Positions 1 to 64,000 of a stretch of DNA of 64,000 nt are shown piece by piece. The stretch lies in IMG/VR virus record IMGVR_UViG_3300024324_000002. The stretch is one strand, 5' to 3'. Made by a program: the position numbers and the translations under genes. Source of the DNA: a virus. Below the pieces are notes generated by a model, which was given only the letters and a program-made list of their open reading frames with translations, was not told the DNA's origin and ran no database searches. How positions within the stretch are numbered: position 1 is the stretch's first letter; each line of letters starts with the position of its first letter.

Positions 1-786
1 ATCAACTCATGTTGCTCATGCGGCTCCAGTAGGTCATTGTATTCAATCTTCTCATTGTATTCATTGTGCTCATGTTGCTCAATCATTTCAATCAACTCAT
101 GTTGCTCATGCGGCTCCAGTAGGTCATGTAGCACCAGTAGCTCATGTAGGTCATACTGCTCATTGTATACCAGTAGCTCATGTAATACCTTGTATACCTT
201 GTATTCATTGTGGTCATGTAATTCAATCAGCTCATGCTATTGACATGTCTGTAATATATGTCCGAGCGCTATTTTTATATAAATATAATCTACCATAATC
301 TGAATCAGATTGATCTAATGTTCCAGCTACTAAACCAAAGTTTCATTCTGCTATAGATGATGATTGTAATTCAGATACTGAATTATAAATTCATGCTATA
401 TTAAATCATTGTCATTCATCTCATTGTACTCATTGTACTCATTGTATACCTTGTACTCATGCTGTACCAGTAGCTCATGTAGCACCAGTAGCTCATGTAG
501 GTCATACTCATCATGTATTTCAGTCAGCTCATGTTAATCATTGTGCTCATGTTGCTCAATCTATTCATTGAGGTCATACTGCTCATTGTGCTCATTGAGG
601 TCATGTTGGTCATGTTATAATACTCATTGAATCCATAATCTTTTGACTAGACCATAATGTATCATCACTAGCTTCAGCATTATCATTAAAATTAGCAAAC
701 TTACTATTGTCTGTATTAGATAACCCTTTAGCAGCTATTGTGCTTGAAGACATTAAATCCATAAATGTCTTAGTTCCTCATGCCAT
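1..786 (-). CDS. Collagen-like fibre protein, first 262 codons (runs off the left edge; in-phase continuation at 63861-64000)
   Basis: ATG at 786. Sequence MAGGTKTF...DDTLWSSQKI, then two G-X-Y tracts (about 420-600 and 1-235) split by a ~50-aa linker. The Gly position is TGA, GGT or GGA interchangeably. No TAA/TAG down to nt 1. Confidence 0.8.
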
Positions 787-872
787 AATATTTTAATTAT
801 GAAAATAAAATAATTTAGTTTTTAATTTTAGTTTTTAAAAAGTTTTAGTTTTTGGTTTGTTAAAATCTTTGC

Positions 873-901
873 GAGAGAAGGTAAACTAAAAAACTTCTCT
901 C
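873..901 (-). terminator. Hairpin after the fibre gene stop at 973
   Basis: GAGAGAAG / CTTCTCTC 8-bp inverted repeat with a 13-nt loop in the 187-nt intergenic gap. The T-tract is weak. Confidence 0.35.
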
Positions 902-972
902 TTAGATTTTGGAAATGTTTTTTAAGCGTGTGTTTTATTTCTGCTAGGGATATACATTTAAACCCTTAATGA

Positions 973-2574
973 TTAATAGTATTCTCAACCATCTACTGAT
1001 ATATCATCTAAGGCATCTTGTACATTATCTGCTGTCATTCATGATGCTGTATTATCATAACTTATCTGACTAGCATTTTTTACTATAGTATTTATTGGTA
1101 AATCAAATGATGTCCTTATTGGACTAGCTCATCCGAATTGAAAATTATAATATGATCATGGATTACCTAACATGTTAGCATAGTATTTAATTACTATCCT
1201 ATCTGATGCAGCCCAGTCTCAATCATTTAATAATGCTGATGCACTAAATTGATAATAACTATCATCTTGTGGATTTACAGCTCATGTAGTAGCACTTGTA
1301 GCTACTAATGTTTCTGTAGTATCTATGTTTCTTTTATATACTTCAAAATAAAACTCTGCATATTGTTGACTGTTACCAGCTATCTTAGCTATGTTTCATA
1401 TTGTAGGTATATTTAATGTTCCTATGTTTCATATAAATAATCATGGCTCTGATATTAATCAAGCTAGTAATTGATTATTTCATAATATCTCTCATGTTGG
1501 TATATCTATCGCTGGATCATCAAAGTTTGTATCTAGTAAATCTGATACCATTATATTATATCAGAAATCTCAACTAGCTGTTGTAGGATATAATATTATA
1601 TTATTATATAACAATCCTTTACTTGCTAGTAAATCCCAGTATGTATTTGCTGTAGGTATATTACCTATTGAATCAGTAGTACATATATATGAACTTCATT
1701 CATATGTAACTCAATCATTTACTAGATAACTAGTACCTACATTATACGGTCATCTCCGATTAATTCAAATTTCTCAATCTACTCAATCAACTCAATTTGT
1801 ACCATCTATTCAGTTGGTTCAATCTGTACCATCTGTACCATTAATTCAATCAATTCAGTTTGTACCGTTAGTTCAATTTGTACCATCTATTCAGTTGGTT
1901 CAATCTGTACCGTTAGTTCCATTAGTTCAATCTGTTCAATTAGTTCAATCTGTACCATCTGCTCATGGTAATCATTGTGGTCATTGTATACCTTCTCATC
2001 AAGTAATTCATCTACCAACCCATAATCTGTATTGTCTTATATTAGTTATATCTCAATTTAATTCTACATCTATCTCTGCTAATAAATATTTAGTTAGATC
2101 TTCTGTAGTAGTAGCTATAATAACTCCATCTATTAAATAAATATAATTCGTATAGTTCGCAGCTAGTAATCATTCACTATCATAATCTATGATATCTATT
2201 ACTGATCAATCCTCATATATCTTTCATCCAGTAATAATAACATTCTGTTCTGATTTCTTATATATATGAAAAGCTTGATTAATAAAATCACTAAAATAAT
2301 TTAATGCATCTATAGCATTAGTTAATAATACTTGTGATGAAGCTGTATGTAATACTGGATTAGTTCTGTTTACTCAATAAAAGAAAACACTATTACCTAC
2401 CTTTTTATGGTAGAATATGTTTTCTTCTTTTCATGGTATACCTTTATCTATTAATAAGAATCATATATCACTATCTGGTGAGTCATTAAGAAATACCTCT
2501 ACTTCTCATGTAGAGGTATTTTCTAAATCTTCTATCAAATATGTTATATAATCTTTTTGAAATCTTATACTCAT
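973..2574 (-). CDS. Tail fibre protein with central collagen-like repeat (533 aa)
   Basis: ATG 2574, TAA 973. (G-T-D/N)n triplets at about 1775-2010 with TGA/GGT/GGA at Gly. Then RGPYNVGTSYLVNDGVTYEGSSY...YWDLLASKG, a module common in phage fibres. C-terminus TADNVQDALDDISVDGGEYY. Confidence 0.85.
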
Positions 2575-2581
2575 GTTTTAA

Positions 2582-4687
2582 TTATTTATTAAGTAGTTCT
2601 CTTATTTCATCAGCTGTAAACATTTGTTTAAACTGACTCTTAAATCTTTTATTTGTTTTATATTTATCAGCAAAAAGCTTAAATGCTTCTGGATTAGTTT
2701 CTTTGTTTTTAATAACTTCACTTAACTTATCTTTCTCAACCTGTTTTTTATCTTCTAGTTTAGGTTTATCTTCTGGTTTAGGTATATATTCACTTACCTT
2801 TTTATCTAAATCTTTTTTATCTGTTTCTATATTAGATTTTATATTTGTAGATAAAGAAGATGTACTAGGTGAATTCTTACCTTCTATAGCTTTTAAATAA
2901 GCTGACATAAATTTTCTTTCATCTGCACTTAAATCAACATCCGCTTTAGCTGATATAGATTGAAACTTAATACTTCTCTCTGACCACTTCTTTGCTTCTG
3001 TTTGTAATAGATCTCTTATTTGTTCAAATCAAAATGTAGGATTATCTTGTACTATTTTATTAACATCTACAAATTGTATTCAATCAGTACCATACATTTT
3101 ATTTAACATATGTGTAACCTTCTCTGTTAAATTCTTACCTTCATATATCTTTGTCTCTTGTTCTATTCTTAATTGCTCATTACGTCTCTTAGCTTGTTCA
3201 TCTTGTCTAGCTGTTTCTAATTTAAGATTTATAGCTTTAATATCTTCTATAGCTTTAATATCTCATGCAGCTGCTTTTTTTACCATATCCATATATGGAG
3301 CAAAGTATTCTGTATCAACTAAATCTCTAGCTTTATCTAAGAATGATTGTTCACTAGCAAATATCTTAGCAGCTCATTCTGCTTTATCTGCTACAGCTGA
3401 CATATTCTTATTAAAAGTATCATCAGCTGCTTGTAAATTACTATCATATGTTGCTAATGTATTTTGCATTATAGCATCTATTTCTGATGCAGGAACCTGA
3501 ACTCATGATTGTCCAGCTAATCATCCAGTTATAGCTGCACCTAATCATGCTTGATTATATGCTCTATTAACACTAGATCTTAATCTACTTATTTCTTGAG
3601 CATTAGCTGTAGCATAAGCTGTTCTTCTATCTTCTATATCTTGTTCTGATTCCGTAATCCTTTCTAGCTTTCATTCACTTTTTTTCTTTTCTAATTCAGC
3701 TAATTCATCAGCTTGATCTTTTAATATTTGTTTTTGTTCTTCAGTCTTCTTTTTATTTTCTTCATCAAACATAGATAAATTAGTTTTCATTTCATCCGCC
3801 ATAACCTCACTTCATGTAGGTCATTTAACTTCTTCTTCTATTTCTCCAATTGTTTTCTTCTCTATTTTCTTACCTGTAATATCTTCTGTTAACATAGATC
3901 AACTTCATTCCTTATCTTCAGTTTCAGTTTCAGTAGTTCATCCTTCTTTTATTTTTCTTTGAAGTTCTAAATTTTGTTCAGCTGTACCAGTATAATTTTC
4001 AATACCATATTTTTTAGCAACAGCTAACCTCTCTGGGCTATCCCATGCTTTAGAAAATATATCATCTGTTAAACTAATTCCTACAGTTTCTGTAGTAGAT
4101 GTAGGTGTTTCTGTAGTAGGTGTTTCTGTAGTAGGTGTAGTTTTATTTTCTTCTACTTTAGGTTCTTCTGTTTTAGGTGTAACATTTTCTGTAACTAATA
4201 TTTTATCTTTACTAGGTAACTCTGATTTATTTGGTTGTCAAACAACTATACCTCAATGCTTAATAAATTGTTGTATTCATTTATAATCTCATTCTTTATT
4301 TAATCTAGTAAGTTCAGTTAAATTTTCTGCCGATATTTGTCATTTATTTTGTTCAGCTTTTATTAAAGCCATTGCAAGTTCTTTTTGTTCTATTGGATTA
4401 AATTTATTAAAATCAGTATTTTCTATTTTAGAAATTACTTGTGTATTTAATTTTTGTCATATCTTTTTTGAATCTTCAAGTTTTTCATAAATTGATTTAT
4501 TTCTATTACCAGATCATCACATTGCATTCATCTTAGATTGAGAATAACTCTCCATTTGTTTTTGAAGTTTACTTTTTTCTTTTTTCTTTTTCTTATCTCA
4601 TGGAGTATCAAAATTCATATTTAATCAAGTATTTTCATCTGGCTCATTTAATGATTGATATTGTCATTGTCCATAATTGTATATCAT
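2582..4687 (-). CDS. Hypothetical virion protein, K/E-rich coiled coil (701 aa); internal/ejection protein candidate by position
   Basis: Code-25 ORF translated end to end, ATG 4687 to TAA 2582. T-T-E-T-P repeats near 4080-4140. Lies between the nozzle-like gene block and the fibres. Confidence 0.6.
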
Positions 4688-4704
4688 ATCTAATTAATTA
4701 TATA

Positions 4705-5682
4705 TTAAAATAGTCCTTGTTTAGCTTGTGCTTCTCTTTTTGTTTCTTCTGATACTTCTGTATTTTTAAACTCTAATGGATCTGCTTCTTTTAATCTTTT
4801 CCATAATTCCATATTTTTTTCTTTACTATAATCATAGTTTTCTATTCATAATGCTTCAGCTATAGATGCTCTATGTTCTTTACTAGAATCTATTCATTGT
4901 TCATCTAACCAACTTATAAATGTTTTTCTTTCTGGAACTTCTGGAACTTCTGAAACTTCTGGAACTTCTGGAACTTCTGAAGTTTCTGGAACTTCTTGGT
5001 TGTCTTGAAATTCTCTTAATCTATTACTCATCTCTTCATTGTTTCTTTCCATTGTTTCATTCATTTCATCTATAGATGGATAATCTATATCTAATCCATT
5101 TGGATCTTCATCCATTGATGCTACTCATGCAGCTGCTCATACTCATGCTACTCATGCTGTAGCTCTATTAACTTTTCCACTTATCTCTTTACCTTTCATT
5201 CTTCTCTCTTTTAATAATTTTTTATTAGCATCATCCATTCATTGTATATCTTCTACATCTCTTTTAACCATTGAATCTTTTTGTTTATATCACATCTTTT
5301 CAGATTTTCATACACCATCCATATGTGATTGTACATTTCATTGTTTAGCTTTTATATCATTTATCTTATCAGTAATCTTTTTTCTAGCTGTCTTAGTTAA
5401 CTTTCCTTTAATTGCTTTCTGTGCTAACTTAACTCATTTAGCTCAAGGTACTAATGATAATATATCTAATGCTAATCATGATCAACTAAATTCTTCACCT
5501 TTAACTGCTCTTATTGCATCCGTAGGAGCTAATGCTTCATATGTTCATTTAGCTAAATTCTTACCTGCACTCTTAATTTTTTCTCAAAAACTTCTACCCT
5601 CAAATTTTTTTGGTGATCCATTTGGATTTAACCCCATAGCTTCATAATCTATTCAGCTATAATCTATATCAACATTTGTCAT
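4705..5682 (-). CDS. Hypothetical structural protein (325 aa) with acidic E-V-P/S repeat
   Basis: ATG 5682, TAA 4705. EVPEVPEVSEVPEVPE tract at about 4930-4990. Track ORF 4894..5115 is an in-frame fragment ending at TGA. Confidence 0.6.
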
Positions 5683-5689
5683 TGTTCTA

Positions 5690-8596
5690 TTAATTAGATG
5701 TTAAAATATCATTCACATAAGGTTTACTTGCTTTAGTTAATAAGTAAGTGTTACCTATAATAAATCTGTTTTCAGATTTATATTGGAATCTCATGAACCT
5801 TCATGCTCTTTCGATTTGAGTTTGTATACTTGCTATATTTCACTCATATACTTCTTGAATCTCTTGTCATGGTAATTCATCAAGGTCTGGTTCTGGATCC
5901 AACATAGTATCAAAATAATAATTATTTAATGTATGTGTCTCTGTTTCTAAGTTACCAGCTTCCTCCTCTCTCTCTATTATTAGAGTAATATCTAAGTTGT
6001 CTTGATGGTTCAACCCAAATATTGTTCTCATTATATCAACCTTAGTAAGATTAATCAAATTTCAGATACTGAAGTTAATTTCTTGTGAGTACTCTACTCA
6101 AAAATCTGTATATCAATTCTCTATAGCTATATAATCTTTTGTTAATATTTCATCTCATATATGATATACTGGTGTATTATATTCATTCTGTAACCATATA
6201 TTTCTTGATATATCAAATTGATAGTTTGTAGTCTTCTCTCAATTTATAACTAGTACATTTATATATTCTCATTCTTGACTCATGAAACATTCTCATTCAG
6301 CTTCTTCAAATAAATATCTAAATCATTTTGATATCTCTTGTGTAGCTATTCTAGATTCAGTAGCATCATTCTCTACTACCTGTAATGTCATTAATCTTTT
6401 ATCTGATTGTAATAGATATAAAACTCCATCTGTATATAAATATGAATACTTACTAAATAGATCTCAATTAAATTCTAAGTCTTTCATTAAGTATGATGTC
6501 ATATCTCTTCCATATCTTTTCATTATAGTCTTCTTAATTAATTTATTTGTTTCTCAAATAACTATTAATGAATGTCCAAATGGTATTAATTTTTCTCATC
6601 CTTTATATGTAAGATTATCTAATGGATAGAATTGTGTATTACTATCAAAATCAACTCTACTAAAATATATAAAGTTAGGTGTTAATGTAAATAATGCTCA
6701 TTCAAATTCTTGTATATCTATTATATCTGTATTCTGTTTATTATTAATCTCTGTTCCTTTTAATACATTATATGGAAATATAGTATTATCATTCACATTT
6801 CTTATTGTTGATAATGGATTATATATAAATGCATCTGCTGGTATAGCTCAAGTTAATCCTACTCCATAATAATAATTACTTCATTCTATATTAAAGTTAT
6901 TTTCACTAACTGTTATTTTAGAATATGTAGTTGATGGATTTAATTGTCTTCAATCTATATGTGATATATCTAAATAATATGCATCTCAACCAGAATGAAA
7001 TATTTTATAAGCACTAAAGTCAGTATGGGTATTAAAGTAATTTATTATCTCTGTTGCTATAGTTCACTCATGTTGTGTATCTACATATATACTATGATCT
7101 ATTCCATCTACATTAATAACTATTGTTGCAGGACTTGTAACCCATGATGTATTAATATATACTTTCATTGAATATGTATCACTTCTAGTTACAGCATTTT
7201 CTTGTAAATCATCTTTCCGTATATAAAAATCATATCATAAAAACCATTCTTTTATTGTTATTCATAATGTATCTAGTGTAGATATATATTTATCTTCTGT
7301 TTCTACCATCTTATAACTATATCATACTGGTAGATTATCTCTTATATATTTATAGAAATCCATCTTTCTAAAACTATCTTGATTTTGAATTCAATCATCA
7401 TCATATCTATTTAATAAGTATGGTGTTGATCATCATAATGTAGATGAATTATACGCTATTATAGTTCAATCAAAATTAATTCATATACTAGGATATATTC
7501 ATAAACCAGCTCATGAAAAATTTATATCTAATTTTAATATAGAATCTAGTTGTGTAATTGCTATTGCTCATCAATCTACTCTATATATAAATAATAATAA
7601 ATTATCTATTTCTACTACATAATCAGATGATAAAACTCATTCCAATATATTTTTATTCTCTACATCATCTTCTCAATTTAATAATACTTTTACTCAATCT
7701 ATATCTAATGGATATAAATTAATGTATCAATATGTTAATGCTATATGATAATAAAAATCTCAAGCTCATTTAATATCTGTTAATGCTAATACATTAATTC
7801 ATGTATCAGATCATAATACTAATACATCTTTAGGATCACTGAATACATAATATTTTTCATCTGTCTCTGGTAATGAACCATAACCATCAGTACCAAATAT
7901 ATATACTTGTTCTCATACAGCATAATATATCCTCTTAGTTAATCATTTTAATATACCTGTTGTAAATGTAATATATCTTGTTGATCATTCACTCCGTCAA
8001 TGTCATGGGATAATTAATCCTATTAATCATCATTGATAATATGGTTGTAATTCTATTACATCAGCTCATTCTTCTGCTGTAGCCCAATAAGCAATATTAG
8101 TTGGTGAAATTCATGTAGCATCTTTAATACATATATATGCATTACTTCAACTTGTAACTCAATCTCATATCGAATATGAAGCGGTTGATTCATATACACT
8201 TGGATTTAATACTTTAGCTACAGGTTCTAAATTATTAATTGTCTCTGTAGCATCTATAATTATTTGTCATCATGCTCATGCTCACTTAATTAAGTGTGTA
8301 GGATTTCATTCTCTAATATCTTCAGAATATATTTCTTCATAATTTTTATTATATATTTTACCTTTAGTTTCAGTTTCACCATAGTAATATCTATCACCAT
8401 CTATATCTACATAATCTTTAAATGTAACTCATGGTAAATTAAATCTAGATTCTAATCATAATCTTTTATCTAACATAAAACTATCTCACGAGATTCAATT
8501 AATCTTGTGAGTTGGTTTAATAGCTTTACAGTTTATGATTCTATCATAAATAGAATTGAGTTCTTGATCTTTTAACTCTAATTGTATGTCTTTCAT
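5690..8596 (-). CDS. Large tail/nozzle-like structural protein (968 aa)
   Basis: ATG 8596 overlaps the upstream stop (TAATG); TAA 5690. Contains a fibre-type module SYSIGDGVTSGSNAYICIKDATGISPTNIAYW. Position after the capsid and adaptor resembles T7 gp12. Confidence 0.55.
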
Positions 8597-9189
8597 TATA
8601 TAGATTTGTCAGGGCTAAAATAAATATCTGCTGATATTCAATCAGCTTTTTTTAATTCATCTAACTGTCTTACAGCTATTTGATATCTTGGTACCACATT
8701 ATCATCCTCAAAATAACTTAAAGGACTAGCTAAGTCATAAATCTTATTTACGATTGGTGGTACAAATCTATTTGGGAATTGTAATGCCTTAGTTCCATCA
8801 TTAGCTAATGATATCCATTCATATTGTTTATAGTATCTTATCTCTATAGATTTAATGTCTGTAGTAGTTAATATAAAATTATCTCATACATTACATTCTG
8901 TATAATTTTTCACCTTACCACTCATAGGTATTATTTGATTTCATTCATCATCATAAATATCTATTATAGATTCTATAGGATATGTTGTCTCCCATTTTAA
9001 ATATTCTCAATTTACTGATGATGTTTCTATTGTTTCAGTTTTAATTTTAAATGACCATTGATAATAATTCCATACATCTTGACATGAAATATTTATATAT
9101 GATTCTAACATTTCTGTTGTAGATAATGCTCATCCTCATCTACTTACGAAGAATGGTCTTATAAAACTATATACTTGATTATTAATCAT
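8596..9189 (-). CDS. Putative head-tail adaptor / tail tubular A-like protein (197 aa)
   Basis: First gene after the capsid terminator. Coupled by TAATG to the 968-aa gene. Assignment rests on size and position only. Confidence 0.4.
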
Positions 9190-9225
9190 TGTAGTTTTTA
9201 TTAGTAAATAATAACATTATTATAT

Positions 9226-9260
9226 TAAAAAAAGATTAGGAAATCAAATTCCTAATCTTT
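9226..9260 (-). terminator. Rho-independent terminator after the capsid gene
   Basis: Perfect 11-bp stem AAGATTAGGAA / TTCCTAATCTT, 6-nt loop, followed by a T-run on the coding strand. Confidence 0.75.
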
Positions 9261-9290
9261 TAAATACAAATATAAATATAAATTTTTTGA

Positions 9291-10631
9291 TTACGCTTCA
9301 AGATCTTCTAAAATCATGTAAGCATTATCATATGATTGACCAGCAAATACATTAGCTAGTTTGTATTCAAATGTATATTCTCTGAAATCATTAGTAGTAA
9401 CTGGTTGTTTAATAACACAAAATCTATTTGCTTGTGTTTTAACAGCTACACCTTGTTCATTCATGAATTCATTTTCTGGAACTCTGAACCCTACTAATTC
9501 TTTAGGGAATACGAATGCTTTAGAATCATTACTATATATTCTATCCATTTCTGGTAGAACGATAAAGTTAATATTTCTGAAGTATGGAGTAGATAAACTT
9601 TCTAATCCGTATTCAATAGTCTTAGGTATGAAGTTTTGGTAAACTACATCACTTCTTAATAGACCAGATATAACTGAAGCGAATTCAGTATTACAGAATA
9701 CAGTTGGTTTTTCATTACCAGTATAAACAGGAGCTGTAGAAGCTAAGTTTAATATTCTTTGTAGTTCTCTTAATTTAGTTTGATCAGTAGTCATAGCAGC
9801 TAAACTGAATCTAGAAGTTTGACCTCTAGCTTCTCTCTCATCTATAAGAGTAACATACCCTTGTAGTTCTGGAGAGTTACCACCATTGTTTTGTCCGAAG
9901 AACCAAGAACTAATTATGTTCTCTAAAATTTGCATTTTAGGTTTATTAAATTCATTTGATAAAAATGTTTTAACATCAACTAGTAATCTTGTTTTATTTA
10001 ATTCTTCAGCTTGTATAGATACTGAACCACCAAATTTTTGGAAGTAAGTAGTAACTAATTTAGCTGTAGGATCAGATACAGTTCTTTGAACTTTATCACC
10101 TAAAGTTAATTTAGGAGCGATGAAAATAACTTTATCACCATCTTTAACACTAACTGCAGAACTAACTGTAAGTGTGTTAGTAGCTGGATCTATACCTGTA
10201 ATTGTAACTTGTGTTTCAGTACCAGCAGATCCTTTAGCAGGAATTGTTCTAACGTAATCGTTAATTGCAAATGTACCTACTGATTCTACTATAATTTCTG
10301 TAGTAATTGAATCAGTTGTAATTTCAGATGAAGTTGAAAATGAATCACCTTCATACCAAGATACTGATGTACCAGTTTCTGATACAGTAGATTCTATTTT
10401 ACTAATTTTAGCAAATTGAGAATCTTGCATTCCTTCTAATTGAAACATTGCACCTGCACTAGATCCATTAATATTTCTTTGCATTCTATACCAGTTAGAT
10501 GGTCAGAACCCTAAGTAAGCGAAACCTGGATACTCTCTTATGTAAGAAGTCATAAAACCTATACCCTTACCTATAACTCTATCTACTATGTCCTGTGTAT
10601 TTACAGGAGTAGTATTTACTGCATTTGCCAT
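9291..10631 (-). CDS. Major capsid protein, putative (446 aa)
   Basis: Canonical position (TerL-portal-scaffold-this gene) with a strong terminator after it. Track ORF 9291..10484 extends upstream through a single TGA to ATG 10631. No family motif recognised by eye. Confidence 0.65.
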
Positions 10632-10643
10632 AATATTTTTTTA

Positions 10644-11423
10644 TTATAAATTAATTTCATAATCATCTATTCATCCTTGACCTCATTTAGTGTTTGGATT
10701 ACTCGATGAATTAAATGAAGATACTTTAGATATCAAATCGCTTGCGTTATCTGTATCTTGTTCTTCTTTTGTTTGTCCAGTTAATTCAGATCTTAAGTCA
10801 TCTAAGATACCAACAATTCTCTTCTTAGATTTCTCATCACCTCATTTAGCCTTCTCTAAATTACCATTCAAATATATTAGATTTGGTTCATCTATATTTC
10901 AATATAATTCTAATTCAGTATTCCTCATCATTATATCTCATTTCTCTTTATTTATTTTTCAAACGAGTTTTTGAAGTTGGTCTACTTGAGTTTTTAATTG
11001 AGAGTTATCCATCTTAATTTGATCCAGTAATTCTGAAGTCTCTCAAACCTCTTCTTCTGTACCTAACTTAGATAAAGACTCTTCTGTCTTTTCTATAGTT
11101 TCTTCTGATTCTTCTGAACCAGTTTCTATAGATTTTAATAACTCTTCTATTTCGTCTACTTCAGTTTCACTAGTAGTCTCTTCAGATTTTTTTTCTGTAG
11201 TTTCTTCTGTAGTTTCTTCTGGTTTTTCTTCAGTAGTTACTTCTTCTGTTCAAGATTCTTGTTCAGTAGAAGGTTCTTCAGTAGTTTCTTCCTTAGAAGT
11301 CTCTTCTGGTTTTGTTTCTGTAGATTCTTCTATTTCAGAAAAATCCATTTCAACTCATGAGTCAGTTCATGTTGATTCAGCTTCTCATGTAATGTCGCTG
11401 AAATCTAAATCTAATTCATCCAT
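10644..11423 (-). CDS. Scaffolding protein, putative (259 aa)
   Basis: Very acidic E/T-rich N-terminal half and predicted coiled-coil C-terminal half. Lies between the portal and capsid genes. Confidence 0.5.
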
Positions 11424-11511
11424 ATGTATTAGTTTTTTAAAAAGTAAATAGTAATTCTAATATAACTATTCGTGCCTAGTATATTAGTATAGTTGATATA
11501 AGTCAAATTTC

Positions 11512-13353
11512 TTAAATTCACATACCTTGTAATTGTGCCATTAGATCCTCTGGATTACCTCATTCTTGTGGTGGTCACATAGGTGCTTCTGATGGTGGTC
11601 ACATAGGTGTCTCTGGAGTTTGTTCGTCTTGATTACTAAAGTCTAATCCTTTAAATCTATTTATATCAAAGTCATCATCTAATAGTATATTAAATAACTC
11701 ATTGATTTGTTCTGGTTTCATTTGTTTCATCTGTATCAATGATTGGAATATTTCTTTAACAATTCATCTCTTCTTTTCTTTCTCTATATTTCTTAATGAG
11801 TTAAATTTAAAACTTATATTCTCATCATTTATAATATCTGATATTAACATTTCATTAACAAGAATTCATCATTCTTCATCTGCACTAAATTCTAATCATA
11901 ATTTATTTAATTCTTTCTCTGTAAAGTATTTCAAATACATTAACATCCATGTCTTACTTACTCTACCCATCATCATCTGTATACTATCTATAATAGGAGT
12001 AAGTTTAGATTTATATTGATCATGTATTAGATTAATAGAATCTGATACTCTCTCTACTTTACTTTGTCATCCTAATAGATAACCATTTACTCATGCCCTC
12101 TTCTCTGTCATCTGTTCTACATATTGCCCTACATTCAATGGACTAAAATCATTTAATCCAAAATCTAATCTTTCTATCTTAGAGTCTGGACTCATTTTAA
12201 TACCTTTGAATTTTTCAAATCTTACTTTACCATCTCTACCTAATCATGGTACATTACCATATATAGCAAACATACCAGACATTTGCATCTTAATGTTATC
12301 TAAGAATGCATTCCATATTCATGTAAGTATAGATTGTAAATGTGATAAATTATCAACCTGACCGTTAGATGTTCATGCTCATGGTACATCATTAAATGAT
12401 ATCCCTCTAACTAAACTTAAATCTCATTCTAGTAATGGATCTCACATATATAATAAATTACCATCTATGTATATGTATAGTTTCTCATTGTATGCCACTT
12501 CTACTATTTCATAACTCTTACTACCCTTAACTAAATAGAAATTGTTTTGATCTATATCTGATACTTCATCTCATCATCTTATTCTTACATCAGTATTGAT
12601 TGGTTTCTTATTATTGTGTGAACCAACTATTAAGTTACTGTAATTGTTTATATTCTTCACTGGATTGTAATCGTAATTACTAAATCTAGTTTTACTTCTT
12701 TCAGTAGATTTTAATATCTTATTTATATGTGCCTTAACTTTAGCATCTGTTATATCACTAGATCTAAATAATCCACTATATTTATCATGGATATATTTAC
12801 CAGTATTAAATACTCTAGTTATTTGATATGGTGATTTTAATATACCATACGATGTATCATAGAATAAATTAAATATACTTAAGTATTCTATAGTAGGTTT
12901 CTTTGTCTTAACTTCTATTTTCTTTTTTCAACTTAGTATAGTATAATTTTCTGTTCTTTTAAATAACCCTGTCTTTACAAAACCTTCTCAACATATTAAA
13001 CATTCTTTTAAAGCATCTTTTAATGATGATCTTCATTGACTATTATAATCAAATGTTTTGTTACATATCTCTCTGAATGTAGGTTCTTGTACTCCGAATA
13101 CGAAATCAAAATCAAATAAGTTAGCAAACTCTGTATCTATAATAGATGCAGCATGTGGATAACTTATATTAGTTTGCCATTCTTGTAACTCTGGTAATCT
13201 ATCTAATACATATCATAAATATTGTTTATAATTAGATACGTACTTTGGGAACTTCTCGTCCTCAAATTTTTGTATAGTAAATGTAACTAAGTCAGTTACC
13301 TCCTCTATTTCTTTACTTTGCTTTTTATCAAAAGCTATTTTTATATCACTCAT
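11512..13353 (-). CDS. Portal protein, putative (613 aa)
   Basis: The ATG directly abuts the TerL TAG stop. Size and position fit a portal. Translated without TAA/TAG. Confidence 0.65.
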
Positions 13354-15498
13354 CTAGTATGTGTTTAAAGAATAATTAAAATGTGGTACATAATTATCAG
13401 GATTATACTCATGTACTTCTTGTTTATCAAATTCCACTCAATAGTCTTCTAATTCTTTTCTATCTCTAAGCCCTAATATTGTTACTACATAAAACATACA
13501 CATCATTAATCCATCAACTAAATCATCATGCATACTTCATTTACCTTGATATTTAGCTATCGTACTTTTAGTTCATGTTAGTTTAACAAAATTCTTCACT
13601 TGATTTATTAAATTAGTTTGATCTGATGCTATTTGTAATATACCTTTATCTAATAATAACTGTGTAGTTTCTACTAAATGTTGCTTACTAGATACATAAA
13701 ATCATTTCTTATTCCAACTCCATGTTCCATTACCTGTAAATTGTACCCAGTAATCTATTACATGTTCATGTTTCTGATCTTCCTGCATTATAACCTTACC
13801 TATTGTTGTAGCATCTCATATAACTGTTACATTTGTAAACCTATCTTTATATATCTTAGCTTCTTTTACTTGGTCTAAATAATGTATTCCCTTCATCTCT
13901 ACTGATTCTTGTATGATATGTTTAGTTATATTGAATAAAACTAATGATCATGGATCAGCATTACCTCAAAAATCTACTCATAATATATAATAATCATCTT
14001 GTGGTATCACTATAGGTGGTACTACATTACCTATAACATTAAATACTTGCATCTCATCTAGTATAACACAGTATGCTCTAGCATAATATTCTTTTAATCA
14101 TGCTTTCTTTAAGTCGTTTATAGTAAATTCCATCATCTTATTTAACTGATTCTCCATTTCTTCTACATCTATCTGGTTATTCTCATCTATATTTCTCTTA
14201 TAATTCAATTCAAATAACTCTCTCTTCTGTAATATATCTACTCTGTGACTAGTTATTAGTTCATCTCATAGTTCTCAATCTATTAATAGTCTATAAAACC
14301 AATGTTCTCTTGGTGTCTTCTCTGATATAGTTGTAATGATAAACATAGATTCTGTTTCCATTAATGCTCTTTGACTGAATAATGTCCAGAATTCATCTGG
14401 TATATACGCAGCTTCATCTATTACAGCGAAATCACAGGCTAATCATTCCCCTGTGGCTCATGAACCTCCAAAGTTATATAATGATACCATTCTAAATGTA
14501 GTACCTGTTAGATTACATTTAATAGTATACTTACTAGCTTGTATCTCTATTATAGGTTTACCGTCTGGTAACTTCTTTCATATAAAGTCTGATAAGAATC
14601 ATTCCATATAATCCATTACAGATGAACCTACATTACTTAAGTCTGGTACAAAATATTTAATCTGTCTAATCTTTCTTCATCCAAATCATGTTCACTCTTT
14701 AAATAACTCTCTTGCACTTAAGAATGCTCATAAGAATGATTTACCAGATCATTTACTTGCTGCTACTACATTAATCTTGTCCCAATCCATTATAATCTTT
14801 CTACTCCATTGTAGTAATGTATAGTTAGAAGCCTTTCTTAGTGAATGTCAATATGTTAGTTCTCTATTTGGATCTCATATATCATGATTAATATATCATT
14901 GTTTTAGTTCTGCTGTTAATACTTCTTCTAAACTTATCTCTCATTCTCATTCTATACTCATTGCTCCATAATTCTCTTGTCCTCTTTCTCATATTTTATA
15001 TGATGAACTCTTGTTCTTAACTATCTTCTCTTGTATAAATCATATGTATCATGTGTTTTTATTATATCATAATGGTACACTTCTTAATAACGGTGCTACA
15101 ATTAAATAATATTTATCTGATAAGTATCATGTCTTAACTAATTCTTTAATATAGTATTGTAATATAGTATGTGCTTTTATATCTATAATGTTTTTAGTTC
15201 TAACTAATTTAGGTAATGATATTTTAATATGATTATCCCCAAAGAATTCAGATAACAATCATGTTACATGTAATTCTACTGGGAAAAAATATTTAATACC
15301 ATACTTACTTCAATATTGTTTATCTAATACTCTCTTATCTCCATCAGCTATATTAGTTCATTCCTTATACATTAATTCTCTAGATGCTATTATTTCATCT
15401 ATATCTCATTTAAATGCTCATAAGAATCTTTTTATTGCTTCAAAAAAATCTTTGTCTCATATAAATCAATTATATTTAATATCTTTTAATGTGATCAT
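13354..15498 (-). CDS. terL: Terminase large subunit (714 aa)
   Basis: Walker A AASKGSGKS (14737-14760, first Gly = TGA). Walker B CDFAVIDEAAY. Nuclease-type motifs ILGVDFGGNADP and MHDDLVDG. Confidence 0.9.
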
Positions 15499-15507
15499 AT
15501 TTTAGTT

Positions 15508-15792
15508 TTAATATTTAAGTTTATCATTAGCTCATGGATGCATAAAGATTCATATGTTCATATTAGTCTTTGCTGCCTTACTTCAATGTAATGTTTGTGC
15601 ATGTTTAATTAAATCTAATCTAACCTTTAATGCTTCAGCTCATGCATGATTCTTTGCATCTTTCATTAACTCTTTCATCTCATTAACTGTGTCAGCTAAT
15701 CAGAAGTCGGATTGCTCCAACTTCTTAGCTAACTCAATGTCAGGATCTTTTTCTGTTAATGATTGATCAGTGTTCAATATTATTTCTGACAT
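15508..15792 (-). CDS. Small protein upstream of TerL (94 aa); small-terminase candidate by position
   Basis: ATG 15792, TAA 15508, ending 9 nt before the terminase large-subunit ATG. No motif recognised. Confidence 0.35.
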
Positions 15793-15808
15793 ATCTGTTT
15801 GTTATAAA

Positions 15809-18800
15809 TTAAAATGCTTTAGTAATTAAATCTCATGGTAATCATTTTATTGTTGTACTTCTTTTATATTTTGGTTGTGTTAACCTTGCTCTTCCTTTCT
15901 TACCTAGTCTAGCTTTCTTCTTAGTTGTTTTTACATAACTTGTCTTAGGTTGAGATTTCTTTGTTCTAATCTTTATCTTAGCTTCCGTTCCACTAACTAC
16001 ATCTTTATATAATTCTCTAGCTAACATTTCTCTAAAAGCTACTAATGTAGGGAAGTTCTGATAATTAAAATTCGATAATGGTTTAGATTTATTATAATCT
16101 AATATCTCTTTATAATTATGTGGTATCTCTTTTCATTTTATAAATTGTCATATCTCTGGAAATTGTTTAGCAAATCATGGTCTAGCTCATGATGTATGTG
16201 GACTCTTCATTCAGTTTCTAAATGAATTACTAAATGATCATCTCTTTTTAAATGTATTCTTATTACCAGAATTTATAATAGAATTCTCATCAAAGTCTAA
16301 TAAATCATTATTTACTTTATAATTCCAACTCATTAATTGTCTTTGTGCTTGTTTAGATATTCAATTAAATACATCGTTATCTCTTAATCTTTTACTTAAT
16401 TCTGAATTAATAAATGTTAATGCCGCAGCTTGTTTAACTATCTTTTCTTTAGTTGATGATGATGTGTCATCTATTGTATATAGAATTTTATTAGTTATAT
16501 CTATAGTATCTTCAATAGATCTCTTAGATAATTCTACTTTCTTACCATCATATCACCGTACATTTCATACAGATTTTAATCATATAGCATATACTGTCTT
16601 CATTATCTTAGCATCAGTATCTCCATCTTCCATATTCTTACTAGAGTATAATAACATATTCATCGCATTGTTTAATGAGTTTCATAATTTTCATTTATTT
16701 AATCTATCCATTAAATCACTATGATACTTCTCTGTATGTAATCATTGTACGTAACCATGATTCTCTAAGTTTAAATCTAAATAACCAGACTCTTGCATCC
16801 ATTTCATAGCTTTTGCCTTATATCCATCTTCTTCTTCTTTAGTAAGTTTCTTTTGTTTATAATCTGTAATTCATTGATCTTTAAGTTCTTCTTTAGCTTC
16901 GTATGTTAATTCACTATACTTATTATATCATACATATGATACCAAATGTCTAGCACTAAATTCTTTTATATGTGATAACTCATGCATCAATTTACTACTA
17001 GCATGTACTCTTGTTCTTGGATCATTTATAAAATTCTCTTTAGTGATTCATAAATCATTTAATGCATTAGTAATATAATCATCCATCTTAGTGTCATACT
17101 CTCTATCCTTTCTATCTGATAACTTTCTACCATCTTTATCAAACCTAGCTCATATTCATGGATATGTAACTAATCAATCAAATAACTTATTAACATAATC
17201 ATAATCTAATTTTCATTTTGTTAACATTAATTTATTTAAATCATATCACTTCTTACCAAATCAATGTTCTTTAAGTTTTTGTAAATCTTTATCTCATTGT
17301 AACTCATGAGTATATTTTATTAATACTTCATCATTCATACTCTTTGAACTAATGAATCAATTTAACATTGTAGTTATATATGAAAAATCATTAACACTAT
17401 CTATGTGCATTATCTTATTTTTCTTATATGTATCCATTGTATATTGTTTTCTAGGATTCATTTGATTATATCATAACAACTGTAAGTTATCCATCCCTTC
17501 TGGATCAGTATAAAATTTTGGCATATCTTTACTGTATCCATATCTTAAATACGCAGAGAAGTTTGCTTTCATTGCTTCATGAACACTAAGTAACATATTT
17601 TCTTCTGGAAACATTTCTCTTCTTTGTATGGTTGTTTCAACAATCTTTGCTGGTTTTAAATACCTAAGCATATGTTCCATTAATCAATATCATACAGCTC
17701 ACATTCTTGTACTTGTGTCATATCATTCTGATAAATCCCAATTCTTCTTTTCTCTTGATATAGTTATATCTATAGCTGTTAAAGTGTTAGTCATTGCAAA
17801 TATAGCATCTGACATTTGTGTTTTCTCATCTTTGTCACTAAAGTCATGCTTCTGTAATCTCATAGCTATTCATGCTGCCATTAATATATTATATCATAAC
17901 GCATGTGTATAGTTTATAAAATCTCCAAAGTATTGCCTAGCTTTTAACCAATCTCATTTTGTTGCAGCATTTAATGCTGCCATAGGTAATAACATTTTTT
18001 CTCCAAGTGTAGCTACCTTATGCAATCCCCATCAATTTAAAAATCTATAACTTGTTAAAAATATTTTAGCTGGCATCCAATCTCTAACTAAAAACATTGG
18101 ATCTCTATATACTCATGATGTTGATATAACTCATCCTCATAATTCATTATACTTTCTATAAAATAATGCTTTAAATTGTTTTTCATTTCTTTCTGATAAT
18201 TTACTCCAAGCTATTAATTCATTTACATTAGTATGTCCAGTTGCTTCCATTACATGTAATGCTGATACCTTTCTTCTTAATGGATCATTAATCATATCTA
18301 TAGCAAATAATGGTTCTGTAACTATTGTATCTATTACATTACTAATAGCGTTTCTTGTAGCCGCATCCTTTACTCATAACTCTTTCATTATCTTATCTGT
18401 AACTATTTTATTTCATGAACTTATTTTCTTTTGTAATGTTTGAAATAATGTTTTAGTTAATTGTGCATCTATTCATTGTCCTTGCCCTGCCGTACTCTCT
18501 GCATATAATCATAATCATTTAACTAACTCATCTCACATAGCTTGTTTGTTTCATAACGCTTGTGCTTGTGATAATAATTCTAATCCATTTGATAACGCTT
18601 GAGTCATTGCTGCAGCATGTCACATTCCTCATAATGCAATAGAACCCGATTGGTATGACCAGAAATAATATCCTCATTGTAATTCTTTTATTCATTTTAT
18701 AATAGCTGGTTGATCTTTGTTATATAAATGATTATATAATCTAGACATAACTTTCTTTTCTCAATCTGTAGCTTGTCTTCCTTCTTCAGCCATCCTTCAA

Positions 18801-21800
18801 ATTAAATAATCTTTAAATCCTTTTTCTGTTTTAACTCATCTCATCCTATAATAAAATTCCATATCTCAACTGAACATTCAAATTAAATCTGTAAAGAATG
18901 TATCTTTCTTAGAATATTTACTAAGATCTAATCATCATAAATCTTTTAATTTATGATTAACATTATTCAAACTATCAATAATAGTATACATTAATCAATC
19001 CATTTCTAATACTCCTTTACCATCTGGTGTAGCTGCCTTGTTTGTATCTGTTAATTTTTTAGCATACTCTTTTATTATTTCAAGATGTTCTTCATTTAAA
19101 TCTTCTAATTTAGTTTTATTATCATTTCTATTATAAGTTTCTATTTTCTTAACAACTCATTTTAAATATAATTCTTTATTAAATATAAATCATTTATTTG
19201 TTTTCTGAATAGCTGCATACATAGGTTGATCTATTATTCAATGCATTCAAGCTATTTGCTCTTTACTTAATCATGCTTTATTTAAATCATTTATAAAATC
19301 TTTTGTCATGATTAAATGTTTTTTCTTTATCATATTTCATTTACTGTGTTGTCATACTCATCACTCTATTCATTTTGGTGGTGTTCATCATAATACAGAT
19401 TCCCTAAATATAGTTAAATAGAATGTAGATTCTTCATCAAAAGATGATAACCGTTGTTCTACTTTTGTCTTAACTCATTCTTTTAATAAAATATCTAAAG
19501 TGTTAGTTTTATCTATTACATTAGATAATGCTTTTAATTCATGTCATCTCATCTTATATGAAATATCTAACTTAGTAGTATAATCAAATATTTGTTTATC
19601 TTTAATTTTTTCTTCTTTTGTTTTTTGAACTGTTTTAGTTTTAGATGTATCTTTAAGTATTTCTATACCATTAACTGATTTTATATTATCTTCATTTAAA
19701 GATTTATTCTCTGATTCTATTTCTTCTATACTATTATATAAACTCTCCTCTTGAGCGTTATCTGTTTTTATAGTATCTTCATATACTATCATCTCACTAT
19801 CTAGTGGCATATCACTACTTTGTGTACTACTTATATCTATTGTCTCTGCTTTACGATAATCTTTAATATTTTCTAAAGATTTTTTATCTATTGTTTGTGT
19901 TTGATATACTATTAATTCATCTAAGTTATCAGTTGGTTGTTTATAATGTGCATGTATAGGTAATACTTTTATTTCTGATACATTAATATTATGTTGATCT
20001 TGTAATAAATGAGTATACATACTTATTTGATTTTGAAAATCTTCTCATAAACGACTTATTCTTTTAAAATCTCTTTTACTTGCTATATCATATATAGTAA
20101 CATCTCAATTCTTTTTTACTGTAAGTAAATCTAATTCTCATGCTATTCATAATTTTTCACTATGTACTTTAAGATAAGTTCAAGATACTTTCTCTCATCT
20201 TTTATCTAATTCTTTTTTAAATTCATCTAATCAATATATAAAATAATCAAACTGGTTTTGATCTTTAATATGAATATATTCATTAAAATCTTTTACTCCT
20301 TCTCAAAAATAATCTTTAATAATTTTATCTAACTCTAATCAAACTGATCTTGATTTTTCTAAATAATCTGGATGCTCTGCTTCAAATTTTTCTCTTGTAT
20401 ATGTAGTAACTCTATCATATGTTTGTCATGTTTCAGTATTAACATAATTCTTTTTATCTTCAGATAAGATTATTTTATTTTGATCTTCAAATAAATTTTC
20501 TAATTTTTTATCTAATTCTTTTTTACTAACTTCTTTAATAGTTTTTACTTCTCAATCTTTAATAATAGTTAATCCTTTATATTCTTCCTTAGTTCTCTTT
20601 TCTTTCTTAACTGGTTTAACTACCGCTTGAGTCTTTTCCATATTAACTAATGCCGCATCATTAATTCTATTTTCATATTGTCTTTCTGATTCTCATTCTA
20701 ATCTTTTTATATACTGATGCATCCTCTCATGTTCTAATGAAAATCTTTCCCATGATTCTATTGTTTTAAATTTATTAACTGGTAATGGATCTGCGTATGT
20801 ATTATCTGTCCATACCTTCTTCTTAAATCATTTCTTTGTTTCTTCTTTATCTATCTTTATTAAAGCTGTAGATTTCTTAGTCTTTGGATCTTCATATATA
20901 ATTAATTGTGTAGATCATTTTTGTCAATGTGCATTCGTTATATCTGTAGCATATTCTACTGATGTATCTTTATATATAAGCTCTTCTCATTTTAAATCCT
21001 CTATCTTAGTATCATATCTCTCAAGATTCTCTTTCATTTCTTTAGTAATATTTTCTTCCATTCTACTCTCTTGCTTCTTAATATCTTCTATATCTAAAGC
21101 TAATTCTTTTATTAATTCTTCATTGAATTGTATTTCTTGATTTCTATATTCTATAGATTCTTTTAATTTCTGAATCTTCTCTTTATTTGATATAGGTTGT
21201 TGTAGTATAACCTCTGGAATGTATTCTGGATTATAAGTTCATAAATATGATTCTTTACTTTTAGTTGTGTTCCTAGCTGCATAGTTTATATATTTAAACT
21301 TATGTGCTGTATTTAATAATCAAAAGAAATGTCTGTTACCATATCATAACGATAGTAATGCTATCTTATATTTAGTTCTTTCGTTTAATGAATTAAAATC
21401 TATTTTATCTCTTACATTCTTAATATCTAAATAATTTTTATTATAATCATAAGCATCTTCAAATATCTCTTTATATTTATTATCTAATTCAATATAAGTT
21501 TGTTTTGATCTCTTAACTTTTTTTCATTTTTTTATTACTAATTCATCACTACTTTTTTGTATCGCCTGTTCTTCTTCTGATGGATTAAATAATTTTTTAA
21601 TCTTTTCAAGTGTACTATCTGCTAATTTAAAATCATGAGAATATTCAAGTGCTATATCAATTTGATTAAAAAGTTTTCTTCTATCATCATCATTTAAAAT
21701 ATACTCTTCTCTATCTTCTGTTTTTAATTTACCATCTTTATCAACTATCTTTACTTGTTTTACCTTTATCTCTTCAGTTAATAATTTTCTTGCATGTCCT

Positions 21801-24800
21801 CACTCACTAAATGATTCTACTATATAATCTCTCTCTGTGTGTTGTTTTAAATTAACTAATGTATCACCATACTTATTTAAAAAGAATTCTGTTAAGTTTC
21901 TTACGTATCATAATGATCATCCTGTTATATTATATGATATATTATCTTTACCTTTCTTACTCTTCATTATCTTTTCTATCTTATTAATAGATAGTTCTTT
22001 ATTAGGATTATTAAACGTTAATGCTAGTAATGATACTACATCGTTATAAAAATACTTTTGTGCAGCTGGTTCTGTTATTCAAATACTATGTAATGCCTTA
22101 CTTAACCATATCTCTTTAGGGAATTTATCAGACTTACTTTTAGCATAATCTAATACTAGTTGTGCTAATGAAGCTATGATCCCAGAATAATCTTCTCATT
22201 TTGTAATTCATTTATCTCAATTAAGTTTAAATAACTCTTTAAATATTGATCATAATGTAGTCTCTGTATCTATAAAATCCTTTGTTAAAATTATTGAAGT
22301 CTTATCTTCTAATATAGAAGTTTTCTTATCTGCATGTTTTTCTACTATTTGTAATAATGTATTAAATACTTTCGTAGTAGAAAATAAAGGTGATACAGTT
22401 TCTTTAGCTTCTACATTTTTATTTCTAGCATCAAGTATAGATGATGATTTTACTTCTTCTTTAATTTTAGTTTTAGGTTTTTCATCTCATATCTGTTCTA
22501 CTAATACATATGGATTTTTATAATCATTTTCTAATGCATCATATAAATCATCTCTTCATTTTTTTATAGCTGAATTAGCTAATACCATAGACTCTCTAGA
22601 TGCTAATGGTATTGATATTACTGTATCAGCATCAAAGTCTGCTTGTAGTTTAAAGAATATAGATTCTGGATGTCAGATAATATCATTAGATTTAACAGAT
22701 TGTTTACTTTCTATTACCTTCCCAGTCTTCTTAACTCTCTTATTTAATCATACATCTTCAGCAAATCTTATCTTATATACTCATGTATTCTCTTTATTAG
22801 GTACAGGATTTCTAAATACATATATTTGTAATGGTACGTCTCATCTTCTTTGTTTATGTAAGAATGTTAATCTCTTTCTATCTGTTTCTGATATAGAAGT
22901 TCCTTGTTCTTCTAATGTTCTTATTTCTTTCTTTAATGTTTTTAATGCATTTTTATGTACAGTTCAGTTCTTAGCTACTACTACTTCATCTCTTTTTAAT
23001 CTTAAATGTTTTTCAATTCAATTCTCATCTATTTTAGTCTTAGGTAAAAAGATTGTTGATTGTTGTATAACTGGATTAGTTCATTCTATTCATCATTTCT
23101 TTATAATCTTTTTAACTCATTGTATTATTCAATCTAATCTAGTATTAATAATAGTATCTGAAGCTCATCATATATTATGTGCCTTATTCATATATGTTAA
23201 CCATTCTCATACATCTCCATATATATCCATTGTCTCATCAAGTATACCTAATGATTGTAATTCTTTTTCTACAAAATTTGTTATCTTCTCTTTAGTTAAA
23301 CTAGTCATATATTCCATATCCTTATATCATAATAGATTTATGATTTGTGTTCATATAGCTTGTTCATCTTTCTTCTTTGATTTATCTTTAGCATTTACTG
23401 CATGTGATAAATCAGTATCATCTATCTTTCATTCTATAACCATCTTAATTCAATTCACTTCTATTATATTACCTGCTTCTGTTATATCTATTAATTCTTT
23501 TCATAATTTTAATCAACTCTTATCTATAACATAAGTTCTATTCATTACCTTAGATCATCAATCCTTATCGTATTTTTTAACAGTTCATTTATTTACATTT
23601 ATCTTAGCCATATAAACTCATTCATTTCCATTAGATTTAACATTTCATACTATATGATATTTCCATGCTCAATCTGAACCATCAAATCAATATAATTCAT
23701 TTGCTAATTCTGATATATCATCTGATGCAAATCATGCACCATCTCTATTAGATGCATTATATACAGTATCTATATCAGTTAGTATATCTTCAGTACTCTT
23801 TTCTAGATAAGAATAATCATCATACTCTTTAAAGAAATCTTTATATTCATTTAATATATTTTCTTTTTCTTTAATTGTTTTAGATTCTTTTATTCTTTTG
23901 AAAAAATCTGCTAACTTTCCATTCATTTCCTTATTATAACTTGTTGTTATTCATTGTTCTGCATCTTTTCTACTTGTTCAAATCTTTAATTCTTTTACTA
24001 TGTATGTTGTTGTTTTATCTGTTATCCCTTCAAATATTCTTGTTGTAGATGCCATCGCTGATTCTCTTTTAATAATTGTTCACATTCATTGATCTCATTT
24101 TGTATGTCATATAACTCTTATATACTCTTCTGTAAATTCTTTTTCTACTTCATTAAATGTAGGTTTATCACTTTTATATATCTGTACAAATGAACTCTTA
24201 TCTCATAATGTTCACATTATATATTCGTTCTCTCATAATCACATCCTCTCTTTTAATACCTTTCTTAAATATGAATAATCAATTACTATTTCATCTTTTT
24301 CAGTTCTTCATACTTCTCCTATAATAGTATCTACTTTCTTTTTAGAAACCTTATTATATAATTTTATATTAAAATCTTTTAAGATTCATAGATGTTCTGG
24401 ACTTAAATCCTTAGGACTCTTTGTATTTAAAATATCTGTTATAAATTTATATCTATGTATTGGTAAAAAATAATCTGGTTTTTTATCTTTAATCTTCTTC
24501 TCATGTTCTGTAAAAAATTTATTAAGTTTAAATTCAACCCCTTGTATTCTAACAATAAATCCATCAAATAATCCTAAATCATTAGTTTGTAATAATCTAT
24601 ATTTAATATCTCATTCTTTATTTAAGTCATCCATTAAATTCTTCATTCTTATTGGAGTCTCCATCATAGCGTCTTCCACAACAGATGTTTGTTTTGGTTT
24701 AGTATAATCTGTTCATCAAGGTTTCATATAATAATTATCTTCTATGTTTGGATATTCTGTTTGCTTCTTTGTTAATGTTTTAACTTTAGTTAAACTACGA

Positions 24801-27800
24801 AGTCTTAAAAATTTCTTACGTAATGCTTTTATAGTTTTATTAACTAATTCTCTTCTTCAATTTTCCTCAATACTTCAATTAGATTTTTGTAATTTATATT
24901 CTATACCTAAATTATCTAATAAATCATCTATGAAGGTATGGAATTCTTCATACTGAACTCATTTATTTTTAACATTTTTTATTACAAATGAATCTACTTT
25001 ATCTTTAAATTCATTATTATTAATATATAACTCTCTTAAATTAGAAGCATTAGATTCATCTTTATATTTAGTTTTAATAACATTAAATAATCTATGTCAT
25101 TCTTCTTGTTCAAAATTCTTAGCTCATGTTAATGCTGTAGCAAATATTTTTTCTATTGGATTCTCTTTCATTGTATCATCATAGTCTCTTACTCAATCAG
25201 CATATTTCTTTATTCTTTCGTTCTCTATATCTAACATAGTAATCTTAATTGTATCTTTAGATATCTTTTTCTTTCCTACTACATTACCTTCCTTATTTAA
25301 TAGATGTACTTTTTCTTCTTTTAATAATTCAAACATATGATCTAAATTCTCTTGATGATTTAATATAGATTCATTGTTTTCTATAAATTTATGTAAATCT
25401 TTTAATTCTATTTGTTTATGTGTTTTTATAAAGTCTTCTACTTTTAAATCAATTTCTTTATTCTGTGCTTTTATTTCTGTACTTAATTTTTCTTTATCTC
25501 ATTTTAAAGTCTTCATTTCTTTCTCTACTTCTGTTTCTACTTCTTTTAATAAAGCTATCTTTTCTTTTCTATTAGCTTTAAGTTTATTTAATTTATCTTT
25601 CTTAATCTGTACTTCTTTTGAATTATCTTTATTTACATATGCGAAATCATATTCTTCTATTTCAGTATCTAAATCTTTTATATCTTCTACTATCTCTTTT
25701 GTTTTCTTTACTGAATATAAATCAGCTTTCATCTTACCCTTAGTAGCTAATGTCTTATATAAATAATCTTTTAAATACTTATCCATAGATTCAGTATATC
25801 TCTTATATGAATCTTGATTAATAAATATTTCTTTATCTTTACTTAATATATTATCTATAGCTTCTATCTCTTTCTTAACTCTCTCTATCTCTATTCTATT
25901 AACATCCTTACTTGGATCCATAGCCTTCTTTCAGAAATTAGATATAGTATTAATATGTTCTAATTCTCATAATTCAATTTCTAAATTCCCTCTCTCAAAT
26001 TCTAATTCCCTAATATAAAGTTCATATAATTTTTCTGATTCCTTTGTGAAATTACTTGTATTAAATTGTTTATAAAATTCTCCTATTATAACTTTCTCTG
26101 TTTTATCTCATAATAAACCTTCAGCTAATTGATAAACATCCTCCTTAGTTTTAATTGTATCATTCTTATGTATCTCTTTAAATAATTCATAGTTATCTAT
26201 TATCTTACTAGCGAATGCTCTTGTATAAAATTGATTCATTGCATTATCCTCTATATTAAAAAACTTAATTTGTTCTTTAATAAAAGACATAACCTCTTTA
26301 CCTGTCTCTGTTAATTCTGATTTACCTACAATCCTATCTTGAATATATCATGTTTGACTTATCTTATCCTCCATTCTAAATATATTCATAACATAATCAT
26401 CTATATTTAAATCGAAGTTATTTACTGTCTGTGCTGGATAGTATTGTTTTAATCAATCATCAATAGTCTCTGCTGTTAATAATTGATCTATTATCTTATT
26501 TGATTTTTTATGATACTCTAAATATCAAACATCTTTTATTTTACCATCTTTAGTTTTTATCTTCTTTGTATTATTAAATGATATATCAAACATCTCTCAT
26601 ATCTTCTTTCATACACCAATATAAAATATACTCCTTTCTTTTTTTGTCTTTGGATCTACCATTCTACCATGAGCAAATGATATATAATTATCTTGTTGAG
26701 ATAATATGTTAGATATTTCATTTCTGTTTGTAGGAGTAGTCCCTAAATCTATAGTATTTATGTTTCATTCTCCAAATACATGCTCTAAATCTTCCTGTAA
26801 ATCAATAATGTTTGAACTATTATATCAATCTTTTTCTCATGAATTATATCAACTACCTAATGGCTTCTTCATTTCTTTAGGTGATTTACTTATATCCTCA
26901 AAAATAGAATGAAAATCTTTAGGTGATTTAACTTCTTCCATCTTATTTAACATAGAATGTTTAGAAATAGATACAAGTTCTCATTCTTCTACCCCTAATA
27001 TTTTTTTATCTTCTTCTGTTACTATTAATTTTTCAGTACTTAATAACTCATCCTGCTTTCATTGACTTAGTTTTTCTATCTTATCTACATCTATAGTTAT
27101 CTTTTGTTTAGTTACTGGATTAAAAAATGTTAATTGATCCTTTGGTTTAACTCATTTATTACTAGATGAATTTTGTAATCTATGTAAGTCTTGATATAAT
27201 TGTCTAGTTAATGTTTGTTTCTGATCTATATCCTTAGTATTATTTATTTCATCTATCTTTTTAGTAAATGTTTCTAAATGTTTCTTCTTATCAGACCTAC
27301 TAAATTCTAATCTAGCTTGATTCAATTGCCCATATCAATTAATTAATCCTTTAATTCTAACTAAATCTTTCTCTAATTTCCTATTCATTATAATCTTACC
27401 TGCTGGATTAGCTGTCTTTAATGATCTAAATATCTTATCTGTTTCCATTAATGAAGCATTTATCCTTTCCTCAAATCATAACATCTTAGATATAGCTCAA
27501 TCTAATGTAATTGTTTTATTAGCTCATTTCTTATAATTAGATTTAATAGAATCCCACTCTTCTGATATAACTTTAATTAATGCATCCTTATCTCATTTAA
27601 ATAATGTAGATAGTTTTCATAAATCTCATACCTGTTGTACTAACTTTTGTGCATTTAATATTTGTGACCTAGCATCTTTCTCCGTAATAGCGTTTCCTTT
27701 CTTAGCTTCATATTCTACAAGTCATAATGCTAAGTCTTTCATATTTTCGTCTCAAGTTAAAAAACTTGTTACCGCATCATAGTATGGATTTAATTCAGCT

Positions 27801-29782
27801 AAATGTTTTACTGCCGAAGTTGCTCATTTTACTCTTGCTGTTTCTCATACAAACTTAGATCCTGCCCCTAATACAGCCATGAATGGTTCAAAAAATGTAT
27901 CTGATACTAGATTTACTACAGCGTTAGCATCTGTATCTACAGTTCTTAAATGTCTATCTACTATAGCACTACCTGCTAATGTTTCACTTAATCATCTAGC
28001 TCAATATGTTAATCATTTTGCTCAAGTTATCGTTAATCTTTTAGCCTTATTTAATGATAATAAAGGTTTAACTATATCTGCTTGTTTAGCTATCTCTCAT
28101 TGTTTCCTTAACATCTTACTTACCTTATCTATCTTTCATGTTACTATATTAGCTTTACTTAGTTTTCATAAACCAAATACTACTTCTGCTAAATCATCTA
28201 CATTATATGTTATGTGTGTAGCTAATGATCAAATAACCCCTGTGTTAGCTAACATTAATTCATATTCATCTCAATATACTTTTTTAAAATCCGTATCTTT
28301 TTTTAATACTGGATTAACTTGTGCTATATTAGATCATACTAAAGCTCCAAATATCATATCTGCTCCAGAAAAAGCTTGTTGTATCCCATTTCATACAGCT
28401 GCTCAAAAGTATTTTATAGTATCTACTACTCAATCTGCATTATTCATTTGTCATATTCTTTTCCTCATCTCTATATTATTGTAATACATAGATGCCGCTA
28501 TATCTGTACCTTCTCTTTTTAATAATTCCGACTTATCCCATTCTGACATTTTATCAAATTCAGTTTTATATGCATCCTTTAATATATCATCAAACGGTTT
28601 AGTTCCTCATTTACTACGTGATTCTTGTGATTGTTTATGAAACTCTGTCATTATTCATCTAAAATAATTACTCCTTGCTGTCTTTTGTCCAAATAATACA
28701 GACTTCATCTTAGCTCTTTCTTTTGGATCTTTAGTAATAGCTAAACTTTCATAGTAATGCTTCTCATCACGCATCCTTTTTTCAAAGTATACATCCGCTA
28801 CCTTCTCTAAATAAATCTCTAAATCACCTCAATCTTTATCTTTATCATGATCTCTATATAAATATTTAAACTCTTTCATTAATTTCTCCTTCTCTGGTTG
28901 TATAACCTCCTTTCTTATTAAATCATCTGTAGCTTTACCTGCAGCATCTGACTCAAAATTAGCATATGTCTCATATGCGTTCTTTCATTCTTGTGGTTTT
29001 ACATACCTAGTAGCTATATCATTCCTTTTTTTATTTAAAAAACTGTTATATCATTTAGCATATTCATCCCATTCTCATCTAAATTTATCTATTACCTTAG
29101 TTTCTATCTCTCATTTAATCTCTTCTCTTCTTCTTTGTTTAGATTCTAAACTACTACTTAACTTATATTCTGATATCTCTTTCTTTATTTGAGCAGATAC
29201 CATATCATTAAATTCCTTATTTTGTCTTTTAATTAAATCATCATATTTATCTTTAACTGTTTCTTGATATTCTTTCTCATAATCAGATCATGCTTTCGAT
29301 GTTTCCTCAAATGCCCCTAATTCTTTATATAATTCTTCTTGATTTCATTTAATGTATTCTGGTCATCATGTAATTCATATAGTTTCAAGTGGACTCCATA
29401 TCTCTTTCTCTTTCTGATATTGCATAATCTTATTAGTCCTATCATCTTCTTGTTTACTTAAAGAAATACTTTCATCTTTAAATAACATATCACCTACATT
29501 AGATAATCATCCAAAATAATTATCTATCTTTTGAGAAGCTTCTCTTTGTTCTTTATCGTCTCATGCTACTAAATCATATACATTACCTACTCAATATCCA
29601 ACATCCGTTATTATTGATAATGGTGATTCTTCCCAATTTTCTTTAACATTACTCCATAATGACTTTTCTCATTCTCCATATATATATTTTTCTCCCCAAC
29701 TAGTTTCTTTGTCTTCCTTTTTTGGAAGCTCTTGTGCTGTACTTTGTTGCACTTGTTTTATGTTCTTGTCTTCTAATGACAT
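15809..29782 (-). CDS. Giant multidomain protein (4,657 aa) with RNA polymerase beta-prime-like double-psi beta-barrel motif; candidate virion/ejected RNAP
   Basis: Checked triplet by triplet. The frame has no TAA/TAG between the TAA at 29801-29803 and the TAA at 15809-15811, and the first ATG is at 29782. All five minus-strand track ORFs inside it are in this frame and end at TGA. The motif IIGHPESIFFKLQADFDADTVISIPLASRE has its DFDAD at 22625-22639. Confidence 0.85.
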
Positions 29783-29800
29783 ATTATATATATTTATATA

Positions 29801-30241
29801 TTAAAATAATGTATCTTGTATGCTTATGTTATTAATAATAGATCTAACTAGGTTACCTCTAGTATCAAATAATTCATAATCAAAACATTGTATATCCAGA
29901 TATTCTTGAATCTCTGGTTTACAATCGTATAAGTAAATCTTGAAGTTATTTCTTTTCAAGTATTCCCTAATTCTACATACTAATTTAGTGTGTAGTTGTT
30001 TATAGTATAATCAATGTCAGTTATTTTCCAATTTCCGTAGAAAAGAAAAAATAGTATTGACGAATACTCACCTTCCTTCATGCATTTGCTGAAGGATTTG
30101 TGCGTATTTGTCTAATACTATTACTCAATTATCGAACATATTATCTATGTTGCAGCGATGTATACTTATTAAATCAGTTTCTATTCCTATTTCTTGCTCT
30201 ATATTAAACTTACTTTCTAATAGTATTTTAGTTTTCATCAT
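29801..30241 (-). CDS. Hypothetical protein (146 aa)
   Basis: AAAGGAG Shine-Dalgarno sequence before ATGATG at 30241; TAA 29801. Confidence 0.6.
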
Positions 30242-30262
30242 AGACTCCTTTCTGGTTAAATA

Positions 30263-31024
30263 TTAAATTTCAACTTCTTTATATCCTTCAATATGTTTCT
30301 TGGCTTCTACTAATCTTTTATACTTATCTATAGTTTGTTTAAATACAATACTTATAAATAAATCAACTACTACAAATCTTCTTGTTCTAGATATTGTTTT
30401 CTCTATGTTATCTAATATAAATTGCTGATCTTCATTCTTTTCTAAATCTTTTATAATAAAGAATATATCCTCATTCTTTATTACATTAGCTTCTTGCCTA
30501 CGTGTTATACTTATATCTTGACCATTAACTCATTTAAATAGAAAACTCATAGCTTTCCAATCTAAATCTTTTAATCCGTCTAATTCTCTAGTATCTAACT
30601 TCTTCTTCTCGTCTTGAGTTAATCTATGTTCAAAATATTCATCATATTCTCATTTTTCAAAACAAGCTTCTAATTTCTTTTTACTAGATGTCTTCATATT
30701 AAATCAATGATTAACATCTTGACATAACATACATAATGCTTTAAATAATCCTCATATAGCTAAGTTAGGTTTAGATGCATACATGATAGCATTACTTAAT
30801 GATTGACTATATAGCTTTTCATTAAATGTCTTTACTAGTTTAATGTCTCTATATGATCTAGTATATCATATACCCTCTATTACTTGTATCAACTTTATAA
30901 TTACAGCTATTTTTTCATCCCTAGTTTCAGTAGGTAAGTTTCTAATCTCATACATAGTAGGAACTCCTCTAAAGTTTTTTACTCATTCTTTTAAAGCTAA
31001 TGCTTTAATAACATCATAAAACAT
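30263..31024 (-). CDS. Hypothetical protein (253 aa); first gene of the long minus-strand unit
   Basis: ATG 31024 faces the divergent intergenic region; TAA 30263. Confidence 0.6.
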
Positions 31025-31180
31025 ATTTTATATAATTAATTTTAAATTGCGTACTACTAATATATACAATAAATGAAAAATTACAAGCTAAAATTTAATT
31101 TTAATTTGCATTAGACTCATATTTGCTTATTATATACAATGCTTGTACTCTCTTTTAAATTATATAATAATAAAACTACA
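31025..31180. promoter_or_regulatory. Divergent intergenic region between the minus-strand unit and the HU genes
   Basis: 156 nt, AT-rich. TATATACAAT occurs twice (31061 and 31131). TTGCAT-N17-ATTATA lies upstream of the plus-strand ATG. Confidence 0.35.
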
Positions 31181-31456
31181 ATGAATAAAGCAGAATTTGT
31201 TAAACATATATCTAAAGAATTAGATATATCTCAAACAGAAATGAAAAAAATAGTTAATACCATATTTGATAATATATCTGATATAATAATATCTGGTGAA
31301 CATTTATCCCTATATTGATTCTGAACTTTTAGTTCAGTACAAATCAATGAAAGAAAATGATCTGATCCAAAGAATCAGAAACCTATTATTATTAAAGCTT
31401 TGAAAAGAACTAAATTTAAACCTTCAGTTAATCTGAAAAGAGATCTTAATATATAA
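31181..31456 (+). CDS. HU/IHF-family DNA-binding protein (91 aa)
   Basis: MNKAEFVKHISKELDISQTEMKKIV...LYGFGTFSSVQINERKGSDPKNQKPIIIKA..KFKPS. GFGTF is encoded TGA-TTC-TGA-ACT-TTT at 31316-31330. Confidence 0.9.
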
Positions 31457-31467
31457 TTAATATATAC

Positions 31468-31770
31468 ATGAACGATTTTACTACAATTAATTTAAAAACT
31501 TTCAGTGAAAGAATTTCTGAGTCATTTAATGTGCCGTTAGAAGACTCAAAAAAGATTTTAGGATACATTGTAAGGGAAATGAAATACGAACTCGTACAAG
31601 GTAATAGAGTAGTGTTTGACGGTATATGATCTTTTCAAGCACGTGAACATAACAAAAAACATATCTATTCTTTGAAATATAATAAAGTTGTTAAGAATAT
31701 GACTACTAAACGAGTTTATTTTAGGATCAGTAGAATGTTGAAAGAAGAAATTAATTTTAATGCTAAATAA
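31468..31770 (+). CDS. Divergent HU/IHF-like protein (100 aa)
   Basis: Same architecture as the neighbouring HU gene: ...GNRVVFDGIGSFQAREH... with GIGSF encoded GGT-ATA-TGA-TCT-TTT. Confidence 0.65.
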
Positions 31771-31799
31771 AAAAACTAGAATAATTCTAGTTTTTTTTG
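31771..31799. terminator. Bidirectional terminator between convergent genes
   Basis: AAAAACTAGAAT / ATTCTAGTTTTT palindrome flanked by A- and T-runs. Lies between the HU-like stop (31770) and the minus-strand stop (31787). Confidence 0.7.
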
Positions 31800-31984
31800 T
31801 TTATATAATAAAATCAATCTATCTTTTTAATCTTACCTGCATTTATCCATCTATGTATAGTTCTTTCTGTCCTATCATAATATTCCATGATTCATTCCAA
31901 ACTAAATCAGATAGGTTGTCATTTTATATGTTCAAAGATTTCTCTCTGTAAATCTTTATCTTTTATTTCTAGTACTACCTTCAT
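31787..31984 (-). CDS. Small HTH protein, excisionase/MerR-like (65 aa)
   Basis: ...MEYYDRTERTIHRWINAGKIKKIDGFYYI... is a typical Xis-type helix-turn-helix pattern. Confidence 0.5.
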
Positions 31985-32004
31985 TGTTTTATTTGTTTTA
32001 TTTG

Positions 32005-32421
32005 TTATATTTTTAATAATCTTTCTAATACATCATCAGATGAATGTCAATCCCATTTATTTGCTTTTGGTAATGTTTCTATATGATTGCATTTATCCCA
32101 GTATTCATTTGGTAAATGATAACTAATCTGTGTTCATTCTATTTCTTTGCGTGTATATCTATTAAATTCTATTAATTGTACTATAAACCATCACTCCATT
32201 CAAGTCCCATCATTATGTAACTTAGATTTTATAACCTTAATATTATCATATGGATGTTCTCCTATTCATAGTACAGAACATAAAGCTATAAATAAATGTA
32301 TCCTATGTTTATATAATTCTCCAAATGTATGATATCCATCTGATACTTTATTCGCATCAACTTCTGGATTTTCTTTTATAGATTTATTTATTAAATCTAA
32401 TGTTTTAATTGTTATCTCCAT
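32005..32421 (-). CDS. WDGH-motif phage protein (138 aa)
   Basis: SDGYHTFGELYKHRIHLF...HNDGTGMEGWFIVQL...ISYHLP...KWDGHSSDDVLERL matches my recollection of the WDGH-domain phage family. Confidence 0.55.
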
Positions 32422-32451
32422 TTTTTTATTTATTTATTAAATTCTAATTGT

Positions 32452-32694
32452 TTATTGTGATTTATGTTTATCGTTCATTTTTTGTATCCTCATTCATGAT
32501 TGTATTCATTTATCATATATCTCTACTGTTAATATAACTAACATATCTATTAATTCTTCTTCTTTTAATCTCTTAGTATTATCTAAGATAGATAACATTT
32601 CTTTAGAAAAATCTTTAAATGATTCTAAATTTTCTTGTTTAAATTGTTCAACTCTTGAATCCATTTCTTTATTTAAAATTTCTTTATTTAACAT
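32452..32694 (-). CDS. Hypothetical protein (80 aa)
   Basis: Track ORF 32506..32694 continues through TGA to TAA 32452. Confidence 0.5.
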
Positions 32695-32697
32695 TGT

Positions 32698-33744
32698 TTA
32701 TTTAATTAATTGTAAAGTAGTTTTCCATTTCTTATTATAAGTTCCTACAAGCTTATTGTAGACTTCTTTAGTATCTTGATCACTGAATAACATTCATGAT
32801 CATGCAACCTTTATCTTTAAGCGTTCCTGTAACTGTTCTTTTAATACAGCTACTATCTCTGGTGCATCCTTTAAATATAACGCTACTTTTATCATACCTT
32901 GTCATAATGTATCCTCTCCATACTTTATAAATGCTCATTTCTTTGTTATAATCTCATACTGCAAACAACTGATCAATGTATCCATTAATTCTGAATATCT
33001 ACCATCAGCTCATAAATATAATACTCATTCATCGTTTCACCATTTCATTTTAGTCTTTATAACTTTAATCTTACTTGGCTTCAACTCCAACTCTCCATCT
33101 GAATTTAATATCCAATCTTTCTTCGGACTAGTAGCAATCTCCATACGAAGACTACATGCATATGCAATACCAGTACCTCCTGTAGTTTGATTTGGGTTTC
33201 AGTACCCCCCTATGTTTGTCCTAAACTGATTAATCAATAATAATGTAACTCAATGTGTTCTCAATTTACTCGGTACCATACGCATCATACGATTCATAAG
33301 CCTTGCCTGCTTACCTATATTCATCTGATCTGCTGATGTATCTAACTCTACCATCGGTACCGTAGCTGCTACACTATCCAATATAATCAATTTATATCAA
33401 CCTTCTATACCTTCCACTATTCTATCTACAGTATCCTCTCAACAATCTGGTTCATGTACATCTATTAGATCATTAGAAAGTCTGTTCGGAAATGTCCTCT
33501 CTGTATCTACAAATAAAACTTTATCTCATTTATCTGTATATCTCTCTGCTATCTGCATAGCCAATGTAGTCTTACCAGAACCATTCTTACCAAATAATTC
33601 CACCACTCTACCTATAGGTATCCCTCATCCTGTAACATAATCCAAATTAGGAAATCATGTACTCATAAACTCCATCTCTGGATATGTACCTCATTCATAA
33701 AAAGTATCTTTATACTTCTTCTTTAATACTGTTGTATCTACCAT
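32698..33744 (-). CDS. recA: RecA-family recombinase (348 aa)
   Basis: GGGIPIGRVVELFGKNGSGKTTLAMQ, FVDTE, LIILDSVAA, GKQARLMNRMMR and LLINQFRTNIGGYGNPNQTTGGTGIAYACSLRMEI. Several conserved Gly are TGA. Confidence 0.9.
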
Positions 33745-33912
33745 TTATTCTTTTATTAAGTTATTTAAATATTTATCCAATAGCTGTTCTAATGTTTCTG
33801 CTTCTTTTTCTAATCTAGCTCAATAAGAAGTATTTCATTTTAAATTAACTATTGTTGCTACTCATTTTAAATCAGCTATTTTTTCTATTAATTCTCTTAT
33901 ATCTTTATTCAT
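33745..33912 (-). CDS. Hypothetical protein (55 aa)
   Basis: ATG 33912. The TAA directly abuts the recA ATG (TAAATG). Confidence 0.45.
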
Positions 33913-33933
33913 AAGGTTTCTATTTAGTTAGTT

Positions 33934-33962
33934 ATATATTTTAAATTCTTACCTTCTGTCAA
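33934..33962 (-). promoter_or_regulatory. Sigma70-like promoter candidate
   Basis: On the coding strand, TTGACA-N17-ATATAT lies about 21 nt before the ATG at 33912. Confidence 0.25.
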
Positions 33963-33979
33963 TCTTCCTCCTTCAAAAA

Positions 33980-34165
33980 TTATTCACCAAATCATATACC
34001 TAATAATGCTACTCATCATATTGTAAATAGTCATCCGAAAACACTCGACATAACAACATTAATACCACCATACCATTCTCCAGATTGCATGTACAATACA
34101 TACATTCATGTATAAAATAATCATATACCTATCAATAAACTCAATATCCCAAATATTATTTTCAT
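33980..34165 (-). CDS. Small membrane protein (61 aa, 2 TM)
   Basis: MKIIFGILSLLIGIGLFYTGMYVLY...VFGGLFTIGGVALLGIGFGE. Confidence 0.5.
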
Positions 34166-34718
34166 AAAGAAATTAGGTTAACAAATATAAAAAGAAATTT
34201 TTTTATTTCTCACTTAACAGTTTATTCATAACTGACATAATGTCAAGAAAAAAAGACATAAAAGTATTTTATATCTATTTTATAAGTTTTAATGTTTACC
34301 CCTATGAAACTGTACAACTTTACTTTAAATAAGCCATCAGCATTTTGTCTACATATCTAGTCAATTTATGACATTCCCTTAGTAAAGCCATTCCCTCCAC
34401 TGACATATTTTTAACCCCCTTCTAACTTTTCTATATAATCTTAACTATTCCTCTACTAATTTATCCGTCCTTATTTATACTATGGCTATAGAAAGCCATT
34501 ACTGTTTTTATTAAACTATATTATACATACTCAGAGTTTAATCTATACCCCTGTAAAACTTAACAGGTTTGGCTATAACATGCGAATGTATATCCCTTGA
34601 CATTATATTATCTCTCTTATTAAAACCTTATAAAAGGTAGTATTGGATGTAAGGGGTACCCCTATACTATAACTACTACTGGGACAGATTACCCCCCAAC
34701 AACAGCAACACCATCACC

Positions 34719-35058
34719 TTTTTTTATTTTGATTTGTTTTTTGAGTTTTGTTTTTTTTTATTTTTTATTTTGTTTTTTCTTTGTGTGTGTGTGTTTGTTG
34801 TTGGCTTAGGTTAGGTATTAGTTTGTGTTGTGTGTGTGTTGTGTTTGTGTTGTGTGTGTTGTTGTGTTGTGTTGTGTTGTGTTGTGTTTGTTGTTGTGTG
34901 TATGTTGTGAGTATAGTGTTGTGTTGGCTTAGGTTAGCGGTTTGTTGTCGTATTGACTTTTTTTTTTTTCGGGTAGTGTGTGTTGTGTTGGTTTTTTGTT
35001 ATGGTGGTGGTTTGGTGTTTTTTGTTTTTTTTTGTTTTTTTTGTTTATTGTTTTTTTA
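34719..35058. repeat. G/T-only low-complexity tract (degenerate TG/TTG microsatellite)
   Basis: About 340 nt almost devoid of A and C on the plus strand. TTGGCTTAGGTTAG is repeated at 34801 and 34924. Immediately preceded by a C/A-only run at 34690-34718. Confidence 0.9.
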
Positions 35059-35157
35059 TATATATGTATATATATGTTATTATTATATTATTTATTAGTA
35101 TTATGATATAATACTAGATATATTATATATCTGATATAAATAATATAGCTGGGGAAT

Positions 35158-35235
35158 AAAAAGACTTTTTATTAGGAGAGGGGGAGAATTATATAATTGT
35201 ATTATATATTCTTGTCTCTTAATAAGAAGTCTTTT
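35158..35235. repeat. Long imperfect hairpin/cruciform
   Basis: AAAGACTTTTTATTAGGAGAG pairs with CTCTTAATAAGAAGTCTTTT, with an inner GAATTATATAAT/ATTATATATTC stem. A second 8-bp hairpin ATAGCTAA/TTAGCTAT follows at about 35252-35272. Confidence 0.5.
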
Positions 35236-35672
35236 GATTGGATAGCTAATTCTTAGCTATTTGATTTATGCTTTTTTCTTACTATCTATTATATAGAATA
35301 GCTGGAAAAAAGCAAGGCTTTTTTTTATTTTGTTTTTGTTTATTGTTTGTTCCGATTCGTTTTCTGATTAGGCATAGAACTTATTCTAGTTCATTAGTCT
35401 TAGGATAGCAATAGTAGGATTAATATCGGGATAGGATTTTCTGGGATGTCTTTACTTGCTGGTAGCTTTAACTTAATTTATTGTGTTTCTTTTTCTGGAC
35501 TCTTCTATTAGGGTTCTGTGTATACTACATTCAGTAGGGGGTTCGTTGTTTGCCACTAGGGCTCGTTAGTTTATTTAGGTTCGGGTAGGGGAAGGATTGT
35601 AGTCTTCCTTGTTTATGGCTAAGCGATTAGCTTAGTCTGATGTTGTCTGGAATGATCTTCCTTTTTCTTTCG

Positions 35673-35717
35673 AAAAAAAAAGATGATAGTATCTACATTG
35701 CTGTAGATACTATCATC
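35673..35717 (-). terminator. Strong rho-independent terminator
   Basis: Perfect 16-bp stem GATGATAGTATCTACA / TGTAGATACTATCATC, 4-nt loop, then a 9-nt T-run on the coding strand. Confidence 0.8.
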
Positions 35718-35830
35718 AATGTGATAGCACTGGCTATTCCACTAAGGAATATACCAGTGATATCACTTTTTATTTCATAGTATTTACTGATTAATACAGT
35801 AAATACTATGATTAGTATTATTGCTGTCAT
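35693..35830 (-). CDS. Tiny hydrophobic protein (45 aa), uncertain
   Basis: MTAIILIIVFTVLISKYY...ITLMIVSTAM. The 3' end is buried in the terminator stem. Confidence 0.3.
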   Translation of the reverse strand: MTAIILIIVFTVLISKYYEIKSDITGIFLSGIASAITLMIVSTAM

Positions 35831-35909
35831 AACTTTTTTTTATTAAATTATAAGTGGATAATATAGTAGCTTAATTACTTAGTACAGTATTAGTGTACTA
35901 TAATATTAT

Positions 35910-35934
35910 CCATAAAATTTTTAGTAGTTGTGTG
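35910..35934 (-). promoter_or_regulatory. Conserved 25-nt motif, copy 1
   Basis: Plus-strand CCATAAAATTTTTAGTAGTTGTGTG. Lies 79 nt upstream of the ATG at 35830. GCCGTAGGC mini-hairpin at 35941-35949. Confidence 0.5.
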
Positions 35935-35955
35935 TTGATTGCCGTAGGCTTCTTT

Positions 35956-35988
35956 AAAAAAAAGAGTACCTACTTATTAGCAGGTACT
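35956..35988 (-). terminator. Terminator after the 94-aa gene
   Basis: AGTACCT/AGGTACT stem followed by an 8-nt T-run on the coding strand. Confidence 0.6.
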
Positions 35989-36261
35989 TTCTAGACGCTT
36001 GATTGCGTCTAATCTTATTATATTTAATGAGCAATCTAGTTGCTCATTAATATTTTGGTAGGTACAACCTGCATTCACAGGTGTACCATATTGAGATTCA
36101 TACTCAGCAATTTCTTGCTGAGCATTTAGTGAAGCTGCATAAATTGCAGCTTCTTCTTCTGGAGAAAATTTAATTTCTCCATAAGCTTCTTCGTAATGAT
36201 TGAAGAAAGTTTGAAACTCTCTTCAATCATTATGAAGAATATCTTTTAAATATTTTTTCAT
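35977..36261 (-). CDS. Hypothetical protein (94 aa), unusually hairpin-dense
   Basis: ATG 36261, TAA 35977, one TGA. At least 7 consecutive perfect palindromic stems lie inside the ORF. Confidence 0.45.
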
Positions 36262-36295
36262 AATGATTTATTAATATATAAATGGATATTTCTAT

Positions 36296-36319
36296 CCATA
36301 AAATTTTTAGTAGTTGTGT
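36296..36319 (-). promoter_or_regulatory. Conserved motif, copy 2
   Basis: CCATAAAATTTTTAGTAGTTGTGT lies 34 nt upstream of the ATG at 36261. GGATCTTTGATCC hairpin at 36327-36339. Confidence 0.5.
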
Positions 36320-36329
36320 AAGTGTTGGA

Positions 36330-36530
36330 TCTTTGATCCTATTTTAATAGTCCCCCTTCCTTATGCCTATAGCTATTTAACAACGAGACTTGTTCGAGTT
36401 GTTAAAGTTTTAATTGTCTTCCTTATTTTAATCCCCCCTTCTTGAAGGGGGCTAGGGGGTTATTTTAATTTGTCTTCCTTATTTTTATTTGTCTACTTGT
36501 AGACTTGTAAACTGTTCTCCATTGTATACA
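36330..36530. other. Non-coding hairpin/iteron-like region
   Basis: TGTCTTCCTTATTTT occurs twice (36413 and 36470), and ATTTTAAT is repeated. Hairpins: CCCCCTTC..GAAGGGGG, TAACAAC..GTTGTTA and GTCTAC..GTAGAC. Confidence 0.45.
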
Positions 36531-36565
36531 AAAAAAAAGAGACTGACTATATTAGTCAATCTCTT
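36530..36565 (-). terminator. Terminator after the 39-aa ORF
   Basis: AGAGACTGAC/GTCAATCTCT stem with one mismatch, followed by a 9-nt T-run on the coding strand. Confidence 0.6.
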
Positions 36566-36666
36566 TTCATTTTTCTCATTACTTCTGATTGTTGATTAGC
36601 AGACATTTGTCTGTAATTCTTATATCAGTTAGCTAATGAACTTCAAGCTGTGTTTGTAGTTTTCAT
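36547..36666 (-). CDS. Tiny ORF (39 aa), uncertain
   Basis: MKTTNTAGSSLANGYKNYRQMSANQQSEVMRKMKRDGLI; the stop lies inside the terminator. Confidence 0.3.
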
Positions 36667-36706
36667 AATTTATTTATTTAATAATTAAAGTAAGAACACA
36701 AGAAGA

Positions 36707-37072
36707 CTATAAGTCTTCTGCGTTCATTGCGCTTGAACCAAATGGTTCTAAGCTTTCTACTAATGTAGATAATTCTCAAGCCACAGTTAATACTGGCGCT
36801 TCTTTTTTATCTATACCTTGTTTGTAACCTTGTACAAACTTACTATCTTTATCATACACTTTGAATGATAAGATATTTCCTGATGCTTTACCTTTGATGT
36901 TACAATAAATTGTAGCATCTAATGTTCAATTAGATTGAACATATTGAAATGGAAACACATCTTTAGTAATATCTAAATTTAATTTAGATATTACTAAATC
37001 TAAATTAGATATATGTCTAACACTTGCTATTTTAGATAAGCTTTCTCTATTGTACCCTTTTGAATTTGTCAT
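36707..37072 (-). CDS. Hypothetical protein (121 aa)
   Basis: ATG 37072, TAG 36707. Followed by a GAAGACT/AGTCTTC hairpin. Several internal palindromes. Confidence 0.5.
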
Positions 37073-37116
37073 AATCATATTGATTAGTGATAAAATATTG
37101 GCAGGAGTTTAATCTA

Positions 37117-37140
37117 CCATAAAATTTTTAGTAGTTGTGT
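37117..37140 (-). promoter_or_regulatory. Conserved motif, copy 3
   Basis: CCATAAAATTTTTAGTAGTTGTGT lies 44 nt upstream of the ATG at 37072. Confidence 0.5.
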
Positions 37141-37176
37141 GGATGCTGGCTTGCCTGTTTTAATAAGTCCTCCATT

Positions 37177-37210
37177 AAAAAAAAAGAGAACACATTATGC
37201 TGTGTTCTCT
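37177..37210 (-). terminator. Rho-independent terminator
   Basis: AGAGAACAC/GTGTTCTCT 9-bp stem, 8-nt loop, then a 9-nt T-run on the coding strand. Confidence 0.7.
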
Positions 37211-37399
37211 TTGTATCTCTTTATGTTTATTGTCCCAAGAGTTTTATATTGTAGACCGATATACTTATCTGAAAGTATATGAAATATAAGCGGCGTTCAC
37301 CTCGCTTGTTACTATCAGTCTTACAGATATAAGGACAAGATATTATTTTAATTCTATTATAGCTTCTCTTGTTTTATTCATAATTTAGTTAGTAAATTA

Positions 37400-37954
37400 T
37401 TATTGGTTATCTAATATTCTATCTGATCATTCATAGTCTATGTTATCTAGACTACTCATCATCTCTGATATTTCTTTGTGTCTCTTTAGTTGTTCTGGTG
37501 TTAACTCTGTCTTGTCTGTCTGCTCCGTTCAGAATAACTTGTGCTTGTATATGAATGTATCCATCAGTAATTCTAATTCCTTATCATACTTCTCTCTTAT
37601 CTTATTCTCTTCTCTCTGATATAAGATATTGTAAAATCAAAATTGCTTTCTTATTTCTTCTGCTCGTCTCTTTATTGTAGACACCGTTACTTTAGTTAGA
37701 TCATTATCTAAATAGATGTCTCTCTTGTTGGTCACTTTAAAGATTACTTGTGTCATGAGTTTTGATTCTCATTCTCCTATCTTAAATGTTATGTCTTCTT
37801 CTTGCTCCTGTTCTATATGTTCTTCTAATTCCTTAAACGTAATTCATAACTTACTAGATATAGTTTCTAATAAGTTCTTTCATATCCTCTTCTCATTGTC
37901 TGATCATCAGATATATCTATTGTAAATTCATTTAATCTTATTGCTTATCTTCAT
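37400..37954 (-). CDS. Hypothetical protein (184 aa)
   Basis: ATG 37954, TAA 37400; charged and coiled-coil-like. Confidence 0.5.
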
Positions 37955-38378
37955 GGTGCTAATTTATTATTAACATAAAACTAAGTTTTCTGTATAAGCT
38001 ATTGTTATGTTTCACTATACATCTTATCTATTCGTTACATAACCGTGAATAGATATGGGGATACTTGATCACTTAAATAAGTTTCCGATTACTTAGTTAC
38101 CCCACTCTTAGTACTCATCGCTCTTCAGCTATTCATATGCTTCTGTTAAACAGAAGGTGTAATATATAAGGTAATAATAATATCTTACGATAATGCGAGA
38201 AGTCGGTTGACTATTATGTCCAGCCCCTAAGTTGAGTCATAGCTTATGCTGGCTGCGCTACTGTTAGTTATATGTTGTTATGTATCCATAACTAATAACA
38301 TCAAAATCATATTATTATCATAGCCTCAACTCATAGCCTTCTTATATATTACACCATCCATTTAATAGGATGGTTGTT
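37955..38378 (-). other. Structured non-coding region (candidate ncRNA)
   Basis: No ORF. Nested long-range helices: 38156-38171 pairs with 38337-38355, and 38230-38236 pairs with 38325-38331. Local hairpins at 38140-38156 and 38354-38373. Confidence 0.4.
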
Positions 38379-39488
38379 TTATCTTTTAAATTTATCTTCT
38401 ATAGATCTCTTAGTTGTAATCTCTTCTTTACCTACAGATTCTATAGTGTTCTTTAGATATGTATCTAAATATTCTTTAGTCCCTTTAAGTTCTTCTAATA
38501 TTCTTTGTATAGTTTCTATATCTAAATCTGATATAGCTTTCTCTAAGTCACATATATCTTGTGTAGTCACTGTTCATACTTCCATTAAATCTCATCTAGC
38601 TCTATAGATTAATGCATCATATTCTTTTAATGTTTCCATAGCATTATCTATAGCTTTTCTATTTTTATCTTTAGACATAAAGTCTTCCACTTTGTAATCA
38701 TTATATGTTTTCATTGGTTTCTTTTTAGGTGTTAAAAATGGTTTCATCATTTCTTCTATCTCTTCTTTTGTAGGAGTAGATGATCATGATGTATAAGTAT
38801 CTGTTGTATATGATACTACAGGTGAGTCAGTGTATGATGTAGATGTATCTATAGTTTCTACATACTTCTTTAATGCATATCATCTTCTTGTAACTCTATA
38901 GTCTTCATTAGTTAATCTATATACTTCCCATCAGTCTTCTATGTTTCTTTCTTTTACTTCAAGTCTAACTCATTCATATTCTGAATCATCATCTATCTCT
39001 ACTATATCTCATACTTTATAATCATATAAGTTATCATCCATATCTCTATCGTCTCTTACTAATTCTAAATCATTTAGTTTTGTTTGATTAGTTTCTTTAT
39101 TAATAGGTATTCATGGTGATTGTAATTCTAATCCTCAATCTAATATATTAATAATCTTCCATGATTTCCATTCATTTCTTTTTCTAGATTTAAATCTAAC
39201 ATGTTGTCATACTTTAAATCTAGTCCGTTCTCTTGTTACTTGTTCTATAGGATCTGATAGATAATGTTTTATATAACAACCTACAGTATAGTATACACTT
39301 TGATCTTCTGATGTATATGTAATCATCTCATCATCTAAATTTAATTTAATATATCCTGTAGATCTACTATGTGTATATCATGTAGGTCTATTTCAAGTAT
39401 GCCATTTAATACTTGTGTATTCTTCCATACGCTGAAGAAGTCTTTCAGCTTCTTCTTTAGTATCGAATTTAATATATCTATTGTTCAT
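38379..39488 (-). CDS. Hypothetical protein (369 aa)
   Basis: ATG 39488, TAA 38379; contains track ORF 38379..38570. Confidence 0.6.
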
Positions 39489-39963
39489 AAGTTTTATTTA
39501 TTAAATAAACTAAGCTCTGCATATCTTCTCTTCTTTAATCATTTGTTATTATATCAGTATACTCACATGATATATTTAATATCTTTTATACTACATCTCT
39601 TTATGTATCTATTTATATTCATAGCATACGCTCATGTATTGTACGTATACGATATCATAGCTACCTTTTGGTTATCAGTGTAGCATGATTTATTTACAAG
39701 CTCATAGAGAGGATTTAAATGTTGAATGAAACGCTTGTCTCATTCCTCTCTTGTTATCTCTTCTCATCTATAACTCTTGGTACCATATCAGATACTCCGT
39801 TGCTTCCTATCCCAATATGATCTAGATCTATATCATTCAAATCTAGATATGAATTTCATAGCACGCTGTCTTACTCACTCGCTAACGCTCGCTCCGTCGA
39901 CGTTGTCTTTGTAAACTCTTATTGTATTTAATATAGGTACAGTCTCCTTAGCCTGTACCGTTT
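39489..39963. other. 475-nt non-coding region
   Basis: Stops in all frames. Locally GC-richer (ACGCTGTCTTACTCACTCGCTAACGCTCGCTCCGTCGACG, within 39871-39910) and G-poor on the plus strand. Confidence 0.5.
39936..39959 (-). terminator. Hairpin after the 147-aa gene
   Basis: GGTACAG/CTGTACC stem with a 10-nt loop, immediately 3' of the stop at 39964. Confidence 0.45.
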
Positions 39964-40407
39964 CTACTTTACTGTTCTGAATTGTTCTAAGTTAGAATCT
40001 GTCTTACAGTATTCTAAATTATATTCAACTCAATCTATCTTTCTAGTTATCTGATTAGTATAACATATACTTCTCAATAATTCTGTCTCGTACTTTGGTT
40101 CAGTACTTTTAATTAAAGCTCTAGCTTCTTCTATAGTTTTCATATGATCCTTAGATGCTTCACTAGATTCTCTAGCTCTACCTTCTAATATCTCTATGTC
40201 ACTATTCTTATTAGCTTTAGCTTGCGCTTCTAATAATTCTTGTGCCGCTTTAATCTTAGCTTCACTTGCAGCTAATTCTATTTTAGCATTAGCTATCTCT
40301 AATTCTTTATTACTTTGATATATATCATATCAAATAAATACTATTACTATTGCTACTAATCCTGTAGCTGTTGCCTTGTTAACAACTTTCTTAAAATCTA
40401 TGTTCAT
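39964..40407 (-). CDS. Membrane-anchored coiled-coil protein (147 aa)
   Basis: N-terminal TM segment (TATGLVAIVIVFIGY) followed by an A/E/K-rich coiled coil. Confidence 0.55.
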
Positions 40408-40495
40408 ATTATATAGATTAATAAATAAAATACAAGTCTATTACAGACTTTTTTAATTTAAAATAAAAACAAAATGTGATAGTAAGTTAATACTA

Positions 40496-40519
40496 CCACA
40501 AAATTTTTAGTAGTTGTGT
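40496..40519 (-). promoter_or_regulatory. Conserved motif, copy 4
   Basis: CCACAAAATTTTTAGTAGTTGTGT lies 88 nt upstream of the ATG at 40407. GCCGAAGGC hairpin at 40526-40534. A 9-bp hairpin follows the motif on the coding strand. Confidence 0.5.
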
Positions 40520-40544
40520 GGATGTGCCGAAGGCTAGTACAGAA

Positions 40545-41702
40545 TTAATAAAATAAATTCTTTAGTCCATTGATAACTTCCTCTATCCAATCTAATCTTC
40601 ATTTCATATTACTTATCTCTGTCTTTAGTTTTATTATCTCTGTATTCTGATCTGTTAATCTAGTCTCTAGTTTCAATACTCTTGTAGCTAACTCCATATC
40701 TATACTAGGTGATGGAGTAACTGGAGTTGGTTTAACTATTGGAGTTGGTTTAACTATTGGTGTTGGTTCTATTACAATAGGTTCTTGAACCTTATCATTT
40801 GTAGACTCCTCGTCTCCTCCTAGTTTTAATCCTCATAAACTATTTAATGCTGCTTCTATATTCAATGCTACATCTCATCCAGCTGGCATCTTAGTTCCTG
40901 TTCTTATTAATGTTTCTCTTATCTGTTTATATGTTAATGTTGGATCTACTTCTAACATCAATGCTATAGCACTACTAATCTGTGGTGCTGCGAATGATGT
41001 TCATGGTTGTCTATGTATAGTTCCATCTCTATCTAACATGTCTGGATAATATCCTTTACCTAATATCTCTGTGTGTTCTGTATTATGGTAGAACTTTTTC
41101 TTATATATAAAGTTTCCTTTATGTGAATAATAACTTCATACACATATAATACTATTGTCTTCACAATGATATGAGTTAGATATCCTTGCTTTGTTTTGTA
41201 ATGTAGTTACTACCATTATCCCTGCATCAGTTAATTCTTTTAGCTTAGCTGAATATTCTTTGTTCCTCCATGTTACACTTAAGTTCACTATCTTAATATC
41301 TCCTCTAGCTTTTATCTTATCTAGTATAGGTACTAACTCTTGGTATCTACATGATGTACCATTACAGTAATCATATCTAATTACTTCTGCTCATGGTGCA
41401 TATCATACTAATCATCCATCATTATGTGATGATGTGATTAATGATTCTATTCCTACTCAATGATCTGAATTAGTAAAGCTATCTATTACTGCTATCTTAA
41501 TTCATTTACCTGTAGCTTTATCCCATGCTCCATAAAAGTCTGATACTTTAAATGATCCATCTCTTGTTGATTGATAATATGAATCTCATTTGTTTCATTC
41601 AAAGTTTAATTCACTTGGTGTATATGCATGAGCCTTATTAATCACACATCATATAAGCATTACAAATAATACTATTGTAATTATAGTTAATATTTTTCTC
41701 AT
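40545..41702 (-). CDS. Secreted subtilisin-like serine protease (S8 family) with C-terminal coiled coil (385 aa)
   Basis: Signal/TM segment MRKILTIITIVLFVMLIGCVINKAHA. Asp IKIAVIDSF; His SDHGVGIESL; Asn IVNLSV; Ser QPGTSFAAPQISSAIALM. P/T/V-rich linker followed by heptad repeats. Confidence 0.75.
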
Positions 41703-41709
41703 AGTTTTT

Positions 41710-41904
41710 TTAATTAGTTATTAATAATTCTATTTTATCTGTAGCTAATCTTATCATTGAATGTGATAAGATATATTCTGTTCTATCTTTTGCTTCTTGA
41801 CTTAAGTATTCTATCTTCCATAGTTCTTCTCTTAAGTCTGATAGCTTATTTAAATCTCAATTGTTATAAGCTTCTTCTATATCTATATGATTTATATCAC
41901 ACAT
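41710..41904 (-). CDS. Hypothetical protein (64 aa)
   Basis: Code-25 ORF, ATG 41904, TAA 41710. Confidence 0.45.
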
Positions 41905-41910
41905 AATCTT

Positions 41911-42072
41911 TTAATTAAGTTCTAATATATTTCTAAGACAACATTGTACTTCTCCAATATATTCTAATGCATCTTGTTTCTGTATATCACAAAGTGCAGA
42001 TGCTTCTATAGCATCTGCTTCTTCTTCTAGTCTTTGGTAATATAAATATTGTGGTCAGTTATCTAACATCAT
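41911..42072 (-). CDS. Hypothetical protein (53 aa)
   Basis: ATGATG at 42072, TAA 41911. Confidence 0.4.
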
Positions 42073-42245
42073 AGTAAAGTTATTATCTTATTAAATACTT
42101 CTTCAGTTATATGCTCTTCAGCTTTCCTATATTCCTCACAATCACATGGTGTAATCTGTACTGATTCTCTTCCTTTCTTAAATCATTTAGAATTCTTTTT
42201 AATAATCTTTTGTGATTGTTGTATTCAACTTAGTCTAGTATCCAT
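42063..42245 (-). CDS. Hypothetical basic protein (60 aa)
   Basis: ATG 42245. The TAG at 42063 overlaps the next start by 10 nt. Confidence 0.4.
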
Positions 42246-42255
42246 AATGTATTTG

Positions 42256-42549
42256 TTAATTACTAATAAGTTTATTATATTCACTTCTTATTCTTTCTGC
42301 AAATTCTGGATAACTATGTTCTATATCTCTAGACATTATATAGAATGGTACTACATATTCTATGTATGTATATACTATAGGATGTGATGATGTTGTATCA
42401 TATGTAGTTTCTATTACATGTCCTTTCTTTTGTAACACTTGTATAAGTGATGTGATATTTCTACCTCATCATAATAATTCATTAAGTGTTTTTCTTTTAA
42501 CTATTTTATTATCATTAAATTCTTTTAGAATTAAATCTATTTTCTTCAT
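42256..42549 (-). CDS. Hypothetical protein, possible winged-helix (97 aa)
   Basis: Track ORF 42256..42438 extends through TGA-TGA to ATG 42549. Confidence 0.5.
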
Positions 42550-42629
42550 GTTATTTAATTAATCATTTAAAATATTTTTCTAGCTTCTTATTTTTCTTAG
42601 GTGTATCCTCCCAAGTAATCATAATCTTT

Positions 42630-43022
42630 TTAAACTTTTTCTTGTTCATAAATCATTTTATTATTCTTAGTAAATAGTACTGTCTTATATAATTCAGATA
42701 CTCTCTTAATAGTTTGTGGTGACATCTTATCTAATGTCCTTCACTTATCTCCTTCTTTATATCTAGTCTTAACTCATCTAGCTATTAAGTTTTCTTTAAC
42801 TACTAACTCATAGTTCTCTTTGTTTCTTTCTCTAGCTAGATCTATACTAAACTCACTCATGAGTTTAGCACATCTATCTAGTCAGAACTGTTTACGATAA
42901 TCTGATGTTAACATTCTATGTGTCATTCTTAAATGTGATCATAATTTATTAAATGATTTATCACATAACTCACATATAACTTTTCATTCTGTATCGTATC
43001 TTACTGGTATATATTTATTCAT
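42630..43022 (-). CDS. Ros/MucR-family zinc-finger regulator (130 aa)
   Basis: ICELCDKSFNKLGSHLRMTHRMLTSDYRKQFGL is the CxxC..H..H finger followed by the YR..(W/F)GL signature. Confidence 0.7.
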
Positions 43023-43476
43023 AATAATCTAAATTATATTTATTATATATCGTTTGATATAAATAGCTTGGATGTTTTATTACTTCATCTGATCACCAGT
43101 ATCATTCCCACATAACTCATGTCCTGTTCTCATCTAACTCTACCCATATGTTAGGTCATCCAAATGTTAATAGTATTTTAAATATTCTATTCCTATCTGA
43201 TCTAAATACTTCTATCTCTAATGGTTGATCATCATCTATATATTGTTGTAGTCCATCTTCATTTTCTACTGCATATACATCATCTTCCCATTCATCTTGT
43301 TCATACATATCTTCTGGATCATCATCATACATAGATACATAATCTTTATATTCTGTATCTAGTTGTTCTTGTAATCAAGGATAGATATGTTTAACTATAT
43401 AATCTAATGTAGTTAATTCATTGTAATCATTCATCTCTTCTATAAATGATTCATATATTCTTTCTAAGTCTGTCAT
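43015..43476 (-). CDS. Hypothetical acidic protein (153 aa)
   Basis: ATG 43476 (MTDLE...). The TAA at 43015 overlaps the MucR start. Confidence 0.5.
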
Positions 43477-43483
43477 AATTGTT

Positions 43484-43612
43484 TTAGTTATAAGTTAATC
43501 TAATCTTTACTTCCTTTAATAATTGTTCTAATCTTTTCTCTATTGAGATAAGATCTTTTTTCTCTACATGATTACCATATAGTAATTGATTAATAATTTC
43601 TAAGTCTGTCAT
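43484..43612 (-). CDS. Hypothetical protein (42 aa)
   Basis: Shares its leader and first 5 codons (MTDLE) with the gene at 43476. Confidence 0.35.
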   Translation of the reverse strand: MTDLEIINQLLYGNHVEKKDLISIEKRLEQLLKEVKIRLTYN

Positions 43613-43623
43613 AATTGTTTTAG

Positions 43624-43953
43624 TTATCTAATATAACAAAGCTCTTCTATCCAAAGAGCTTTGGCTGCTATCATTCAATTGATAGCTTCTGCTTGATCTA
43701 ATGTAATATCTGTTTCCATTCTGTCTTGTAATTCAATCCAGTCTTCCATACCACATCATCATCCTCAATCTATTTGTTCATCATCTTTATATATATCTAC
43801 AATGATGTCATTGTCATCTGATGCTAAAAAGATATTAGCTTCTTCTCAAGCTCATATCTCTAATTGTATATCATCTACCATTCATGGATAGAACATTGCT
43901 TGTACTACAAAGTGTACTATCTGATAATAGATCTCTCTATTTATTTTATACAT
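43624..43953 (-). CDS. Hypothetical protein (109 aa)
   Basis: ATG 43953, TAA 43624. Confidence 0.5.
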
Positions 43954-44122
43954 AGGAAATTATTAAGTTAAAAGTTAATATAATAAATATACATAAGAAT
44001 GCTATATTTATTTCTTTCTCATAATCATATACTGATTTTCTTTTTATGTTTAATATAAGTATAATTAAAAATAAAATTACTATTGATGTTGTTCATATTA
44101 ATACTAATATTTTATCATACAT
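43946..44122 (-). CDS. Small membrane protein (58 aa, 2 TM)
   Basis: MYDKILVLIGTTSIVILFLIILILN...AFLCIFIILTFNLIISYV. Confidence 0.45.
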
Positions 44123-44123
44123 A

Positions 44124-44579
44124 TTATTTTAAGTTAAATAAATTAAGTATATCTCTATAAGCTGCTATCTTACCAGCTTCATATTCTTCATTGTTTGGTA
44201 ATGATACTATCTCATGATAGATATCATCTGCTTTACATTTATCTTCTTCACATAATCCTTTACCTAATACTTCTATTCCATTTCTATTATGCAATAAGTA
44301 TTCATAACAATCTTCTATCTCTGATTCTAAATACTTAGCTACTTCTTTATCTGTATCCTTTAATCATACTTCATATCATCTAGTATATCCTTGTTCCCGT
44401 AATTGATTCTCACGTTCTCCATCTGGATCTATCCTTTCTAAATCTGATTCGTATTCTTCTAATATTTCTTTATGTTCATCTTGTTCTTCTTGATCTGCTG
44501 TGTCATCTAATTCTCCACACCGTTCTTCAGCAAACTCTCTTGGTAGTTGCTCTTGATATTCCTTTAGTTTAATTATCAT
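44124..44579 (-). CDS. Hypothetical acidic protein (151 aa)
   Basis: Track ORF 44376..44579 continues through TGA to TAA 44124. Confidence 0.55.
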
Positions 44580-45202
44580 AATTGTAAAGTGTTACGATAT
44601 AAAATATTTGTTTTAGATTTAATACATCCTTTAATATATTTAATATGTTTATCTATTTGATATTTAATACTACAATCTATTTCATACTTAGCTTCTGCTA
44701 TAGCATCTGTCTCTTCATAGTATCATCAGCAAGCTCCTTCTCATATATTAAACATATATACTTGTCCTGTTAAATATGCATCATACTCTTTTACTTCCCA
44801 TACTAATTTCTGAATTACTTCATTTCTGTTTAATCTTTTTACATTAAACCATTTCCTTGCTTCTTCTTTAGATACATATATATATCCTACTTGTCAGCTA
44901 TCCCATTGACATCAGTATCAAGTTGTGTTTATTGTTATTCAACTATGATCATATAAGTATAATGGTAATACTATGTAATCTCTTTCTAATTCACTAGCTG
45001 TAACTCATAATCTTTCTCTTAAATCTTTAATAAAACTTCATCTTCTATATCAGAATTTTTCATCTCATAAATCATATTTTCAATGATTACATATCATTGT
45101 ACCTAGATGACAATCCCATTCTCTAGGATCTTGTGGGTCTGGATCAAATCCAATCTCTATTGTGTGTCCTTTATAATCTATAGTCTCTGTAATATAATCC
45201 AT
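44573..45202 (-). CDS. Conserved-looking hypothetical protein (209 aa)
   Basis: ...DPREWDCHLGTMICNHGKYDLGDE...LPLYLYDHSGITIN...CQWDSGQVGYIYV. The pattern recalls a widespread phage/plasmid family of unknown function. Confidence 0.55.
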
Positions 45203-45222
45203 AATTGTTTTAGTTATTAAAT

Positions 45223-45248
45223 AAAAATGATAGCATCTCTGCTATCAT
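45223..45248 (-). terminator. Terminator
   Basis: Perfect 9-bp stem ATGATAGCA/TGCTATCAT, 4-nt loop, then TTTTT on the coding strand. Confidence 0.65.
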
Positions 45249-45249
45249 A

Positions 45250-45561
45250 TTATATCTCATTTAATTTATCTACTCATACTATAATCTTTTTATATGTACT
45301 CTCTCTTATGTTATGTTCATCATTACTTATCTGTGATATTAATGGTTGACTTATTCATAATGCTTTTGATAGTTCATACTGTGACATAAATTTTAAATGT
45401 TCTATTACTATCTTGAATACCTCATCATTAATCTTTGTTTGATAATTCATAAGTTCTTTAGCATTCTCTTTCTTTGTTGGTATAAATAATATTACTACTA
45501 TCATTCCTATAGATGCTACCCCTAATATAGTTAACCATTCTAATACTTCTAATCCTAACAT
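45250..45561 (-). CDS. Membrane-anchored XRE-type HTH protein (103 aa)
   Basis: N-terminal TM segment (LTILGVASIGMIVVILFI), then QYELSKALGISQPLISQISN. Confidence 0.55.
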
Positions 45562-45565
45562 AATT

Positions 45566-47062
45566 TTATAAGTTATAATTTAAATTAATCTTTTTATCTT
45601 TAGTTACTTCAGTAACTATCATTTGTAATCATTCACATTCTTTGATTACTTTATCCCTTAGGTTGATACCTATGCTTTCCCAACGATCTATAAGAATGAA
45701 GTCTATCTTTAAATACTTAATGAATAATTTTGCTAAGAGTATCTCTATAAATAATTCATTCCCTGTACTTGTACTTCCGTATTGATTTCATTCTGCATCA
45801 TAGATCTCAAATGTTTCTCTAGTGTTCCCATTCTTTAATGTCTTGAATAATCTTATATCTAATCCTGTCTCTTTAACTTTATCTTCTAGTCTAGTATTAA
45901 ACTTAAGTCTCTCTGCTTGCTTCTTCTTTAAATCTTTCTCAAGCTTTACAAAGTTCAAGTCTTTAAGTTGTTCTTCTTTAATCTTAATCTCTGCAAGATA
46001 TGATTCTCTTTTATTAATTACTTCTTGATAATCCTTAAACTCTTTAAGATATCTTTCGTAATCAGCATTATCCCTTTCTATATATTTCATTCAGATTATC
46101 TCTGCTCTCTTCTTTACTTCTAATGTGTAATCAGATCTATAATCTGTTTCTCTTTCTAATCATTCCATTGCTTCTTCTATATGTTCATCTATATCAAATA
46201 TAATAACTTGTAACTTATTCTTTAGTTCAGCTTCTTTCTCTAATACATCTCTGTATTTATCTCTTAGATTCAATACTACTTCTTCTTTGTCTTTTCATTT
46301 GATAACTGTACCACATGAATCACAAGTATATTCCATAGAATCTTTCTTAGCTTCAGCTGCTTTATCTGCTAACTTAATCTTTAATGTAGTAAGACTTTGT
46401 ATCTCTGTTTCTAAATGAAACTTTTCTTCTGCTTTATATTTCTCTGCTATCTCTTTAGTTCTTCTATTATCTTCTGCTATCCTTTCGTTCTCGTCTTTAA
46501 ACTTTTGTATCCTAGTATTATATGCTGCATTAATCTCATCAGCATTTCATTCTATTAACTTAGCTTCTTCTGGTTCTTCTAATGCTCCATCAAGACTATC
46601 AGCATATCATTCTATTCTTATGATGTCATCTGTGATCTGATCTTTCTTTGTATGAAATTGTTTAATCTCTGATTCCATATTTCTTATCTCTTCGTTTATT
46701 TTTTCTATCTCATCTCAATCTATATTTAATATCTTAGTAATTATTTCTCTCTGCTTTACAGTCGAGTTTGTTAACTTGAAAAAGTTTCAAGGTAATATGT
46801 ATCTGATAATCTCTGAATCTATTATCTCTCCTATTATCTTCTTACCTTTCATTATAACATTCCCTTTGTCTGTCTCTAATTCTACTTTTCATTCTGGTAA
46901 TCAGTTACCATATCATGGATAGCTTCTACCATAACAAGCCATTATACAATTAAGTATAGTTGTTTTACCTAACAATGATTGACCTCCTAAGATGTTTGCA
47001 TCTTTAAATTGTAGACTACTATCTATTCCATGTACTCCATTCACCTTAATACTTTTAATCAT
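45566..47062 (-). CDS. Rad50/SbcC-like ATPase (498 aa)
   Basis: Walker A GGQSLLGKTT. Long coiled coil with a central CxxC hook (YTCDSCG). C-terminal STSTGNE signature-like motif and DFILIDRWE Walker B. Confidence 0.7.
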
Positions 47063-47065
47063 AGT

Positions 47066-48895
47066 TTATTTATTATTAAATCAAAGTTTCTTTCTCTCTC
47101 TCCTTTGTTTCTGTAATGTAGATTCTCACATAATAATTCTACCATTATGAAATCTACCAAAGATAACTCATAACCAACTCTTTCATCTGTTCTTAGTTAT
47201 GATATACTTAACACTCTTACCATCTCATTTAATAGCTTCTGTATTAACTTCATCTTTGTCGTTAGATATATGTATAACCTTATTAGCTACCTGTGCTATA
47301 GCTGCTCCATCTTTAAATGAATTGTTATCTGGATCTTCATCCTTCTGTAACTTCCTATAGTGTGATACTAATATACATGCAACCTTATACTTCCTAAGTA
47401 AATCATTTAACTGATGCATGAAATTCTCTATAGCTAAATCATGTCTCTCGTTCTTCTCAAACTTTACATAATGTAAATGATCTATCACTACTAATGATAC
47501 TCATTTGTTTATCACTACATCTTTAAATAAGTTTTCTAACTGATGGATGTCCACCATCTTCTTATGTGCTAAGTCTATTATATTAAAGTTATATCTCTTT
47601 AAGTTTATAATAGCTTGATCTATATTTACTAGTATTCAATGATAATCTTCTTCAGTAAATAAGTTAGCTTCAAACATAGAATGGCTAGGCATCCTATCGT
47701 TTCTCTTAACTCTCATTCTATTAACTTCATAGTATATATCATTAATCCTGTTCTCTTCTAGTCTATCCTCTAATGAATATCTAGCTACCTTGAATCATTG
47801 TCTCGCTACATTGTTAGCTATCTGATTACATATCGTACTCTTCCCTACTCATGTCACTCATCATACTACTGTTAGTTGTCATGGTAATAAATATCATAGA
47901 TGATTATCGAACTTCTCAAATCACCAACTCATTACTGATCATTCTGTTCTTTCTTTTAATTCTTTGTATCATCTATCTAATCATTCGCTGTAATCTATTA
48001 ATGCAAATGTTCTCTCCTTAGTTTGTATCGATCAAGCTATAATCATATCAACCAATCAATTTCATAATTGCTTACCTAATTCATTCATATCTTCCTCTTC
48101 TTCTATCTCATAGATATCCGCTTCTATACTCTCTTTGAATACTTCCTTACATTTCTTACCTGCTGCATCATTATCAAATAATAAATATATCTTACTAAAT
48201 TTATTAATGAATGCTACTATCTCTTCAGTAGGCTTAGCTGATGCTGATTTAAATCAGATGACTTGTTCTGTATACTGTCTTAGTGTTAGAAAATCTGTAG
48301 CTCATTCTACTAAGAATATATAATCTTTCTTTAGATCCTTAGTAAAGCTCCAGAATAATCCATCACTTCAATTAGTATTAAATCCTTTTCATATTAAACT
48401 CCTGTATTGATATCATGTCTTCTCTCACTTAATGTCTCTCATCATTATTGATAAACATTGTGTTTCTCATGATGGTGCATTCTTTCCGAATGTCACTGAC
48501 TTAGTTAATCATACTATACCTTTTGGTAATGCTTTATAATTTATTCATCTTAGAAATAAATATGAAGCTAATCTATCTTCATCATTTATAACCTCCATTT
48601 TCTCTATAGGTTTTCTTGGTTCCTCTATCCCTAGACTGAATGCTTTATTAAACCATTCAATAGCATCTGGTATACTTGATCCTGTATGTCATATATAAAA
48701 GTTCAATGGATTCCCTTGTGGTCTCCATTCCTTAGCTTGATTAAAGTTAGATACTATATTATTTTTTATATCATATGTATAACTATCACTATACTTATTA
48801 TCATCAAATAAATATTTTCTATTATTGTATTTAATTCATAATAGTTTTAATACTTCTTCAATAGGTAATTGTTTTATCCTTTCTATAATTTCCAT
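47066..48895 (-). CDS. Primase-helicase: TOPRIM fused to a DnaB-family helicase (609 aa)
   Basis: TOPRIM motifs IFLVEGATDF and LLFDNDAAGKK. Helicase Walker A VVGGVTGVGKSTI and Walker B SLVVIDHLHY. Confidence 0.8.
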
Positions 48896-49215
48896 TATAT
48901 ATCTTTTACATGATAAGGTATTTTATATTCTTCTTTAATAAATCTATTTAACATAGGATTATTAAAGAATGATGTCTTGAAATTCTTGATTTGTTTTTTC
49001 TGTTCACTCCAGTAATCATAATAATTATCTACACAATTCTCTAATTGTTCTCCTGTTATATTATATTTCTTGATCCTTTTACCAAACCATATCTTAAATT
49101 TTTCTAATGGTTCTTTAGGTTTAAATCATAATTCAATTAATGCTTCCACTAAATATGCTAATACTTCTTCATCAGATTCTCTAGCATATTCTTTATATTC
49201 TTTTAGATATTCCAT
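48895..49215 (-). CDS. Hypothetical protein (106 aa)
   Basis: ATG 49215. TAATG overlap with the primase-helicase start. Confidence 0.5.
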
Positions 49216-49227
49216 CTAGTTAATAAT

Positions 49228-49839
49228 TTATTTAATTAAATCTTTAATCTTTTCTAACTGTTCATTAGTTAATTCTAATGTAACCTTTTTCTTTTCTTCT
49301 TCTATTACTATATATCATTTAACTCCATATTCATTCAATTTTATTTCTTTTCATTCTTCTAATTCTATAATTTCATATACATCTCTTCTTACTACTACAC
49401 ATTGTTCACCTGTCTTAAATATACAATTCCCTCCTGTATCAAATATACAATTATAACCTGTCTTAAATTTACATTTAACACCTGTATTAAATGTACAATA
49501 AGAACTTGTCTTAAATGTACAATGTGACTTTGTATCAAATGTACAATCTGAACCTGTCTTAAATGTGCAACTAGAACTTGTATCAAATGTACAATCTGAA
49601 CCTGTATCAAATGTACAATGTGAATTTGTATCAAATGTACAATCTGAATTTGTCTTAAATGTACAATCAGAACCTGTATTAAATGTACAACTAGAACCTG
49701 TATCAAATGTTACTCAATCTATATTATTGAAATCTAATACTAGATTATTTTCTTTACTACTAAATGTTTTAGTAGCTTCATCAAATGTATATTTACTTTT
49801 GTCTAGTTCTTTTCAGAACTGTGTTATACTGTAATTCAT
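49228..49839 (-). CDS. Cys-rich octapeptide-repeat protein (203 aa)
   Basis: About 13 tandem units of C-T-F-[DKN]-T-[GSNK]-S-x, e.g. CTFNTGSD CTFKTNSD CTFDTNSH, followed by a charged C-terminal tail. Confidence 0.7.
49400..49712. repeat. 24-nt tandem repeat (about 13 copies) encoding the octapeptide array
   Basis: Plus-strand unit is approximately TGTATCAAATGTACAATCTGAACC. This explains the spurious track ORFs 49395..49706 and 49565..49834. Confidence 0.9.
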
Positions 49840-49855
49840 AATGTTATTTAGTTAT

Positions 49856-49987
49856 TTAAATAATAATTCAATCGTCCTCTAGTTCCTTTCTTAATCTATT
49901 GTACATTTCTATATTACCTTTCTTATATTCTTGTATAGCTCTATTTGCTTTCCCTTCTATTGCTGCTCCTATCATTACGTTAGCCAT
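49856..49987 (-). CDS. Hypothetical protein (43 aa)
   Basis: ATG 49987, TAA 49856. Confidence 0.35.
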
Positions 49988-50585
49988 CTTTGTTTTTATT
50001 AAATAGTAATATTGTTTCTTTATATTCTAATAGTTCTAGCCATATATCTGTGTAGTATTTTAAATTCTCTACCTCTATAAATTCAAACTTCTTCTTATTC
50101 ATATATAATATGTATCAGTTGTTTAGTCATGACAACCGACAATATGCTGCTATCTGAATTTTATATTTCTCATTTTTTCTTATAGATGTTTTGTAATCTA
50201 CTACTCATAAATTTGTTATAGCATCTATTGTACCTCTAATTCATTCTTTGTAAAATGTCTTCTCTTTATCTACTATAGTAATACTATATAATAATTTCCA
50301 TTCTCTGAATCTCTTGTAATAATCTTTATGTTTATAATCTATCTTTTCCTTATCTAACATCTCATGTACTGCATGTCATCTATCACATGCTTCTTGTAAC
50401 TTCTCTCAATGATTCTGTTTAATGTATGTGAATGATGGATCTTCTATGATAGATAATAATTCTGTTACTGATATATCATCAGTTCCATATCTACCATAGA
50501 CTAGATCTATTCATAACTCATATCCATTATCTGAACAAAACTTTTTTAATTGTCCAAAGTTATTTGTTCCATTCTTATTAATCAT
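49980..50585 (-). CDS. PD-(D/E)xK nuclease, Cas4/RecB-like (201 aa)
   Basis: ...CDRGHAVHEML...GIRGTIDAITNLGVVDYKTS...QIAAY... Confidence 0.7.
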
Positions 50586-50884
50586 GATATCGTATCTCAA
50601 ATAAATATATCTAATTTAATCATAGCTTCTACTACATCTCATAAATCTTCTGTAGCTTCACCATACTTAAATCTATGTGTTCCATTTGTTGATTCTATAA
50701 CTATAGGATTTATAGTAGCTTTATTAATTGTAGCATTAAATTTTTCTTCTACTATAGTTATATTAAATAATTCTTCTAAATTGTTTATTGTCTTTATATC
50801 CTCATAATCAAATATAAACCAAGCACTAGTTGTTCATGGTTCACTAGTACCCATTCACTTCTTATTATTAAAACTTAAATTCAT
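50546..50884 (-). CDS. Hypothetical protein (112 aa), overlaps the nuclease start by 40 nt
   Basis: ATG 50884. In-frame TAA at 50546-50548, in a different frame from the nuclease ORF. Confidence 0.45.
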
Positions 50885-50917
50885 ATTGTGTTTATTATAT
50901 TCTAATATGTGTATCTT

Positions 50918-51094
50918 TTATATCTTTAGTTTTCTCATCATTAACTCATATCATATGCAATCTTCAAATCATGTTTTATATATCATCCTAAAAAAGAATT
51001 CATCTTCTTCAGATAATTTCTTTCATATACTTTTATAAGCTTTTTTTATTCATTCCATACATCTATCTGTATGTACTTCTTTAAATGTTTTCAT
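50918..51094 (-). CDS. Hypothetical protein (58 aa)
   Basis: ATG 51094, TAA 50918. Confidence 0.4.
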
Positions 51095-51115
51095 ATTGTA
51101 TTTTATTAAATGCTA

Positions 51116-51143
51116 AAAAGACTAGTCTAATACTAGTCTTTTA
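51116..51143. terminator. Terminator after the SSB-like gene
   Basis: Perfect 9-bp stem AAGACTAGT/ACTAGTCTT flanked by A- and T-runs. Confidence 0.7.
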
Positions 51144-52004
51144 AAATGGAATGTCTTCTATACTGATTTCATCATTGTTTACTTTTTTCTTTGCAGCTTG
51201 TTCTGCTTTAACTTCTTTCTCAAAGTCTTCATCTGATTGTACTCCTTTAGGTTCTTCTGCATATTGAGGAACTTTCCCTGCTCAATATTCTTTCTTATAC
51301 CATTCATGTTTTGCTCTGATATAATCGATAACTGATTTTTGCATTTCTTCTGCTGCTTCTAAAGCTTCAGTTTCTGCTTTCTTTCATTCAGTTACTATTA
51401 CTTTATATCTAGCTTTATACTCTGAAGCTTCAGATCATTTCATTTCATCTAACTCTGCTAAAGTAATCATATCATCTGATCATTGTTTACCATAACCTTT
51501 GATTACATTAATTGAACATATAGCTTCTGGATTAAATTCTTGTAGTTTAGTTACTACTCATTCTTCTCCAAATGCATGTCATCATGCTAATGCAAATGAT
51601 TTAACTTTATTATCATTAAGATCTAATACAGTTATAGCTGTATGTAATCTAGCTGATTTAGGTAAACCTTCTTTAATAATAGAGTATACTCATTGTATTG
51701 CTTTAGTCTTTACTGCTTTCCCATCTTGAAATATCATATCAATAACATAAAGTTCTTGATTCTTCAATGATGCTATCTCATTTGAATAATATGTATTAGT
51801 AAATTTTCTAATACCATCATTCCATAATTTCCCTTTTATAGTATATCAAATATTCAATACTATAAATTTATCTAATGAATGAATAATGTTTTCACTCTTC
51901 TCTTTATCCCATACTTTAAAATCCCCTTGTGCGAATTCAAGATATGTATCAACTGGTGACTCATTCATTTGCCCACTATTTTCTTTCCATCCTCATAATG
52001 CCAT
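51141..52004 (-). CDS. Putative single-stranded DNA-binding protein (287 aa)
   Basis: Acidic C-terminal tail ending ...DEISIEDIPF, as in the bacterial SSB DDDIPF tip. The body is not a canonical OB SSB by eye. Preceded by motif copy 5. Confidence 0.45.
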
Positions 52005-52054
52005 AATTAATTAAAATTAAAATTTAAAATAAAATTTGGTTAGCTGACTAAACT

Positions 52055-52079
52055 ACCAAAAAATTTTTAGTAGTTGTGT
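52055..52079 (-). promoter_or_regulatory. Conserved motif, copy 5
   Basis: CCAAAAAATTTTTAGTAGTTGTGTA lies 50 nt upstream of the ATG at 52004. GCCGAAGGC hairpin at 52086-52094. Confidence 0.5.
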
Positions 52080-52108
52080 AGATGTGCCGAAGGCTAATAG
52101 AGAAAATA

Positions 52109-52420
52109 CTACAAAGACAATTCATTCTCGTAGTATTCTCTTATCATTCATGATAAATCATCTCACTGTTTAATTCTCTGCATTAAATATATCTTACCTC
52201 TATCCTTCCTTATTAAATTAAATATCTTATCTATCATCTCATGTTCTTCTACTGATGATACTAATACTATATTCCTATCTAATAACTTCATAGATTGATA
52301 AGCTCCTTTAGGAAAAAGATGAGGAAAACATTCTGCTTTCAGATCTGCTTTACCTCATGTTAATATACTCTTTCCTTTATAATACTTATGTACTCTCTTG
52401 AATACTTCCCATTGTCACAC
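52109..52420 (-). CDS. Hypothetical protein (about 103 aa), start uncertain
   Basis: Open frame with no ATG near its 5' end. GTG at 52420 lies 2 nt after the upstream TAG. The first internal ATG would give only 58 aa. Confidence 0.35.
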
Positions 52421-52422
52421 CT

Positions 52423-52986
52423 CTATAAATCTTTAACATCTAATCCTTCTCCTTCTGATAACTCTTCTTGATTAATGATAGGTTGTTCGTTTATTGTAGA
52501 CTCCTCTGTAATTTTTGTAGACTCCTCTGCATCTAATTCTTCTTGTTTTATCTTCATTGCTTCTTCTTGTTTTCTTAATTCTTCTGTTTGTTTTTTATAT
52601 TCAACCCTCTGTTCTGCTATAATTTTTTTAGTCTCTGCTCTATTAGTTACAACTTGATGTGGTAACATTGATAGTTTATTCTGTCTTTCTAGTTCATCGA
52701 ATATATAATTAATCCATGATTGAATCATTGTTAATTCATAATCTACCATAGGTGATCATGGTTGTTGCATATTAGCTCTAGCGTTAATATGATCTGATAC
52801 AACTCATGCTAATGCTTCTCCATTCTTTAAATTAGTCTCATCTGATAAATCAAATAATCCTAACATTCTATCTAAGTTCTCTACAGATCTAACTACAATA
52901 GCTATCTCTCTACCGTAATCATTTTTTACTTTAGATAAATTCATATCTAATTCTTTTAACACTTCACTAAACTTTTGTATATACAT
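52423..52986 (-). CDS. Hypothetical protein (187 aa)
   Basis: Track ORFs 52804..52986 and 52423..52749 are in one frame, joined through TGA codons; TAG stop. Confidence 0.6.
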
Positions 52987-53010
52987 AATTGTTTATGTTA
53001 ATAAATAAAT

Positions 53011-53181
53011 TTAATTATCATACCTCATTACTATTCTAGCTAAACATTTTAAACAGACAGATGTATCTATATTAATACTATCTAATGTTCAATCTAGAAA
53101 TAATTCCATATCTACTTTATCAGATTCTAATAAAGTGTTAGCAAATATCTGTTCACATTTCACACACGTTTCTCTACTCAT
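53011..53181 (-). CDS. Zinc-ribbon protein (56 aa)
   Basis: CVKC near the N-terminus and CLKC near the C-terminus, about 35 residues apart. Confidence 0.45.
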
Positions 53182-53197
53182 AATAATAAGTTAATAA

Positions 53198-53743
53198 TTA
53201 TTTTTCCATCTCTTCAATGAAACTTACTGCTTCATCAAATCAATAACAGAATTCAGCTTCATGTCTTTCACGAGTATTTAAATATTCTATCCATTCCTTT
53301 TGTTCGTCACTACATCTAATCCCATCTGTACTCAAAGCGTAATAAGTTCAGTCAGCCTTTTTGCTACGCTTCTTTTTTAATTCTATATGTAGTGTCCATC
53401 AATTCTTCATGTAAATAGTAAAGTCTGGATATCAAACTTGTAATCACATACGCTTCTTCTTAAGTGCTGCAAACATTCATGCTTTACCTGCTACTCCAGA
53501 TTCATTCGGTGTGTGTACAAATCTATATTCATTCCTTTTTAAATACCATGCTAATCTTTCAGCATCTGTATCCTCTTTAGCCTGTCTCGGCTTCTTTGGT
53601 TTCTTGAGTATTGAGTCTTCATTTTTTTTCTTGATCTTTGATTTACATCTATCAACAGCATTATTAATCATGTTCTCATGTATCGATACAGATTCTACTT
53701 TTAATCATAAAGCTTCTGCTTCTTCTATACTTATGCGAACCAT
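53198..53743 (-). CDS. VRR-NUC domain nuclease (181 aa)
   Basis: ...GLQVGYPDFTIY...LHIELKKK...SDEQKEWIEYLN...AEFCYGFDEAVSFI. Confidence 0.65.
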
Positions 53744-53889
53744 ATATTATATAATGTTATTCAAATAAATATATTTAATAAGTCAGATATCAATAATGCT
53801 CATATAAAAATATAGTCTTCCTTTATTGGAATATCACCATCCTTTAAAGAGTTCAATATTAATAATCATCCATATATTATAAATAACAT
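53731..53889 (-). CDS. Possible small membrane protein (52 aa)
   Basis: Hydrophobic ORF that overlaps the VRR-NUC start; weak support. Confidence 0.25.
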
Positions 53890-53955
53890 ATTCTTATAAA
53901 GTTAATAAATAAGTAACTATATTATATTCAAAAATGAATCTATTGCAAGACTTTT

Positions 53956-54108
53956 TTATATTTTCTTTTTAGCTTCAGCGATTTTTTTTTGTGTTCTTTT
54001 TTCTTGTTCTTCTAATATAAATCTAATCTGATCTTCTAGTACTTCTGTATTAAACTTTTTATTTAATCCATAAAGATCCCATAATCTTTTTATTGTCATT
54101 TCTTTCAT
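53956..54108 (-). CDS. Hypothetical protein (50 aa)
   Basis: ATG 54108, TAA 53956; charged helix. Confidence 0.4.
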   Translation of the reverse strand: MKEMTIKRLWDLYGLNKKFNTEVLEDQIRFILEEQEKRTQKKIAEAKKKI

Positions 54109-54757
54109 ATTGCTTTATAAGTTACTAATAAGATATGCTGAGCAGGAGTAATAAAGACTACTCCCCCCTTACCCCCCTCATATATATAGGTGGGCATAAA
54201 CTTCGTTTACCAGTTCATTAAGAACATCATATTGGATAAACTACTAGAACAGGTTTAGGTTATTCTCCTTCAGTCTCGATATACTGATGATATGCGTCGC
54301 TATCGTTTATTCGACTAACATACTCCCCTAAGATTCTTTAGACTCGTTTACTTAGATAGTTACCTATATACCAGTTAGTGCCATATAGTTTACCCCACTT
54401 TATACTGTGGTACGAGATAACTAAACAAAAAAAAATAAGTTCTTTTGCAAGAACTTATTTTTACTAAACGTGATTTAGTCCGTCGAGTAACTAAATTCTC
54501 GACGTTTAGTTATACAGAGTATATTCATAACTAAACTAATGTCAAATCTTTTTTTCATAATATCTAAATATCTTATTCTTGAACCTCAAAAATTGATTTA
54601 TTTAGGGAGTCCATAGGGGGTGGACTTATATTTTATTTAATAGTATATGATATATTTTATATATAATAATTTTATTTTTTTATTTATTAACTCTATTTTT
54701 TAAAGTAAACAGTACTTATTAGTATGTGTCTCGGTTCAAAAATAAGGTATCCAGATA
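54109..54757. other. 650-nt non-coding, hairpin-rich region
   Basis: Stops in all frames and G-poor on the plus strand. Hairpins CGTCGAG..CTCGACG, AGTCCA..TGGACT and GGAGTA..TACTCC. Shares TTACCCCACT with 38085-38094. Confidence 0.5.
54427..54462. terminator. Bidirectional terminator-like hairpin
   Basis: Perfect 12-bp stem AAATAAGTTCTT/AAGAACTTATTT, TTGC loop, with an A-run on the left and a T-run on the right. Confidence 0.6.
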
Positions 54758-55036
54758 TTATGATTTATGTCTAACTAGTTTAATCTTTTTTTTCTTAGGT
54801 AATGAATCAAAGTATTTAGATCTTCTTTCTCTAAATGCTTCTATCTTTTTCTCTTTATCCTTATAATACTTCTTAACTTTTTTCTTATCCATATTAAAAG
54901 ATATTGTCATGTTATCATTTGTAGCTGAATAAGCTATCTCAAATCATCTCTTCTCTACAACAGATCTTAATTGCTCCAATGCATTATACATTTGTTTAGT
55001 ACTCATTAATTCTTTCCAGTAATTTGTTTTAGTCAT
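54758..55036 (-). CDS. Hypothetical basic protein (92 aa)
   Basis: ATG 55036, TAA 54758; K-rich C-terminus. Confidence 0.5.
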
Positions 55037-55041
55037 ATGCT

Positions 55042-55063
55042 TGGTTATATAATAATATAACCA
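55042..55063. promoter_or_regulatory. Perfect 9-bp hairpin just upstream of the ATG at 55036
   Basis: TGGTTATAT-AATA-ATATAACCA with no T-run; could be an operator or an RNA element. Confidence 0.3.
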
Positions 55064-55099
55064 TTATATAGTATTAGACTAATAAATCAAATTTTAGTT

Positions 55100-55477
55100 T
55101 TAGTTTCCTAATAAATATAATCATACATAGATTAACATAAAATCATGTAATCTTTTTTTATCTTCTGACATAAAATCTAATACTTCTAAATATGCATTAA
55201 AATCTTTTCTTTTAACTCATTTAAGTTTTTTACAAAATCATGCATGTGATTTACCTCAATCATTATAATATTTGATTATATCAAACTGTACTCCAAATTT
55301 TAATTGATCTAATATCTTAAATGTATTAACAAGTATATTAATATAATGATATACATTATATACTTCTCATTCTTGATTCTCTACTTTTTTTAATTCTTTT
55401 TCTAATAACTCTTTTGTTATTTCTTTTTTATCAAATCCACAAAAAGCTAATACTTTATAAATGTTTAATTTTTCCAT
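55100..55477 (-). CDS. Hypothetical protein (125 aa)
   Basis: ATG 55477, TAA 55100. Confidence 0.5.
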
Positions 55478-55499
55478 TGTTAGTTTTTTTATTAATAAA

Positions 55500-56429
55500 T
55501 TATTCCTCAAAGTAAGTTTCTAAGTCTTGTGACATTAGATTAACTCTAGATGATATGTTACCTAATCTTTCTAATATATCAGACATTCATGTATTATCTA
55601 TGTTCTCTAGTAGTTTATATGTATCCTCTATAACTTTAGTCCTATCCTTCATATCTAACTTCTCATTGAATTCTTTAAGATCTTTTATCTTATTATTTAA
55701 ATCTTTAAAGTTATTCTTAATAGTTGCTAAGATATCCTTAGTATCTGTTTTAGTTTCTAACTTAGCTATTATAGCTTCTGTTATATCTGAAATATCTAAT
55801 TGCTTATATGCATCCATCTTTATTAATAACTCTCTTATATCTCATTTAATTGAGTCGTTATTCATAGATGCCTTAATTCAATTAATAGATTCTATTATCT
55901 TACTATAATCTACATCAACTTTAATAAAGTCCTTCTTCTGTAATTTCATAGCTGTTTCTATATCAGCTTGTATTTCTAATAATCATTCTATATCTACCCT
56001 AGTATCTTTAATATCTTTCTTTATATCAGTAGTAGATTTATCTATACTTCATATGATCTGTGCAACAGATGTATTCAATTGTTCTATTGAAATACCTCAT
56101 ATAACAGTATCTCATCCTCATCATCCTTTATATGCCATACCATTTCACATAGTCCATTTACCAGACTTATAATCTTCGTTTAACTTTAATGCTATATTAT
56201 CTGATAATACATTCTCATAACCTGTAGTTGTCTCATATATATATATTCATCCATCTGTAGCTCTAATAAAATAATCATGCCCAGTCTCATATCATTCAAA
56301 TTCATAAGCATAATGTCCATAACTTAATTCATACATAGATCATGAATCTACAGTTTCTCATGTAGCTATATCTATTATGTCTATTGTTATCGAAAGTCAT
56401 TCAACTTTAATCGGTGCTATTATTTTCAT
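55500..56429 (-). CDS. Hypothetical protein (309 aa), fibre-associated by position
   Basis: ATG 56429; track ORF 55587..55817 is in frame. C-terminal half is coiled coil. Confidence 0.55.
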
Positions 56430-56670
56430 TTTCTATTATATCTAAATTATAAACTGAGTTATAGATCGCATTAAATCATTTATTGTCTAATAATCTATTA
56501 ACTCTTTTTAAATCATTTTCTGATATTGTATCTATTCTGTAAATAGCTACATCTCATTTTATACCTCTTAATGGATCATCTATCATCCTTATATCTAGTT
56601 TAGCAAAGTTTTCCTTTAATACTAGATACATAAGTTTACTCTTAATTAAAAGAGTAATCTTATGTTTCAT
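56407..56670 (-). CDS. Hypothetical protein (87 aa)
   Basis: ATG 56670 (alternative ATG at 56631). Overlaps the next gene by 23 nt. Confidence 0.4.
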
Positions 56671-56735
56671 TACGTATTGAATCATTTTTGCTGTAGTAGT
56701 AATAGTATTTCATTTTAAATACATATCTGTCTTTG

Positions 56736-56764
56736 TTATTAATTAACATATACAAGTAGAGAGA
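56736..56764. repeat. Inverted repeat, left arm, flanking the tail-fibre gene
   Basis: TTATTAATTAACATATACAAGTAGAGAGA equals the reverse complement of 58581-58609 at 27 of 29 positions. Confidence 0.85.
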
Positions 56765-56799
56765 ACACTTGTCAATTTGTTATCGTATATAAATACGGA

Positions 56800-58548
56800 C
56801 TACGCTTTAACGTAATCAACGTATACAACATCACCAGTTTCTAATGCGTCAGTAAAACTAATTACACCAGCAACATTACTATAGAATTCAGTTCTAAGAC
56901 CATTTAAGTATACACCTTTAATTGAAGCAGGAGTATTAGTTAATGATACATCAGTAGATGCGTCAGTAACAGTAGGAGCTTCAGCGTAAACTTCTTTAGC
57001 AGTTTCAGCGTCTGTATAATCTTTAGCGTCTTGTAAATTTTTAGCCATTGATCCAGCACCAGAACCGTTAATAGTTGCTATAGCAATAGTGTTAGTATCA
57101 CAGTTTCCGTCAACTTCATTAATTGCACCAACTACAGTTACTTTGTGAGCAGTAGTTAATGTAGTTAAATCACCAGTAGCTCCAGAAGCGTTATTAGCAA
57201 CTTCATTAATAGCAGCAACTAAAGTATTTTTAGCTGTAGTAGTTAATGAACTTAATGCACCAGTGTTAGTTTCAAGAGTAGTTACTCTAGCTGTAACAGC
57301 ACCTATCGCAGTTTCGATTTCACCCATTGTATCCATAGCTGTAGAAACAGTACCTTTAAGTTCGTTTTTAGCAGCAGTGATATCATTAGCAACAGTAGTA
57401 ACGAAATTTTCATCATCACCAATAGCAGCAGCTAATTCATTAAGTGTATCTAATAATCATGGCGCACCATTAATTAAAGCAGAAACTTTAGTATCTGTAT
57501 ATGATTGAGCGTCAGTTAAGTTTTGAGCCATTGATCCAGCACCACTACCATTAATAGTAGTAATAGCTGATTCAGCAGTATCAACTCTTCCTTCAACTTC
57601 GTCTATAGCAGCTTGAACGTCAGTAGCATCTAAACCACTAGTAGTGTTAGTATAACTAATTTCATTAGCAGCATTTTGAGCATTAAGACCAGCAGTTAAA
57701 TCAGAAGCTAATTTATTTAAGTCAGCTTTAACAGTACCTTGACCTACATTAGATGTAGAAGTAGCGTTTTCAGCAGAATCTTTAATAGATTTAGCAACAG
57801 ATCCAGCAACAGTATCAGCACCGTTTAATGTATCTATAGAAGAATCAACAGTATTGAAAGCGTCTTTTACTGTAGCACCAGATACATCTGATGAATTAGA
57901 AGCGTTTTCAGCATTATCTTTAATAGATTTAAGAACTGAACCAGCAACAGAAACTGTATCATTTAAAGTAGTAATAGCTGATTCAGCTGAATCAACTCTA
58001 CCTTCAACTTCATCAATAGCAGCTTGTACATCATTAGCAGCTAATCCACTTGTAGTGTTAGCATAACTTGTAGTACTTGCAGTTTCAGCTTTTTCAGTGT
58101 TGTCAACTTTATCAAGATCAGCTGCAGTTGGTACTCCAGTAACAGCTTTATTGAATATGATCATATCACCAGCGTCATAAGAAACTCCTAACATTGTACC
58201 TCAAACAGATACTTTATAGAAGTCACCTTGCCCACCATTTGCAATATCATTTTCACTTTGTGTAGAAAGATCTAAAGATCCTTTATATTCTAACCCTGAA
58301 GATAGGTTAGCTATTTCTTGATCAACGTAACTTTTGTTAGCTGCATCAGTATTAGCTACTGGTGTTGCTACAGAAGATACTAATTGACCACCCATGTTTA
58401 ATACTCCAGTCATTGCAACTGAACCATCTCTTAGAATAAGATCAGCACCTTGTGCTAATTTAGCTAAAGCTATTGTTGAGTTAGCTATCTCATTATTCGT
58501 AATAGAACCAGCTTTTATTTGTCTATTACCATCAATTTTTATTCCCAT
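56800..58548 (-). CDS. Tail fibre protein (582 aa)
   Basis: Three track ORFs lie in one frame joined by two TGA codons. GDFYKVSVGG...GDMIIFN; NDVQAAIDEVEGRVD occurs twice; INGAPGLLDTLNELAAAIGDDENF is a classic long-tail-fibre motif. Confidence 0.85.
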
Positions 58549-58580
58549 GTTTATGTTTAATTATTTAATTAAAATGAGTA

Positions 58581-58609
58581 TCTCTCTACTTGTATATATC
58601 AATTAATAA
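58581..58609. repeat. Inverted repeat, right arm
   Basis: TCTCTCTACTTGTATATATCAATTAATAA lies 33 nt upstream of the fibre ATG and overlaps the stop of the 85-aa gene. Confidence 0.85.
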
Positions 58610-58860
58610 TATCTTATAGACATTTTATCTCATATTTGATAATTACATCACGATTGAAATATTATTTGTTGTTCAGATATAATATAATCCTCTCATTCTC
58701 ATTCCCATTGTTCTAATCAGTTAAGGGTAATTAATACACGCACAGGCTTTTTATTCAAATCAAATGTTCTTATCGTCTCATCTGTTACTATTATATGTAG
58801 GATATCCTCCTGCGTCATAGTTGCTCATTGAGACTCTAGTGGATTTAATATTATTGCCAT
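58603..58860 (-). CDS. Hypothetical protein (85 aa)
   Basis: ATG 58860, TAA 58603; ends ...MSIRYY. Confidence 0.45.
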
Positions 58861-58947
58861 CTTTATTTATAGTTTTTAATTTCAAGTAGCTCTCAACCAC
58901 TTAAAACTATTATATAAAATACTTCACCAAAATCCAATTCCTGTTTA

Positions 58948-59679
58948 TTATATTTTAATTCTTTTAAATATTCTCATTCTACTAGCTTTTGTTATAGCTT
59001 TTCTGTCTGCTTCTGGTAATTTTTCTACCTCATATACATTCTCTCTTCTTTGATATTTAACTAAATATTTTTCTAATAACTTATCTTTCATGTCTAATGT
59101 TCTAGCTGTAGGATAATATATACCAGCTTTTACAGCAGCTCTAAGTTCTTCTATATTCATTTCTATAGTTTTATCAGTAGCACTTCATAAAGTCTCTACA
59201 ATGTATCATTGCTTAAGTTGAGGTACATATCTCCATGCATGGTTATGTCCGTATCTTTTATTGTCTTCTAATTTAAATTCTTCTATTTCATCCATAGTTA
59301 TATCTCAATCAGCTCTAGCTTTTCTATACCATTTACCAGTATATAAGATTCATAATCAAAATACTTTTCATTCCATAGCTAGTCTTTCAAATTCATCTGA
59401 ATTAATATCTACTGTTATTACACTTATCTGTGTATTAAAGTTTTTCTTAAACCATCCAGTATACCAGTTATATATAAACTTAAAGTATGCTCACCATGAC
59501 TCATTCCACATTTTATCTTTCTGTGCAGCCTGTAATACATCTATTATGTATTTATTATCTACTGTTATTCCCCATTGCATTCTAGTTATATTTAATAACG
59601 TATAAACAGTACAACCATTTCTAGTAAATTTTTCTAGGTTTTGATTATATAATGCTTTCATTCTTCTTACTATTCACAT
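58948..59679 (-). CDS. Papain-fold cysteine peptidase-like protein (243 aa); lysin candidate
   Basis: Candidate nucleophile in FTRNGCTVYTLL and candidate His in KRYGHNHAWRYV. Lies adjacent to the holin cluster. Confidence 0.45.
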
Positions 59680-59683
59680 AGTT

Positions 59684-59866
59684 TTATTTGTTAGGAACTA
59701 AATCTTTTTGTATATCTAATACACATCTAATCTTTTCTTGATTCTCTACGCATACTGTCTTTGTATTCTCTGTATAGTCTTCTGTATACATTGTATTCTT
59801 AACACATCAGTACGTAGCTAATGTTACAGCTATTCATACAGCTGGTCATACTTTAAAATTTTTCAT
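59684..59866 (-). CDS. Small lipoprotein-like protein (60 aa)
   Basis: MKNFKVGPAVGIAVTLATYGC is a signal peptide ending in a lipobox-like YGC. Confidence 0.4.
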
Positions 59867-59985
59867 TATCTTTCCAAATAAGGAACTAAATATAATCCTA
59901 CTAAGATTATAAATCATACGATTGATAGTAAGATATAGCCTATAATGGCTATACCTCATATCAATGCTTTTCTAAATCTATTCAT
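59866..59985 (-). CDS. Small membrane protein (39 aa)
   Basis: One TM segment; TAATG coupling to the next gene. Confidence 0.4.
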
Positions 59986-60160
59986 TTAAATATATTATAT
60001 CATTAATAGTGTCTTTACAATCTTCTATAGTTCTATATAATTTTTCTTTTCTTTGTTCCGTAGTATTATTAGATTTTAATTCTAATAAACTATCATCTAT
60101 TATTCTACTACATACTCTTAGATTATATCTATCTGTATCAGATATATCTTCATATCACAT
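59978..60160 (-). CDS. Hypothetical protein (60 aa)
   Basis: ATG 60160; the TAG overlaps the next start. Confidence 0.4.
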
Positions 60161-60161
60161 T

Positions 60162-60422
60162 TTATTTTAATTTAAAAATAAATTTAATATTGTCATACAT
60201 ACCGTTAGCAGCTAATCATACTAAGAATCAATTAAGCATTATATCTTTAGTGCTTAAATCAAATAATAAATAAACTATTCATGCCGCTAACGGGAATGTA
60301 AACAATGGTAATAGTTTTTTTATTAATTCTCCTCCTAATGATTTCTTCATCATTTCTGTTACAACTAACACTATAGGTGTTACTATTATAACAGTTTGTT
60401 CTATTCATATATATTCTATCAT
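60162..60422 (-). CDS. Holin, LL-H-like (86 aa)
   Basis: Two to three TM segments. ...LLPLFTFPLAAGIVYLL...GFLVGLAANGMYD resembles LL-H family holins. Confidence 0.5.
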
Positions 60423-60760
60423 TTTTTATTCTTTATTAAATAAAGTCTTTCTCTCCTTAGGTGAGAAACTAACATTACAGCTACTAAATTTCATAATATT
60501 AATATCGGTCATATTCATTCTTCTATAAAATGAATCTCAATTAAATGATCTATTCATCTATGAAGAATAAACCAAAGATATAAATTTATATAATATAATA
60601 ACGATAACGATATAATAACAATATGTTCAGAACGACTTGCTTTATATTTACTTTTATCTTCACTCATATAGTTCCAATTATGAACTAGATATATTACTTC
60701 TTTAATTCAGAAATATAATATAAGTAAAAAAGTTAATATAGTAATTGTAAATAAAATCAT
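60416..60760 (-). CDS. Membrane protein (114 aa, about 3 TM)
   Basis: Hydrophobic segments; overlaps the next start. Confidence 0.45.
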
Positions 60761-60771
60761 AGTTTTTTTTA

Positions 60772-61683
60772 TTAAATGTTATTATCTTCATATTTATCAG
60801 ATACATTCGCCATTACTATAAGTAAAAATTTATTTATAATATTAGCCTTCTTTTGTTTAAATAATTCTTCTGTTATATTTTCTTTAGTATCTTTTAATAC
60901 TTCATCTATCTGTTCTAATAATTCTCAAAATCTCATTTGATGAGATGCCCAGAATTTTTCTATTATCTTTATGTCTTTTCATGATGAGAATATTGCTTTC
61001 TCTAGATCTTGTCATATAGATTTAAATAATAAATTTATATGTATTTTGAACATCCTTGTGTTCGTAGTATTAAAACTATCTATATCTAAAATTATTCTTT
61101 TTAAAAATATAATTTTAGTTTTAAATAAATCTTTCATATCTGTATTTGGTATATGTTCTATATATCTATCCAGTTGTTCAAGATTATTTGTATACTCTTT
61201 TGTAAATTTATACCCAGTGATTCATGTTATTTTTTCTTTTAAAAATTGATTCTTATGTACTGATAGAAATTCTACTAGTACTGGATGTATCTCCATTCAT
61301 AATTCCTCAAGGTTTTCAGCTATACTAGATAAGTTATTTAATATTAGAAATCATGCAAATGCTCATACGAACATCTCTACATGAAATACTAAGTTCATTG
61401 TATATCACATAAACAGTAATATACTATAACTTACTAATTTCCATATTCATTTATAAAAACCTCTACTACTAAATACTTTATATTTAATAGCTTTTAAAGA
61501 TCATAATAATGTATCAACTAGAAATAACATAAATACAGCGTTTACTATGGTTTCGTTTCATACATAAACTAAGTTCATGTAACTTAATCCAATACCAAGT
61601 ACAGCTTTAGTTATGAAGTTATCTGTGAGTATAACTTTTAGATATACTAATATAGTTTTAATTCAGAATACTTCATTTAACAT
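60772..61683 (-). CDS. Holin-domain protein with long cytoplasmic extension (303 aa)
   Basis: Frame verified from ATG 61683 to TAA 60772. ...FLVDTLLGSLKAIKYKVFSSRGFYKGIWK...FLILNNLSSIAENLEELG matches my memory of the Phage_holin_4 signature (D..tG...S..G..K ... NE.lSIlEN). Confidence 0.55.
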
Positions 61684-61701
61684 TTTATGTTTTGTTAAGT
61701 T

Positions 61702-61803
61702 TTATTCTTCAGTTTCTTCTGATATCTCTAATGATTCATCAGCGAACTGGTCATTTGTGATTGACTCTTTCTTTATTTGTCAACCATTTATCCTCATTCA
61801 CAT
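61702..61803 (-). CDS. Fibre N-terminus-like mini-ORF (33 aa)
   Basis: MGMRINGGQIKKESITNDQFADESL parallels MGIKIDGNRQIKAGSITNNEIANST of the fibre gene starting at 58548. Confidence 0.35.
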
Positions 61804-61814
61804 ATTTTAGTTTT

Positions 61815-61970
61815 TTAATTATAAGTTCATCCATCTATTGATCATGAAGCATCAGAAATAAAATCTAATACTTCCTGTGATAGATCAGATAATTTTATTG
61901 TACCATCCTTTATATCTATTCATTCGATAGTATTATCTCTTATTTGAGATGATTTTATTTCTGGTTTCAT
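61815..61970 (-). CDS. Fibre-related mini-protein (51 aa)
   Basis: MKPEIKSSQIRDNTIEGIDIKDGTIKLSDL...SIDGGTYN. The C-terminus resembles DGGEYY of the collagen-like fibres. Confidence 0.4.
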
Positions 61971-61982
61971 GGTTTATATTTA

Positions 61983-62234
61983 TTAAGCTAAATCATTAGG
62001 ATTTGTAAAACTTGTTACTTCTCCCATTTTTACCCATTTTAAAGATCCTCATACATTTGCATAATAATATGCTGTATTTGAAGAAGATATGAATGTATCT
62101 CATTCAGAATATGAAGCATTTGGGTCAGTTCAAATTACGGTATTAATTCATCCTCATGCATTAGATAATTCATTATCAAATTCATTTTTAGTATATACTT
62201 CTGTATTAGAAGATATACTTCATAAATTTCACAT
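61983..62234 (-). CDS. Fibre-related small protein (83 aa)
   Basis: N-terminal MGNL, like the fibre gene starting at 63843; G/S/N-rich. Confidence 0.45.
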
Positions 62235-62264
62235 AATTTTTTTATTATTAAAAATTAAATATGT

Positions 62265-62282
62265 GGAGAGAATTAACTCTCC
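62265..62282 (-). terminator. Hairpin after the fibre gene
   Basis: GGAGAG-N6-CTCTCC followed by an AT/T-rich stretch. Confidence 0.4.
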
Positions 62283-62370
62283 TTATATTATATAACTAGA
62301 TATACAATTTCTTCTTACATTTCTGTATTAATTATTTCAGTATACCTATTATCTATTAAGTTATTAAAAC

Positions 62371-63843
62371 TTATTTAATAAGTAATTCATTTGCTGTAAT
62401 AGCTATACCAGCTTTTACTGAATTATCTCAAGGATTTACACTTATAGCTCATATTCAAGAATGAGTATTAGTTCAAGAAATTACAAAATACATATCATAA
62501 CTACCAAAAGATGCTCTTGCTTTATGGAATACTCAATTAGAATATGAACCAGTAGAATCTCAATAAATTCTTCTTGTTTTACTTCAATCACTCATAGTGA
62601 ATTCAATATAATAAGTTCAAGTATTTAATAATAAATTACTAAATCAATAGTTTATATCTTGATCAGAAAAGTTTCATGTATATGTATTATCTGATGTTTT
62701 AATTAATGTTCATCCTACTGAATCATAAACTTTACAAGTAACTACAACTCAATGATAAAACATACCTCTTATTTTTATATTAGATATATTTATAGCTTCT
62801 GTTACAGTAAATGTTTGTCAATATGATTCATTTTGAAATCAATCTCAAATTACTTCATGTTGATCTGTATGCTGTATATTTAAAGAACCTGCAGCTTGTG
62901 ATATATAATAATTACTACCTATACTTAATCCTGTATTATTACTATTTATTCATACTAAATCAATTTGTATATTACCTCAAACAGTAACTGTTTCAGTAGC
63001 AAAACCTACAAATCAAGATTTATTTAAATCTGAAGAGTCAGTTAAGTATACTTTTCAATCTGTAGAATTTATATATATTGATTGTCCAGCTGTTATATTT
63101 CCTCAAGCAATTAATGAAGTTGTAATATTTCATCCTCCAACATTATTAATTGCATTATCTACCTCTGTTTTAGTATAAGTAGTAGCTTGATTAGCTTTAG
63201 TATTAACTAATGCAGTTAATGTTGTATCATCATATGTAGCACCATCAGCACCAGCAATACCTTGTGGTCATTGTGGTCAGATTAAACCTCCATTAATATC
63301 AGCAGCTAGTGTAGCAACTACATCAGCTAATTGATCTAATGTTGTAGCGTTAGCATCATAACTTCTTTGAGTTAATGCATTAGCTACTGTATATGTAGGT
63401 AATACAGATACATCAGCAGCAGTAGCTTTAGAATCTAAAGCAGCTTGTAATCCAGCTATACTAGCTATACTTAAAGCATCTAGATCACTTCTATTTAATT
63501 TAATAAAATCTACAATTTCTTGTACTTCATTTAAATCTACATCATTAGAAGCAACTAAAGTATTTAGATTATCTATTAATCCTTTTAATACTTTACCTTG
63601 TTCAGCTGATAATACAGATCCACTACCACCAGTTGTAACATCATCAACTACATGAGATGTATTTAATGCACTTAATACATGAGTATCAAATACACTTTTT
63701 GTATTTAATTGAAATGAACTAGTGTCAGTTTTTTTAATAAAAACTTTTTCATCTATTTCATTTATAAATATTTCACCAGCTTTTCTTTCTGCTGGCATCG
63801 TAAGTCCAGAAGTTAACCCTCTAGGATTTTGTAAATTTCACAT
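62371..63843 (-). CDS. Tail fibre protein with short collagen-like segment (490 aa)
   Basis: Frame verified line by line. ATG 63843 (MGNLQNPRGLTSGLTMPAERKAGEIFINE). GPQGPQGIAGADG at about 63235-63279, in which TGA encodes Gly. TAA 62371. Confidence 0.85.
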
Positions 63844-63860
63844 ATTTTATATGAATTAAA

Positions 63861-64000
63861 AATTAAAGATTAATAATATTCTCAACCGTCCATAATAAAG
63901 TTTCAATCTATTCAAACTCAATCAGCTCATGTTTCCCCTTGTATTCATTGTATTCATTGTATTCATTGTGCTCATGTTGCTCAATCATTTCAATCAACTC
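63861..64000 (-). CDS. 3' end of a collagen-like fibre gene (partial; matches the phase of the gene at 1-786)
   Basis: ...GNDGATGAQGIQGIQGIQGETGADGVGIDGNFIMDGGEYYYNL, with the TAA stop at 63861-63863. Confidence 0.75.

What the first reader, a model, noticed from the sequence alone, without database searches (positions are those of the whole stretch)
1..64000. TGA is a glycine codon (genetic code 25): a phage of a Gracilibacteria/Absconditabacteria-type host
In the standard code the minus strand has no ORF of 60 aa or more across, for example, 10485-15841 or 20021-23731. Reading TGA as sense yields a gap-free gene array. The positions of TGA are diagnostic. (i) It alternates with GGT/GGA at the Gly position of dozens of collagen G-X-Y triplets (1-600, about 1775-2010, 63235-63279, 63861-64000). 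(ii) The HU signature G-F-G-T-F is TGA-TTC-TGA-ACT-TTT (31316-31330). (iii) RecA GGGIP and YGNPNQTTGG contain TGA at Gly. (iv) So do the TerL Walker A SKGSGKS (14737-14760), (v) subtilase DHG and PGTSFAAP, (vi) TOPRIM VEGATD, and (vii) MucR FGL. TGG is still used for Trp (652-654 in TLWSS). Every gene ends in TAA or TAG. Code 25 is known only from Gracilibacteria and Absconditabacteria (SR1), so the host assignment is an inference from that.
Basis: partly seen in the sequence, partly recalled or inferred. Interest (0 to 1): 0.9.

Follow-up and report, generated by a model that had tools for sequence, protein, structure and literature searches.

The report
Phage with TGA-glycine, CGG-tryptophan code
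The window is the complete 64-kb genome of a tailed phage that reads the stop codon TGA as glycine, a known habit of phages of Absconditabacteria-type bacteria, and it also seems to read the arginine codon CGG as tryptophan, which I found reported for no phage in the literature I could search.

Summary
In the standard code the window is almost ORF-free. With TGA read as sense, 61 of 61 genes form a dense array that ends in TAA or TAG.

TGA means glycine, not tryptophan:
- GGN alone gives 2.95% Gly; with TGA it is 7.2%.
- 69 of 92 collagen Gly-position codons are TGA.
- Pfam scores for RecA+HU+subtilase are best with G (262.6 bits; A 231.1; W worst of ten, 205.3).
- No standard-code homologue has Trp at a TGA column.

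It is a phage. It has TerL, an HK97-fold capsid protein, a holin, a lysozyme and tail fibres. An identical contig joins the window's end to its start, so the window holds the whole circular or circularly permuted genome (63,992 bp). That genome has no tRNA, so a host must supply the decoding.

Code-25 phages of Absconditabacteria are already published, so this is a new member of a known kind.

One refinement is new. The 12 CGG codons sit at Trp/aromatic positions and never at Arg/Lys positions. This matches the CGG→Trp change predicted for Absconditabacteria. More distant relatives use CGA and CGG as Arg. No direct host link was obtained.

The parts
1..64000 (-). Complete phage genome, circular or circularly permuted. 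The unique length is 63,992 bp; the window's last 8 bases repeat its first 8. All genes are on the minus strand except two HU genes. TGA is sense in 61 of 61 genes, and stops are only TAA or TAG.
   Evidence: L088 (ENA ERZ27237568, k141_251864, 64,132 nt) is 100% identical to the window and bridges its end to its start. No tRNA and no Rfam family.
1..786 (-). Collagen-like fibre gene, N-terminal 262 codons. The gene runs across the window junction and continues at 63861-64000. It is 302 aa in the identical contig.
   Evidence: G-X-Y runs at 7-234 and 412-612 have 40 TGA and 9 GGN at the Gly position. Gene call in L088 19846-20754.
63861..64000 (-). C-terminal end of the same collagen-like gene. 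G-X-Y run at 63918-63992.
973..2574 (-). Collagen-like tail fibre. It has a repeat domain shared with the tail fibres of standard-code phages. It contains CGG at 1756-1758.
   Evidence: Pfam Collagen hit and a weak CBM_5_12 hit. G-X-Y run at 1765-2010. The CGG site aligns to F or A in the repeat units of L027, L030-L033 and L041.
5690..8596 (-). 968-aa structural protein conserved in all relatives, function unknown. It contains CGG at 7994-7996 and 7217-7219.
   Evidence: Synteny. At these sites the relatives have TGG/TGG/TTT and TGG/TAT/TAT.
9291..10631 (-). Major capsid protein with the HK97 fold. It is strongly depleted of TGA (1 TGA against 29 GGN).
   Evidence: AlphaFold2 with a 25-sequence alignment gave pLDDT 72.7. 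The best Foldseek PDB hits are phage capsid proteins: VP1 5e-16, P1, phicrAss001, N4, HK97. TGA depletion, p = 1e-10, is seen in all relatives.
11512..13353 (-). Portal-like protein. This is inferred from its position between TerL and the scaffold/MCP genes, and from its size.
   Evidence: Conserved synteny in L001, L002, L004 and L089. There is no Pfam or PHROG hit, so this is an inference only.
13354..15498 (-). Terminase large subunit. Its Walker A motif is A-S-K-(TGA)-S-G-K-S at 14737-14760. The invariant Trp at 13747-13749 (TGG) is CGG in relatives L066 and L067.
   Evidence: phrog_2, E = 2.6e-13.
15809..29782 (-). Giant ORF of 4,657 aa with 207 TGA. It is conserved in relatives (4,621 aa in L002's contig). 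Around residue 2381 it carries an RNA-polymerase beta-prime-like motif, HPE..KLQADFDAD (GDNDGD in relatives). It contains CGG at 19451-19453 and 16556-16558.
   Evidence: No Pfam, PHROG or PDB sequence hit. hhalign places the motif on the beta-prime NADFDGD segment only weakly, E = 0.09.
31139..31770 (+). Two tandem HU-like DNA-binding protein genes (31139-31456 and 31468-31770). They are the only plus-strand genes. The G-F-G-T-F motif at 31316-31330 has TGA at both Gly positions.
   Evidence: Pfam Bac_DNA_binding scores 83.8 bits with G and 72.1 with W. All 3 TGA columns are G in solved HU structures.
32005..32421 (-). WDGH-domain protein. The family's W-D-G-H motif is written W-D-TGA-H here.
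   Evidence: PF25311, E = 4e-27. In 15 standard-code cellular homologues, G holds 8/15, 8/14 and 12/13 at the three conserved TGA columns, and W holds 0 of 62.
32698..33744 (-). RecA-like recombinase with 15 TGA.
   Evidence: PF00154 scores 130.2 bits with G, 115.7 with X and 109.2 with W. Against E. coli RecA, the 12 aligned TGA columns are G 7, A 2, N 1, P 1, Q 1, W 0.
34166..35976 (.). 1.8-kb stretch with no ORF. It is low-complexity, with A/C-rich and A/T-rich tracts on the minus strand. Function unknown.
   Evidence: No Rfam hit.
39494..39859 (-). Phage lysozyme (endolysin) with 8 TGA and CGG at 39797-39799.
   Evidence: PF00959 scores 47.0 bits with G at TGA and 26.7 with X. At the CGG site W is the best of 10 residues: 51.2 bits against R 47.0.
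40545..41702 (-). Subtilase (peptidase S8). TGA sits in the H-G and G-T-S catalytic motifs.
   Evidence: PF00082 scores 57.5 bits with G and 32.9 with W. Against subtilisin, 5 of 7 TGA columns are G.
42630..43022 (-). Ros/MucR-type zinc-finger regulator.
   Evidence: PF05443, E = 4e-6.
45566..47062 (-). SbcC-like coiled-coil ATPase.
   Evidence: phrog_77, E = 6e-10.
47066..48895 (-). Toprim primase fused to a DnaB-like helicase, with 31 TGA. Its Trp in SVMSWGFEKF is CGG in relative L069.
   Evidence: DnaB_C scores 71.9 bits with G and 51.2 with W; Toprim_2 scores 30.2 and 23.9.
49980..50585 (-). Cas4/PD-(D/E)XK-like nuclease, weakly assigned. It contains CGG at 50136-50138.
   Evidence: Sub-threshold PDDEXK_1 and Cas_Cas4 hits score 18.6 and 17.4 bits with W, against 15.4 and 14.7 with R. 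At that column the relatives have TGG, TGG, CGG and TAT.
56800..58548 (-). 582-aa fibre-like protein that is nearly free of TGA (2 TGA against 48 GGN). It shares a conserved fibre motif with 42 standard-code viral contigs.
   Evidence: p = 1e-16. Its GC3 of 0.105 is as low as the rest of the genome, so it is not a recent import.
60772..61683 (-). Holin.
   Evidence: PF05105 Phage_holin_4_1, E = 6e-12.
62371..63843 (-). Tail fibre protein with a short collagen run at 63241-63288.
   Evidence: PF22337 Phage_fiber_rpt. The N-terminal motif is shared with 15 viral contigs.
44397..44399 (-). One of the 12 CGG codons. The full list: 262-264, 1756-1758, 7217-7219, 7994-7996, 16556-16558, 19451-19453, 30035-30037, 39225-39227, 39797-39799, 44397-44399, 44520-44522 and 50136-50138. 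There is a single CGA at 37664-37666. CGG is inferred to be read as Trp.
   Evidence: Coordinates. Relative L072 has TGG at the 44397 site.

Best explanation
The window is the whole genome (63,992 bp unique, circular or circularly permuted) of a tailed dsDNA phage. Its genes are written in the code of its host.

Shown by sequence evidence:
- UGA is a sense codon meaning glycine. It is the commonest Gly codon (59% of Gly codons), as expected under A+T mutational pressure at 27% GC.
- UAA and UAG are the only stops.
- UGG is still Trp.

Shown comparatively on a small number of sites:
- The rare codon CGG sits where Trp or another aromatic residue is required. It is most likely read as Trp.

Inferred:
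- The phage encodes no tRNA. All 61 genes, including the replication and recombination genes that are presumably expressed early, contain UGA. So it can only be translated in a cell that already has a tRNA-Gly(UCA) and does not terminate at UGA.
- The only bacteria known to do this are the Absconditabacteria (SR1) and part of the Gracilibacteria. CGG->Trp has been predicted for the Absconditabacteria and for some Gracilibacteria. The most likely host is therefore an Absconditabacteria-type CPR bacterium.
- The two genes that avoid UGA, the major capsid protein and a fibre-like protein, are probably the most heavily translated. This suggests that UGA-Gly is decoded less efficiently than GGU/GGA.
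For: TGA is sense:
- ORF content rises from 6,065 to 26,859 aa, and all genes then end in TAA or TAG.

TGA is Gly:
- Gly content is 2.95% without TGA and 7.2% with it. Trp would be 4.85% under code 4.
- Of 92 collagen Gly-register codons, 69 are TGA.
- Against solved structures, TGA columns are G in RecA 7/12, HU 3/3 and subtilisin 5/7, and never W.
- In 15 standard-code WDGH homologues, G is the top residue at the 3 conserved TGA columns and W is 0 of 62.
- Summed Pfam bits for RecA+HU+S8: G 262.6, A 231.1, N 228.7, S 228.6, T 225.9, D 222.0, C 219.1, R 214.6, P 209.7, W 205.3.
- G also beats W for DnaB_C, Toprim_2, WDGH and RecA_C. For the lysozyme, G at the TGA sites scores 47.0 bits against 26.7 with X.
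- Between related phages, window TGA aligns to TGA 122 times, GGN 21 times and TGG 0 times. Window GGN aligns to TGA 61 times. The second module gives TGA 246 and GGN 45.

It is a phage:
- TerL phrog_2.
- HK97-fold MCP.
- Holin and fibre repeats, lysozyme.
- A syntenic IMG/VR relative.

The genome is complete and has no tRNA. No tRNA was found in 15 relative loci either.

CGG is Trp-like:
- At the 7 alignable window sites, partners are mostly aromatic at 5, other at 2, and mostly Arg/Lys at 0. The log2 likelihood ratio (Trp-like over Arg-like) is +23.3. The control codons score CGT -38.4 and AGG -147.4.
- Across the low-GC clade there are 20 columns: 11 aromatic, 0 Arg/Lys, +48.2.
- An invariant TerL Trp is CGG in two relatives.
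- At the lysozyme CGG site the Pfam profile prefers W above the other 9 residues tested.
- Six of the CGG codons are reproduced in an independent assembly that is 100% identical over window positions 1-20631.

Literature:
- UGA->Gly is known only in Absconditabacteria and Gracilibacteria, and CGA/CGG->Trp is predicted in Absconditabacteria (PMC8629427).
- Code-25 phages are linked to Absconditabacteria, with about 90% of their genes carrying TGA (bioRxiv 10.1101/2021.08.26.457843; PMC10746230).
- A relative's TerL-to-MCP contig is binned in an NCBI 'Patescibacteria group bacterium' MAG.
Against: - There is no direct host link. No CRISPR-spacer match could be sought. One scan of 185,579 species genomes with a TerL profile found no relative.
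- The MAG that holds a relative's contig is labelled only 'Patescibacteria group', and binning is weak evidence.
- The CGG inference rests on 8 of the 12 window sites. Two of those are non-aromatic (19451: H/Y/V/L) or mixed (16556: Y, Y, Y, R, R, T), and at the lysozyme site one relative has Asn.
- The single CGA codon is untested.
- All decoding claims rest on sequence alone. No peptide evidence exists.
- The portal assignment and the 'highly expressed' explanation for TGA avoidance are inferences.
Confidence: 0.85

Rival explanations
1. TGA encodes tryptophan (code 4). This would fit a phage of Mycoplasma or Spiroplasma, or one of the TGA-recoded gut phages.
For: Public gene callers translated every TerL relative this way, giving W at the TGA columns. 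Low GC (27%) is typical of code-4 lineages.
Against: - Trp would make up 4.85% of residues and Gly only 2.95%.
- W gives the worst Pfam score of the ten residues tested, 57 bits below G.
- No standard-code homologue has W at a TGA column.
- TGA occupies the collagen Gly register.
- Window TGA never aligns to TGG in the structural-module relative L001.
- The W in database proteins is a translation artefact. Those proteins show 5-9% W and 0-4% G.
Confidence: 0.01
2. The phage infects a standard-code host and switches the code itself during infection, with a phage-encoded suppressor tRNA. This is the mechanism proposed for TAG- and TGA-recoded gut phages.
For: Such phages are common in gut metagenomes, and only 35-40% of them have a detectable suppressor tRNA (bioRxiv 10.1101/2021.08.26.457843).
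Against: - The complete genome has no tRNA and no Rfam family.
- TGA is in 61 of 61 genes. These include RecA, the primase-helicase and HU, which are presumably made early, before any switch. In phages of standard-code hosts only 26-71% of genes are recoded.
- The second reassignment, CGG to Trp-like, is a sense-codon change. A suppressor tRNA cannot explain it.
Confidence: 0.03
3. The code is plain table 25. CGG is still arginine, and its placement at aromatic columns reflects chance or tolerated W/Y-to-R substitutions, since TGG to CGG is one transition.
For: - There are only 12 CGG codons.
- Two tested sites are not aromatic, and one has Arg in two relatives.
- More distant relatives (L063, L065, L068) clearly use CGG and CGA as Arg.
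- The Pfam differences at single sites are only 3-4 bits.
Against: - None of the 7 alignable window sites, and none of 20 columns in the low-GC clade, is mostly Arg/Lys. About 64% of AGA sites are (1,354 of 2,123).
- Only about 2.5% of AGA sites are mostly aromatic, against 5 of 7 here. The log2 likelihood ratios are +23.3 and +48.2, while CGT and AGG in the same genomes score strongly Arg-like.
- CGG replaces an invariant TerL Trp in two phages.
- It replaces conserved Trp in the primase and in the nuclease.
- The pattern matches an independent prediction for the presumed host clade (PMC8629427).
Confidence: 0.17
4. The sequence is not a free phage. It is a prophage or a chromosomal island of an Absconditabacteria or Gracilibacteria genome.
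For: Prophages in these bacteria are described and are dense in TGA (PMC10746230). A relative's fragment sits in a Patescibacteria MAG.
Against: - The sequence closes on itself, and an identical 64,132-nt contig is permuted differently.
- Several relatives are stand-alone contigs of about 58-67 kb.
- No cellular flanks, rRNA, tRNA or housekeeping genes were seen.
- No integrase appeared among the roughly 35 proteins scanned.
Confidence: 0.04

Closest known systems
[quoted passage not shown] 2023, mBio, PMC10746230)
   Same: TGA is reassigned to Gly. Nearly all genes carry in-frame TGA (about 90% reported; 100% here). The phage relies on the host's decoding. Almost no genes are called under code 11.
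   Different: - Those papers test only TGA, by coding density or terminase alignment. They do not report any sense-codon change.
- No member of this phage's family matched GenBank phage records.
- Here the genome is closed, and CGG appears to be reassigned as well.
Absconditabacteria genetic code as inferred by Codetta (Shulgina and Eddy 2021, eLife, PMC8629427): UGA->Gly plus CGA and CGG->Trp
   Same: - UGA is Gly.
- CGG is rare (6.5 per 10,000 codons here; under 7 per 10,000 reported) and sits at Trp positions.
- AGA is the dominant Arg codon.
- GC content is low.
   Different: That inference was made for bacterial genomes, not phages. CGA (1 codon here) cannot be tested. The host tRNAs are not visible from the phage.
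Phages that mirror a host's sense-codon reassignment: two baboon-gut phage assemblies predicted to read AGG as Met, like their Bacilli hosts (PMC8629427)
   Same: The phage genome follows a host sense-codon change without encoding the matching tRNA.
   Different: The codon, the amino acid and the host phylum all differ. In that case no stop codon is also reassigned.
Stop-codon-recoded phages of standard-code hosts (Lak, crAss-like and others; code 4 or code 15)
   Same: In-frame 'stop' codons, low GC, and gene callers that fragment or mistranslate the genes.
   Different: - In those phages TGA is Trp or TAG is Gln.
- Recoding is concentrated in late genes.
- They often carry suppressor tRNAs, release factors or tRNA synthetases.
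- None of these features is seen here.

Membership tests
NCBI genetic code 25 (Candidate Division SR1 and Gracilibacteria) | UGA is a sense codon; UAA and UAG are the only stops | tested here: met
   ORF content rises 4.4-fold. 61 of 61 genes carry TGA and end in TAA or TAG.
NCBI genetic code 25 (Candidate Division SR1 and Gracilibacteria) | UGA encodes glycine | tested here: met
   Composition, the collagen register, PDB alignments, standard-code homologues and the ten-residue Pfam substitution test.
NCBI genetic code 25 (Candidate Division SR1 and Gracilibacteria) | UGG remains tryptophan | tested here: met
   The 112 TGG codons align to TGG in relatives far more than to any other codon: 66 TGG, with the next commonest at 4 each. 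77% of TGG sites are mostly aromatic (326 of 423).
NCBI genetic code 25 (Candidate Division SR1 and Gracilibacteria) | All other codons are standard, including CGG = Arg | tested here: not met
   Window CGG sites have partners that are aromatic at 5, other at 2 and Arg/Lys at 0. The log2 likelihood ratio is +23.3 for Trp-like. The Pfam lysozyme profile prefers W at its CGG site. The number of sites is small, so this is a probable departure, not a proven one.
Absconditabacteria-type code (UGA->Gly, CGA/CGG->Trp; Codetta prediction) | CGG read as Trp | tested here: met
   The evidence is comparative only.
Absconditabacteria-type code (UGA->Gly, CGA/CGG->Trp; Codetta prediction) | CGA read as Trp | tested here: inconclusive
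   There is one CGA codon (37664-37666) and no alignable homologue. The low-GC relatives have 0-2 CGA codons each.
Absconditabacteria-type code (UGA->Gly, CGA/CGG->Trp; Codetta prediction) | tRNA-Gly(UCA) and Trp-type tRNA(CCG/UCG) present; release factor 2 absent | not testable with these tools
   These are host genes. The phage has no tRNA, and no host genome could be linked to it.
Tailed dsDNA phage (Caudoviricetes) | Terminase large subunit | tested here: met
   phrog_2, E = 2.6e-13.
Tailed dsDNA phage (Caudoviricetes) | HK97-fold major capsid protein | tested here: met
   The model has pLDDT 72.7. Foldseek's best hits are phage capsid proteins, with E from 5e-16 to 1e-6.
Tailed dsDNA phage (Caudoviricetes) | Portal protein | tested here: inconclusive
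   A 613-aa gene sits in the expected position and is conserved in relatives, but it has no profile hit.
Tailed dsDNA phage (Caudoviricetes) | Tail or fibre proteins and a lysis cassette | tested here: met
   Phage_fiber_rpt, holin and lysozyme. Fibre motifs are shared with 57 viral contigs.
Stop-codon-recoded phage of a standard-code host | Phage-encoded suppressor tRNA, release factor or tRNA synthetase | tested here: not met
   The complete genome has no tRNA. No such protein family appeared in the Pfam scans. Not every small ORF was scanned.
Stop-codon-recoded phage of a standard-code host | Recoded codon absent from early genes | tested here: not met
   RecA has 15 TGA, the primase-helicase 31 and HU 3. 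All 61 genes carry TGA.

The most novel reading that the evidence does not exclude
This phage and its close relatives carry two reassignments at once: stop UGA->Gly and sense CGG->Trp. More distant members of the same phage family keep CGA and CGG as Arg. If so, phage genomes give independent, cultivation-free confirmation of the still unverified CGG->Trp reassignment predicted for Absconditabacteria. CGN usage would then separate Absconditabacteria-type from Gracilibacteria-type hosts among 'code-25' phages. One phage family would also be shown to have followed its hosts across a sense-codon reassignment boundary. I found no report of this in the searchable literature.
Probability: 0.7. Interest if true: 0.65.

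Novelty: new member of a known kind. Interest (0 to 1): 0.5.

Why it matters
As written, the finding (a TGA=Gly phage of an SR1/Gracilibacteria-type host) repeats a published phenomenon. Three practical points follow from the re-analysis.

1. Public metagenome protein sets translate this whole phage family with TGA=Trp. About 4% of residues are therefore wrong, always at glycines. This weakens homology searches and structure prediction, and it can mislead anyone who infers the code from database alignments.

2. The CGG result suggests that even table 25 mistranslates these phages. It also offers phage-based support for a predicted sense-codon reassignment that has no experimental confirmation. 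It gives a cheap marker for splitting code-25 phages by host code.

3. The phage has a closed genome and no tRNA. Its capsid gene is identical on at least 24 contigs read, from 51 blocks of the contig index, so it is probably widespread. That makes it a good target for proteomics to read the code directly.

Tried and rejected
- DNA references containing TGA cannot be given to the protein tools. All proteins were therefore pasted with X, G or W at the TGA sites.
- MCP tblastn against GenBank phages: no match.
- TerL homologues in the big protein collection were unusable as independent evidence, because all are code-4 mistranslations of recoded relatives.
- Host search, part 1: the TerL-profile scan of GTDB species genomes found nothing.
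- Host search, part 2: the WDGH-protein scan found only scattered, standard-code bacteria. These served as controls for TGA columns, not for host assignment.
- Sample accessions (PRJEB17505, ERR2281804/5, ERZ930066, 3300033146, 3300027996) occur in no searchable paper.
- The primase-helicase as a single query in viral contigs found nothing.
- The two fibre proteins pulled in only unrelated standard-code phages.
- The primase-helicase had no PDB sequence match.
- Giant ORF: no Pfam, PHROG or PDB sequence hit, even with a 3-sequence profile. The RNA-polymerase reading stays a motif-level lead.
- Single-sequence AlphaFold of the MCP failed (pLDDT 33). The alignment-based run worked.
- Recent horizontal import as the cause of the TGA-poor genes was rejected. 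Their GC3 (0.13 and 0.11) is as low as the rest of the genome, and MCP depletion recurs in every relative.
- The CBM_5_12 hit in the 973-2574 fibre does not cover its CGG site, so it says nothing there.
- Alignments around the CGG at 262-264 were driven by collagen repeats and were discarded.

Full report
**1. The observation**

The window has 27.4% G+C and a strongly negative GC skew throughout.

Under the standard code, stop-to-stop ORFs of 100 aa or more add up to only 6,065 aa. Freeing TGA raises this to 26,859 aa, of which 18,188 are on the minus strand. Freeing TAG instead has little effect.

With TGA as sense, ATG..TAA/TAG ORFs on the minus strand cover 87% of the window in a tight array with one orientation. 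One of them is a 4,657-codon ORF at 15809-29782. Every quoted codon string is present at the stated coordinates. All 59 minus-strand ORFs of 60 aa or more, and both plus-strand HU genes, contain in-frame TGA.

**2. Which amino acid TGA encodes**

Composition. In 18,594 codons, TGA occurs 790 times (4.25%), GGN 548 times (2.95%) and TGG 112 times (0.60%). Adding TGA to Gly gives an ordinary 7.2%. Adding it to Trp would give 4.85% Trp and leave Gly far too low.

Collagen register. Five collagen-like runs have 92 Gly-register codons. Of these 69 are TGA and 23 are GGN, and only two TGA fall at X/Y positions.

Standard-code references (TGA entered as X):
- E. coli RecA: the 12 aligned TGA columns are G 7, A 2, N, P and Q 1 each.
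- HU structures: G, G, G.
- Subtilisins: G at 5 of 7, including the H-G and G-T-S catalytic motifs.
- 15 cellular WDGH-domain homologues from standard-code genomes: G is 8/15, 8/14 and 12/13 at the three conserved columns, and the W-D-G-H motif is written W-D-TGA-H.
- Trp never appears at any of these columns.

Substitution test. I put one residue at all 24 TGA sites of a RecA+S8+HU chimera and summed the Pfam bit scores for those three families:

| Residue | Bits |
|---|---|
| G | 262.6 |
| A | 231.1 |
| N | 228.7 |
| S | 228.6 |
| T | 225.9 |
| D | 222.0 |
| C | 219.1 |
| R | 214.6 |
| P | 209.7 |
| W | 205.3 |

G also beats W for DnaB_C (71.9 against 51.2), Toprim_2, WDGH and RecA_C. The lysozyme scores 47.0 bits with G at its TGA sites against 26.7 with X.

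Related phages. Against relative L001, window TGA aligns to TGA 122 times, GGN 21 times and TGG 0 times. Window GGN aligns more often to TGA (61) than to GGN (45). The replication module of other relatives repeats the pattern: TGA 246, GGN 45.

A trap. The 18 TerL relatives in the large public protein collection all carry W at these columns, with 5-9% Trp and 0-4% Gly in 17 of the 18. This shows how they were translated, not what the codon means.

**3. What the sequence is**

Phage hallmarks:
- A terminase large subunit (phrog_2, E = 2.6e-13).
- An HK97-fold capsid protein. AlphaFold2 with 25 homologues gave pLDDT 72.7. The best Foldseek hits are phage capsids: VP1, P1, phicrAss001, Sf14, N4 and HK97, with E from 5e-16 to 1e-6.
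- A holin and a tail-fibre-repeat protein.
- A phage lysozyme.
- Collagen-like fibres.
- Two fibre proteins whose conserved motifs recur in 57 viral contigs.

Other genes are RecA, a Toprim-DnaB primase-helicase, an SbcC-like ATPase, a subtilase, a MucR-type regulator, two HU genes, a WDGH protein and a weak Cas4-like nuclease. No integrase was seen among the proteins scanned.

An ENA contig of 64,132 nt (L088) is 100% identical to the window. It runs from the window's end straight into its start with an 8-nt overlap. The window is therefore the whole genome, circular or circularly permuted, with 63,992 unique bases. The collagen-like gene cut at both window ends is a single 302-codon gene.

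The identical capsid protein is on at least 24 contigs read, from 51 blocks of the contig index.

Relatives with the same gene order and the same TGA usage:
- An IMG/VR contig of 66,648 nt.
- Metagenome contigs of 58-67 kb.

**4. How it must work**

The complete genome has no tRNA (ARAGORN) and no Rfam family. None of 15 loci from relatives has a tRNA either.

Every gene needs UGA read as Gly, including RecA, the primase-helicase and HU, which are presumably made early. The decoding machinery must therefore pre-exist in the cell. It consists of a tRNA-Gly(UCA) and the absence of termination at UGA.

Known UGA->Gly organisms are the Absconditabacteria and most Gracilibacteria (PMC8629427). Phages with this code, with TGA in about 90% of genes and with predicted Absconditabacteria hosts, are already described (bioRxiv 10.1101/2021.08.26.457843; PMC10746230).

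The host assignment remains an inference. I could not search for CRISPR spacers. A TerL-profile scan of 185,579 species genomes found nothing. One circumstantial link exists. A 6.2-kb TerL-portal-scaffold-MCP fragment of a TGA-recoded relative is deposited in an NCBI MAG named 'Patescibacteria group bacterium' (GCA_049625205.1).

**5. A second reassignment**

Shulgina and Eddy predicted that Absconditabacteria also read CGA and CGG as Trp, and that some Gracilibacteria read CGG as Trp. I therefore examined the CGN codons.

The window has AGA 524, AGG 77, CGT 24, CGC 4, CGG 12 and CGA 1.

What aligns to the window's CGG sites:

| CGG site | Gene | Evidence at that position |
|---|---|---|
| 7994-7996 | 968-aa structural protein | relatives: TGG, TGG, TTT, GTA, ACA |
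| 7217-7219 | 968-aa structural protein | relatives: TGG, TAT, TAT |
| 16556-16558 | giant ORF | relatives: TAT x3, AGA x2, ACA |
| 19451-19453 | giant ORF | relatives: CAT, TAT, GTA, TTA |
| 50136-50138 | Cas4-like nuclease | relatives: TGG, TGG, CGG, TAT; Pfam W above R by 3.2 and 2.7 bits (sub-threshold hits) |
| 44397-44399 | acidic 151-aa protein | relative: TGG |
| 39797-39799 | lysozyme | relatives: CGG, AAC; Pfam best with W (51.2 bits; P 48.8, R 47.0) |
| 1756-1758 | collagen-like fibre | mostly F, otherwise A, in repeat units of standard-code phage fibres |

I classed each site by what most of its partners encode:
- Window CGG: 5 aromatic, 2 other, 0 Arg/Lys.
- AGA sites: 64% Arg/Lys and 2.5% aromatic.
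- TGG sites: 77% aromatic.
- The log2 likelihood ratio (Trp-like over Arg-like) is +23.3 for window CGG. For the control codons it is -38.4 (CGT) and -147.4 (AGG).
- Across the low-GC clade, 20 de-duplicated CGG columns give 11 aromatic, 9 other and 0 Arg/Lys, with a ratio of +48.2.

The clearest single case is a TerL column..IDYWVQF.., at window 13747-13749. It is TGG in eight phages and CGG in L066 and L067. The window's primase Trp is CGG in L069.

In contrast, the more distant and slightly GC-richer relatives L063, L065 and L068 use CGA 14-48 times, and they use CGA and CGG at Arg/Lys columns. Their ratios are -263.3 for CGA and -21.3 for CGG.

The family therefore seems to span two host codes, and the window belongs to the CGG = Trp side. 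Six of the window's CGG codons are reproduced in the independent identical assembly. Among the papers I could search, only the Codetta paper holds the terms CGG, tryptophan, Absconditabacteria and phage together.

The sample is small. One site is mixed and one is non-aromatic. I rate CGG = Trp at about 0.7-0.8.

**6. Other features**

TGA-poor genes:
- The capsid gene has 1 TGA against 29 GGN. The 56800-58548 fibre-like gene has 2 against 48. The genome-wide TGA share of Gly codons is 59% (p = 1e-10 and 1e-16).
- Capsid depletion recurs in every relative: a share of 0.03-0.30, against about 0.8 in neighbouring genes.
- The GC3 of both genes is as low as elsewhere. This looks like translational selection in heavily expressed genes, not recent import.

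Giant ORF:
- It has no detectable family.
- It carries a conserved RNPVPN..EN.GVYK ... HPE..KL(Q/K)(A/G)D(F/N)D(A/G)D block.
- This resembles the giant virion RNA polymerases of crAss-like phages. That comparison comes from my own knowledge and is untested here.

The stretch 34166-35976 has no ORF and is low-complexity.

**7. Verdict**

The phenomenon (a code-25 phage with a likely Absconditabacteria-type host) is already published, so as stated this is a new member of a known kind.

The added value lies in four points:
- The genome is closed and has no tRNA.
- Public translations of this phage family are systematically wrong.
- There is evidence for a second, sense-codon reassignment that the phage shares with its presumed host clade.
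- The capsid gene avoids the reassigned codon in every member of the family examined.

Noticed in passing
window 9291-10631 and 56800-58548; L001 9989-11332, L002 14848-16215, L004 14935-16278, L089 4486-5859: The major capsid gene and one fibre-like gene almost completely avoid TGA-Gly (1 of 30 and 2 of 50 Gly codons, against 59% genome-wide). The capsid gene does so in every relative. Their GC3 is as low as the rest of the genome, so this looks like selection against UGA-Gly in heavily translated genes.
   Followed up: partly
window 15809-29782 (motif near residue 2381, about 22630-22650): The 4,657-aa ORF is conserved in the family but has no Pfam, PHROG or PDB sequence match. It has a conserved HPE..KLQ(A/G)D(F/N)D(A/G)D block preceded by RNPVPN..EN.GVYK, which resembles the beta-prime catalytic loop. 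It may be a giant virion RNA polymerase, as in crAss-like phages. The only support is a weak hhalign match (E = 0.09).
   Followed up: partly
proteins P0001-P0018, P0019-P0033, P0048-P0073 (public metagenome protein collection): Relatives of this phage in the public collection appear to be translated with TGA = Trp. Among the 18 TerL relatives checked (P0001-P0018), 17 have 5-9% Trp and 0-4% Gly. About 4% of residues in such proteins are wrong, always at glycines. I did not check the composition of the primase and MCP relatives.
   Followed up: yes
L063 (JACCDZ011847603.1), L065 (Ga0154020_10003043), L068 (Ga0307935_1000041) versus window, L066, L067, L069-L072: The phage family splits by CGN usage. 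The distant, slightly GC-richer members use CGA (14-48 per locus) and CGG as ordinary Arg codons. The low-GC members almost lack CGA and place CGG at Trp or aromatic columns. This suggests hosts with two different codes.
   Followed up: yes
window 1-8 and 63993-64000; L088 20624-20631: The window wraps. Its last 8 bases repeat its first 8, and an identical 64,132-nt contig is permuted differently. So the window is a complete genome of 63,992 bp, and one collagen-like gene (302 aa) spans the junction.
   Followed up: yes
window 34166-35976: A 1.8-kb stretch has no ORF. It contains long A/C-rich microsatellite-like tracts (ACACAAC... on the minus strand, about 34740-35060) and A/T-rich tracts. 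It lies between RecA and the early-looking small genes, and it has no Rfam match. It may be an origin or a regulatory region.
   Followed up: no
window 31139-31770 (+): Two tandem HU-like genes are the only genes on the plus strand of an otherwise one-directional genome.
   Followed up: no
L089 = NCBI GCA_049625205.1, contig JBMZVA010000023.1: A TerL-portal-scaffold-MCP fragment of a TGA-recoded relative is deposited in a MAG labelled 'Patescibacteria group bacterium'. Only three genes are on record for it, one of them the TGA-poor capsid gene. This is a circumstantial link between the family and CPR bacteria.
   Followed up: partly
window 56800-58548 and 62371-63843; L005-L061: The two fibre proteins share short, highly conserved motifs (for example APGLLDTLNELAAAIGDDENF, and the Phage_fiber_rpt region) with tail fibres of many unrelated, standard-code phages of 23-64% GC. 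Fibre modules are thus shared across the code boundary.
   Followed up: partly
window 37664-37666: This is the single CGA codon in the genome (…STIKR[CGA]AEEIRK…). Its meaning could not be tested. Under the Codetta prediction it would also be Trp.
   Followed up: no

Follow-up and report, generated by a model that had tools for sequence, protein, structure and literature searches.

A 4,657-codon gene beside the packaging genes of a code-25 phage holds a conserved block resembling the catalytic loop of RNA polymerases

Precedents have been published for giant virion RNA polymerases (RNAPs) and for RNAP fusions. Coliphage N4, with a genome of about 65-70 kb, carries the virion RNAP gp50 of about 3,500 aa, which has a T7-like right-hand fold. 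Like the architecture proposed below, gp50 is an encapsidated giant whose polymerase lies centrally between large N- and C-terminal regions that are needed for ejection and packaging (PMC13434306); however, the N4 polymerase is T7-like, not two-barrel, and has no sequence similarity to the protein analyzed here. The virion RNAP gp66 of the crAss-like phage phi14:2 comprises 2,180 aa (PDB 6VR4; bioRxiv 10.1101/2020.03.07.982082), gp96 of the Thermus phage P23-45 is a virion two-barrel RNAP of 5,002 aa fused to a tape measure (PMC10770324) and YonO of the Bacillus phage SPbeta is a non-virion two-barrel RNAP of 839 aa. The published two-barrel families themselves conserve the beta-like barrel poorly. 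The operational filter used in the field to recognize two-barrel RNAPs is the pattern [RK]xPx{20,100}DxDxD (published supplement).

The locus described here lies on a stretch of 64,000 nucleotides (IMG/VR virus record IMGVR_UViG_3300024324_000002), termed the window, in which an earlier note had reported a giant open reading frame (ORF) with an RNAP catalytic barrel motif. The coordinates and the length of 4,657 codons given for this ORF were confirmed, and its strand had to be corrected to minus (start ATG at 29782-29780, stop TAA at 15811-15809; Table 1). Its reading as an uninterrupted code-25 frame was borne out, with no in-frame TAA or TAG among the 4,657 sense codons, 207 TGA and 20 TGG codons. 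In the two remaining frames of that strand, 478 and 536 TAA/TAG triplets occur per 4,657 codons, and a chance origin of so long an open frame is excluded because about 500 such triplets would be expected from them. With TGA read as Gly, the protein contains 6.4% Gly and 0.4% Trp, and TGA supplies 69% of its Gly codons; were TGA decoded as Trp, the contents would be about 2% Gly and 4.9% Trp. It therefore makes sense to read the gene in code 25, since the Gly and Trp contents are reasonable with TGA as Gly. Nearly all genes of the window are located on the minus strand and are open only with TGA as a sense codon. The host of this code-25 phage presumably belongs to the Absconditabacteria or Gracilibacteria. 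The giant ORF takes up 21.8% of the window, in agreement with the "about a fifth" estimated earlier, and its predicted product has a mass of approximately 530 kDa.

Table 1. Features of the giant gene and its surroundings (window positions; res, residues of the giant protein)
Feature	Position	Strand	Remark
Giant ORF, 4,657 codons + TAA	15809..29782	minus	code 25, 207 TGA = Gly
94-aa ORF between giant ORF and TerL	15508..15792	minus	conserved in relative (46%); possible small terminase
Large terminase (TerL)	13354..15498	minus	phrog_2 E=1.9e-21; 62% identity to relative
Two conserved upstream genes (146, 253 aa)	29801..31024	minus	no assigned function
N-terminal and central module, res 1-2876	21155..29782	minus	collinear with relative res 25-2836, 27% identity
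Conserved block, res 1851-1913	24044..24232	minus	candidate part of second barrel; ENEYIMGTLGDKSSFVQIYK ... IIKRESAMAST
Putative DPBB-A (beta-prime-like barrel) block, res 2318-2396	22595..22831	minus	LQIYVFRNPVPNKENTGVYKIRF...DIIGHPESIFFKLQADFDADTVISIPLASR
FRNPVPNKEN, res 2323-2332	22787..22816	minus	R-x-P strand; RNP invariant in pair
DFDAD, res 2382-2386	22625..22639	minus	candidate Mg-binding catalytic triad; DNDGD in relative
LAQLVLDYAKSKS, res 2539-2551	22130..22168	minus	invariant QLxxDYAKxK, candidate trigger-loop motif; by eye, published alignment
Window-specific insertion, res 2877-3399	19586..21154	minus	missing in relative (about 120 aa there)
HERMH (HExxH), res 3018-3022, in insertion	20717..20731	minus	possible zincin metallopeptidase, motif only
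PD-(D/E)xK / Cas4-like exonuclease domain, res ~3119-3300, in insertion	19883..20428	minus	phrog_298
C-terminal module, res 3400-4657	15812..19585	minus	32% identity to relative
Basic C-terminal tail	15812..15982	minus	net +19 in last 57 aa

The giant ORF is a real, conserved and modular gene that adjoins the packaging genes. The same gene, with a 4,657-aa product, was called on the public ENA contig k141_251864 (64,132 bp), and the MCP of the window phage was found on at least 24 contigs, 23 of which carry mostly the same neighboring proteins. A second phage (IMGVR_UViG_3300027996_000026, referred to as the relative) contains a collinear and syntenic counterpart of 4,191 aa with 27-32% identity, and the counterparts in more distant relatives comprise 4,513 aa or at least 2,275 aa, or are split. 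An artefact, either an assembly chimera or several genes joined by a wrong genetic code, might be suspected because table 11 breaks the giant frame 207 times and a single in-frame stop interrupts the counterpart in one distant relative (L017). This explanation is hardly credible and is effectively refuted by the absence of the expected stops, by an amino acid composition that is sensible only with TGA as Gly in a window that is code 25 in its entirety, by the full-length homologue and the further long counterparts, and by the independent assembly with its many similar contigs. The identical product length in the ENA contig and the collinear relative likewise answer the concern about a chimera that the earlier note had raised.

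The gene is part of one co-directional unit. The first of the two genes upstream ends 18 nt ahead of its ATG, and its own stop is followed after 16 nt by the 94-aa ORF and then by the TerL, portal, scaffold-like and MCP genes, so that its placement just upstream of the terminase genes was correctly described. Adaptor-sized, large nozzle-like and fibre genes come after the MCP gene, and the replication genes are found apart from the giant gene at 32-53 kb. Families of tail tube, sheath or chaperone proteins were not recognized in the window. PHROGs recognized no other RNAP among the larger ORFs of the window and no DNA polymerase among the ORFs scanned, a scan that leaves ORFs below 120 aa and several unknown ORFs as possible polymerases. 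A repeated, phage-specific and promoter-like 20-mer is present in five exact copies (0.05 expected) and precedes genes of the non-structural region. Between the window phage and the relative, the giant proteins are 27-32% identical and TerL, portal and MCP 60-66%. The giant gene is thus among the fastest evolving of the syntenic block, which fits the expectation for a host-interacting protein.

Approximately 95% of the length of the giant protein is free of recognizable domains, a feature shared with gp66, which as published is also mostly without recognizable homologues. Its N-terminal and central module is Gly/Ala-rich at residues ~400-800 and K/E-rich and helical at ~1200-1500, and the blocks conserved between the two phages cover residues 1501-1620, 1851-1913 and 2221-2580. 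Within the insertion, the HExxH segment has no family match in Pfam, PHROGs or NCBIfam. By profile comparison, residues ~3119-3300 are a nuclease-like domain of the PD-(D/E)xK / Cas4-like exonuclease type (phrog_298, E=6.6e-07 over 182 residues, PHROGs; weak Cas4 match to TIGR00372, E=0.019, NCBIfam; no Pfam match). The C-terminal module, Gly/Ala-rich and moderately hydrophobic at residues ~3600-4000, is homologous to the C-terminus of the giant protein of another distant relative (L015), and a separate 1,319-aa gene of L017 is probably homologous to it as well. The basic tail ends in the conserved sequence TTIKGLPGD (nt 15830-15856). Indirect pointers to packaging or ejection are the late co-directional position before terS-like/TerL, the fast divergence and the conserved basic C-terminus.

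P23-45 gp96 is comparable in several respects. Both proteins exceed 4,500 aa, are encoded in a late module and place a DFDxD motif after an invariant RNP strand; FRNPV is identical in the two, DFDxDT(L/V)(V/I)x(L/I)P nearly so, and RNP is invariant in the gp96 family. In addition, gp96 is annotated with a metallopeptidase domain and the window protein contains HExxH. Nevertheless, homology is detectable only at the catalytic strand, and host and genetic code differ. The RNAP of gp96 is N-terminal and the remainder is a siphovirus tape measure, whereas the window protein has its block in the center and its gene ahead of the terminase, in a genome with no recognized long-tail genes. Following this precedent, the giant protein could act as the tape measure in a phage whose tail is very long, whether or not an RNAP is embedded in it, as suggested by the similar size, the shared FRNPV strand and HExxH, and the long K/E-rich helical stretches. 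Such a role is very improbable, as the gene does not lie between tail-chaperone and distal-tail genes, the genes after the MCP are of the adaptor, nozzle and fibre kind, the RNAP-like block is not N-terminal and internal repeats were not found in the protein; at about 0.15 nm per residue, the tail would have to measure about 700 nm.

The position of the DFDAD motif and the peptide quoted around it were exact in the earlier note, and its proposal of an RNAP catalytic barrel is supported in part: the block is conserved, and it is where four RNAP families match best. The claim was not backed by the library searches: the DxDxD region has no match of any kind at E<=10 in Pfam (including RNA_pol_Rpb1_2 and RdRP), PHROGs, NCBIfam or PDB sequences, RNAP families gave no significant match to the full-length protein or to short segments in these libraries, comparisons over the full-length core yielded nothing, and the hhalign probabilities for the block are all below 2%. 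Between two proteins that are only 27% identical overall, the pattern RNPxPNKENxGVYK...HPE...DxDxD is conserved, including the three Asp and the R, P and H residues, a conservation that is weakly informative because only two full-length sequences, the window protein and the 4,191-aa relative, were compared. Both match the operational filter, although the bare [RK]xP...DxDxD pattern also occurs in about 30% of shuffles of the same size and composition and further DxDxD strings are present elsewhere in this Asp/Lys-rich protein. The Ala at the fourth motif position counts against an RNAP; in DFDxD of the gp66 family, this residue may likewise be other than Gly (I or V in crAss phages).

A focused profile (A2) of the DxDxD region, chosen because of its motif, was compared by hhalign with four two-barrel families, and in all four the top match was the catalytic DxDxD strand, with empirical P values of 0.01-0.05. 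The longest alignment was obtained with gp66 and covers the stretch between RxP and DxDxD in 76 columns at a score of 23.6; its shuffle P value was 0.013, or 0.0075 when DxDxD was held constant. The corresponding values are P=0.017 and 0.04 for P23-45 gp96, P=0.047 and 0.11 for YonO, and P=0.01 and 0.125 for E. coli beta-prime, so that fixing the motif leaves YonO and beta-prime, taken singly, short of significance. Fisher combination of the four motif-fixed values gives P=0.0017, which overstates their independence because the RNAP families are homologous to one another. In Smith-Waterman comparisons with the E. coli beta-prime barrel, the best match in the whole relative was residues 2321-2391 (P=0.023), an alignment of 71 residues pairing RxP, LHP, DxDxD and the following helix; the match of the window protein was non-significant (P=0.54). 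Judged by sequence comparison, the DxDxD block is conserved, and no other place scored better against the four RNAP families.

In single-chain two-barrel enzymes, a second, beta-like barrel (DPBB-B) with a conserved Lys in its 'KG' strand precedes DPBB-A, and the bridge helix and the trigger loop (VDxxK) follow it on the C-terminal side. The second barrel that the earlier note had called for was not found. Besides residues 1851-1913, residues 2088-2100 are a conserved candidate, and neither block was indicated by sliding-window hhalign or by Smith-Waterman with the E. coli beta barrel. The QLxxDYAKxK motif lies 160 residues past DxDxD and by eye resembles VDxxK (PVDNAK in gp66, LVDQSK in QDE-1, and gp96); hhalign gave no support for a bridge helix or a trigger loop in the giant protein. 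These results bear on a possible, though unlikely, explanation in which the protein is a giant virion internal or ejection protein of the internal-core or cargo type and has no polymerase activity. The DxDxD block would then be metal-binding, Ca-binding or structural, and its RNAP likeness convergent or coincidental. The negative library searches, the missing second barrel and a motif common by chance would be accounted for, and the packaging-gene neighborhood, fast divergence, basic tail and modularity fit ejected proteins in general. Against it, the flanks of the motif also beat shuffled controls versus the crAss and gp96 profiles, the best beta-prime match in the relative includes RxP, LHP and the post-motif helix over 71 residues, and the three Asp are conserved together with R, P and H.

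Membership in the described families was considered. Like gp66, the window protein is a single chain, proposed to be virion-packaged, yet it is twice the size, gp66 is without the nuclease insertion, and gp66 is encoded at the far end of the structural module whereas the giant gene precedes this module. Over the core, neither gp66 nor a profile of 48 sequences showed significant homology (HMMER, hhalign), MCP, portal and TerL of the window phage are unrelated to those of phi14:2 (phmmer), and the motif is DFDAD/DNDGD and not DFD(I/V)D; the protein was not assigned to the gp66 family. With YonO, the comparison rests on the YonO-type motif DNDGD of the relative, the common LQxDxDxD and a similar spacing from RxP to the motif (~40 versus 42 residues). 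YonO is small and not virion-associated, and the likeness is limited to the 13-column motif strand (hhalign, 35-sequence YonO profile). Some YonO relatives match Pfam RdRP, unlike the giant protein. Given the single 13-column strand (P=0.11, motif fixed) and no Pfam match at E<=10, assignment to YonO / Pfam RdRP (PF05183) was also rejected.

A two-barrel polymerase that acts in the cell and is not packaged would be a further explanation, either an RNAP like YonO or P23-45 gp64 or even a PolD-like DNA polymerase/primase in place of the DNA polymerase that was not found in the genome, fused to nuclease and to replication or anti-host domains. It would agree with the lack of a recognized DNA polymerase or other RNAP among the ORFs scanned, with the DNDGD motif of the relative, with the Cas4-like nuclease domain and with the two-barrel core that PolD is published to have in common. 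It is nonetheless improbable, as the gene belongs to the late block before terS-like/TerL and not to the replication genes, the two-barrel phage RNAPs known to act outside the virion are small (YonO), and some 3,000 non-enzymatic-looking residues with a basic tail would be expected more of a protein that is packaged or ejected.

The explanation favored here, held with confidence and doubt in about equal parts, is a giant protein of several domains, delivered by the virion and bearing an RNAP-like two-barrel module at its center. Besides the sequence comparisons, the co-directional position directly before terS-like/TerL/portal/MCP, the fast divergence, the lack of another recognized RNAP among the larger ORFs, the promoter-like 20-mer and the published precedents speak for it. 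Gene position and analogy suggest that synthesis would take place late, alongside that of head and packaging proteins, and that the protein would then enter the capsid and be ejected together with the DNA into the host cell. Residues ~1850-2600 may constitute a highly divergent single-chain two-barrel RNAP, in which the FRNP strand, the HPE strand and the DxDxD loop would form the beta-prime-like double-psi barrel and D2382, D2384 and D2386 would bind the catalytic Mg2+. We infer polymerase activity, a second barrel and early transcription for this module; the enzyme would transcribe the first phage genes off the entering genome with no need for the host RNAP, on the model of gp66 in crAss-like phages, of P23-45 gp96 and, despite an unrelated fold, of N4. 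Packaging, ejection, envelope crossing or DNA binding would be the task of the ~1,800 N-terminal residues and of the ~1,250 C-terminal ones with their strongly basic tail, and the insertion with HExxH and the Cas4-like nuclease would have been gained by the window phage between the central and C-terminal modules. More tentatively, and with doubt somewhat outweighing confidence, the protein may represent an undescribed family of half-megadalton ejected proteins in code-25 CPR phages that combine an extremely divergent two-barrel polymerase with packaging/ejection modules, and in some cases with nuclease and zincin. Among virion two-barrel RNAPs, they would then stand next to crAss gp66 and P23-45 gp96 as a third lineage of independent origin. 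In its boldest version, the polymerase would also replace the DNA polymerase that the genome appears to lack.

Even without a polymerase, a conserved gene of 4,200-4,650 residues that fills a fifth of a 64-kb genome represents a sizeable unexplored protein space, and genes of this sort are concealed or distorted by standard pipelines, which apply code 11 or, with code 4, take TGA for Trp. Should the central module be a two-barrel RNAP, a virion-type transcription machine would be proposed for the first time in phages of CPR bacteria (Absconditabacteria or Gracilibacteria), hosts that are not yet routinely culturable, and the protein would rank with the largest single proteins known from phages. 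The small set of single-chain two-barrel RNAPs, on which debates about the origin of cellular RNAPs and eukaryotic RNAi polymerases center, would then gain a third deeply divergent lineage, and the strategy of a giant ejected polymerase seen in N4, crAss and P23-45 would have arisen or persisted in another group of phages.

The giant open reading frame (ORF) comprises 4,657 sense codons, among which 207 TGA and 20 TGG but no TAA or TAG codons occur. This confirmed the uninterrupted code 25 frame described in the earlier note but assigned it to the minus strand; a plus strand reading of the same interval was rejected, as that strand is full of stops there. The position of the DFDAD motif and the peptide quoted around it were likewise correct. 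The two other minus-strand frames have 478 and 536 TAA/TAG triplets, respectively, per 4,657 codons, and the open frame is therefore not a chance product. Translation of TGA as glycine yields a protein with 6.4% Gly and 0.4% Trp, as compared to approximately 2% Gly and 4.9% Trp if TGA encoded tryptophan, and code 4 was rejected on this amino acid composition. TGA provides 69% of the glycine codons in the giant ORF, and the long ORFs on the minus strand of the window cover 54.6 kb with TAA and TAG as the only stops versus 6.8 kb under table 11. As neither tRNA genes nor Rfam matches were found in the window, the decoding of TGA must be provided by a code 25 host. TGA is almost avoided as a glycine codon in the major capsid protein (MCP) gene (1 of 30) and in a fibre-like gene (2 of 50), while it makes up 41-75% of the glycine codons in every other window gene of at least 300 aa; the MCP gene of a related phage contains 10 TGA codons. 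High expression or recent acquisition are possible reasons for this avoidance. Two ORFs of 276 and 201 codons, delimited by TAA/TAG stops, run antisense inside the giant ORF and probably result from the codon bias of the strand.

Related genes were sought through the MCP as well as through the giant protein itself. In IMG/VR and JGI data the MCP led to a single related genome, IMGVR_UViG_3300027996_000026 (Ga0233413_10000038; 66,648 bp, code 25), in which gene order matches that of the window phage, beginning two genes upstream of the giant ORF and continuing to the tail fibres. Its 4,191-aa counterpart is collinear with the giant protein at 27% identity over residues 11-2876 and 32% over residues 3400-4654, and residues 2877-3399 of the window's protein form an insertion. 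An exhaustive MCP search also recovered the window phage itself in a public collection (ENA ERZ27237568, contig k141_251864, 64,132 bp), where the annotated product of the giant gene has 4,657 residues. At least 24 contigs encode the window MCP, and on 23 of these the neighbouring genes are mostly the same. A giant gene ahead of a small ORF and the large terminase gene (TerL) is likewise present in more distant MCP relatives (29-38% identity), with products of 4,513 aa (Logan SRR10132661_137208), at least 2,275 aa (Logan SRR31843399_337634, cut by the contig end) and, in two pieces, at least 1,611 aa and 1,319 aa (ENA ERZ27251151 k141_500596, 1-4461). One TAA/TAG and ten codons stand between these two pieces, which share a reading frame; a genuine split, a nonsense mutation, readthrough and an assembly error are all possible causes. 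Taken together, the syntenic relative, the public 4,657-aa product and the distant giant counterparts exclude for practical purposes the chimera or missed stop considered in the earlier note, and the chance that the gene is an artefact is negligible. Searches with the core of the giant protein (a word search of 5.8 billion proteins, tblastn against phage records, and single-sequence and alignment searches of IMG/VR, JGI metagenomes and GTDB genomes) returned one relative genome only. In the public collection the 4,513-aa product is annotated with Pfam PF25176 (DUF7831), for which no description was found in the literature searched; the domain lies outside the C-terminal 1,347 residues of that product and was not detectable in the window's giant protein. 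The public protein collection (P0170) renders the window phage with TGA as tryptophan (code 4), as MCP residue 43 appears as W there and is G in code 25. The giant protein is presumably stored with tryptophan at each of its 207 TGA positions as well, which would distort homology searches and structure predictions that start from this record.

The motif [RK]xPx{20,100}DxDxD is by itself worthless as evidence in this protein, since it is present in approximately 30% of shuffled versions. The surrounding block is conserved. It reads FRNPVPNKENTGVYK...AEDVGL...IIGHPE...LQADFDAD in the window and LRNPIPNKENLGVYK...AEDVGL...VILHPE...IQGDNDGD in the relative, so that the R, P and H residues and all three Asp residues are kept at 27% identity, and a 13-residue indel falls into a loop between strands. 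A HAD-phosphatase reading of DFDADTV was rejected because the relative has DNDGDHF and DxDx[TV] is thus not conserved. The conserved His comes before the Asp motif here, an order that does not fit an AEP primase, and this reading was set aside too.

According to published work, single-chain two-barrel RNA polymerases (RNAPs) consist of a beta-like barrel (DPBB-B), a connector, a beta-prime-like barrel (DPBB-A, [RK]xP ... DxDxD), a bridge helix and a trigger loop, and many families show no significant sequence similarity to each other beyond the DxDxD region. The reference sets were gp66 of the crAss-like phage phi14:2 with 49 homologues, YonO of SPbeta with 35 homologues, gp96 of the Thermus phages P23-45 and TSP4, and E. 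coli rpoB/rpoC. Full-length hhalign of an 800-residue core against gp66, the crAss profile and the YonO profile returned nothing. A 233-residue sub-alignment around the DxDxD block was then compared by hhalign, and the top match was the catalytic strand in all four families. Its significance was assessed with column-shuffle nulls, once freely and once with DxDxD held fixed, which corrects for the region having been chosen by its motif. For crAss gp66 the match spans 76 columns from FRNP/YRIP through DFDAD/DFDID (score 23.6; P = 0.013 and, with DxDxD fixed, 0.0075), for YonO it pairs LQADFDADTVISI with LQFDNDGDKALII (22.8; 0.047 and 0.11), for gp96 ADFDADTVISIP with VDFDGDTLVVLP (22.5; 0.017 and 0.04) and for E. 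coli beta-prime it covers DxDxD and the following helix (19.1; 0.01 and 0.125). Fisher combination of the four fixed-motif values, from target families that are related to one another, gives P = 0.0017. Within the gp96 family RNP does not vary, and FRNPV recurs unchanged in the window's giant protein. Global hhalign (-glob) of the isolated barrel was informative for crAss only (P = 0.032), as it degenerates when loop lengths differ. The best Smith-Waterman match of the E. coli beta-prime barrel anywhere in the relative's protein lies at residues 2321-2391 (P = 0.023) and pairs LLNRAP with LRNPIP, LHP with LHP, DFDGD with DNDGD and EAQLEARALM with KSELIARTAM; in the window's protein the best match is at DFDAD too, but short and not significant. 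The beta-prime barrel motif proposed in the earlier note gains a conserved block and a best match at the catalytic strand in four of four families, but no library match was obtained and no hhalign probability reaches 2%. On this evidence a catalytic barrel of the beta-prime type is predicted, with moderate strength, at residues ~2318-2396.

The evidence does not establish a complete two-barrel polymerase. Sliding-window hhalign for a collinear DPBB-B, bridge helix and trigger loop gave noise and no collinear matches, and the second, beta-like barrel anticipated earlier also lacked Smith-Waterman support with rpoB. A GDK-x7-K candidate for this barrel, modelled on the E. coli beta motif, was dropped when the real rpoB sequence lent it no such support. 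By inspection only, QLxxDYAKxK resembles a trigger loop. No sequence criterion tested places the giant protein in the gp66 family or the YonO/RdRP group, and a crAss-like lineage was rejected because the MCP, portal and TerL of the window have no similarity to those of phi14:2. A giant ejected or structural protein devoid of polymerase activity is considered less likely, though a sizeable possibility.

The whole protein and 17 segments yielded one credible match in Pfam, PHROGs, NCBIfam and PDB sequences. Residues ~3119-3300 match the exonuclease family phrog_298 (E=6.6e-07; Cas4 weakly), and this nuclease-like domain sits inside the window-specific insertion, where it is closely preceded by an HExxH motif (HERMH, residues 3018-3022). 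A separate 201-aa gene belongs to the same PHROG family (E=3.2e-11), and BLASTP detected no similarity between it and the nuclease-like segment. Judging from the insertion point and from the division of the gene on ENA k141_500596, the protein seems to be made up of an N-terminal/central module (1-2876) and a C-terminal one (3400-4657), to which the separate 1,319-aa gene probably corresponds. Gly/Ala-rich stretches (~400-800, ~3600-4000) and K/E-rich helical stretches (~1200-1500) occur, the tail is very basic (+19 in the last 57 residues) and ends in a conserved TTIKGLPGD, there are no internal repeats, and in a scan for transmembrane helices no 19-residue segment reaches a Kyte-Doolittle value of 1.5. 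A tape measure protein is a very improbable identity for the giant product.

The giant ORF lies 18 nt from the preceding stop and 16 nt from the next start, ahead of the packaging and capsid genes, and belongs to the least conserved genes in the syntenic block (27-32% versus 60-66% identity for TerL, portal and MCP). Among window ORFs of at least 120 aa, neither a DNA polymerase nor another RNA polymerase was recognised with PHROGs. The upstream genes include replication and recombination functions, the giant ORF itself lies just before the 94-aa ORF and TerL, and a non-virion polymerase or replication enzyme is an improbable reading. A 385-aa protease-like protein adjoining the endolysin (phrog_3677, E=3.3e-18) begins with a lipoprotein-type signal (MRKILTIITIVLFVMLIGC) and contains a linker rich in Pro, Thr and Val, which is unusual for a phage. 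Within another ORF a 24-nt unit is repeated in tandem about 16 times and encodes an 8-residue Cys/Thr/Phe/Asp-rich repeat (CTFDTGSD-like); the 203-aa protein has no family match.

Features of the window, with downstream and upstream taken on the coding strand of the giant ORF
Feature	Position (nt)	Remark
Giant ORF	15809-29782	minus strand; ATG at 29782, TAA at 15809-15811
DFDAD	22625-22639	residues 2382-2386
Insertion	19586-21154	residues 2877-3399
Antisense ORFs	26706-27536, 27879-28484	plus strand
94-aa ORF		directly downstream of giant ORF
TerL		after 94-aa ORF; phrog_2, E=1.9e-21
Portal		downstream of TerL; weak matches
Acidic scaffold-like protein		after portal
MCP	9291-10631	after scaffold-like protein; confirmed by its relatives
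Adaptor-sized and large proteins		after MCP; no assigned family
Two proteins with peptidoglycan-hydrolase-like patches		downstream of the preceding
Collagen-like tail fibres		downstream, after these proteins
RecA/UvsX-like recombinase, endolysin, lipoprotein-type protease, SbcC-like protein		upstream
Primase-helicase, Cas4-like exonuclease, resolvase-like nuclease, more fibre genes		also upstream
ORF-poor, T-rich stretch	~34200-35900
20-mer copies	35914-35933, 36300-36319, 37121-37140, 40500-40519, 52060-52079
Protease-like protein	40545-41702
24-nt tandem repeats	49351-49734	inside ORF 49228-49839
201-aa nuclease-like gene	49980-50585	phrog_298
Fibre-like gene	56800-58548
9-nt-periodic coding repeats	15-640, 1756-2009, 63908-64000
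Common 62-nt stretch	37-98, 63939-64000	93.5% identity

Sigma-70-like sites are not enriched. The 20-mer AAAATTTTTAGTAGTTGTGT is present in five exact copies, all in the same orientation, versus 0.05 expected by chance. Its coding-strand form, ACACAACTACTAAAAATTTT(A/G/T)TGGTAG, is imperfectly palindromic. Four of the five copies are found 39-93 nt ahead of a gene start, and in two cases a GCCTTCGGC mini-hairpin, close behind the previous stop codon, comes before the 20-mer. It is a candidate phage-specific promoter or operator. Three copies cluster just beyond the ORF-poor stretch, which contains long T runs, is the only interval of the window with positive GC skew and is a possible origin or early-region boundary. 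Periodic coding repeats and a common stretch are found at the window ends and, as the source contig measures 64,132 bp, it is probable that a fibre-like gene rich in repeats runs across the ends or a circular junction.

The catalytic-barrel evidence was weighed together with the late, packaging-adjacent position, the failure to recognise a further RNAP and the examples set by gp66, gp96 and N4 gp50. On this basis we give an even chance to a giant protein that is delivered with the virion and whose central module is a divergent two-barrel RNAP initiating transcription of the phage; its polymerase activity, packaging and ejection are inferences. Nothing like this protein is described in the searched literature on code 25 phages and two-barrel phage RNAPs. 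There is no doubt that the giant gene is real; it is huge and has almost no annotation, and the proposed reading of its product as a polymerase is plausible and directly testable.

What the first reader, a model, noticed from the sequence alone, without database searches (positions are those of the whole stretch)
34166..35672. 1.5-kb non-coding island with an abrupt C/A-only to G/T-only switch and a ~340-nt G/T tract
This is the largest gene-free stretch in an otherwise tightly packed genome. The plus strand is G-poor up to 34718 and ends in CCCCCCAACAACAGCAACACCATCACC. It then flips to about 340 nt made almost only of G and T: a degenerate (TG)n/(TTG)n, with TTGGCTTAGGTTAG repeated 123 nt apart. 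Next come a pure A/T stretch (about 35055-35145), long hairpins (35158-35235 and 35252-35272), and the direct repeats ATAGCTGGrrAAtAAAAAG at about 35146 and 35296. A strand-composition switch next to an AT-rich unwinding-type element and repeats suggests a replication origin or packaging site. If transcribed with the other genes it would give a CA-only RNA.
Basis: partly seen in the sequence, partly recalled or inferred. Interest (0 to 1): 0.7.

Follow-up and report, generated by a model that had tools for sequence, protein, structure and literature searches.

The report
Conserved lopsided non-coding phage region
A 1.5-kb gene-free stretch in a 64-kb phage of glycine-recoding (code 25) bacteria holds a 338-base tract that is almost only G and T on one strand; it is real, is unchanged in four assemblies and keeps its layout in a distant relative, so it is a working control region, most likely the replication origin zone, though its function is not proven.

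Summary
The G/T tract is real. Positions 34719-35056 are 92% G+T, and every pure-G/T run of 25 nt or more in the window lies there. The abrupt switch, the exact 14-mer pair, the AT stretch and the hairpins are also real. The left flank is not "C/A-only": it is 36% T and no poorer in G than the whole strand.

The window is a near-complete, probably circular phage genome. TGA encodes glycine, and nearly all genes lie on the minus strand.

The tract is base-identical in two further assemblies. A third has one mismatch up to where its contig ends inside the island. A relative with 75% RecA identity has different flanking genes but keeps the layout: promoter-like sites, a single-copy 70-nt core, a T-run, a C-free tract, an AT stretch, hairpins, a 300-nt conserved block and a terminator.

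Fourfold sites are only 3-11% G+C, so the tract's 28% G is maintained by selection.

- **Best reading (about 0.4):** replication-origin zone. The AT stretch is the least stable 100 bp in both genomes.
- **Main rival (about 0.25):** read on the gene strand, the tract is a G-free, C/A-rich, unstructured Rho-loading-type RNA.
- **Rejected:** hypervariable microsatellite.
- **Unsupported:** packaging site.

The parts
34219..34246 (-). Sigma-70-type promoter-like site, TTGACA-16-TAAACT, for the operon holding the 61-aa and 55-aa ORFs and recA. It overlaps the palindrome TGACATAATGTCA.
   Evidence: Found by the scan. The block 34181-34263 is 80% identical to L012 2315-2232. L012 has TTGACA-16-TATACT, an 11/12 match. 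The 28-nt motif occurs only twice in the genome, here and at 54518-54545.
34411..34439 (+). Conserved promoter-like site, TTAACC-17-TATAAT, pointing rightward into the core and tract.
   Evidence: Found. L012 has TTCACC-18-TATAAT at the collinear place. This is a prediction only.
34513..34526 (.). 14-nt block AAACTATATTATAC, identical in the relative. It reads TATAAT on the minus strand.
34651..34718 (.). Single-copy conserved core, GGGGTACC..ACTGGGACAGATTACCCCCC..ACCATCACC, ending exactly at the composition switch.
   Evidence: The 153-nt blastn block 34651-34803 (core plus the start of the tract) is 76% identical to L012 1474-1324. The core is unique in the window even with 3 mismatches. A hairpin is possible on the minus strand but is not unusually stable, z 0.07.
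34719..35056 (+). G/T tract: C-free on the plus strand, and a G-free C/A sequence on the gene (minus) strand. It opens with a 65-nt T-run.
   Evidence: It is identical in L009 and L010 and nearly so in L011. The relative has a 439-nt counterpart with the same 28% G and 3% C but more A.
34801..34814 (+). First copy of the exact 14-mer TTGGCTTAGGTTAG.
34821..34909 (+). Four tandem copies of a 22-nt unit, built from TTGTG-type pentamers.
   Evidence: The relative has three 23-25-nt repeats of different sequence, L012 998-1069.
34917..34977 (+). Conserved island inside the tract: the second 14-mer copy plus GCGGTTT...T-run...GGGTAGT.
   Evidence: 72% identical to L012 1314-1255.
35057..35147 (.). 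AT stretch (91% A+T), a candidate DNA-unwinding element.
   Evidence: Positions 35047-35146 are the least stable 100 bp of the window (z 4.04). The L012 counterpart, 893-992, is the least stable in that locus. The two are collinear and about 70% alignable.
35155..35239 (.). Long imperfect hairpin flanked by A- and T-runs, resembling a bidirectional terminator.
   Evidence: z -8.8. L012 has shorter AT-rich hairpins followed by a T6 run at the same place.
35242..35314 (.). Two further hairpins, 35242-35260 and 35269-35314, each with a 3-nt loop.
   Evidence: z -5.1 and -3.9.
35336..35672 (.). Conserved block of about 330 nt (37% G+C, G>C on the plus strand) with one hairpin kept through two compensatory changes. 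It may be a non-coding RNA or a set of protein-binding sites.
   Evidence: Global alignment to L012 910-600 scores 59, against 9.0 +/- 4.4 for shuffles. The hairpin GAACT..AGTTC in the window is CCACT..AGTGG in L012. Fold z-scores are not significant.
35682..35717 (-). Strong intrinsic terminator (16-bp stem plus a T9 run) ending the upstream operon.
   Evidence: z -8.1. The L012 counterpart is at 588-611.
35965..35988 (-). Intrinsic terminator directly after the 94-aa gene.
   Evidence: A similar hairpin lies at L012 476-439.

Best explanation
The island is a conserved, single-copy, cis-acting control region between two co-directional transcription units of a lytic-type phage of Gracilibacteria/Absconditabacteria. 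It most likely contains the origin of replication.

**Proposed mechanism**
1. The 91-bp AT stretch, the least stable duplex in the genome, opens first.
2. The adjoining 338-bp tract has one strand without C and the other without G, so in this phage neither strand can fold back on itself. The bubble can therefore spread leftward and stay open.
3. The T/G-rich strand would be held by single-strand-binding proteins or by the phage RecA.
4. The C/A strand would be free to load the phage primase-helicase.
5. The unique 70-nt core at the far end of the tract, and the conserved island inside it, would be the sequence-specific recognition or boundary sites.
6. Terminators and hairpins on the right shield the zone from the main transcription. 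A conserved promoter-like site on the left points into it and could activate it.

**Shown:** the anatomy, its invariance between assemblies, its conservation in a relative, its uniqueness in the genome, the duplex-stability minimum, and selection for G/C content.

**Inferred:** every functional step, including which proteins bind.
For: - **Real and fixed.** The sequence is identical in two further assemblies from other samples. A third shows 1 mismatch in the 2,124 nt it covers.
- **Layout kept while neighbours changed.** A relative with 75% RecA identity has different flanking genes. It keeps the same order of promoter-like sites, core, T-run, C-free tract, AT stretch, hairpins, conserved block and terminator.
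- **Under selection.** Fourfold-degenerate sites are only 3-11% G+C. The tract holds 28% G, and the right-hand block is 37% G+C.
- **Duplex-stability minimum.** The AT stretch is the least stable 100 bp of the whole window (z 4.0). Its homologue is the minimum in the relative's locus.
- **Single copy.** The core and the 14-mer pair occur nowhere else in the genome.
- **Repeats beside the AT stretch.** Tandem repeats of about 22-25 nt lie in the tract in both phages.
- **Gene context.** The phage encodes a primase-helicase, RecA, an SbcC-like protein, an exonuclease and a resolvase-like nuclease. The 20 proteins scanned included no initiator and no DNA polymerase. That fits an origin opened without a dedicated initiator, followed by recombination-driven replication. 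The island lies between these genes and recA.
- **Shielded from transcription.** At least two strong minus-strand terminators, plus hairpins, precede the zone.
Against: - There is no direct evidence of initiation here.
- The repeats are low-complexity and differ in sequence between the two phages. There is no DnaA-box cluster.
- Skew analyses show no polarity switch at the island.
- A second gene-free region (53744-54757) has an almost equally unstable AT stretch flanked by a 31-nt inverted repeat. It could be the origin instead.
- In a genome whose neutral sites are about 95% A+T, an AT-only stretch may simply be unconstrained spacer.
- The origin idea does not specifically predict what is conserved in the tract: no C and about 28% G on the plus strand, with A and T free to vary.
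- The "structure-free" argument holds for the window phage only. The relative's tract contains both A and T.
- A transcript-primed (R-loop) version is energetically disfavoured for the plus-strand RNA, at +0.28 kcal/mol per bp against a genome mean of +0.11. The parameters for that calculation were recalled from memory.
Confidence: 0.4

Rival explanations
1. The tract is a Rho-type transcription stop or insulator. On the minus strand, which carries nearly all the genes, it is a 338-nt untranslated RNA that is 64% A, 28% C, 6% U and 2% G and cannot fold. This matches the kind of RNA on which the Rho hexamer loads. Rho would then release any polymerase that read through the intrinsic terminators, before it reached the next promoter and the recA/structural operon. 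A variant of this idea is an abundant decoy RNA that soaks up Rho or another ring-shaped RNA binder.
For: - Minus-strand C minus G per 150 nt averages -9.8 +/- 8.4 across the genome but reaches +55 in the tract. The next highest value outside the island is +16. The relative behaves the same way, with +53 against -10.6 +/- 11.6.
- What is conserved between the two lineages is exactly C at about 28% and G at 2-3%. A and U vary freely and the primary sequence is mostly not conserved.
- C/G is 13.7 over 338 nt, far above the C/G > 1 over 78 nt used to predict rut sites. Those sites are described as C-rich, G-poor and unstructured (PMC6407284).
- In Bacillus subtilis, many Rho-terminated fragments carry stretches of more than 150 nt with high C relative to G. 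Fragments with high excess C are nearly all terminated (PMC13323073).
- The phage's coding strand is 60% purine with C the rarest base. That paper attributes this pattern to avoidance of Rho. The tract is the outstanding exception.
- The tract lies at the end of one transcription unit and before the promoter of the next.
Against: - At least two strong intrinsic terminators and three more hairpins lie upstream on the same strand. Little transcription should reach the tract, and no conserved minus-strand promoter lies between them and the tract.
- Pyrimidine-C dinucleotides, the units bound by E. coli Rho, number only 17 in 338 nt in the window, against 62 in the relative.
- The tract is several times longer than a rut site.
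- This idea does not explain the conserved core, the conserved island inside the tract, or the plus-strand promoter-like site.
- The next operon has its own consensus-like promoter, so tight insulation may not matter.
- Whether the host has Rho could not be checked (no literature found).
Confidence: 0.25
2. The island encodes a long non-coding RNA on the plus strand, of about 0.8 kb in the window and 0.9 kb in the relative. It would start at the conserved promoter-like site (34411-34439), run through the core, the U-run, the G/U tract and the AU stretch, and end at the hairpin 35155-35239. Its function is unknown; it could be regulatory, or could prime or activate replication.
For: - In both phages a consensus-like promoter (perfect TATAAT, TTnACC at 17-18 nt) and a hairpin followed by a T-run bracket the same set of elements in the same orientation.
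- G exceeds C on the plus strand throughout 34719-35672, as it does on the sense strand of the phage's genes, including the two plus-strand HU genes.
- A helix pairing the C/A end of the core with the start of the G/T tract is predicted in both phages.
Against: - No Rfam match was found.
- Folding is not consistently better than shuffles: z -2.7 in the window, +1.45 in the relative, and 0.26 / -0.40 for the core-tract helix.
- T exceeds A on this strand, unlike the phage's sense strands.
- G-U pairs in the core hairpin favour the minus strand.
- Promoter and terminator calls in AT-rich DNA are weak evidence. Promoter-like hits are no more frequent than in shuffles.
Confidence: 0.12
3. It is a hypervariable microsatellite or junk spacer with no function, or an assembly artefact.
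For: - The sequence is low-complexity, of (TG)n/(TTG)n type.
- One assembly breaks inside the AT stretch.
Against: - The tract is identical base for base in two further assemblies. A third has 1 mismatch in the part it covers.
- It holds 28% G where neutral sites are 3-11% G+C.
- Conserved islands and a collinear layout are present in a diverged relative.
Confidence: 0.03
4. It is a packaging (pac/cos) site or the physical genome ends.
For: - It is single-copy and non-coding.
- One contig ends at about 35123.
Against: - Four contigs of 64.0-64.9 kb are broken at different places. The window's own ends fall inside a repetitive collagen-like gene.
- The terminase gene (13354-15498) is 19 kb away.
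- There is no terminal-repeat signature.
Confidence: 0.05

Closest known systems
Phage and plasmid replication origins built from an AT-rich unwinding element plus flanking repeats (lambda ori, SPP1 oriL), and initiator-free, transcription-assisted origins (T4 oriF/oriG, T7 primary origin). Comparison from established knowledge.
   Same: - A single-copy non-coding region next to the replication and recombination genes.
- It contains the genome's least stable AT stretch.
- Short tandem repeats lie beside that stretch.
- Hairpins and promoter-like sites flank it.
- The phage has RecA and nucleases, as T4 does for recombination-dependent replication.
   Different: - There are no sequence-conserved iterons, no DnaA boxes and no initiator gene.
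- No known origin has a 340-bp tract with one strand C-free and the other G-free.
- A plus-strand R-loop is energetically disfavoured.
Rho utilisation (rut) sites of Rho-dependent terminators (lambda tR1; the long C-over-G stretches of B. subtilis Rho targets, PMC13323073; RhoTermPredict criteria, PMC6407284).
   Same: - On the gene strand the tract is untranslated, unstructured, C-rich and nearly G-free.
- It lies at an operon end.
- Its composition, not its sequence, is what is conserved.
   Different: - It is four to five times longer than a rut site and dominated by A.
- It has few pyrimidine-C dinucleotides in the window phage.
- It lies behind strong intrinsic terminators.
- It carries sequence-conserved islands and a conserved core.
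Protein-sponge small RNAs made of many short A/C or GGA motifs (CrcZ for Hfq/Crc, CsrB for CsrA). Comparison from established knowledge.
   Same: It is 340-440 nt long, motif-dense and poorly conserved in sequence. AAnAAnAA motifs occur at 8.3 per 100 nt, against 0.44 genome-wide.
   Different: - The motif count is no more than the base composition predicts: 28 observed against 21.7 +/- 5.7 in shuffles.
- No conserved promoter or terminator was found for a minus-strand RNA of this extent.
- No partner protein is known.
Simple-sequence (TG)n/(CA)n microsatellites.
   Same: It has runs of TG, TTG and TTGTG units.
   Different: There is no length or sequence variation among four assemblies. It is embedded in a conserved layout and held against a strong AT mutational pull.

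Membership tests
Iteron-type phage/plasmid origin | An AT-rich DNA-unwinding element | tested here: met
   Positions 35047-35146 are the least stable 100 bp in the window (z 4.04). The homologous L012 893-992 is the minimum in that locus.
Iteron-type phage/plasmid origin | Three or more direct repeats of about 17-22 bp (iterons) that are sequence-conserved binding sites | tested here: inconclusive
   The window has a 22-nt unit repeated four times. The relative has three 23-25-nt repeats. Both are low-complexity and unrelated in sequence.
Iteron-type phage/plasmid origin | A cognate initiator gene nearby, or host DnaA boxes | tested here: not met
   No initiator was found among 20 proteins scanned against Pfam and PHROGs. 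There is no DnaA-box enrichment: two boxes with 1 mismatch each at 35853 and 35906, and 17 genome-wide. Not all proteins were scanned.
Iteron-type phage/plasmid origin | Replication actually starts here (coverage peak, skew switch, 2D gels) | not testable with these tools
   Skew is uninformative because all genes are co-oriented and fourfold sites are 3-11% G+C. No read data were available.
Transcript-primed (R-loop) origin (ColE1, T4 oriF, mitochondrial type) | A promoter directed into a G-skewed segment followed by an unwinding element | tested here: met
   A conserved plus-strand promoter-like site lies at 34411-34439. Plus-strand GC skew in the tract is +0.86 (96 G, 7 C). The AT stretch follows. 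The promoter is a prediction only.
Transcript-primed (R-loop) origin (ColE1, T4 oriF, mitochondrial type) | An RNA-DNA hybrid more stable than the DNA duplex | tested here: not met
   For the plus-strand RNA the hybrid minus duplex energy is +0.28 kcal/mol per bp (genome +0.11 +/- 0.04). For the minus-strand RNA it is -0.04, which is neutral. The nearest-neighbour values were recalled from memory.
Rho-dependent terminator (rut site) | At least 70-80 nt of C-rich, G-poor, unstructured RNA on the transcribed strand | tested here: met
   The minus strand has 96 C and 7 G over 338 nt. C minus G per 150 nt is +55, against a genome mean of -9.8 +/- 8.4. The criteria come from PMC6407284 and PMC13323073.
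Rho-dependent terminator (rut site) | Regularly spaced C / pyrimidine-C dinucleotides | tested here: inconclusive
   C occurs about every 3.5 nt. There are only 17 CC+UC dinucleotides in the window tract, against 62 in the relative.
Rho-dependent terminator (rut site) | A polymerase pause site within about 150 nt downstream | tested here: inconclusive
   The conserved core lies within about 70 nt downstream. Its minus-strand hairpin keeps its pairs through changes, but it is not more stable than shuffles, z 0.07.
Rho-dependent terminator (rut site) | The strand is transcribed and untranslated, and the host encodes Rho | not testable with these tools
   The tract is untranslated (no ORFs). Transcription could not be assessed, and upstream terminators argue for low flux. 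No host genome was available and nothing was found in the literature.
Known structured RNA families (Rfam), tRNA/tmRNA | A match to a covariance model or a tRNA fold | tested here: not met
   There is no gathering-score hit in the window. Only chance-level hits appear at E up to 10 in 33500-36400. ARAGORN found none.
Hypervariable microsatellite | Length or sequence variation between close relatives | tested here: not met
   L009 and L010 are 100% identical over 4,001 nt, and L011 shows 1 mismatch in 2,124 nt.

The most novel reading that the evidence does not exclude
The tract is a purpose-built, strand-asymmetric landing pad for an origin that needs no initiator protein.

- Once the neighbouring AT stretch melts, a C-free G/T strand and a G-free C/A strand cannot re-fold.
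- The G/T strand, which is the sequence type RecA-family proteins prefer, would be coated by the phage RecA or a single-strand-binding protein.
- The C/A strand would load the phage primase-helicase.
- This would give a polar origin that also serves as the hotspot for RecA-driven replication.

This would be a way of specifying an origin by base composition rather than by binding-site sequence.
Probability: 0.12. Interest if true: 0.8.

Novelty: new variant of a known kind. Interest (0 to 1): 0.55.

Why it matters
Phages of the glycine-recoding candidate-phyla bacteria are known only from metagenomes, and nothing is known about how they replicate or control transcription. This island is the largest non-coding element of an abundant, recurrently assembled marine phage (one assembly is from Saanich Inlet at 200 m).

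It is held constant against a very strong AT mutational pull. What is conserved is base composition on one strand rather than sequence.

- **If it is the origin,** it would show a new way to build one, and would give a marker for replication-rate estimates from metagenomes.
- **If it is a Rho-loading RNA,** it would be an unusually extreme natural example. [quoted passage not shown]

Either outcome can be tested with existing public read data.

Tried and rejected
**Searches for more relatives of the element all failed**
- Motif scans of viral contigs returned nothing or chance hits in coding DNA.
- Motif scans of metagenome contigs and of genome contigs returned only chance hits (checked).
- A RecA-pattern scan and a RecA-profile scan of viral contigs gave nothing, or only RecAs of 33% identity or less without any such tract.
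- Protein searches with the 253-aa and 369-aa neighbours found only near-identical copies on short contigs.
- Contigs carrying the other RecA relatives stop before the island.
- No GenBank phage matches the region. The terminase is only 22-23% identical to that of Thermus phages.

**Ideas tested and dropped**
- tRNA, tmRNA or a known RNA family.
- A hidden gene. Only G/T-derived pseudo-ORFs are present, and no peptide is conserved across the core.
- A DnaA-box cluster.
- A replication skew step at fourfold sites.
- A plus-strand R-loop primer.
- A globally structured RNA on either strand.
- A specific AAnAAnAA sponge motif beyond what composition predicts.
- A repeated phage-polymerase promoter; the core is single-copy.
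- Similarity between this island and the second gene-free region, beyond the shared promoter and AT-rich DNA.
- The ATAGCTGG direct repeats as meaningful.
Full report
**What the window is**

With the standard bacterial code the 64-kb window has almost no long ORFs: 9 ORFs of 150 aa or more, covering 6.5 kb. Reading TGA as a sense codon raises this to 53 ORFs covering 62 kb, four-fifths of it on the minus strand.

TGA-encoded positions fall on the glycines of collagen-like G-X-Y repeats and of Walker A loops. The code is therefore table 25 (TGA = Gly), which is known only from Gracilibacteria and Absconditabacteria (established knowledge).

Recognisable genes:
- RecA and a Toprim-DnaB primase-helicase.
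- An SbcC-like protein, a Cas4-like exonuclease and a resolvase-like nuclease.
- A large terminase subunit.
- By gene order and sequence inspection only: portal, capsid and fibre genes, plus a 4,657-aa giant protein.

The window is the reverse complement of NCBI contig JABIGS010000152.1 (64,108 nt). Both contig ends lie in the same repetitive collagen-like gene. Three other assemblies of 64.0-64.9 kb are broken at other places. The genome is therefore essentially complete and maps as a circle.

**Checking the observation**

The tract is real. Positions 34719-35056 are T 64%, G 28%, A 6% and C 2% on the plus strand. Every pure-G/T run of 25 nt or more in the window lies inside it.

Also confirmed:
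- The switch directly after CCCCCCAACAACAGCAACACCATCACC.
- The exact 14-mer pair 123 nt apart.
- The AT stretch at 35057-35147.
- A long hairpin at 35155-35239.

Corrections:
- The left flank is not C/A-only. It is 36% T, and its 9.8% G is ordinary for this strand.
- The "second hairpin" is really two hairpins.
- The ATAGCTGG repeats are within chance.

No ORF in the island is credible. There is no tRNA and no Rfam match.

**Is it a free-running microsatellite? No**

The whole of 33000-37000 is 100% identical in an ENA assembly and in a Saanich Inlet 200-m assembly. A third JGI assembly has one mismatch in 2,124 nt.

A more distant phage (L012, RecA 75% identical) has unrelated small genes on both sides of its island. 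It keeps the same parts in the same order:
1. The leftward TTGACA-16-TAwACT promoter-like site.
2. A rightward TTnACC-17/18-TATAAT site.
3. A 14-nt identical block.
4. CTTGACA.
5. A 70-nt core: GGGTACC..ACTGGGACAGAwTACCCCC..ACCATCAC.
6. A T-run.
7. A C-free tract of about 440 nt, carrying a conserved island (TTGGCTTnGnT..GCGGTTT..T-run..GGGTAGT).
8. An AT stretch.
9. AT-rich hairpins followed by a T-run.
10. A 300-nt alignable block, scoring 59 against 9 +/- 4.4 for shuffles.
11. A strong terminator.

Fourfold-degenerate sites in the phage's genes are only 3-11% G+C. The 28% G of the tract and the 37% G+C of the right-hand block are therefore being maintained by selection.

**Transcriptional setting**

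Terminator-like sites are strongly enriched in this region: 8 found against 0.9 expected. Two strong minus-strand terminators (35988-35965 and 35717-35682) close the upstream unit, which carries the replication and recombination genes.

A 28-nt promoter motif occurs exactly twice in the genome. One copy is at 34246-34219, ahead of the small ORFs and recA. The other is at 54545-54518, in the only other large gene-free region.

The island therefore lies at the junction of two co-directional transcription units. Three hairpins (35155-35314) sit between the right-hand conserved block and the AT stretch.

**Origin reading**

Points in favour:
- The AT stretch is the least stable 100 bp of the genome (z 4.0), and its homologue is the minimum in L012.
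- The core is single-copy.
- Tandem repeats of 22-25 nt lie in the tract in both phages.
- No initiator and no DNA polymerase turned up among the 20 proteins scanned, while RecA and nucleases are present. That fits an origin opened without a dedicated initiator, followed by recombination-driven replication.

Points against:
- The repeats are low-complexity and not conserved in sequence.
- There is no DnaA-box cluster.
- Cumulative skew falls monotonically with only a local reversal here, and fourfold-site skews show no step.
- The second gene-free region has an almost equally unstable AT stretch flanked by a 31-nt inverted repeat.
- In this genome AT-only DNA is also what unconstrained spacer would look like.
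- A ColE1/T4-style primer RNA reading rightward is disfavoured, because a U-rich RNA makes a weak hybrid (parameters from memory).

**RNA reading**

What the two lineages share in the tract is not G+T richness, which is 92% in one and 74% in the other. It is the near-absence of C and about 28% G on the plus strand. On the gene strand that means a G-free RNA with 28% C.

Minus-strand C minus G per 150 nt is -9.8 +/- 8.4 genome-wide and +55 here. In L012 it is +53 against -10.6 +/- 11.6.

This is the stated hallmark of Rho-loading sites: C-rich, G-poor and unstructured (PMC6407284). It also matches the strongest class of B. subtilis Rho targets, which have more than 150 nt of high C relative to G (PMC13323073). 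That paper attributes purine-rich coding strands to avoidance of Rho. This phage's coding strand is 60% purine, with C the rarest base.

Against this reading:
- Terminators upstream should leave little to terminate.
- Pyrimidine-C dinucleotides are few in the window phage.
- The tract is much longer than a rut site.
- The conserved core and the island inside the tract are left unexplained.
- Whether the host has Rho is unknown.

A plus-strand long RNA, bracketed by the conserved promoter-like site and the hairpin with its T-run, is also possible. It lacks structural support. In the right-hand block, one hairpin is kept through two compensatory changes, but with only two sequences this is thin evidence.

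**Verdict**

The finding is a real, selected and conserved composite cis-element that is specific to this phage lineage.

| Reading | Confidence |
|---|---|
| Replication-origin zone | about 0.4 |
| Rho-type G-free RNA element | about 0.25 |
| Plus-strand long non-coding RNA | about 0.12 |
| Packaging site | about 0.05 |
| Microsatellite or artefact | about 0.03 |

These readings are not fully exclusive. A junction region of this size could hold both an origin and a transcription stop.

The function remains unproven. Public read and transcript data from the source samples could settle it.

Noticed in passing
whole window; for example genes 1-786, 973-2574, 62371-63843 and 47066-48895: TGA is a sense codon encoding glycine (genetic code 25). 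It fills the G positions of collagen-like G-X-Y repeats and of Walker A loops. The host is therefore inferred to be Gracilibacteria or Absconditabacteria. Public gene calls for the same contig are fragmented (NCBI) or use TGA = Trp.
   Followed up: partly
window 53744-54757: This is a second gene-free region of about 1 kb. It holds the second least stable AT stretch (54625-54724), flanked by a 31-nt inverted repeat (54555-54585 / 54733-54763). It also holds the twin of the 28-nt promoter motif (54545-54518), followed within about 60 nt by a hairpin and an intrinsic terminator (54462-54431). Further left lies a G/C-richer stretch of about 280 nt (54140-54420) with GGGGGGTAAGGGGGG on the minus strand, which could be an RNA gene. 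It has no Rfam match. This region is an alternative candidate for the origin.
   Followed up: partly
window 34219-34246 and 54518-54545 (minus strand): The motif TTGACATTnnnnnAGTTATGAATAwACT occurs exactly twice in the genome. Each copy heads one of the two transcription units, and each is followed by a short AU-rich hairpin plus a T-run. This may be an attenuator or antitermination arrangement.
   Followed up: partly
window 15809-29782 (minus strand): This is a giant 4,657-aa ORF between the recA/HU cluster and the terminase gene. The sequence contains an HExxH motif (LEHERMHQY) and a possible PD-(D/E)xK nuclease motif. It was not scanned against domain libraries. The relative has a 4,621-aa counterpart.
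   Followed up: no
window 31139-31456 and 31468-31770 (plus strand): Two adjacent HU-like DNA-binding protein genes are the only clear plus-strand genes. They are annotated Bac_DNA_binding in the other assemblies' gene calls, and the arrangement is conserved in the relatives L012, L035 and L036.
   Followed up: no
window 1-100 and 63900-64000; L007 tail: Both contig ends lie in 90-nt tandem repeats of one collagen-like fibre gene. The assembly was broken by the repeat, and the true copy number of the repeat is uncertain. Contig lengths range from 64,028 to 64,875 nt across assemblies.
   Followed up: partly
whole window, coding strand: Composition is extreme. Fourfold-degenerate sites are 3-11% G+C. 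The coding strand is 60% purine, with C at 10.4%. About 10% of 78-nt windows on the antisense strand have C/G above 3, so antisense RNA would be strongly Rho-prone if the host has Rho.
   Followed up: partly
L012 1711-2195 and 2300-2400: In the relative, the space between the core and the leftward promoter holds two overlapping small ORFs (49 and 119 aa) of unknown function that are absent from the window phage. Three tandem 24-nt repeats (AAATTACTTACTAATATAAAAATA) lie just downstream of that promoter.
   Followed up: no
window 35693-35830 (minus strand): A 45-aa hydrophobic ORF was called in one public annotation but not in another. Its last 25 nt form half of the strong terminator hairpin 35717-35682. 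Whether it is a real gene is doubtful.
   Followed up: no

What the first reader, a model, noticed from the sequence alone, without database searches (positions are those of the whole stretch)
35910..52079. Five copies of a 25-nt intergenic motif with flanking hairpins: candidate phage-specific promoters
CCAnAAAATTTTTAGTAGTTGTGTr on the plus strand (ACACAACTACTAAAAATTTTnTGG on the coding strand) occurs at 35910, 36296, 37117, 40496 and 52055, with 23 of 25 positions invariant. All copies share the orientation of transcription, lie 34-88 nt upstream of an ATG, and are intergenic. Each is preceded on the coding strand by a tiny GC hairpin: GCCUUCGGC twice, GCCUACGGC, GGAUC-AAA-GAUCC and GGC-AA-GCC. 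Copies 1, 2, 4 and 5 are followed by a second 5-13-bp hairpin; copy 3 has none. The downstream genes are tiny terminator-bounded ORFs, a membrane coiled-coil protein and the SSB-like gene. Phage N4 virion RNAP recognises hairpin-form promoters, so these could be the sites used by the giant RNAP-like protein. An RNA-processing site is an alternative explanation.
Basis: partly seen in the sequence, partly recalled or inferred. Interest (0 to 1): 0.75.

Follow-up and report, generated by a model that had tools for sequence, protein, structure and literature searches.

The report
Phage-specific promoters flanked by hairpins
Five identical 24-base signals, each between two small hairpins, most likely switch on five short genes in an uncultured marine phage that reads TGA as glycine; they are probably read by the phage's own giant RNA polymerase, but no transcript data exist to confirm it.

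Summary
ACACAACTACTAAAAATTTTnTGG occurs five times on the coding (minus) strand and is expected zero times by chance. The next-best match in the window has at least 5 mismatches.

All five copies are intergenic once genes are called with code 25 (TGA = Gly). All share one architecture:
- the invariant AT-rich block;
- a second hairpin whose 5' arm begins at the TGG;
- 34-88 nt of leader, then one or two genes and a terminator.

Three copies sit 6-42 nt after a strong intrinsic terminator, which leaves no room for another promoter.

The motif does not fit the TTGACA-N16-18-TATAAT promoters present elsewhere in this genome. Related phages carry their own variants (CACATAAAAAAyTyyTTnTGr; ATATAAAATATTyyTnTGrA) before orthologous or syntenic genes.

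Best reading: a phage-specific promoter class. I put about 0.65 on a promoter of any kind, including the host-polymerase rival, and 0.5 on the phage-specific version. The polymerase is probably the 4657-aa protein with a beta'-like DxDxD signature (about 0.35-0.4).

Only three hairpin loops resemble N4. The enzyme type and the position of the conserved bases do not.

No 5' ends are available. I classify it as a new variant of a known kind.

The parts
35910..35934 (-). Motif copy 1 (CACACAACTACTAAAAATTTTATGG), 79 nt upstream of the ATG of a 45-aa membrane peptide
36296..36320 (-). Motif copy 2, 34 nt upstream of the ATG of a 94-aa ORF
37117..37141 (-). Motif copy 3, 38 nt upstream of the ATG of a 123-aa ORF
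40496..40520 (-). Motif copy 4 (n = G), 88 nt upstream of the ATG of a 147-aa membrane coiled-coil protein
52056..52080 (-). Motif copy 5 (n = T), 51 nt upstream of the ATG of the 287-aa SSB-like gene
35941..35949 (-). Upstream mini-hairpin of copy 1, GCC-TAC-GGC (template strand GCC-GTA-GGC, a GNA triloop)
36327..36339 (-). Upstream mini-hairpin of copy 2, GGATC-AAA-GATCC
37148..37155 (-). Upstream mini-hairpin of copy 3, GGC-AA-GCC
40526..40534 (-). Upstream mini-hairpin of copy 4, GCC-TTC-GGC (template strand GCC-GAA-GGC)
52086..52094 (-). Upstream mini-hairpin of copy 5, GCC-TTC-GGC (template strand GCC-GAA-GGC)
35855..35912 (-). Downstream hairpin of copy 1: TGGATAATAT pairs with ATATTATCCA (10 bp, 38-nt loop that holds an inner hairpin)
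36282..36299 (-). Downstream hairpin of copy 2: ATGGATA-gaaa-TATCCAT
37099..37119 (-). Downstream hairpin of copy 3: TGGTAG...CTGCCA (6 bp with one G.U; weak)
40475..40500 (-). Downstream hairpin of copy 4: TGTGGTAGTA...TACTATCACA followed by TTTTGTTTTT (terminator-like)
52035..52060 (-). Downstream hairpin of copy 5: TTTGGT...ACCAAA followed by a T-rich tract. An alternative fold pairs the motif with itself (ACTACTAAAAA/TTTTTGGTAGT).
35693..35830 (-). Unit 1 gene: 45-aa membrane peptide, followed by the intrinsic terminator at 35682-35717
35977..36261 (-). Unit 2 gene: 94 aa, no family match, followed by the intrinsic terminator at 35965-35988
36547..37078 (-). Unit 3 genes: 123 aa plus 39 aa, followed by the intrinsic terminator at 36534-36568. 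The terminator of the preceding gene lies at 37183-37212.
39964..40407 (-). Unit 4 gene: 147-aa membrane coiled-coil protein (weak Rz-like spanin match). A hairpin at 39936-39959 follows, then a lysozyme gene at 39494-39859.
51141..52004 (-). Unit 5 gene: 287-aa SSB-like protein (C-terminal ...EDIPF tail; no family match), followed by the hairpin plus T-run at 51117-51141
15809..29782 (-). 4657-aa ORF with a beta'-like DPBB/DxDxD signature (DFDAD at residues 2382-2386): candidate virion RNA polymerase
   Evidence: no Pfam or PDB sequence match

Best explanation
The five elements are promoters of a phage-specific class. Each starts a short transcription unit of one or two genes that ends at an intrinsic terminator.

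The invariant block ACACAACTAC-TAAAAATTTT-nTGG is the recognition and melting region. By analogy with AT-rich promoters of virion two-barrel polymerases, whose motifs are centred near -10, transcription would start at or next to the G's of TGG. The mRNAs would then begin with the stem-loop that follows the motif in every copy.

The GC mini-hairpin 5-6 nt upstream is a structural part of the signal, because its structure is conserved while its sequence varies. On the template strand three of the five read C-GAA-G or C-GTA-G, which are very stable DNA mini-hairpins. It may be extruded in supercoiled DNA or may mark the upstream edge of the bubble.

The enzyme is most likely not the host sigma70 holoenzyme. 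It is more likely the phage's own 4657-aa protein with a beta'-like DxDxD centre, presumably delivered from the virion. That would make these units early or immediately expressed genes.

Shown: the motif, both hairpins, the positions, the terminators, the lack of a sigma70 consensus, and conservation in relatives.

Inferred: promoter function, start site, polymerase identity, timing, and DNA versus RNA nature of the hairpins.
For: - Statistics: five perfect copies with 0 expected by chance, and nothing between 0 and 5 mismatches.
- All copies are intergenic and co-oriented with the genes. They lie 34-88 nt before the next ATG, but 25-259 nt after the previous stop codon. They therefore track the downstream gene.
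- Copies 1 and 3 lie 6 and 21 nt (terminator T-run to mini-hairpin) behind strong intrinsic terminators, and copy 2 lies behind a terminator plus about 200 nt. No other promoter fits between terminator and motif. The window has 25 terminator-like sites against 2.7 expected.
- Every unit is one or two genes followed by a hairpin plus T-run.
- None of the five sites is among the minus-strand TTGACA-N16-18-TATAAT-like hits. Good host-type promoters do exist elsewhere, for example 34219-34246 before the RecA block, 54518-54545, and 11478-11506 before the capsid genes. Equivalents are present in relatives.
- The mini-hairpin at a fixed offset is present in five of five copies with three different stem sequences, against a background of 0.09%. 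A second hairpin starts at the TGG in five of five copies, and in 9 of 11 sites when relatives are included, against a background of 28.5%.
- Relatives whose major capsid proteins are 63-66% identical carry their own multi-copy variants. L010 has CACATAAAAAAyTyyTTnTGr three times. L014 has ATATAAAATATTyyTnTGrA three times. One L010 copy precedes the ortholog of the copy-4 gene (47% identity, E 9e-26). Another precedes the syntenic, weakly similar counterpart of the copy-3 gene.
- The giant ORF aligns FRNPVPNKENTGVYKI...HPESIFFKLQADFDAD with RNPIPNRENLGVYKI...HPEATYMKLQGDNDGD in a relative. This is the pattern of the RNA polymerase beta' NADFDGD barrel.
- Precedent in the literature: jumbo-phage virion polymerases use phage-specific AT-rich motifs of about 10 nt centred near -10 (PMC7598289). 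P23-45 gp96 uses a strongly conserved AT-rich motif (PMC10770324).
- No sigma factor or T7-like polymerase was detected among the ORFs of at least 80 aa scanned against Pfam.
Against: - No transcript 5' ends, expression timing or virion proteomics exist for this uncultured phage.
- The giant protein has no Pfam or PDB sequence match. Its polymerase nature rests on one short signature, and structure prediction could not be run.
- In the only studied crAss-like phage, early transcripts made by the virion polymerase had no common upstream motif.
- The five genes are functionally mixed: SSB-like, a possible spanin next to a lysozyme, and three tiny unknowns. They are not an obvious early set.
- Copies 4 and 5 have no terminator upstream. 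Their downstream hairpins look like terminators, so an RNA-level role is possible there.
- TGG followed by TAG.T resembles an extended -10 element in three of five copies.
- Identity among the five copies could partly reflect recent duplication or gene conversion rather than selection on every base.
Confidence: 0.5

Rival explanations
1. The sites are promoters read by the host RNA polymerase. Either they are extended -10 promoters (TGnTAnnnT just after the motif), or host polymerase is redirected by a phage-encoded factor that binds the invariant upstream block, as T4 MotA/AsiA does at middle promoters. The hairpins would be incidental, or leftovers of terminators.
For: Copies 3-5 read TGG-TAGATT, TGG-TAGTAT and TGG-TAGTTT, which is TG, one base, then TAnnnT. 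In phi14:2 the conserved multi-copy motifs turned out to be host sigma70-type middle promoters. The phage encodes Ros/MucR-like and HTH proteins that could act at AT-rich sites.
Against: - Copies 1 and 2 break the TGn-TAnnnT register by one base.
- The putative -10 hexamers are the variable part, while the spacer and -35 region are invariant. This is the opposite of sigma70 promoters.
- There is no TTGACA-like -35 element, and the sites are absent from the consensus scans.
- In relatives the TAnnnT after TG is not in register.
- Canonical promoters with a normal -35 and -10 are present in the same genome.
- No sigma-like or MotA-like protein was detected.
Confidence: 0.2
2. The motif acts in RNA. 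It would be a conserved single-stranded AU-rich segment presented between two stem-loops in the 5' untranslated region. It could serve as an RNase E-type processing site, a binding site for a phage RNA-binding protein or small RNA, or a stability or translation element.
For: The arrangement of hairpin, about 26 unpaired conserved nucleotides, then hairpin is predicted for four of five copies when folded as RNA. Copies 4 and 5 have no terminator upstream, so they would be part of read-through transcripts. Stem sequences co-vary.
Against: - Copies 1-3 follow strong intrinsic terminators, and there is no room for a promoter between terminator and motif. Little RNA would carry the element unless it is itself the start signal.
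- The motif lies 34-88 nt from the ATG, too far for a ribosome-binding operator.
- The GCC-GAA-GGC and GCC-GTA-GGC loops are the stable form on the template DNA strand. The 2-nt-loop hairpin of copy 3 is not favoured as RNA.
Confidence: 0.12
3. The motif is a sequence-specific termination or insulator signal for the phage polymerase, part of a composite terminator at the 3' end of the upstream unit. P23-45 has a conserved 26-nt motif at terminators of its virion polymerase.
For: There is a precedent in P23-45. Copies 1-3 follow terminators. In copies 4 and 5 the motif's 3' end is the 5' arm of a hairpin followed by a T-run.
Against: Distance to the upstream stop codon is very variable (25-259 nt), while distance to the downstream ATG is tight. 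The last cassette gene (45 aa) has no motif after it, and the first gene of the array (184 aa) has none before it, which fits a promoter register. In a relative the variant precedes the ortholog of the copy-4 gene.
Confidence: 0.05
4. The motif is a DNA-level replication or packaging element, such as iterons or single-strand priming signals for the phage primase-helicase. Mini-hairpins are known at primase recognition sites.
For: GNA mini-hairpins occur at G4-type and ssiA priming sites. The phage encodes a Toprim-DnaB primase-helicase. Three copies cluster beside a long conserved non-coding region.
Against: All copies sit in gene-start position with the same polarity as the genes, spread over 16 kb, each before its own ORF and terminator. 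Iterons are normally clustered and are not tied to ORF starts. The association with orthologous genes in relatives is not expected for origin repeats.
Confidence: 0.05

Closest known systems
AT-rich early promoters of virion-packaged two-barrel RNA polymerases (phiKZ/AR9-type jumbo phages; Thermus phage P23-45 gp96)
   Same: Both are strongly conserved, phage-specific AT-rich motifs before several co-oriented units, and the motif differs from phage to phage. The genome encodes a very large protein with a DxDxD centre, next to the packaging and capsid genes. Host-type promoters or other classes serve the remaining genes.
   Different: The invariant block here is 24 nt rather than about 10 nt. 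It is bracketed by two hairpins, which are not described for those promoters. Start sites, timing and virion packaging are unknown. The polymerase is a single 4657-aa chain with no detectable sequence similarity to those enzymes.
Coliphage N4 virion RNA polymerase hairpin promoters (P1-P3)
   Same: There is a small GC-rich hairpin just upstream of the presumed start. On the template strand three of five have G-N-A triloops closed by C:G (GCC-GAA-GGC, GCC-GTA-GGC). This is the same class of very stable DNA mini-hairpin as the GGA/GAA loops of N4. The genome also encodes a giant virion-type polymerase candidate. With N4 geometry (loop centre at -11), position +1 would fall on the first A of ACACAAC.
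   Different: N4 vRNAP is a T7-like single-subunit enzyme, whereas the signature here is beta'-like DxDxD. N4's conserved bases lie in the hairpin (-17 to +1) and its stems are 5-7 bp. Here the stems are 3-5 bp and vary in sequence, two loops are TT or TTT, and the invariant 24 nt lie downstream of the hairpin. The relatives' variants have other small palindromes, not GNA hairpins.
T7-group single-subunit RNA polymerase promoters
   Same: Both are near-invariant over about 23 bp, occur in several copies per genome, and differ between related phages. Both have an upstream specificity part, then an AT-rich part, then G's where initiation could occur (T7 promoter layout).
   Different: No T7-like polymerase gene was detected in what is nearly the whole genome. 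Flanking hairpins are not part of T7 promoters.
PeSL cassettes (promoter-early stem-loop) of T4-like phages
   Same: Both are composite terminator-plus-promoter repeats that flank small, poorly conserved ORFs in tandem cassettes within a variable region. Here there are three cassettes in 1.5 kb.
   Different: PeSL promoters are host sigma70 early promoters. A role of the repeats in recombination or gene shuffling was not tested here. Copies 4 and 5 precede conserved genes rather than variable ones.
Promoters of crAss-like phage phi14:2
   Same: The genome logic is similar: a giant DxDxD protein next to the terminase, portal and capsid genes, HU/IHF-like genes, host-type promoters before structural or expression modules, and long conserved non-coding stretches beside the presumed early genes. 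The capsid model's second-best structural match is the phicrAss001 capsid.
   Different: In phi14:2 the conserved motifs are host sigma70-type middle promoters, and early gp66 transcripts had no common motif. Here the conserved motif is not sigma70-like. Membership of this phage in Crassvirales is not established.

Membership tests
N4-type virion RNA polymerase hairpin promoter | Template-strand hairpin with a 5-7 bp stem and a 3-nt loop (GGA/GAA, sheared G.A pair, C:G closing pair) centred at -11 | tested here: inconclusive
   Hairpins are present in five of five copies at a fixed offset, but stems are 3, 3, 3, 3 and 5 bp. Template-strand loops are GAA twice, GTA, TT and TTT. The start site is unknown. 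Definition from PMC4496689 and PMC13037366.
N4-type virion RNA polymerase hairpin promoter | Conserved, polymerase-contacted bases lie within the hairpin (-17 to +1) | tested here: not met
   Hairpin sequences differ (GCC/GGC, GGC/GCC, GGATC/GATCC). The invariant 24 nt begin 6-7 nt downstream of the hairpin, which ends 5-6 nt before the 25-mer.
N4-type virion RNA polymerase hairpin promoter | Cognate enzyme is a T7-like single-subunit polymerase domain inside a giant virion protein | tested here: not met
   The giant ORF has no Pfam or PDB sequence match. Its only recognisable signature is beta'-like RNPxP...HP...DFDAD/DNDGD.
N4-type virion RNA polymerase hairpin promoter | Dependence on supercoiling and SSB, and location at the genome end injected first | not testable with these tools
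   The physical genome ends are unknown. Contigs break at different places.
AT-rich early promoters of virion two-barrel RNA polymerases (jumbo phages, P23-45) | Highly conserved, phage-specific AT-rich motif before several co-oriented units | tested here: met
   Five identical copies with the core TAAAAATTTT, all before genes on the coding strand.
AT-rich early promoters of virion two-barrel RNA polymerases (jumbo phages, P23-45) | Motif differs between related phages while its place before equivalent genes is kept | tested here: met
   Variants in L010 and L014. The ortholog of the copy-4 gene carries the L010 variant, and the syntenic counterpart of the copy-3 gene does too.
AT-rich early promoters of virion two-barrel RNA polymerases (jumbo phages, P23-45) | Motif centred about 10 nt upstream of mapped primary 5' ends of early, rifampicin-resistant transcripts | not testable with these tools
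   No transcript data are available. Short contigs that might be metatranscriptomic could not be retrieved.
AT-rich early promoters of virion two-barrel RNA polymerases (jumbo phages, P23-45) | Genome encodes a virion-packaged two-barrel RNA polymerase | tested here: inconclusive
   There is a DxDxD/DPBB-like signature conserved with a relative. There is no family or structure match. Virion packaging is unknown.
Bacterial sigma70 promoter | TTGACA-like -35 and TATAAT-like -10 elements separated by 16-18 nt | tested here: not met
   None of the five sites appears among the listed minus-strand consensus hits (and the stronger sites shown). Canonical examples exist elsewhere in the window. An extended -10-like TGnTAnnnT occurs in only three of five copies.
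T7-group promoter | About 23-bp near-invariant promoter plus a T7-like single-subunit polymerase gene in the genome | tested here: not met
   The length and invariance fit. No such polymerase was found among the ORFs of at least 80 aa scanned.
PeSL (composite terminator/early-promoter cassette of T4-like phages) | Stem-loop terminator directly followed by a conserved promoter, repeated around small variable ORFs, and mediating indels by recombination | tested here: inconclusive
   A terminator followed by the motif occurs at copies 1-3, around ORFs of 39-123 aa. The promoter type is not sigma70. Recombination could not be assessed because strain variants are 99.98-100% identical.
[quoted passage not shown] | Extended tripartite motif with sigma70-like -35 and -10 blocks, used by host polymerase | tested here: not met
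   There are no -35 or -10 blocks in the motif. Definition.

The most novel reading that the evidence does not exclude
The hairpin-bracketed 24-nt element is the recognition signal of a single-chain, crAss-type (two-barrel, DxDxD) giant virion RNA polymerase. It would be the first sequence-defined promoter for that enzyme class. It would use an extruded template-strand GNA mini-hairpin, as N4 does, and so be a convergent hairpin promoter solution in an unrelated polymerase. The phage infects code-25 candidate-phyla bacteria.
Probability: 0.25. Interest if true: 0.8.

Novelty: new variant of a known kind. Interest (0 to 1): 0.55.

Why it matters
Giant virion RNA polymerases of crAss-like and similar phages are widespread. 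For the one studied example, however, no promoter could be defined. That blocks in vitro work on how these enzymes find their start sites.

A sharply defined, multi-copy signal with lineage-specific variants gives a concrete template set for testing a recombinant fragment of the giant protein.

It also gives a way to annotate immediate-early units in uncultured phages of Gracilibacteria and Absconditabacteria, for which nothing is known about transcription. If the mini-hairpin matters, it would show that hairpin-assisted promoter recognition arose more than once.

If the sites instead prove to be host-polymerase promoters, the finding is an ordinary, though tidy, phage promoter class.

Tried and rejected
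- Exact-motif scans of IMG/VR, JGI metagenome contigs and GTDB genomes gave only single chance hits: a giant-virus MAG, chloroplast psaJ regions and a Chryseobacterium locus. The motif is therefore neither a widespread repeat nor a repeat in any catalogued host genome.
- Fetching relatives by single proteins failed for RecA and for the primase-helicase. It also failed with a RecA alignment, because the chosen peptide patterns contained TGA-encoded positions.
- The 209-aa protein search was wasted on a huge unrelated family. The database translates these contigs with code 4, so W-translations work better.
- Strict relative-type patterns in IMG/VR returned only the known contig plus chance hits.
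- Strain variants of this phage are 99.98-100% identical, so within-population conservation is uninformative.
- The lookup of the 45-aa protein showed that many short contigs exist but cannot be displayed, so there are no transcript-like ends.
- PHROGs, Pfam and PDB sequence searches found nothing for the giant protein or the capsid protein, and only weak matches for the terminase and portal. There was no match in GenBank phages.
- Rfam found nothing at gathering thresholds and only noise at E <= 1. No tRNA genes were found.
- Considered and rejected on sequence inspection alone (no dedicated scan): sigma54-type promoter (no TTGC at -12); palindromic operator (only AAAATTTT is symmetric); MITE-like mobile element (no terminal inverted repeats or target duplications; flanks unrelated).
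- Lower TGA use in the motif-driven genes, as a sign of high expression, is only marginal (42% against 58% of glycine codons, p = 0.03).

Full report
**1. Observation.**
The degenerate 25-mer has exactly five matches, all on the + strand, at 35910, 36296, 37117, 40496 and 52056. None of 100 shuffles gave a match.

An alignment with flanks shows that conservation begins abruptly at ACAC and ends just after TGG, with unrelated flanks. A mismatch scan shows five perfect copies and nothing else below 5 mismatches on either strand.

**2. Context: the genome uses code 25.**
With the standard code the window has almost no long ORFs. If TGA is read through, the minus strand becomes nearly fully coding, including one ORF of about 4660 codons.

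TGA encodes glycine, not tryptophan. The evidence:
- A collagen G-X-Y repeat in ORF 973-2574 is perfect only with TGA = Gly, and then matches Pfam Collagen at E 2e-13.
- The terminase Walker A motif reads GSGKS only with TGA = Gly.
- Of 14 aligned TGA positions in RecA, 7 align with Gly of E. coli RecA and none with Trp.
- TGA makes up 4.0% of codons against 2.9% for all GGN codons together.

TGA is used in nearly all genes of 80 aa or more. The host therefore presumably uses code 25, as Gracilibacteria and Absconditabacteria do (background from PMC10746230).

The same genome occurs at 99.98-100% identity in contigs of 64.0-64.9 kb, among them one from Saanich Inlet at 200 m depth. The window is therefore nearly the whole genome.

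Gene map on the minus strand, from high to low coordinates:
- fibres and a holin;
- a VRR-NUC nuclease;
- the SSB-like gene, an exonuclease, a primase-helicase, an SbcC-like protein, an HTH protein and a Ros/MucR protein;
- an S8 protease, the membrane coiled-coil protein, a lysozyme and small ORFs;
- 1.5 kb of non-coding DNA;
- RecA and the giant ORF;
- terminase, portal and capsid genes, then tail genes.

**3. Anatomy of the five sites on the coding strand.**
- *Upstream mini-hairpin.* Each copy has a GC mini-hairpin ending 5-6 nt before the 25-mer: GCCTACGGC, GGATCAAAGATCC, GGCAAGCC and GCCTTCGGC twice. Such a hairpin at that offset occurs at 0.09% of window positions. GCCTTCGGC occurs nowhere else in the window. 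The stems differ in sequence but stay paired, so it is the structure that is kept.
- *Invariant block.* The sequence CACACAACTACTAAAAATTTT is predicted to be unpaired.
- *Downstream hairpin.* nTGG begins the 5' arm of a second hairpin in all five copies: TGGATAATAT/ATATTATCCA, ATGGATA/TATCCAT, TGGTAG/CTGCCA, TGTGGTAGTA/TACTATCACA and TTTGGT/ACCAAA. This feature is common in AT-rich DNA (28.5% background). It is therefore only moderately significant: p about 0.002, or about 4e-4 for 9 of 11 sites when relatives are included.
- *Leader and unit.* A leader of 34-88 nt follows, then one or two genes and a hairpin plus T-run.

Copies 1 and 3 lie 6 and 21 nt (T-run to mini-hairpin) behind strong terminators. 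Copy 2 lies about 200 nt behind one. Copies 4 and 5 directly follow the stop codon of the previous gene, and their own downstream hairpins are followed by T-rich tracts.

**4. Why a promoter.**
The motif tracks the downstream gene, at 34-88 nt, rather than the upstream gene end, at 25-259 nt. For copies 1 and 3 there is no room for any other promoter between the terminator and the motif. Unless these genes depend on read-through of strong terminators, the start signal must be the motif or must overlap it.

The five units are compact promoter-gene-terminator cassettes. The sites do not fit TTGACA-N16-18-TATAAT. The genome nevertheless has good host-type promoters:
- 34219-34246 before the RecA block;
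- the near-identical 54518-54545;
- 11478-11506 before the scaffold and capsid genes;
- 55063-55090 and 53921-53948.

The promoter before RecA is also present in relatives. Two classes of start signal therefore coexist in this genome.

**5. Relatives.**
Capsid and RecA searches found a family of uncultured phages.

- *L010* is part of a 59-kb JGI contig (capsid 66%, RecA 37% identical). The exact motif is absent. A related motif, CACATAAAAAATTCTTATG(G/A), occurs twice before small genes beside the same conserved non-coding region. A third variant, GCACATAAAAAACTTCTTTGGAAG, precedes the clear ortholog of the copy-4 gene (47% identity, E 9e-26).
- *L014* is part of a 66.6-kb IMG/VR contig (capsid 63% identical). 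Three copies of ATATAAAATATTyyTnTGrA precede three cassettes in the same place. The last encodes a small membrane peptide, as here.
- The gene after copy 3 is syntenic with, and weakly similar to, the gene after one L010 copy and one L014 copy.
- *L008*, the closest relative at 78% capsid identity, has an AT-rich block followed by a TAGATGGAT/ATCCATCTA hairpin at the copy-2 position.

Anchored at TG, all lineages share (C)ACA ... TAAAA(A)-T/A-TT(C)TT-n-TG(G/A). Most are followed by a hairpin that starts at the TG.

The pattern is many identical copies within a genome, different versions between genomes, and the same gene positions. Recognition by a co-evolving phage-encoded specificity would give this pattern.

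**6. Which polymerase.**
The 4657-aa ORF has no Pfam or PDB sequence match. Around DFDAD (residues 2382-2386) it reads FRNPVPNKENTGVYKI...HPESIFFKLQADFDADTVISIPL. This aligns with RNPIPNRENLGVYKI...HPEATYMKLQGDNDGDHFVMFPI in L010. From my own knowledge, that is the pattern of the beta' double-psi barrel that ends in NADFDGD.

Its size and its place just before the terminase, portal and capsid genes match crAss-like phages, as do the two HU/IHF-like genes. A mediocre capsid model (pLDDT 58) hits the Vibrio phage VP1 capsid at E 1e-9 and the phicrAss001 capsid at E 1e-4. No sigma factor or T7-like polymerase was detected.

Literature:
- Jumbo-phage virion polymerases use phage-specific AT-rich motifs centred near -10.
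- P23-45 gp96 uses a strongly conserved AT-rich motif.
- In phi14:2 the virion enzyme transcribes the replicative module and long non-coding RNAs, but no early motif was found there. Host polymerase serves the middle and late genes.

If the A5T4 tract is centred near -10, the start falls at the G's of TGG, the base of the second hairpin. Transcripts coming from upstream would then contain the whole hairpin plus T-tract at copies 4 and 5 and could terminate there. Transcripts started at TGG would lack part of the 5' arm. This is an inference, not a result.

**7. The N4 analogy.**
On the template strand, three mini-hairpins read GCC-GAA-GGC (twice) and GCC-GTA-GGC. These are C-GNA-G mini-hairpins of the kind that make N4 promoter hairpins unusually stable. 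That is a real resemblance.

The defining N4 features are not met, however. The conserved bases are not in the hairpin, the stems are shorter, two loops are TT or TTT, and the enzyme is of a different family. The relatives have other small palindromes rather than GNA hairpins. It may work somewhat like N4, but it is not an N4-type promoter.

**8. Rivals.**
- *Host polymerase.* TGG-TAGnnT resembles an extended -10 in three copies, but the register breaks in two. The supposed -10 is the variable part, and there is no -35 element.
- *RNA element or processing site.* The hairpin, single strand, hairpin layout fits, and copies 4 and 5 could be read through. Copies 1-3, however, sit behind terminators.
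- *Sequence-specific terminator.* There is a precedent in P23-45. The positional register and the conservation before an orthologous gene argue for a start signal rather than a stop signal.
- *Iterons or priming sites.* These would not be expected before every unit with gene polarity.

**9. Novelty and limits.**
Phage-specific promoter classes are well known, so this is not a new kind of thing. What is new is the double-hairpin bracket, the lineage (a code-25 marine phage with no relatives in GenBank phages), and the chance to define a promoter for a giant single-chain DxDxD polymerase.

Nothing here shows transcription. Start site, timing and enzyme are all inferred.

Noticed in passing
whole window; e.g. 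973-2574, 13354-15498, 32698-33744: The genome is translated with code 25 (TGA = Gly), not code 4. TGA completes a collagen G-X-Y repeat and the terminase Walker A motif. It aligns with Gly in RecA (7 of 14 positions, none with Trp). It is the commonest glycine codon (4.0% of codons). Nearly all genes of 80 aa or more use it, which points to a Gracilibacteria or Absconditabacteria host. Source samples include Saanich Inlet at 200 m.
   Followed up: yes
35358-35566 (minus strand); L010 8860-9100; L014 7700-7960; L008 690-890: About 230 nt of non-coding sequence just downstream of cassette 1 is strongly conserved in four phages whose RecA proteins are only 37-78% identical. One 25-mer, AGAAGAGTCCAGAAAAAGAAACACA, is identical in three of them. 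It has almost no predicted secondary structure and no Rfam match. It could be a cis-acting DNA site or an unstructured early RNA, comparable to the early long non-coding RNAs of phi14:2.
   Followed up: partly
34653-35120 (minus strand): An A/C-rich tract of about 400 nt (ACAACACAAC...) is followed by a conserved element, GGGGGTAATCTGTCCCAGTAGTAGTTATAGTATAGGGGTACCCC. Both are present in L008 and L010. One independent 64,137-bp contig ends inside this region, at window position 35123. It is a candidate origin or genome terminus.
   Followed up: partly
38140-38370 (minus strand); L010 6200-6450: A second conserved non-coding block lies in the 424-nt gap before the 184-aa gene. Its column identity to L010 is about 79%. 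Hairpins at both ends show compensatory changes (ACCATCC...GGATGGT against CCCTAC...GTAGGG; CTTCTGTTTAACAGAAG against CTTCTATTTAAATAGAAG). It is a candidate small RNA with no Rfam match.
   Followed up: partly
34219-34246 and 54518-54545 (minus strand); 54427-54517: Two canonical sigma70-type promoters have near-identical spacers: TTGACATTATGTCAGTTATGAATAAACT and TTGACATTAGTTTAGTTATGAATATACT. L008 carries a similar one. The first precedes the RecA block. The second is followed by about 90 nt of hairpin-rich sequence and a strong terminator with no ORF, which suggests a small RNA.
   Followed up: no
36433-36459 (minus strand); L008 52-80 and 643-668: A C-rich element, CCCCCTAGCCCCCTTCAAGAAGGGGGG, forms a strong hairpin with no T-run. 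It is conserved in the closest relative and lies between cassettes. Its function is unknown.
   Followed up: no
35602-37175 (minus strand): The purine-rich 9-mer (A/T)(A/T)GGA(A/G)GA(C/T), mostly AAGGAAGAC, occurs 5 times in this 1.6-kb stretch, against 10 times in the other 62 kb. The copies often lie just after terminator T-runs and before the mini-hairpin.
   Followed up: partly
15809-29782 (minus strand), residues about 2320-2400: The giant 4657-aa ORF has a beta'-like signature. DFDAD here corresponds to DNDGD in the L010 homolog, and RNPxPN and HPE are conserved upstream of it. Homologs in relatives are 4198-4621 aa long and only 27-35% identical.
   Followed up: partly
9291-10631 and 56800-58548 (minus strand): The major capsid gene and the 582-aa fibre-like gene almost completely avoid TGA. 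It makes up 3-4% of their glycine codons against 58% genome-wide. This suggests TGA is disfavoured in the most highly expressed genes.
   Followed up: partly
35910-35913, 36296-36299, 37117-37120, 40496-40499, 52056-52059: The variable base n makes nTG an ATG (three times), GTG or TTG, all of which are valid start codons. These open mini-ORFs of 3-17 codons. It may be coincidence (p about 0.24), or it may reflect leaderless or leader-peptide starts.
   Followed up: no
31139-31770 (+ strand): The only clear plus-strand genes are two HU/IHF-like DNA-binding proteins (Pfam Bac_DNA_binding in the precomputed annotation of the identical contig). crAss-like phages also carry such genes.
   Followed up: no
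window ends (about 64010-64000 and 1-610): From the contig coordinates, the 64,875-bp ENA contig appears to repeat about 738 bp at its two ends relative to the 64,137-bp JGI contig. This may be a direct terminal repeat or an assembly overlap. It is inferred from coordinates only.
   Followed up: no
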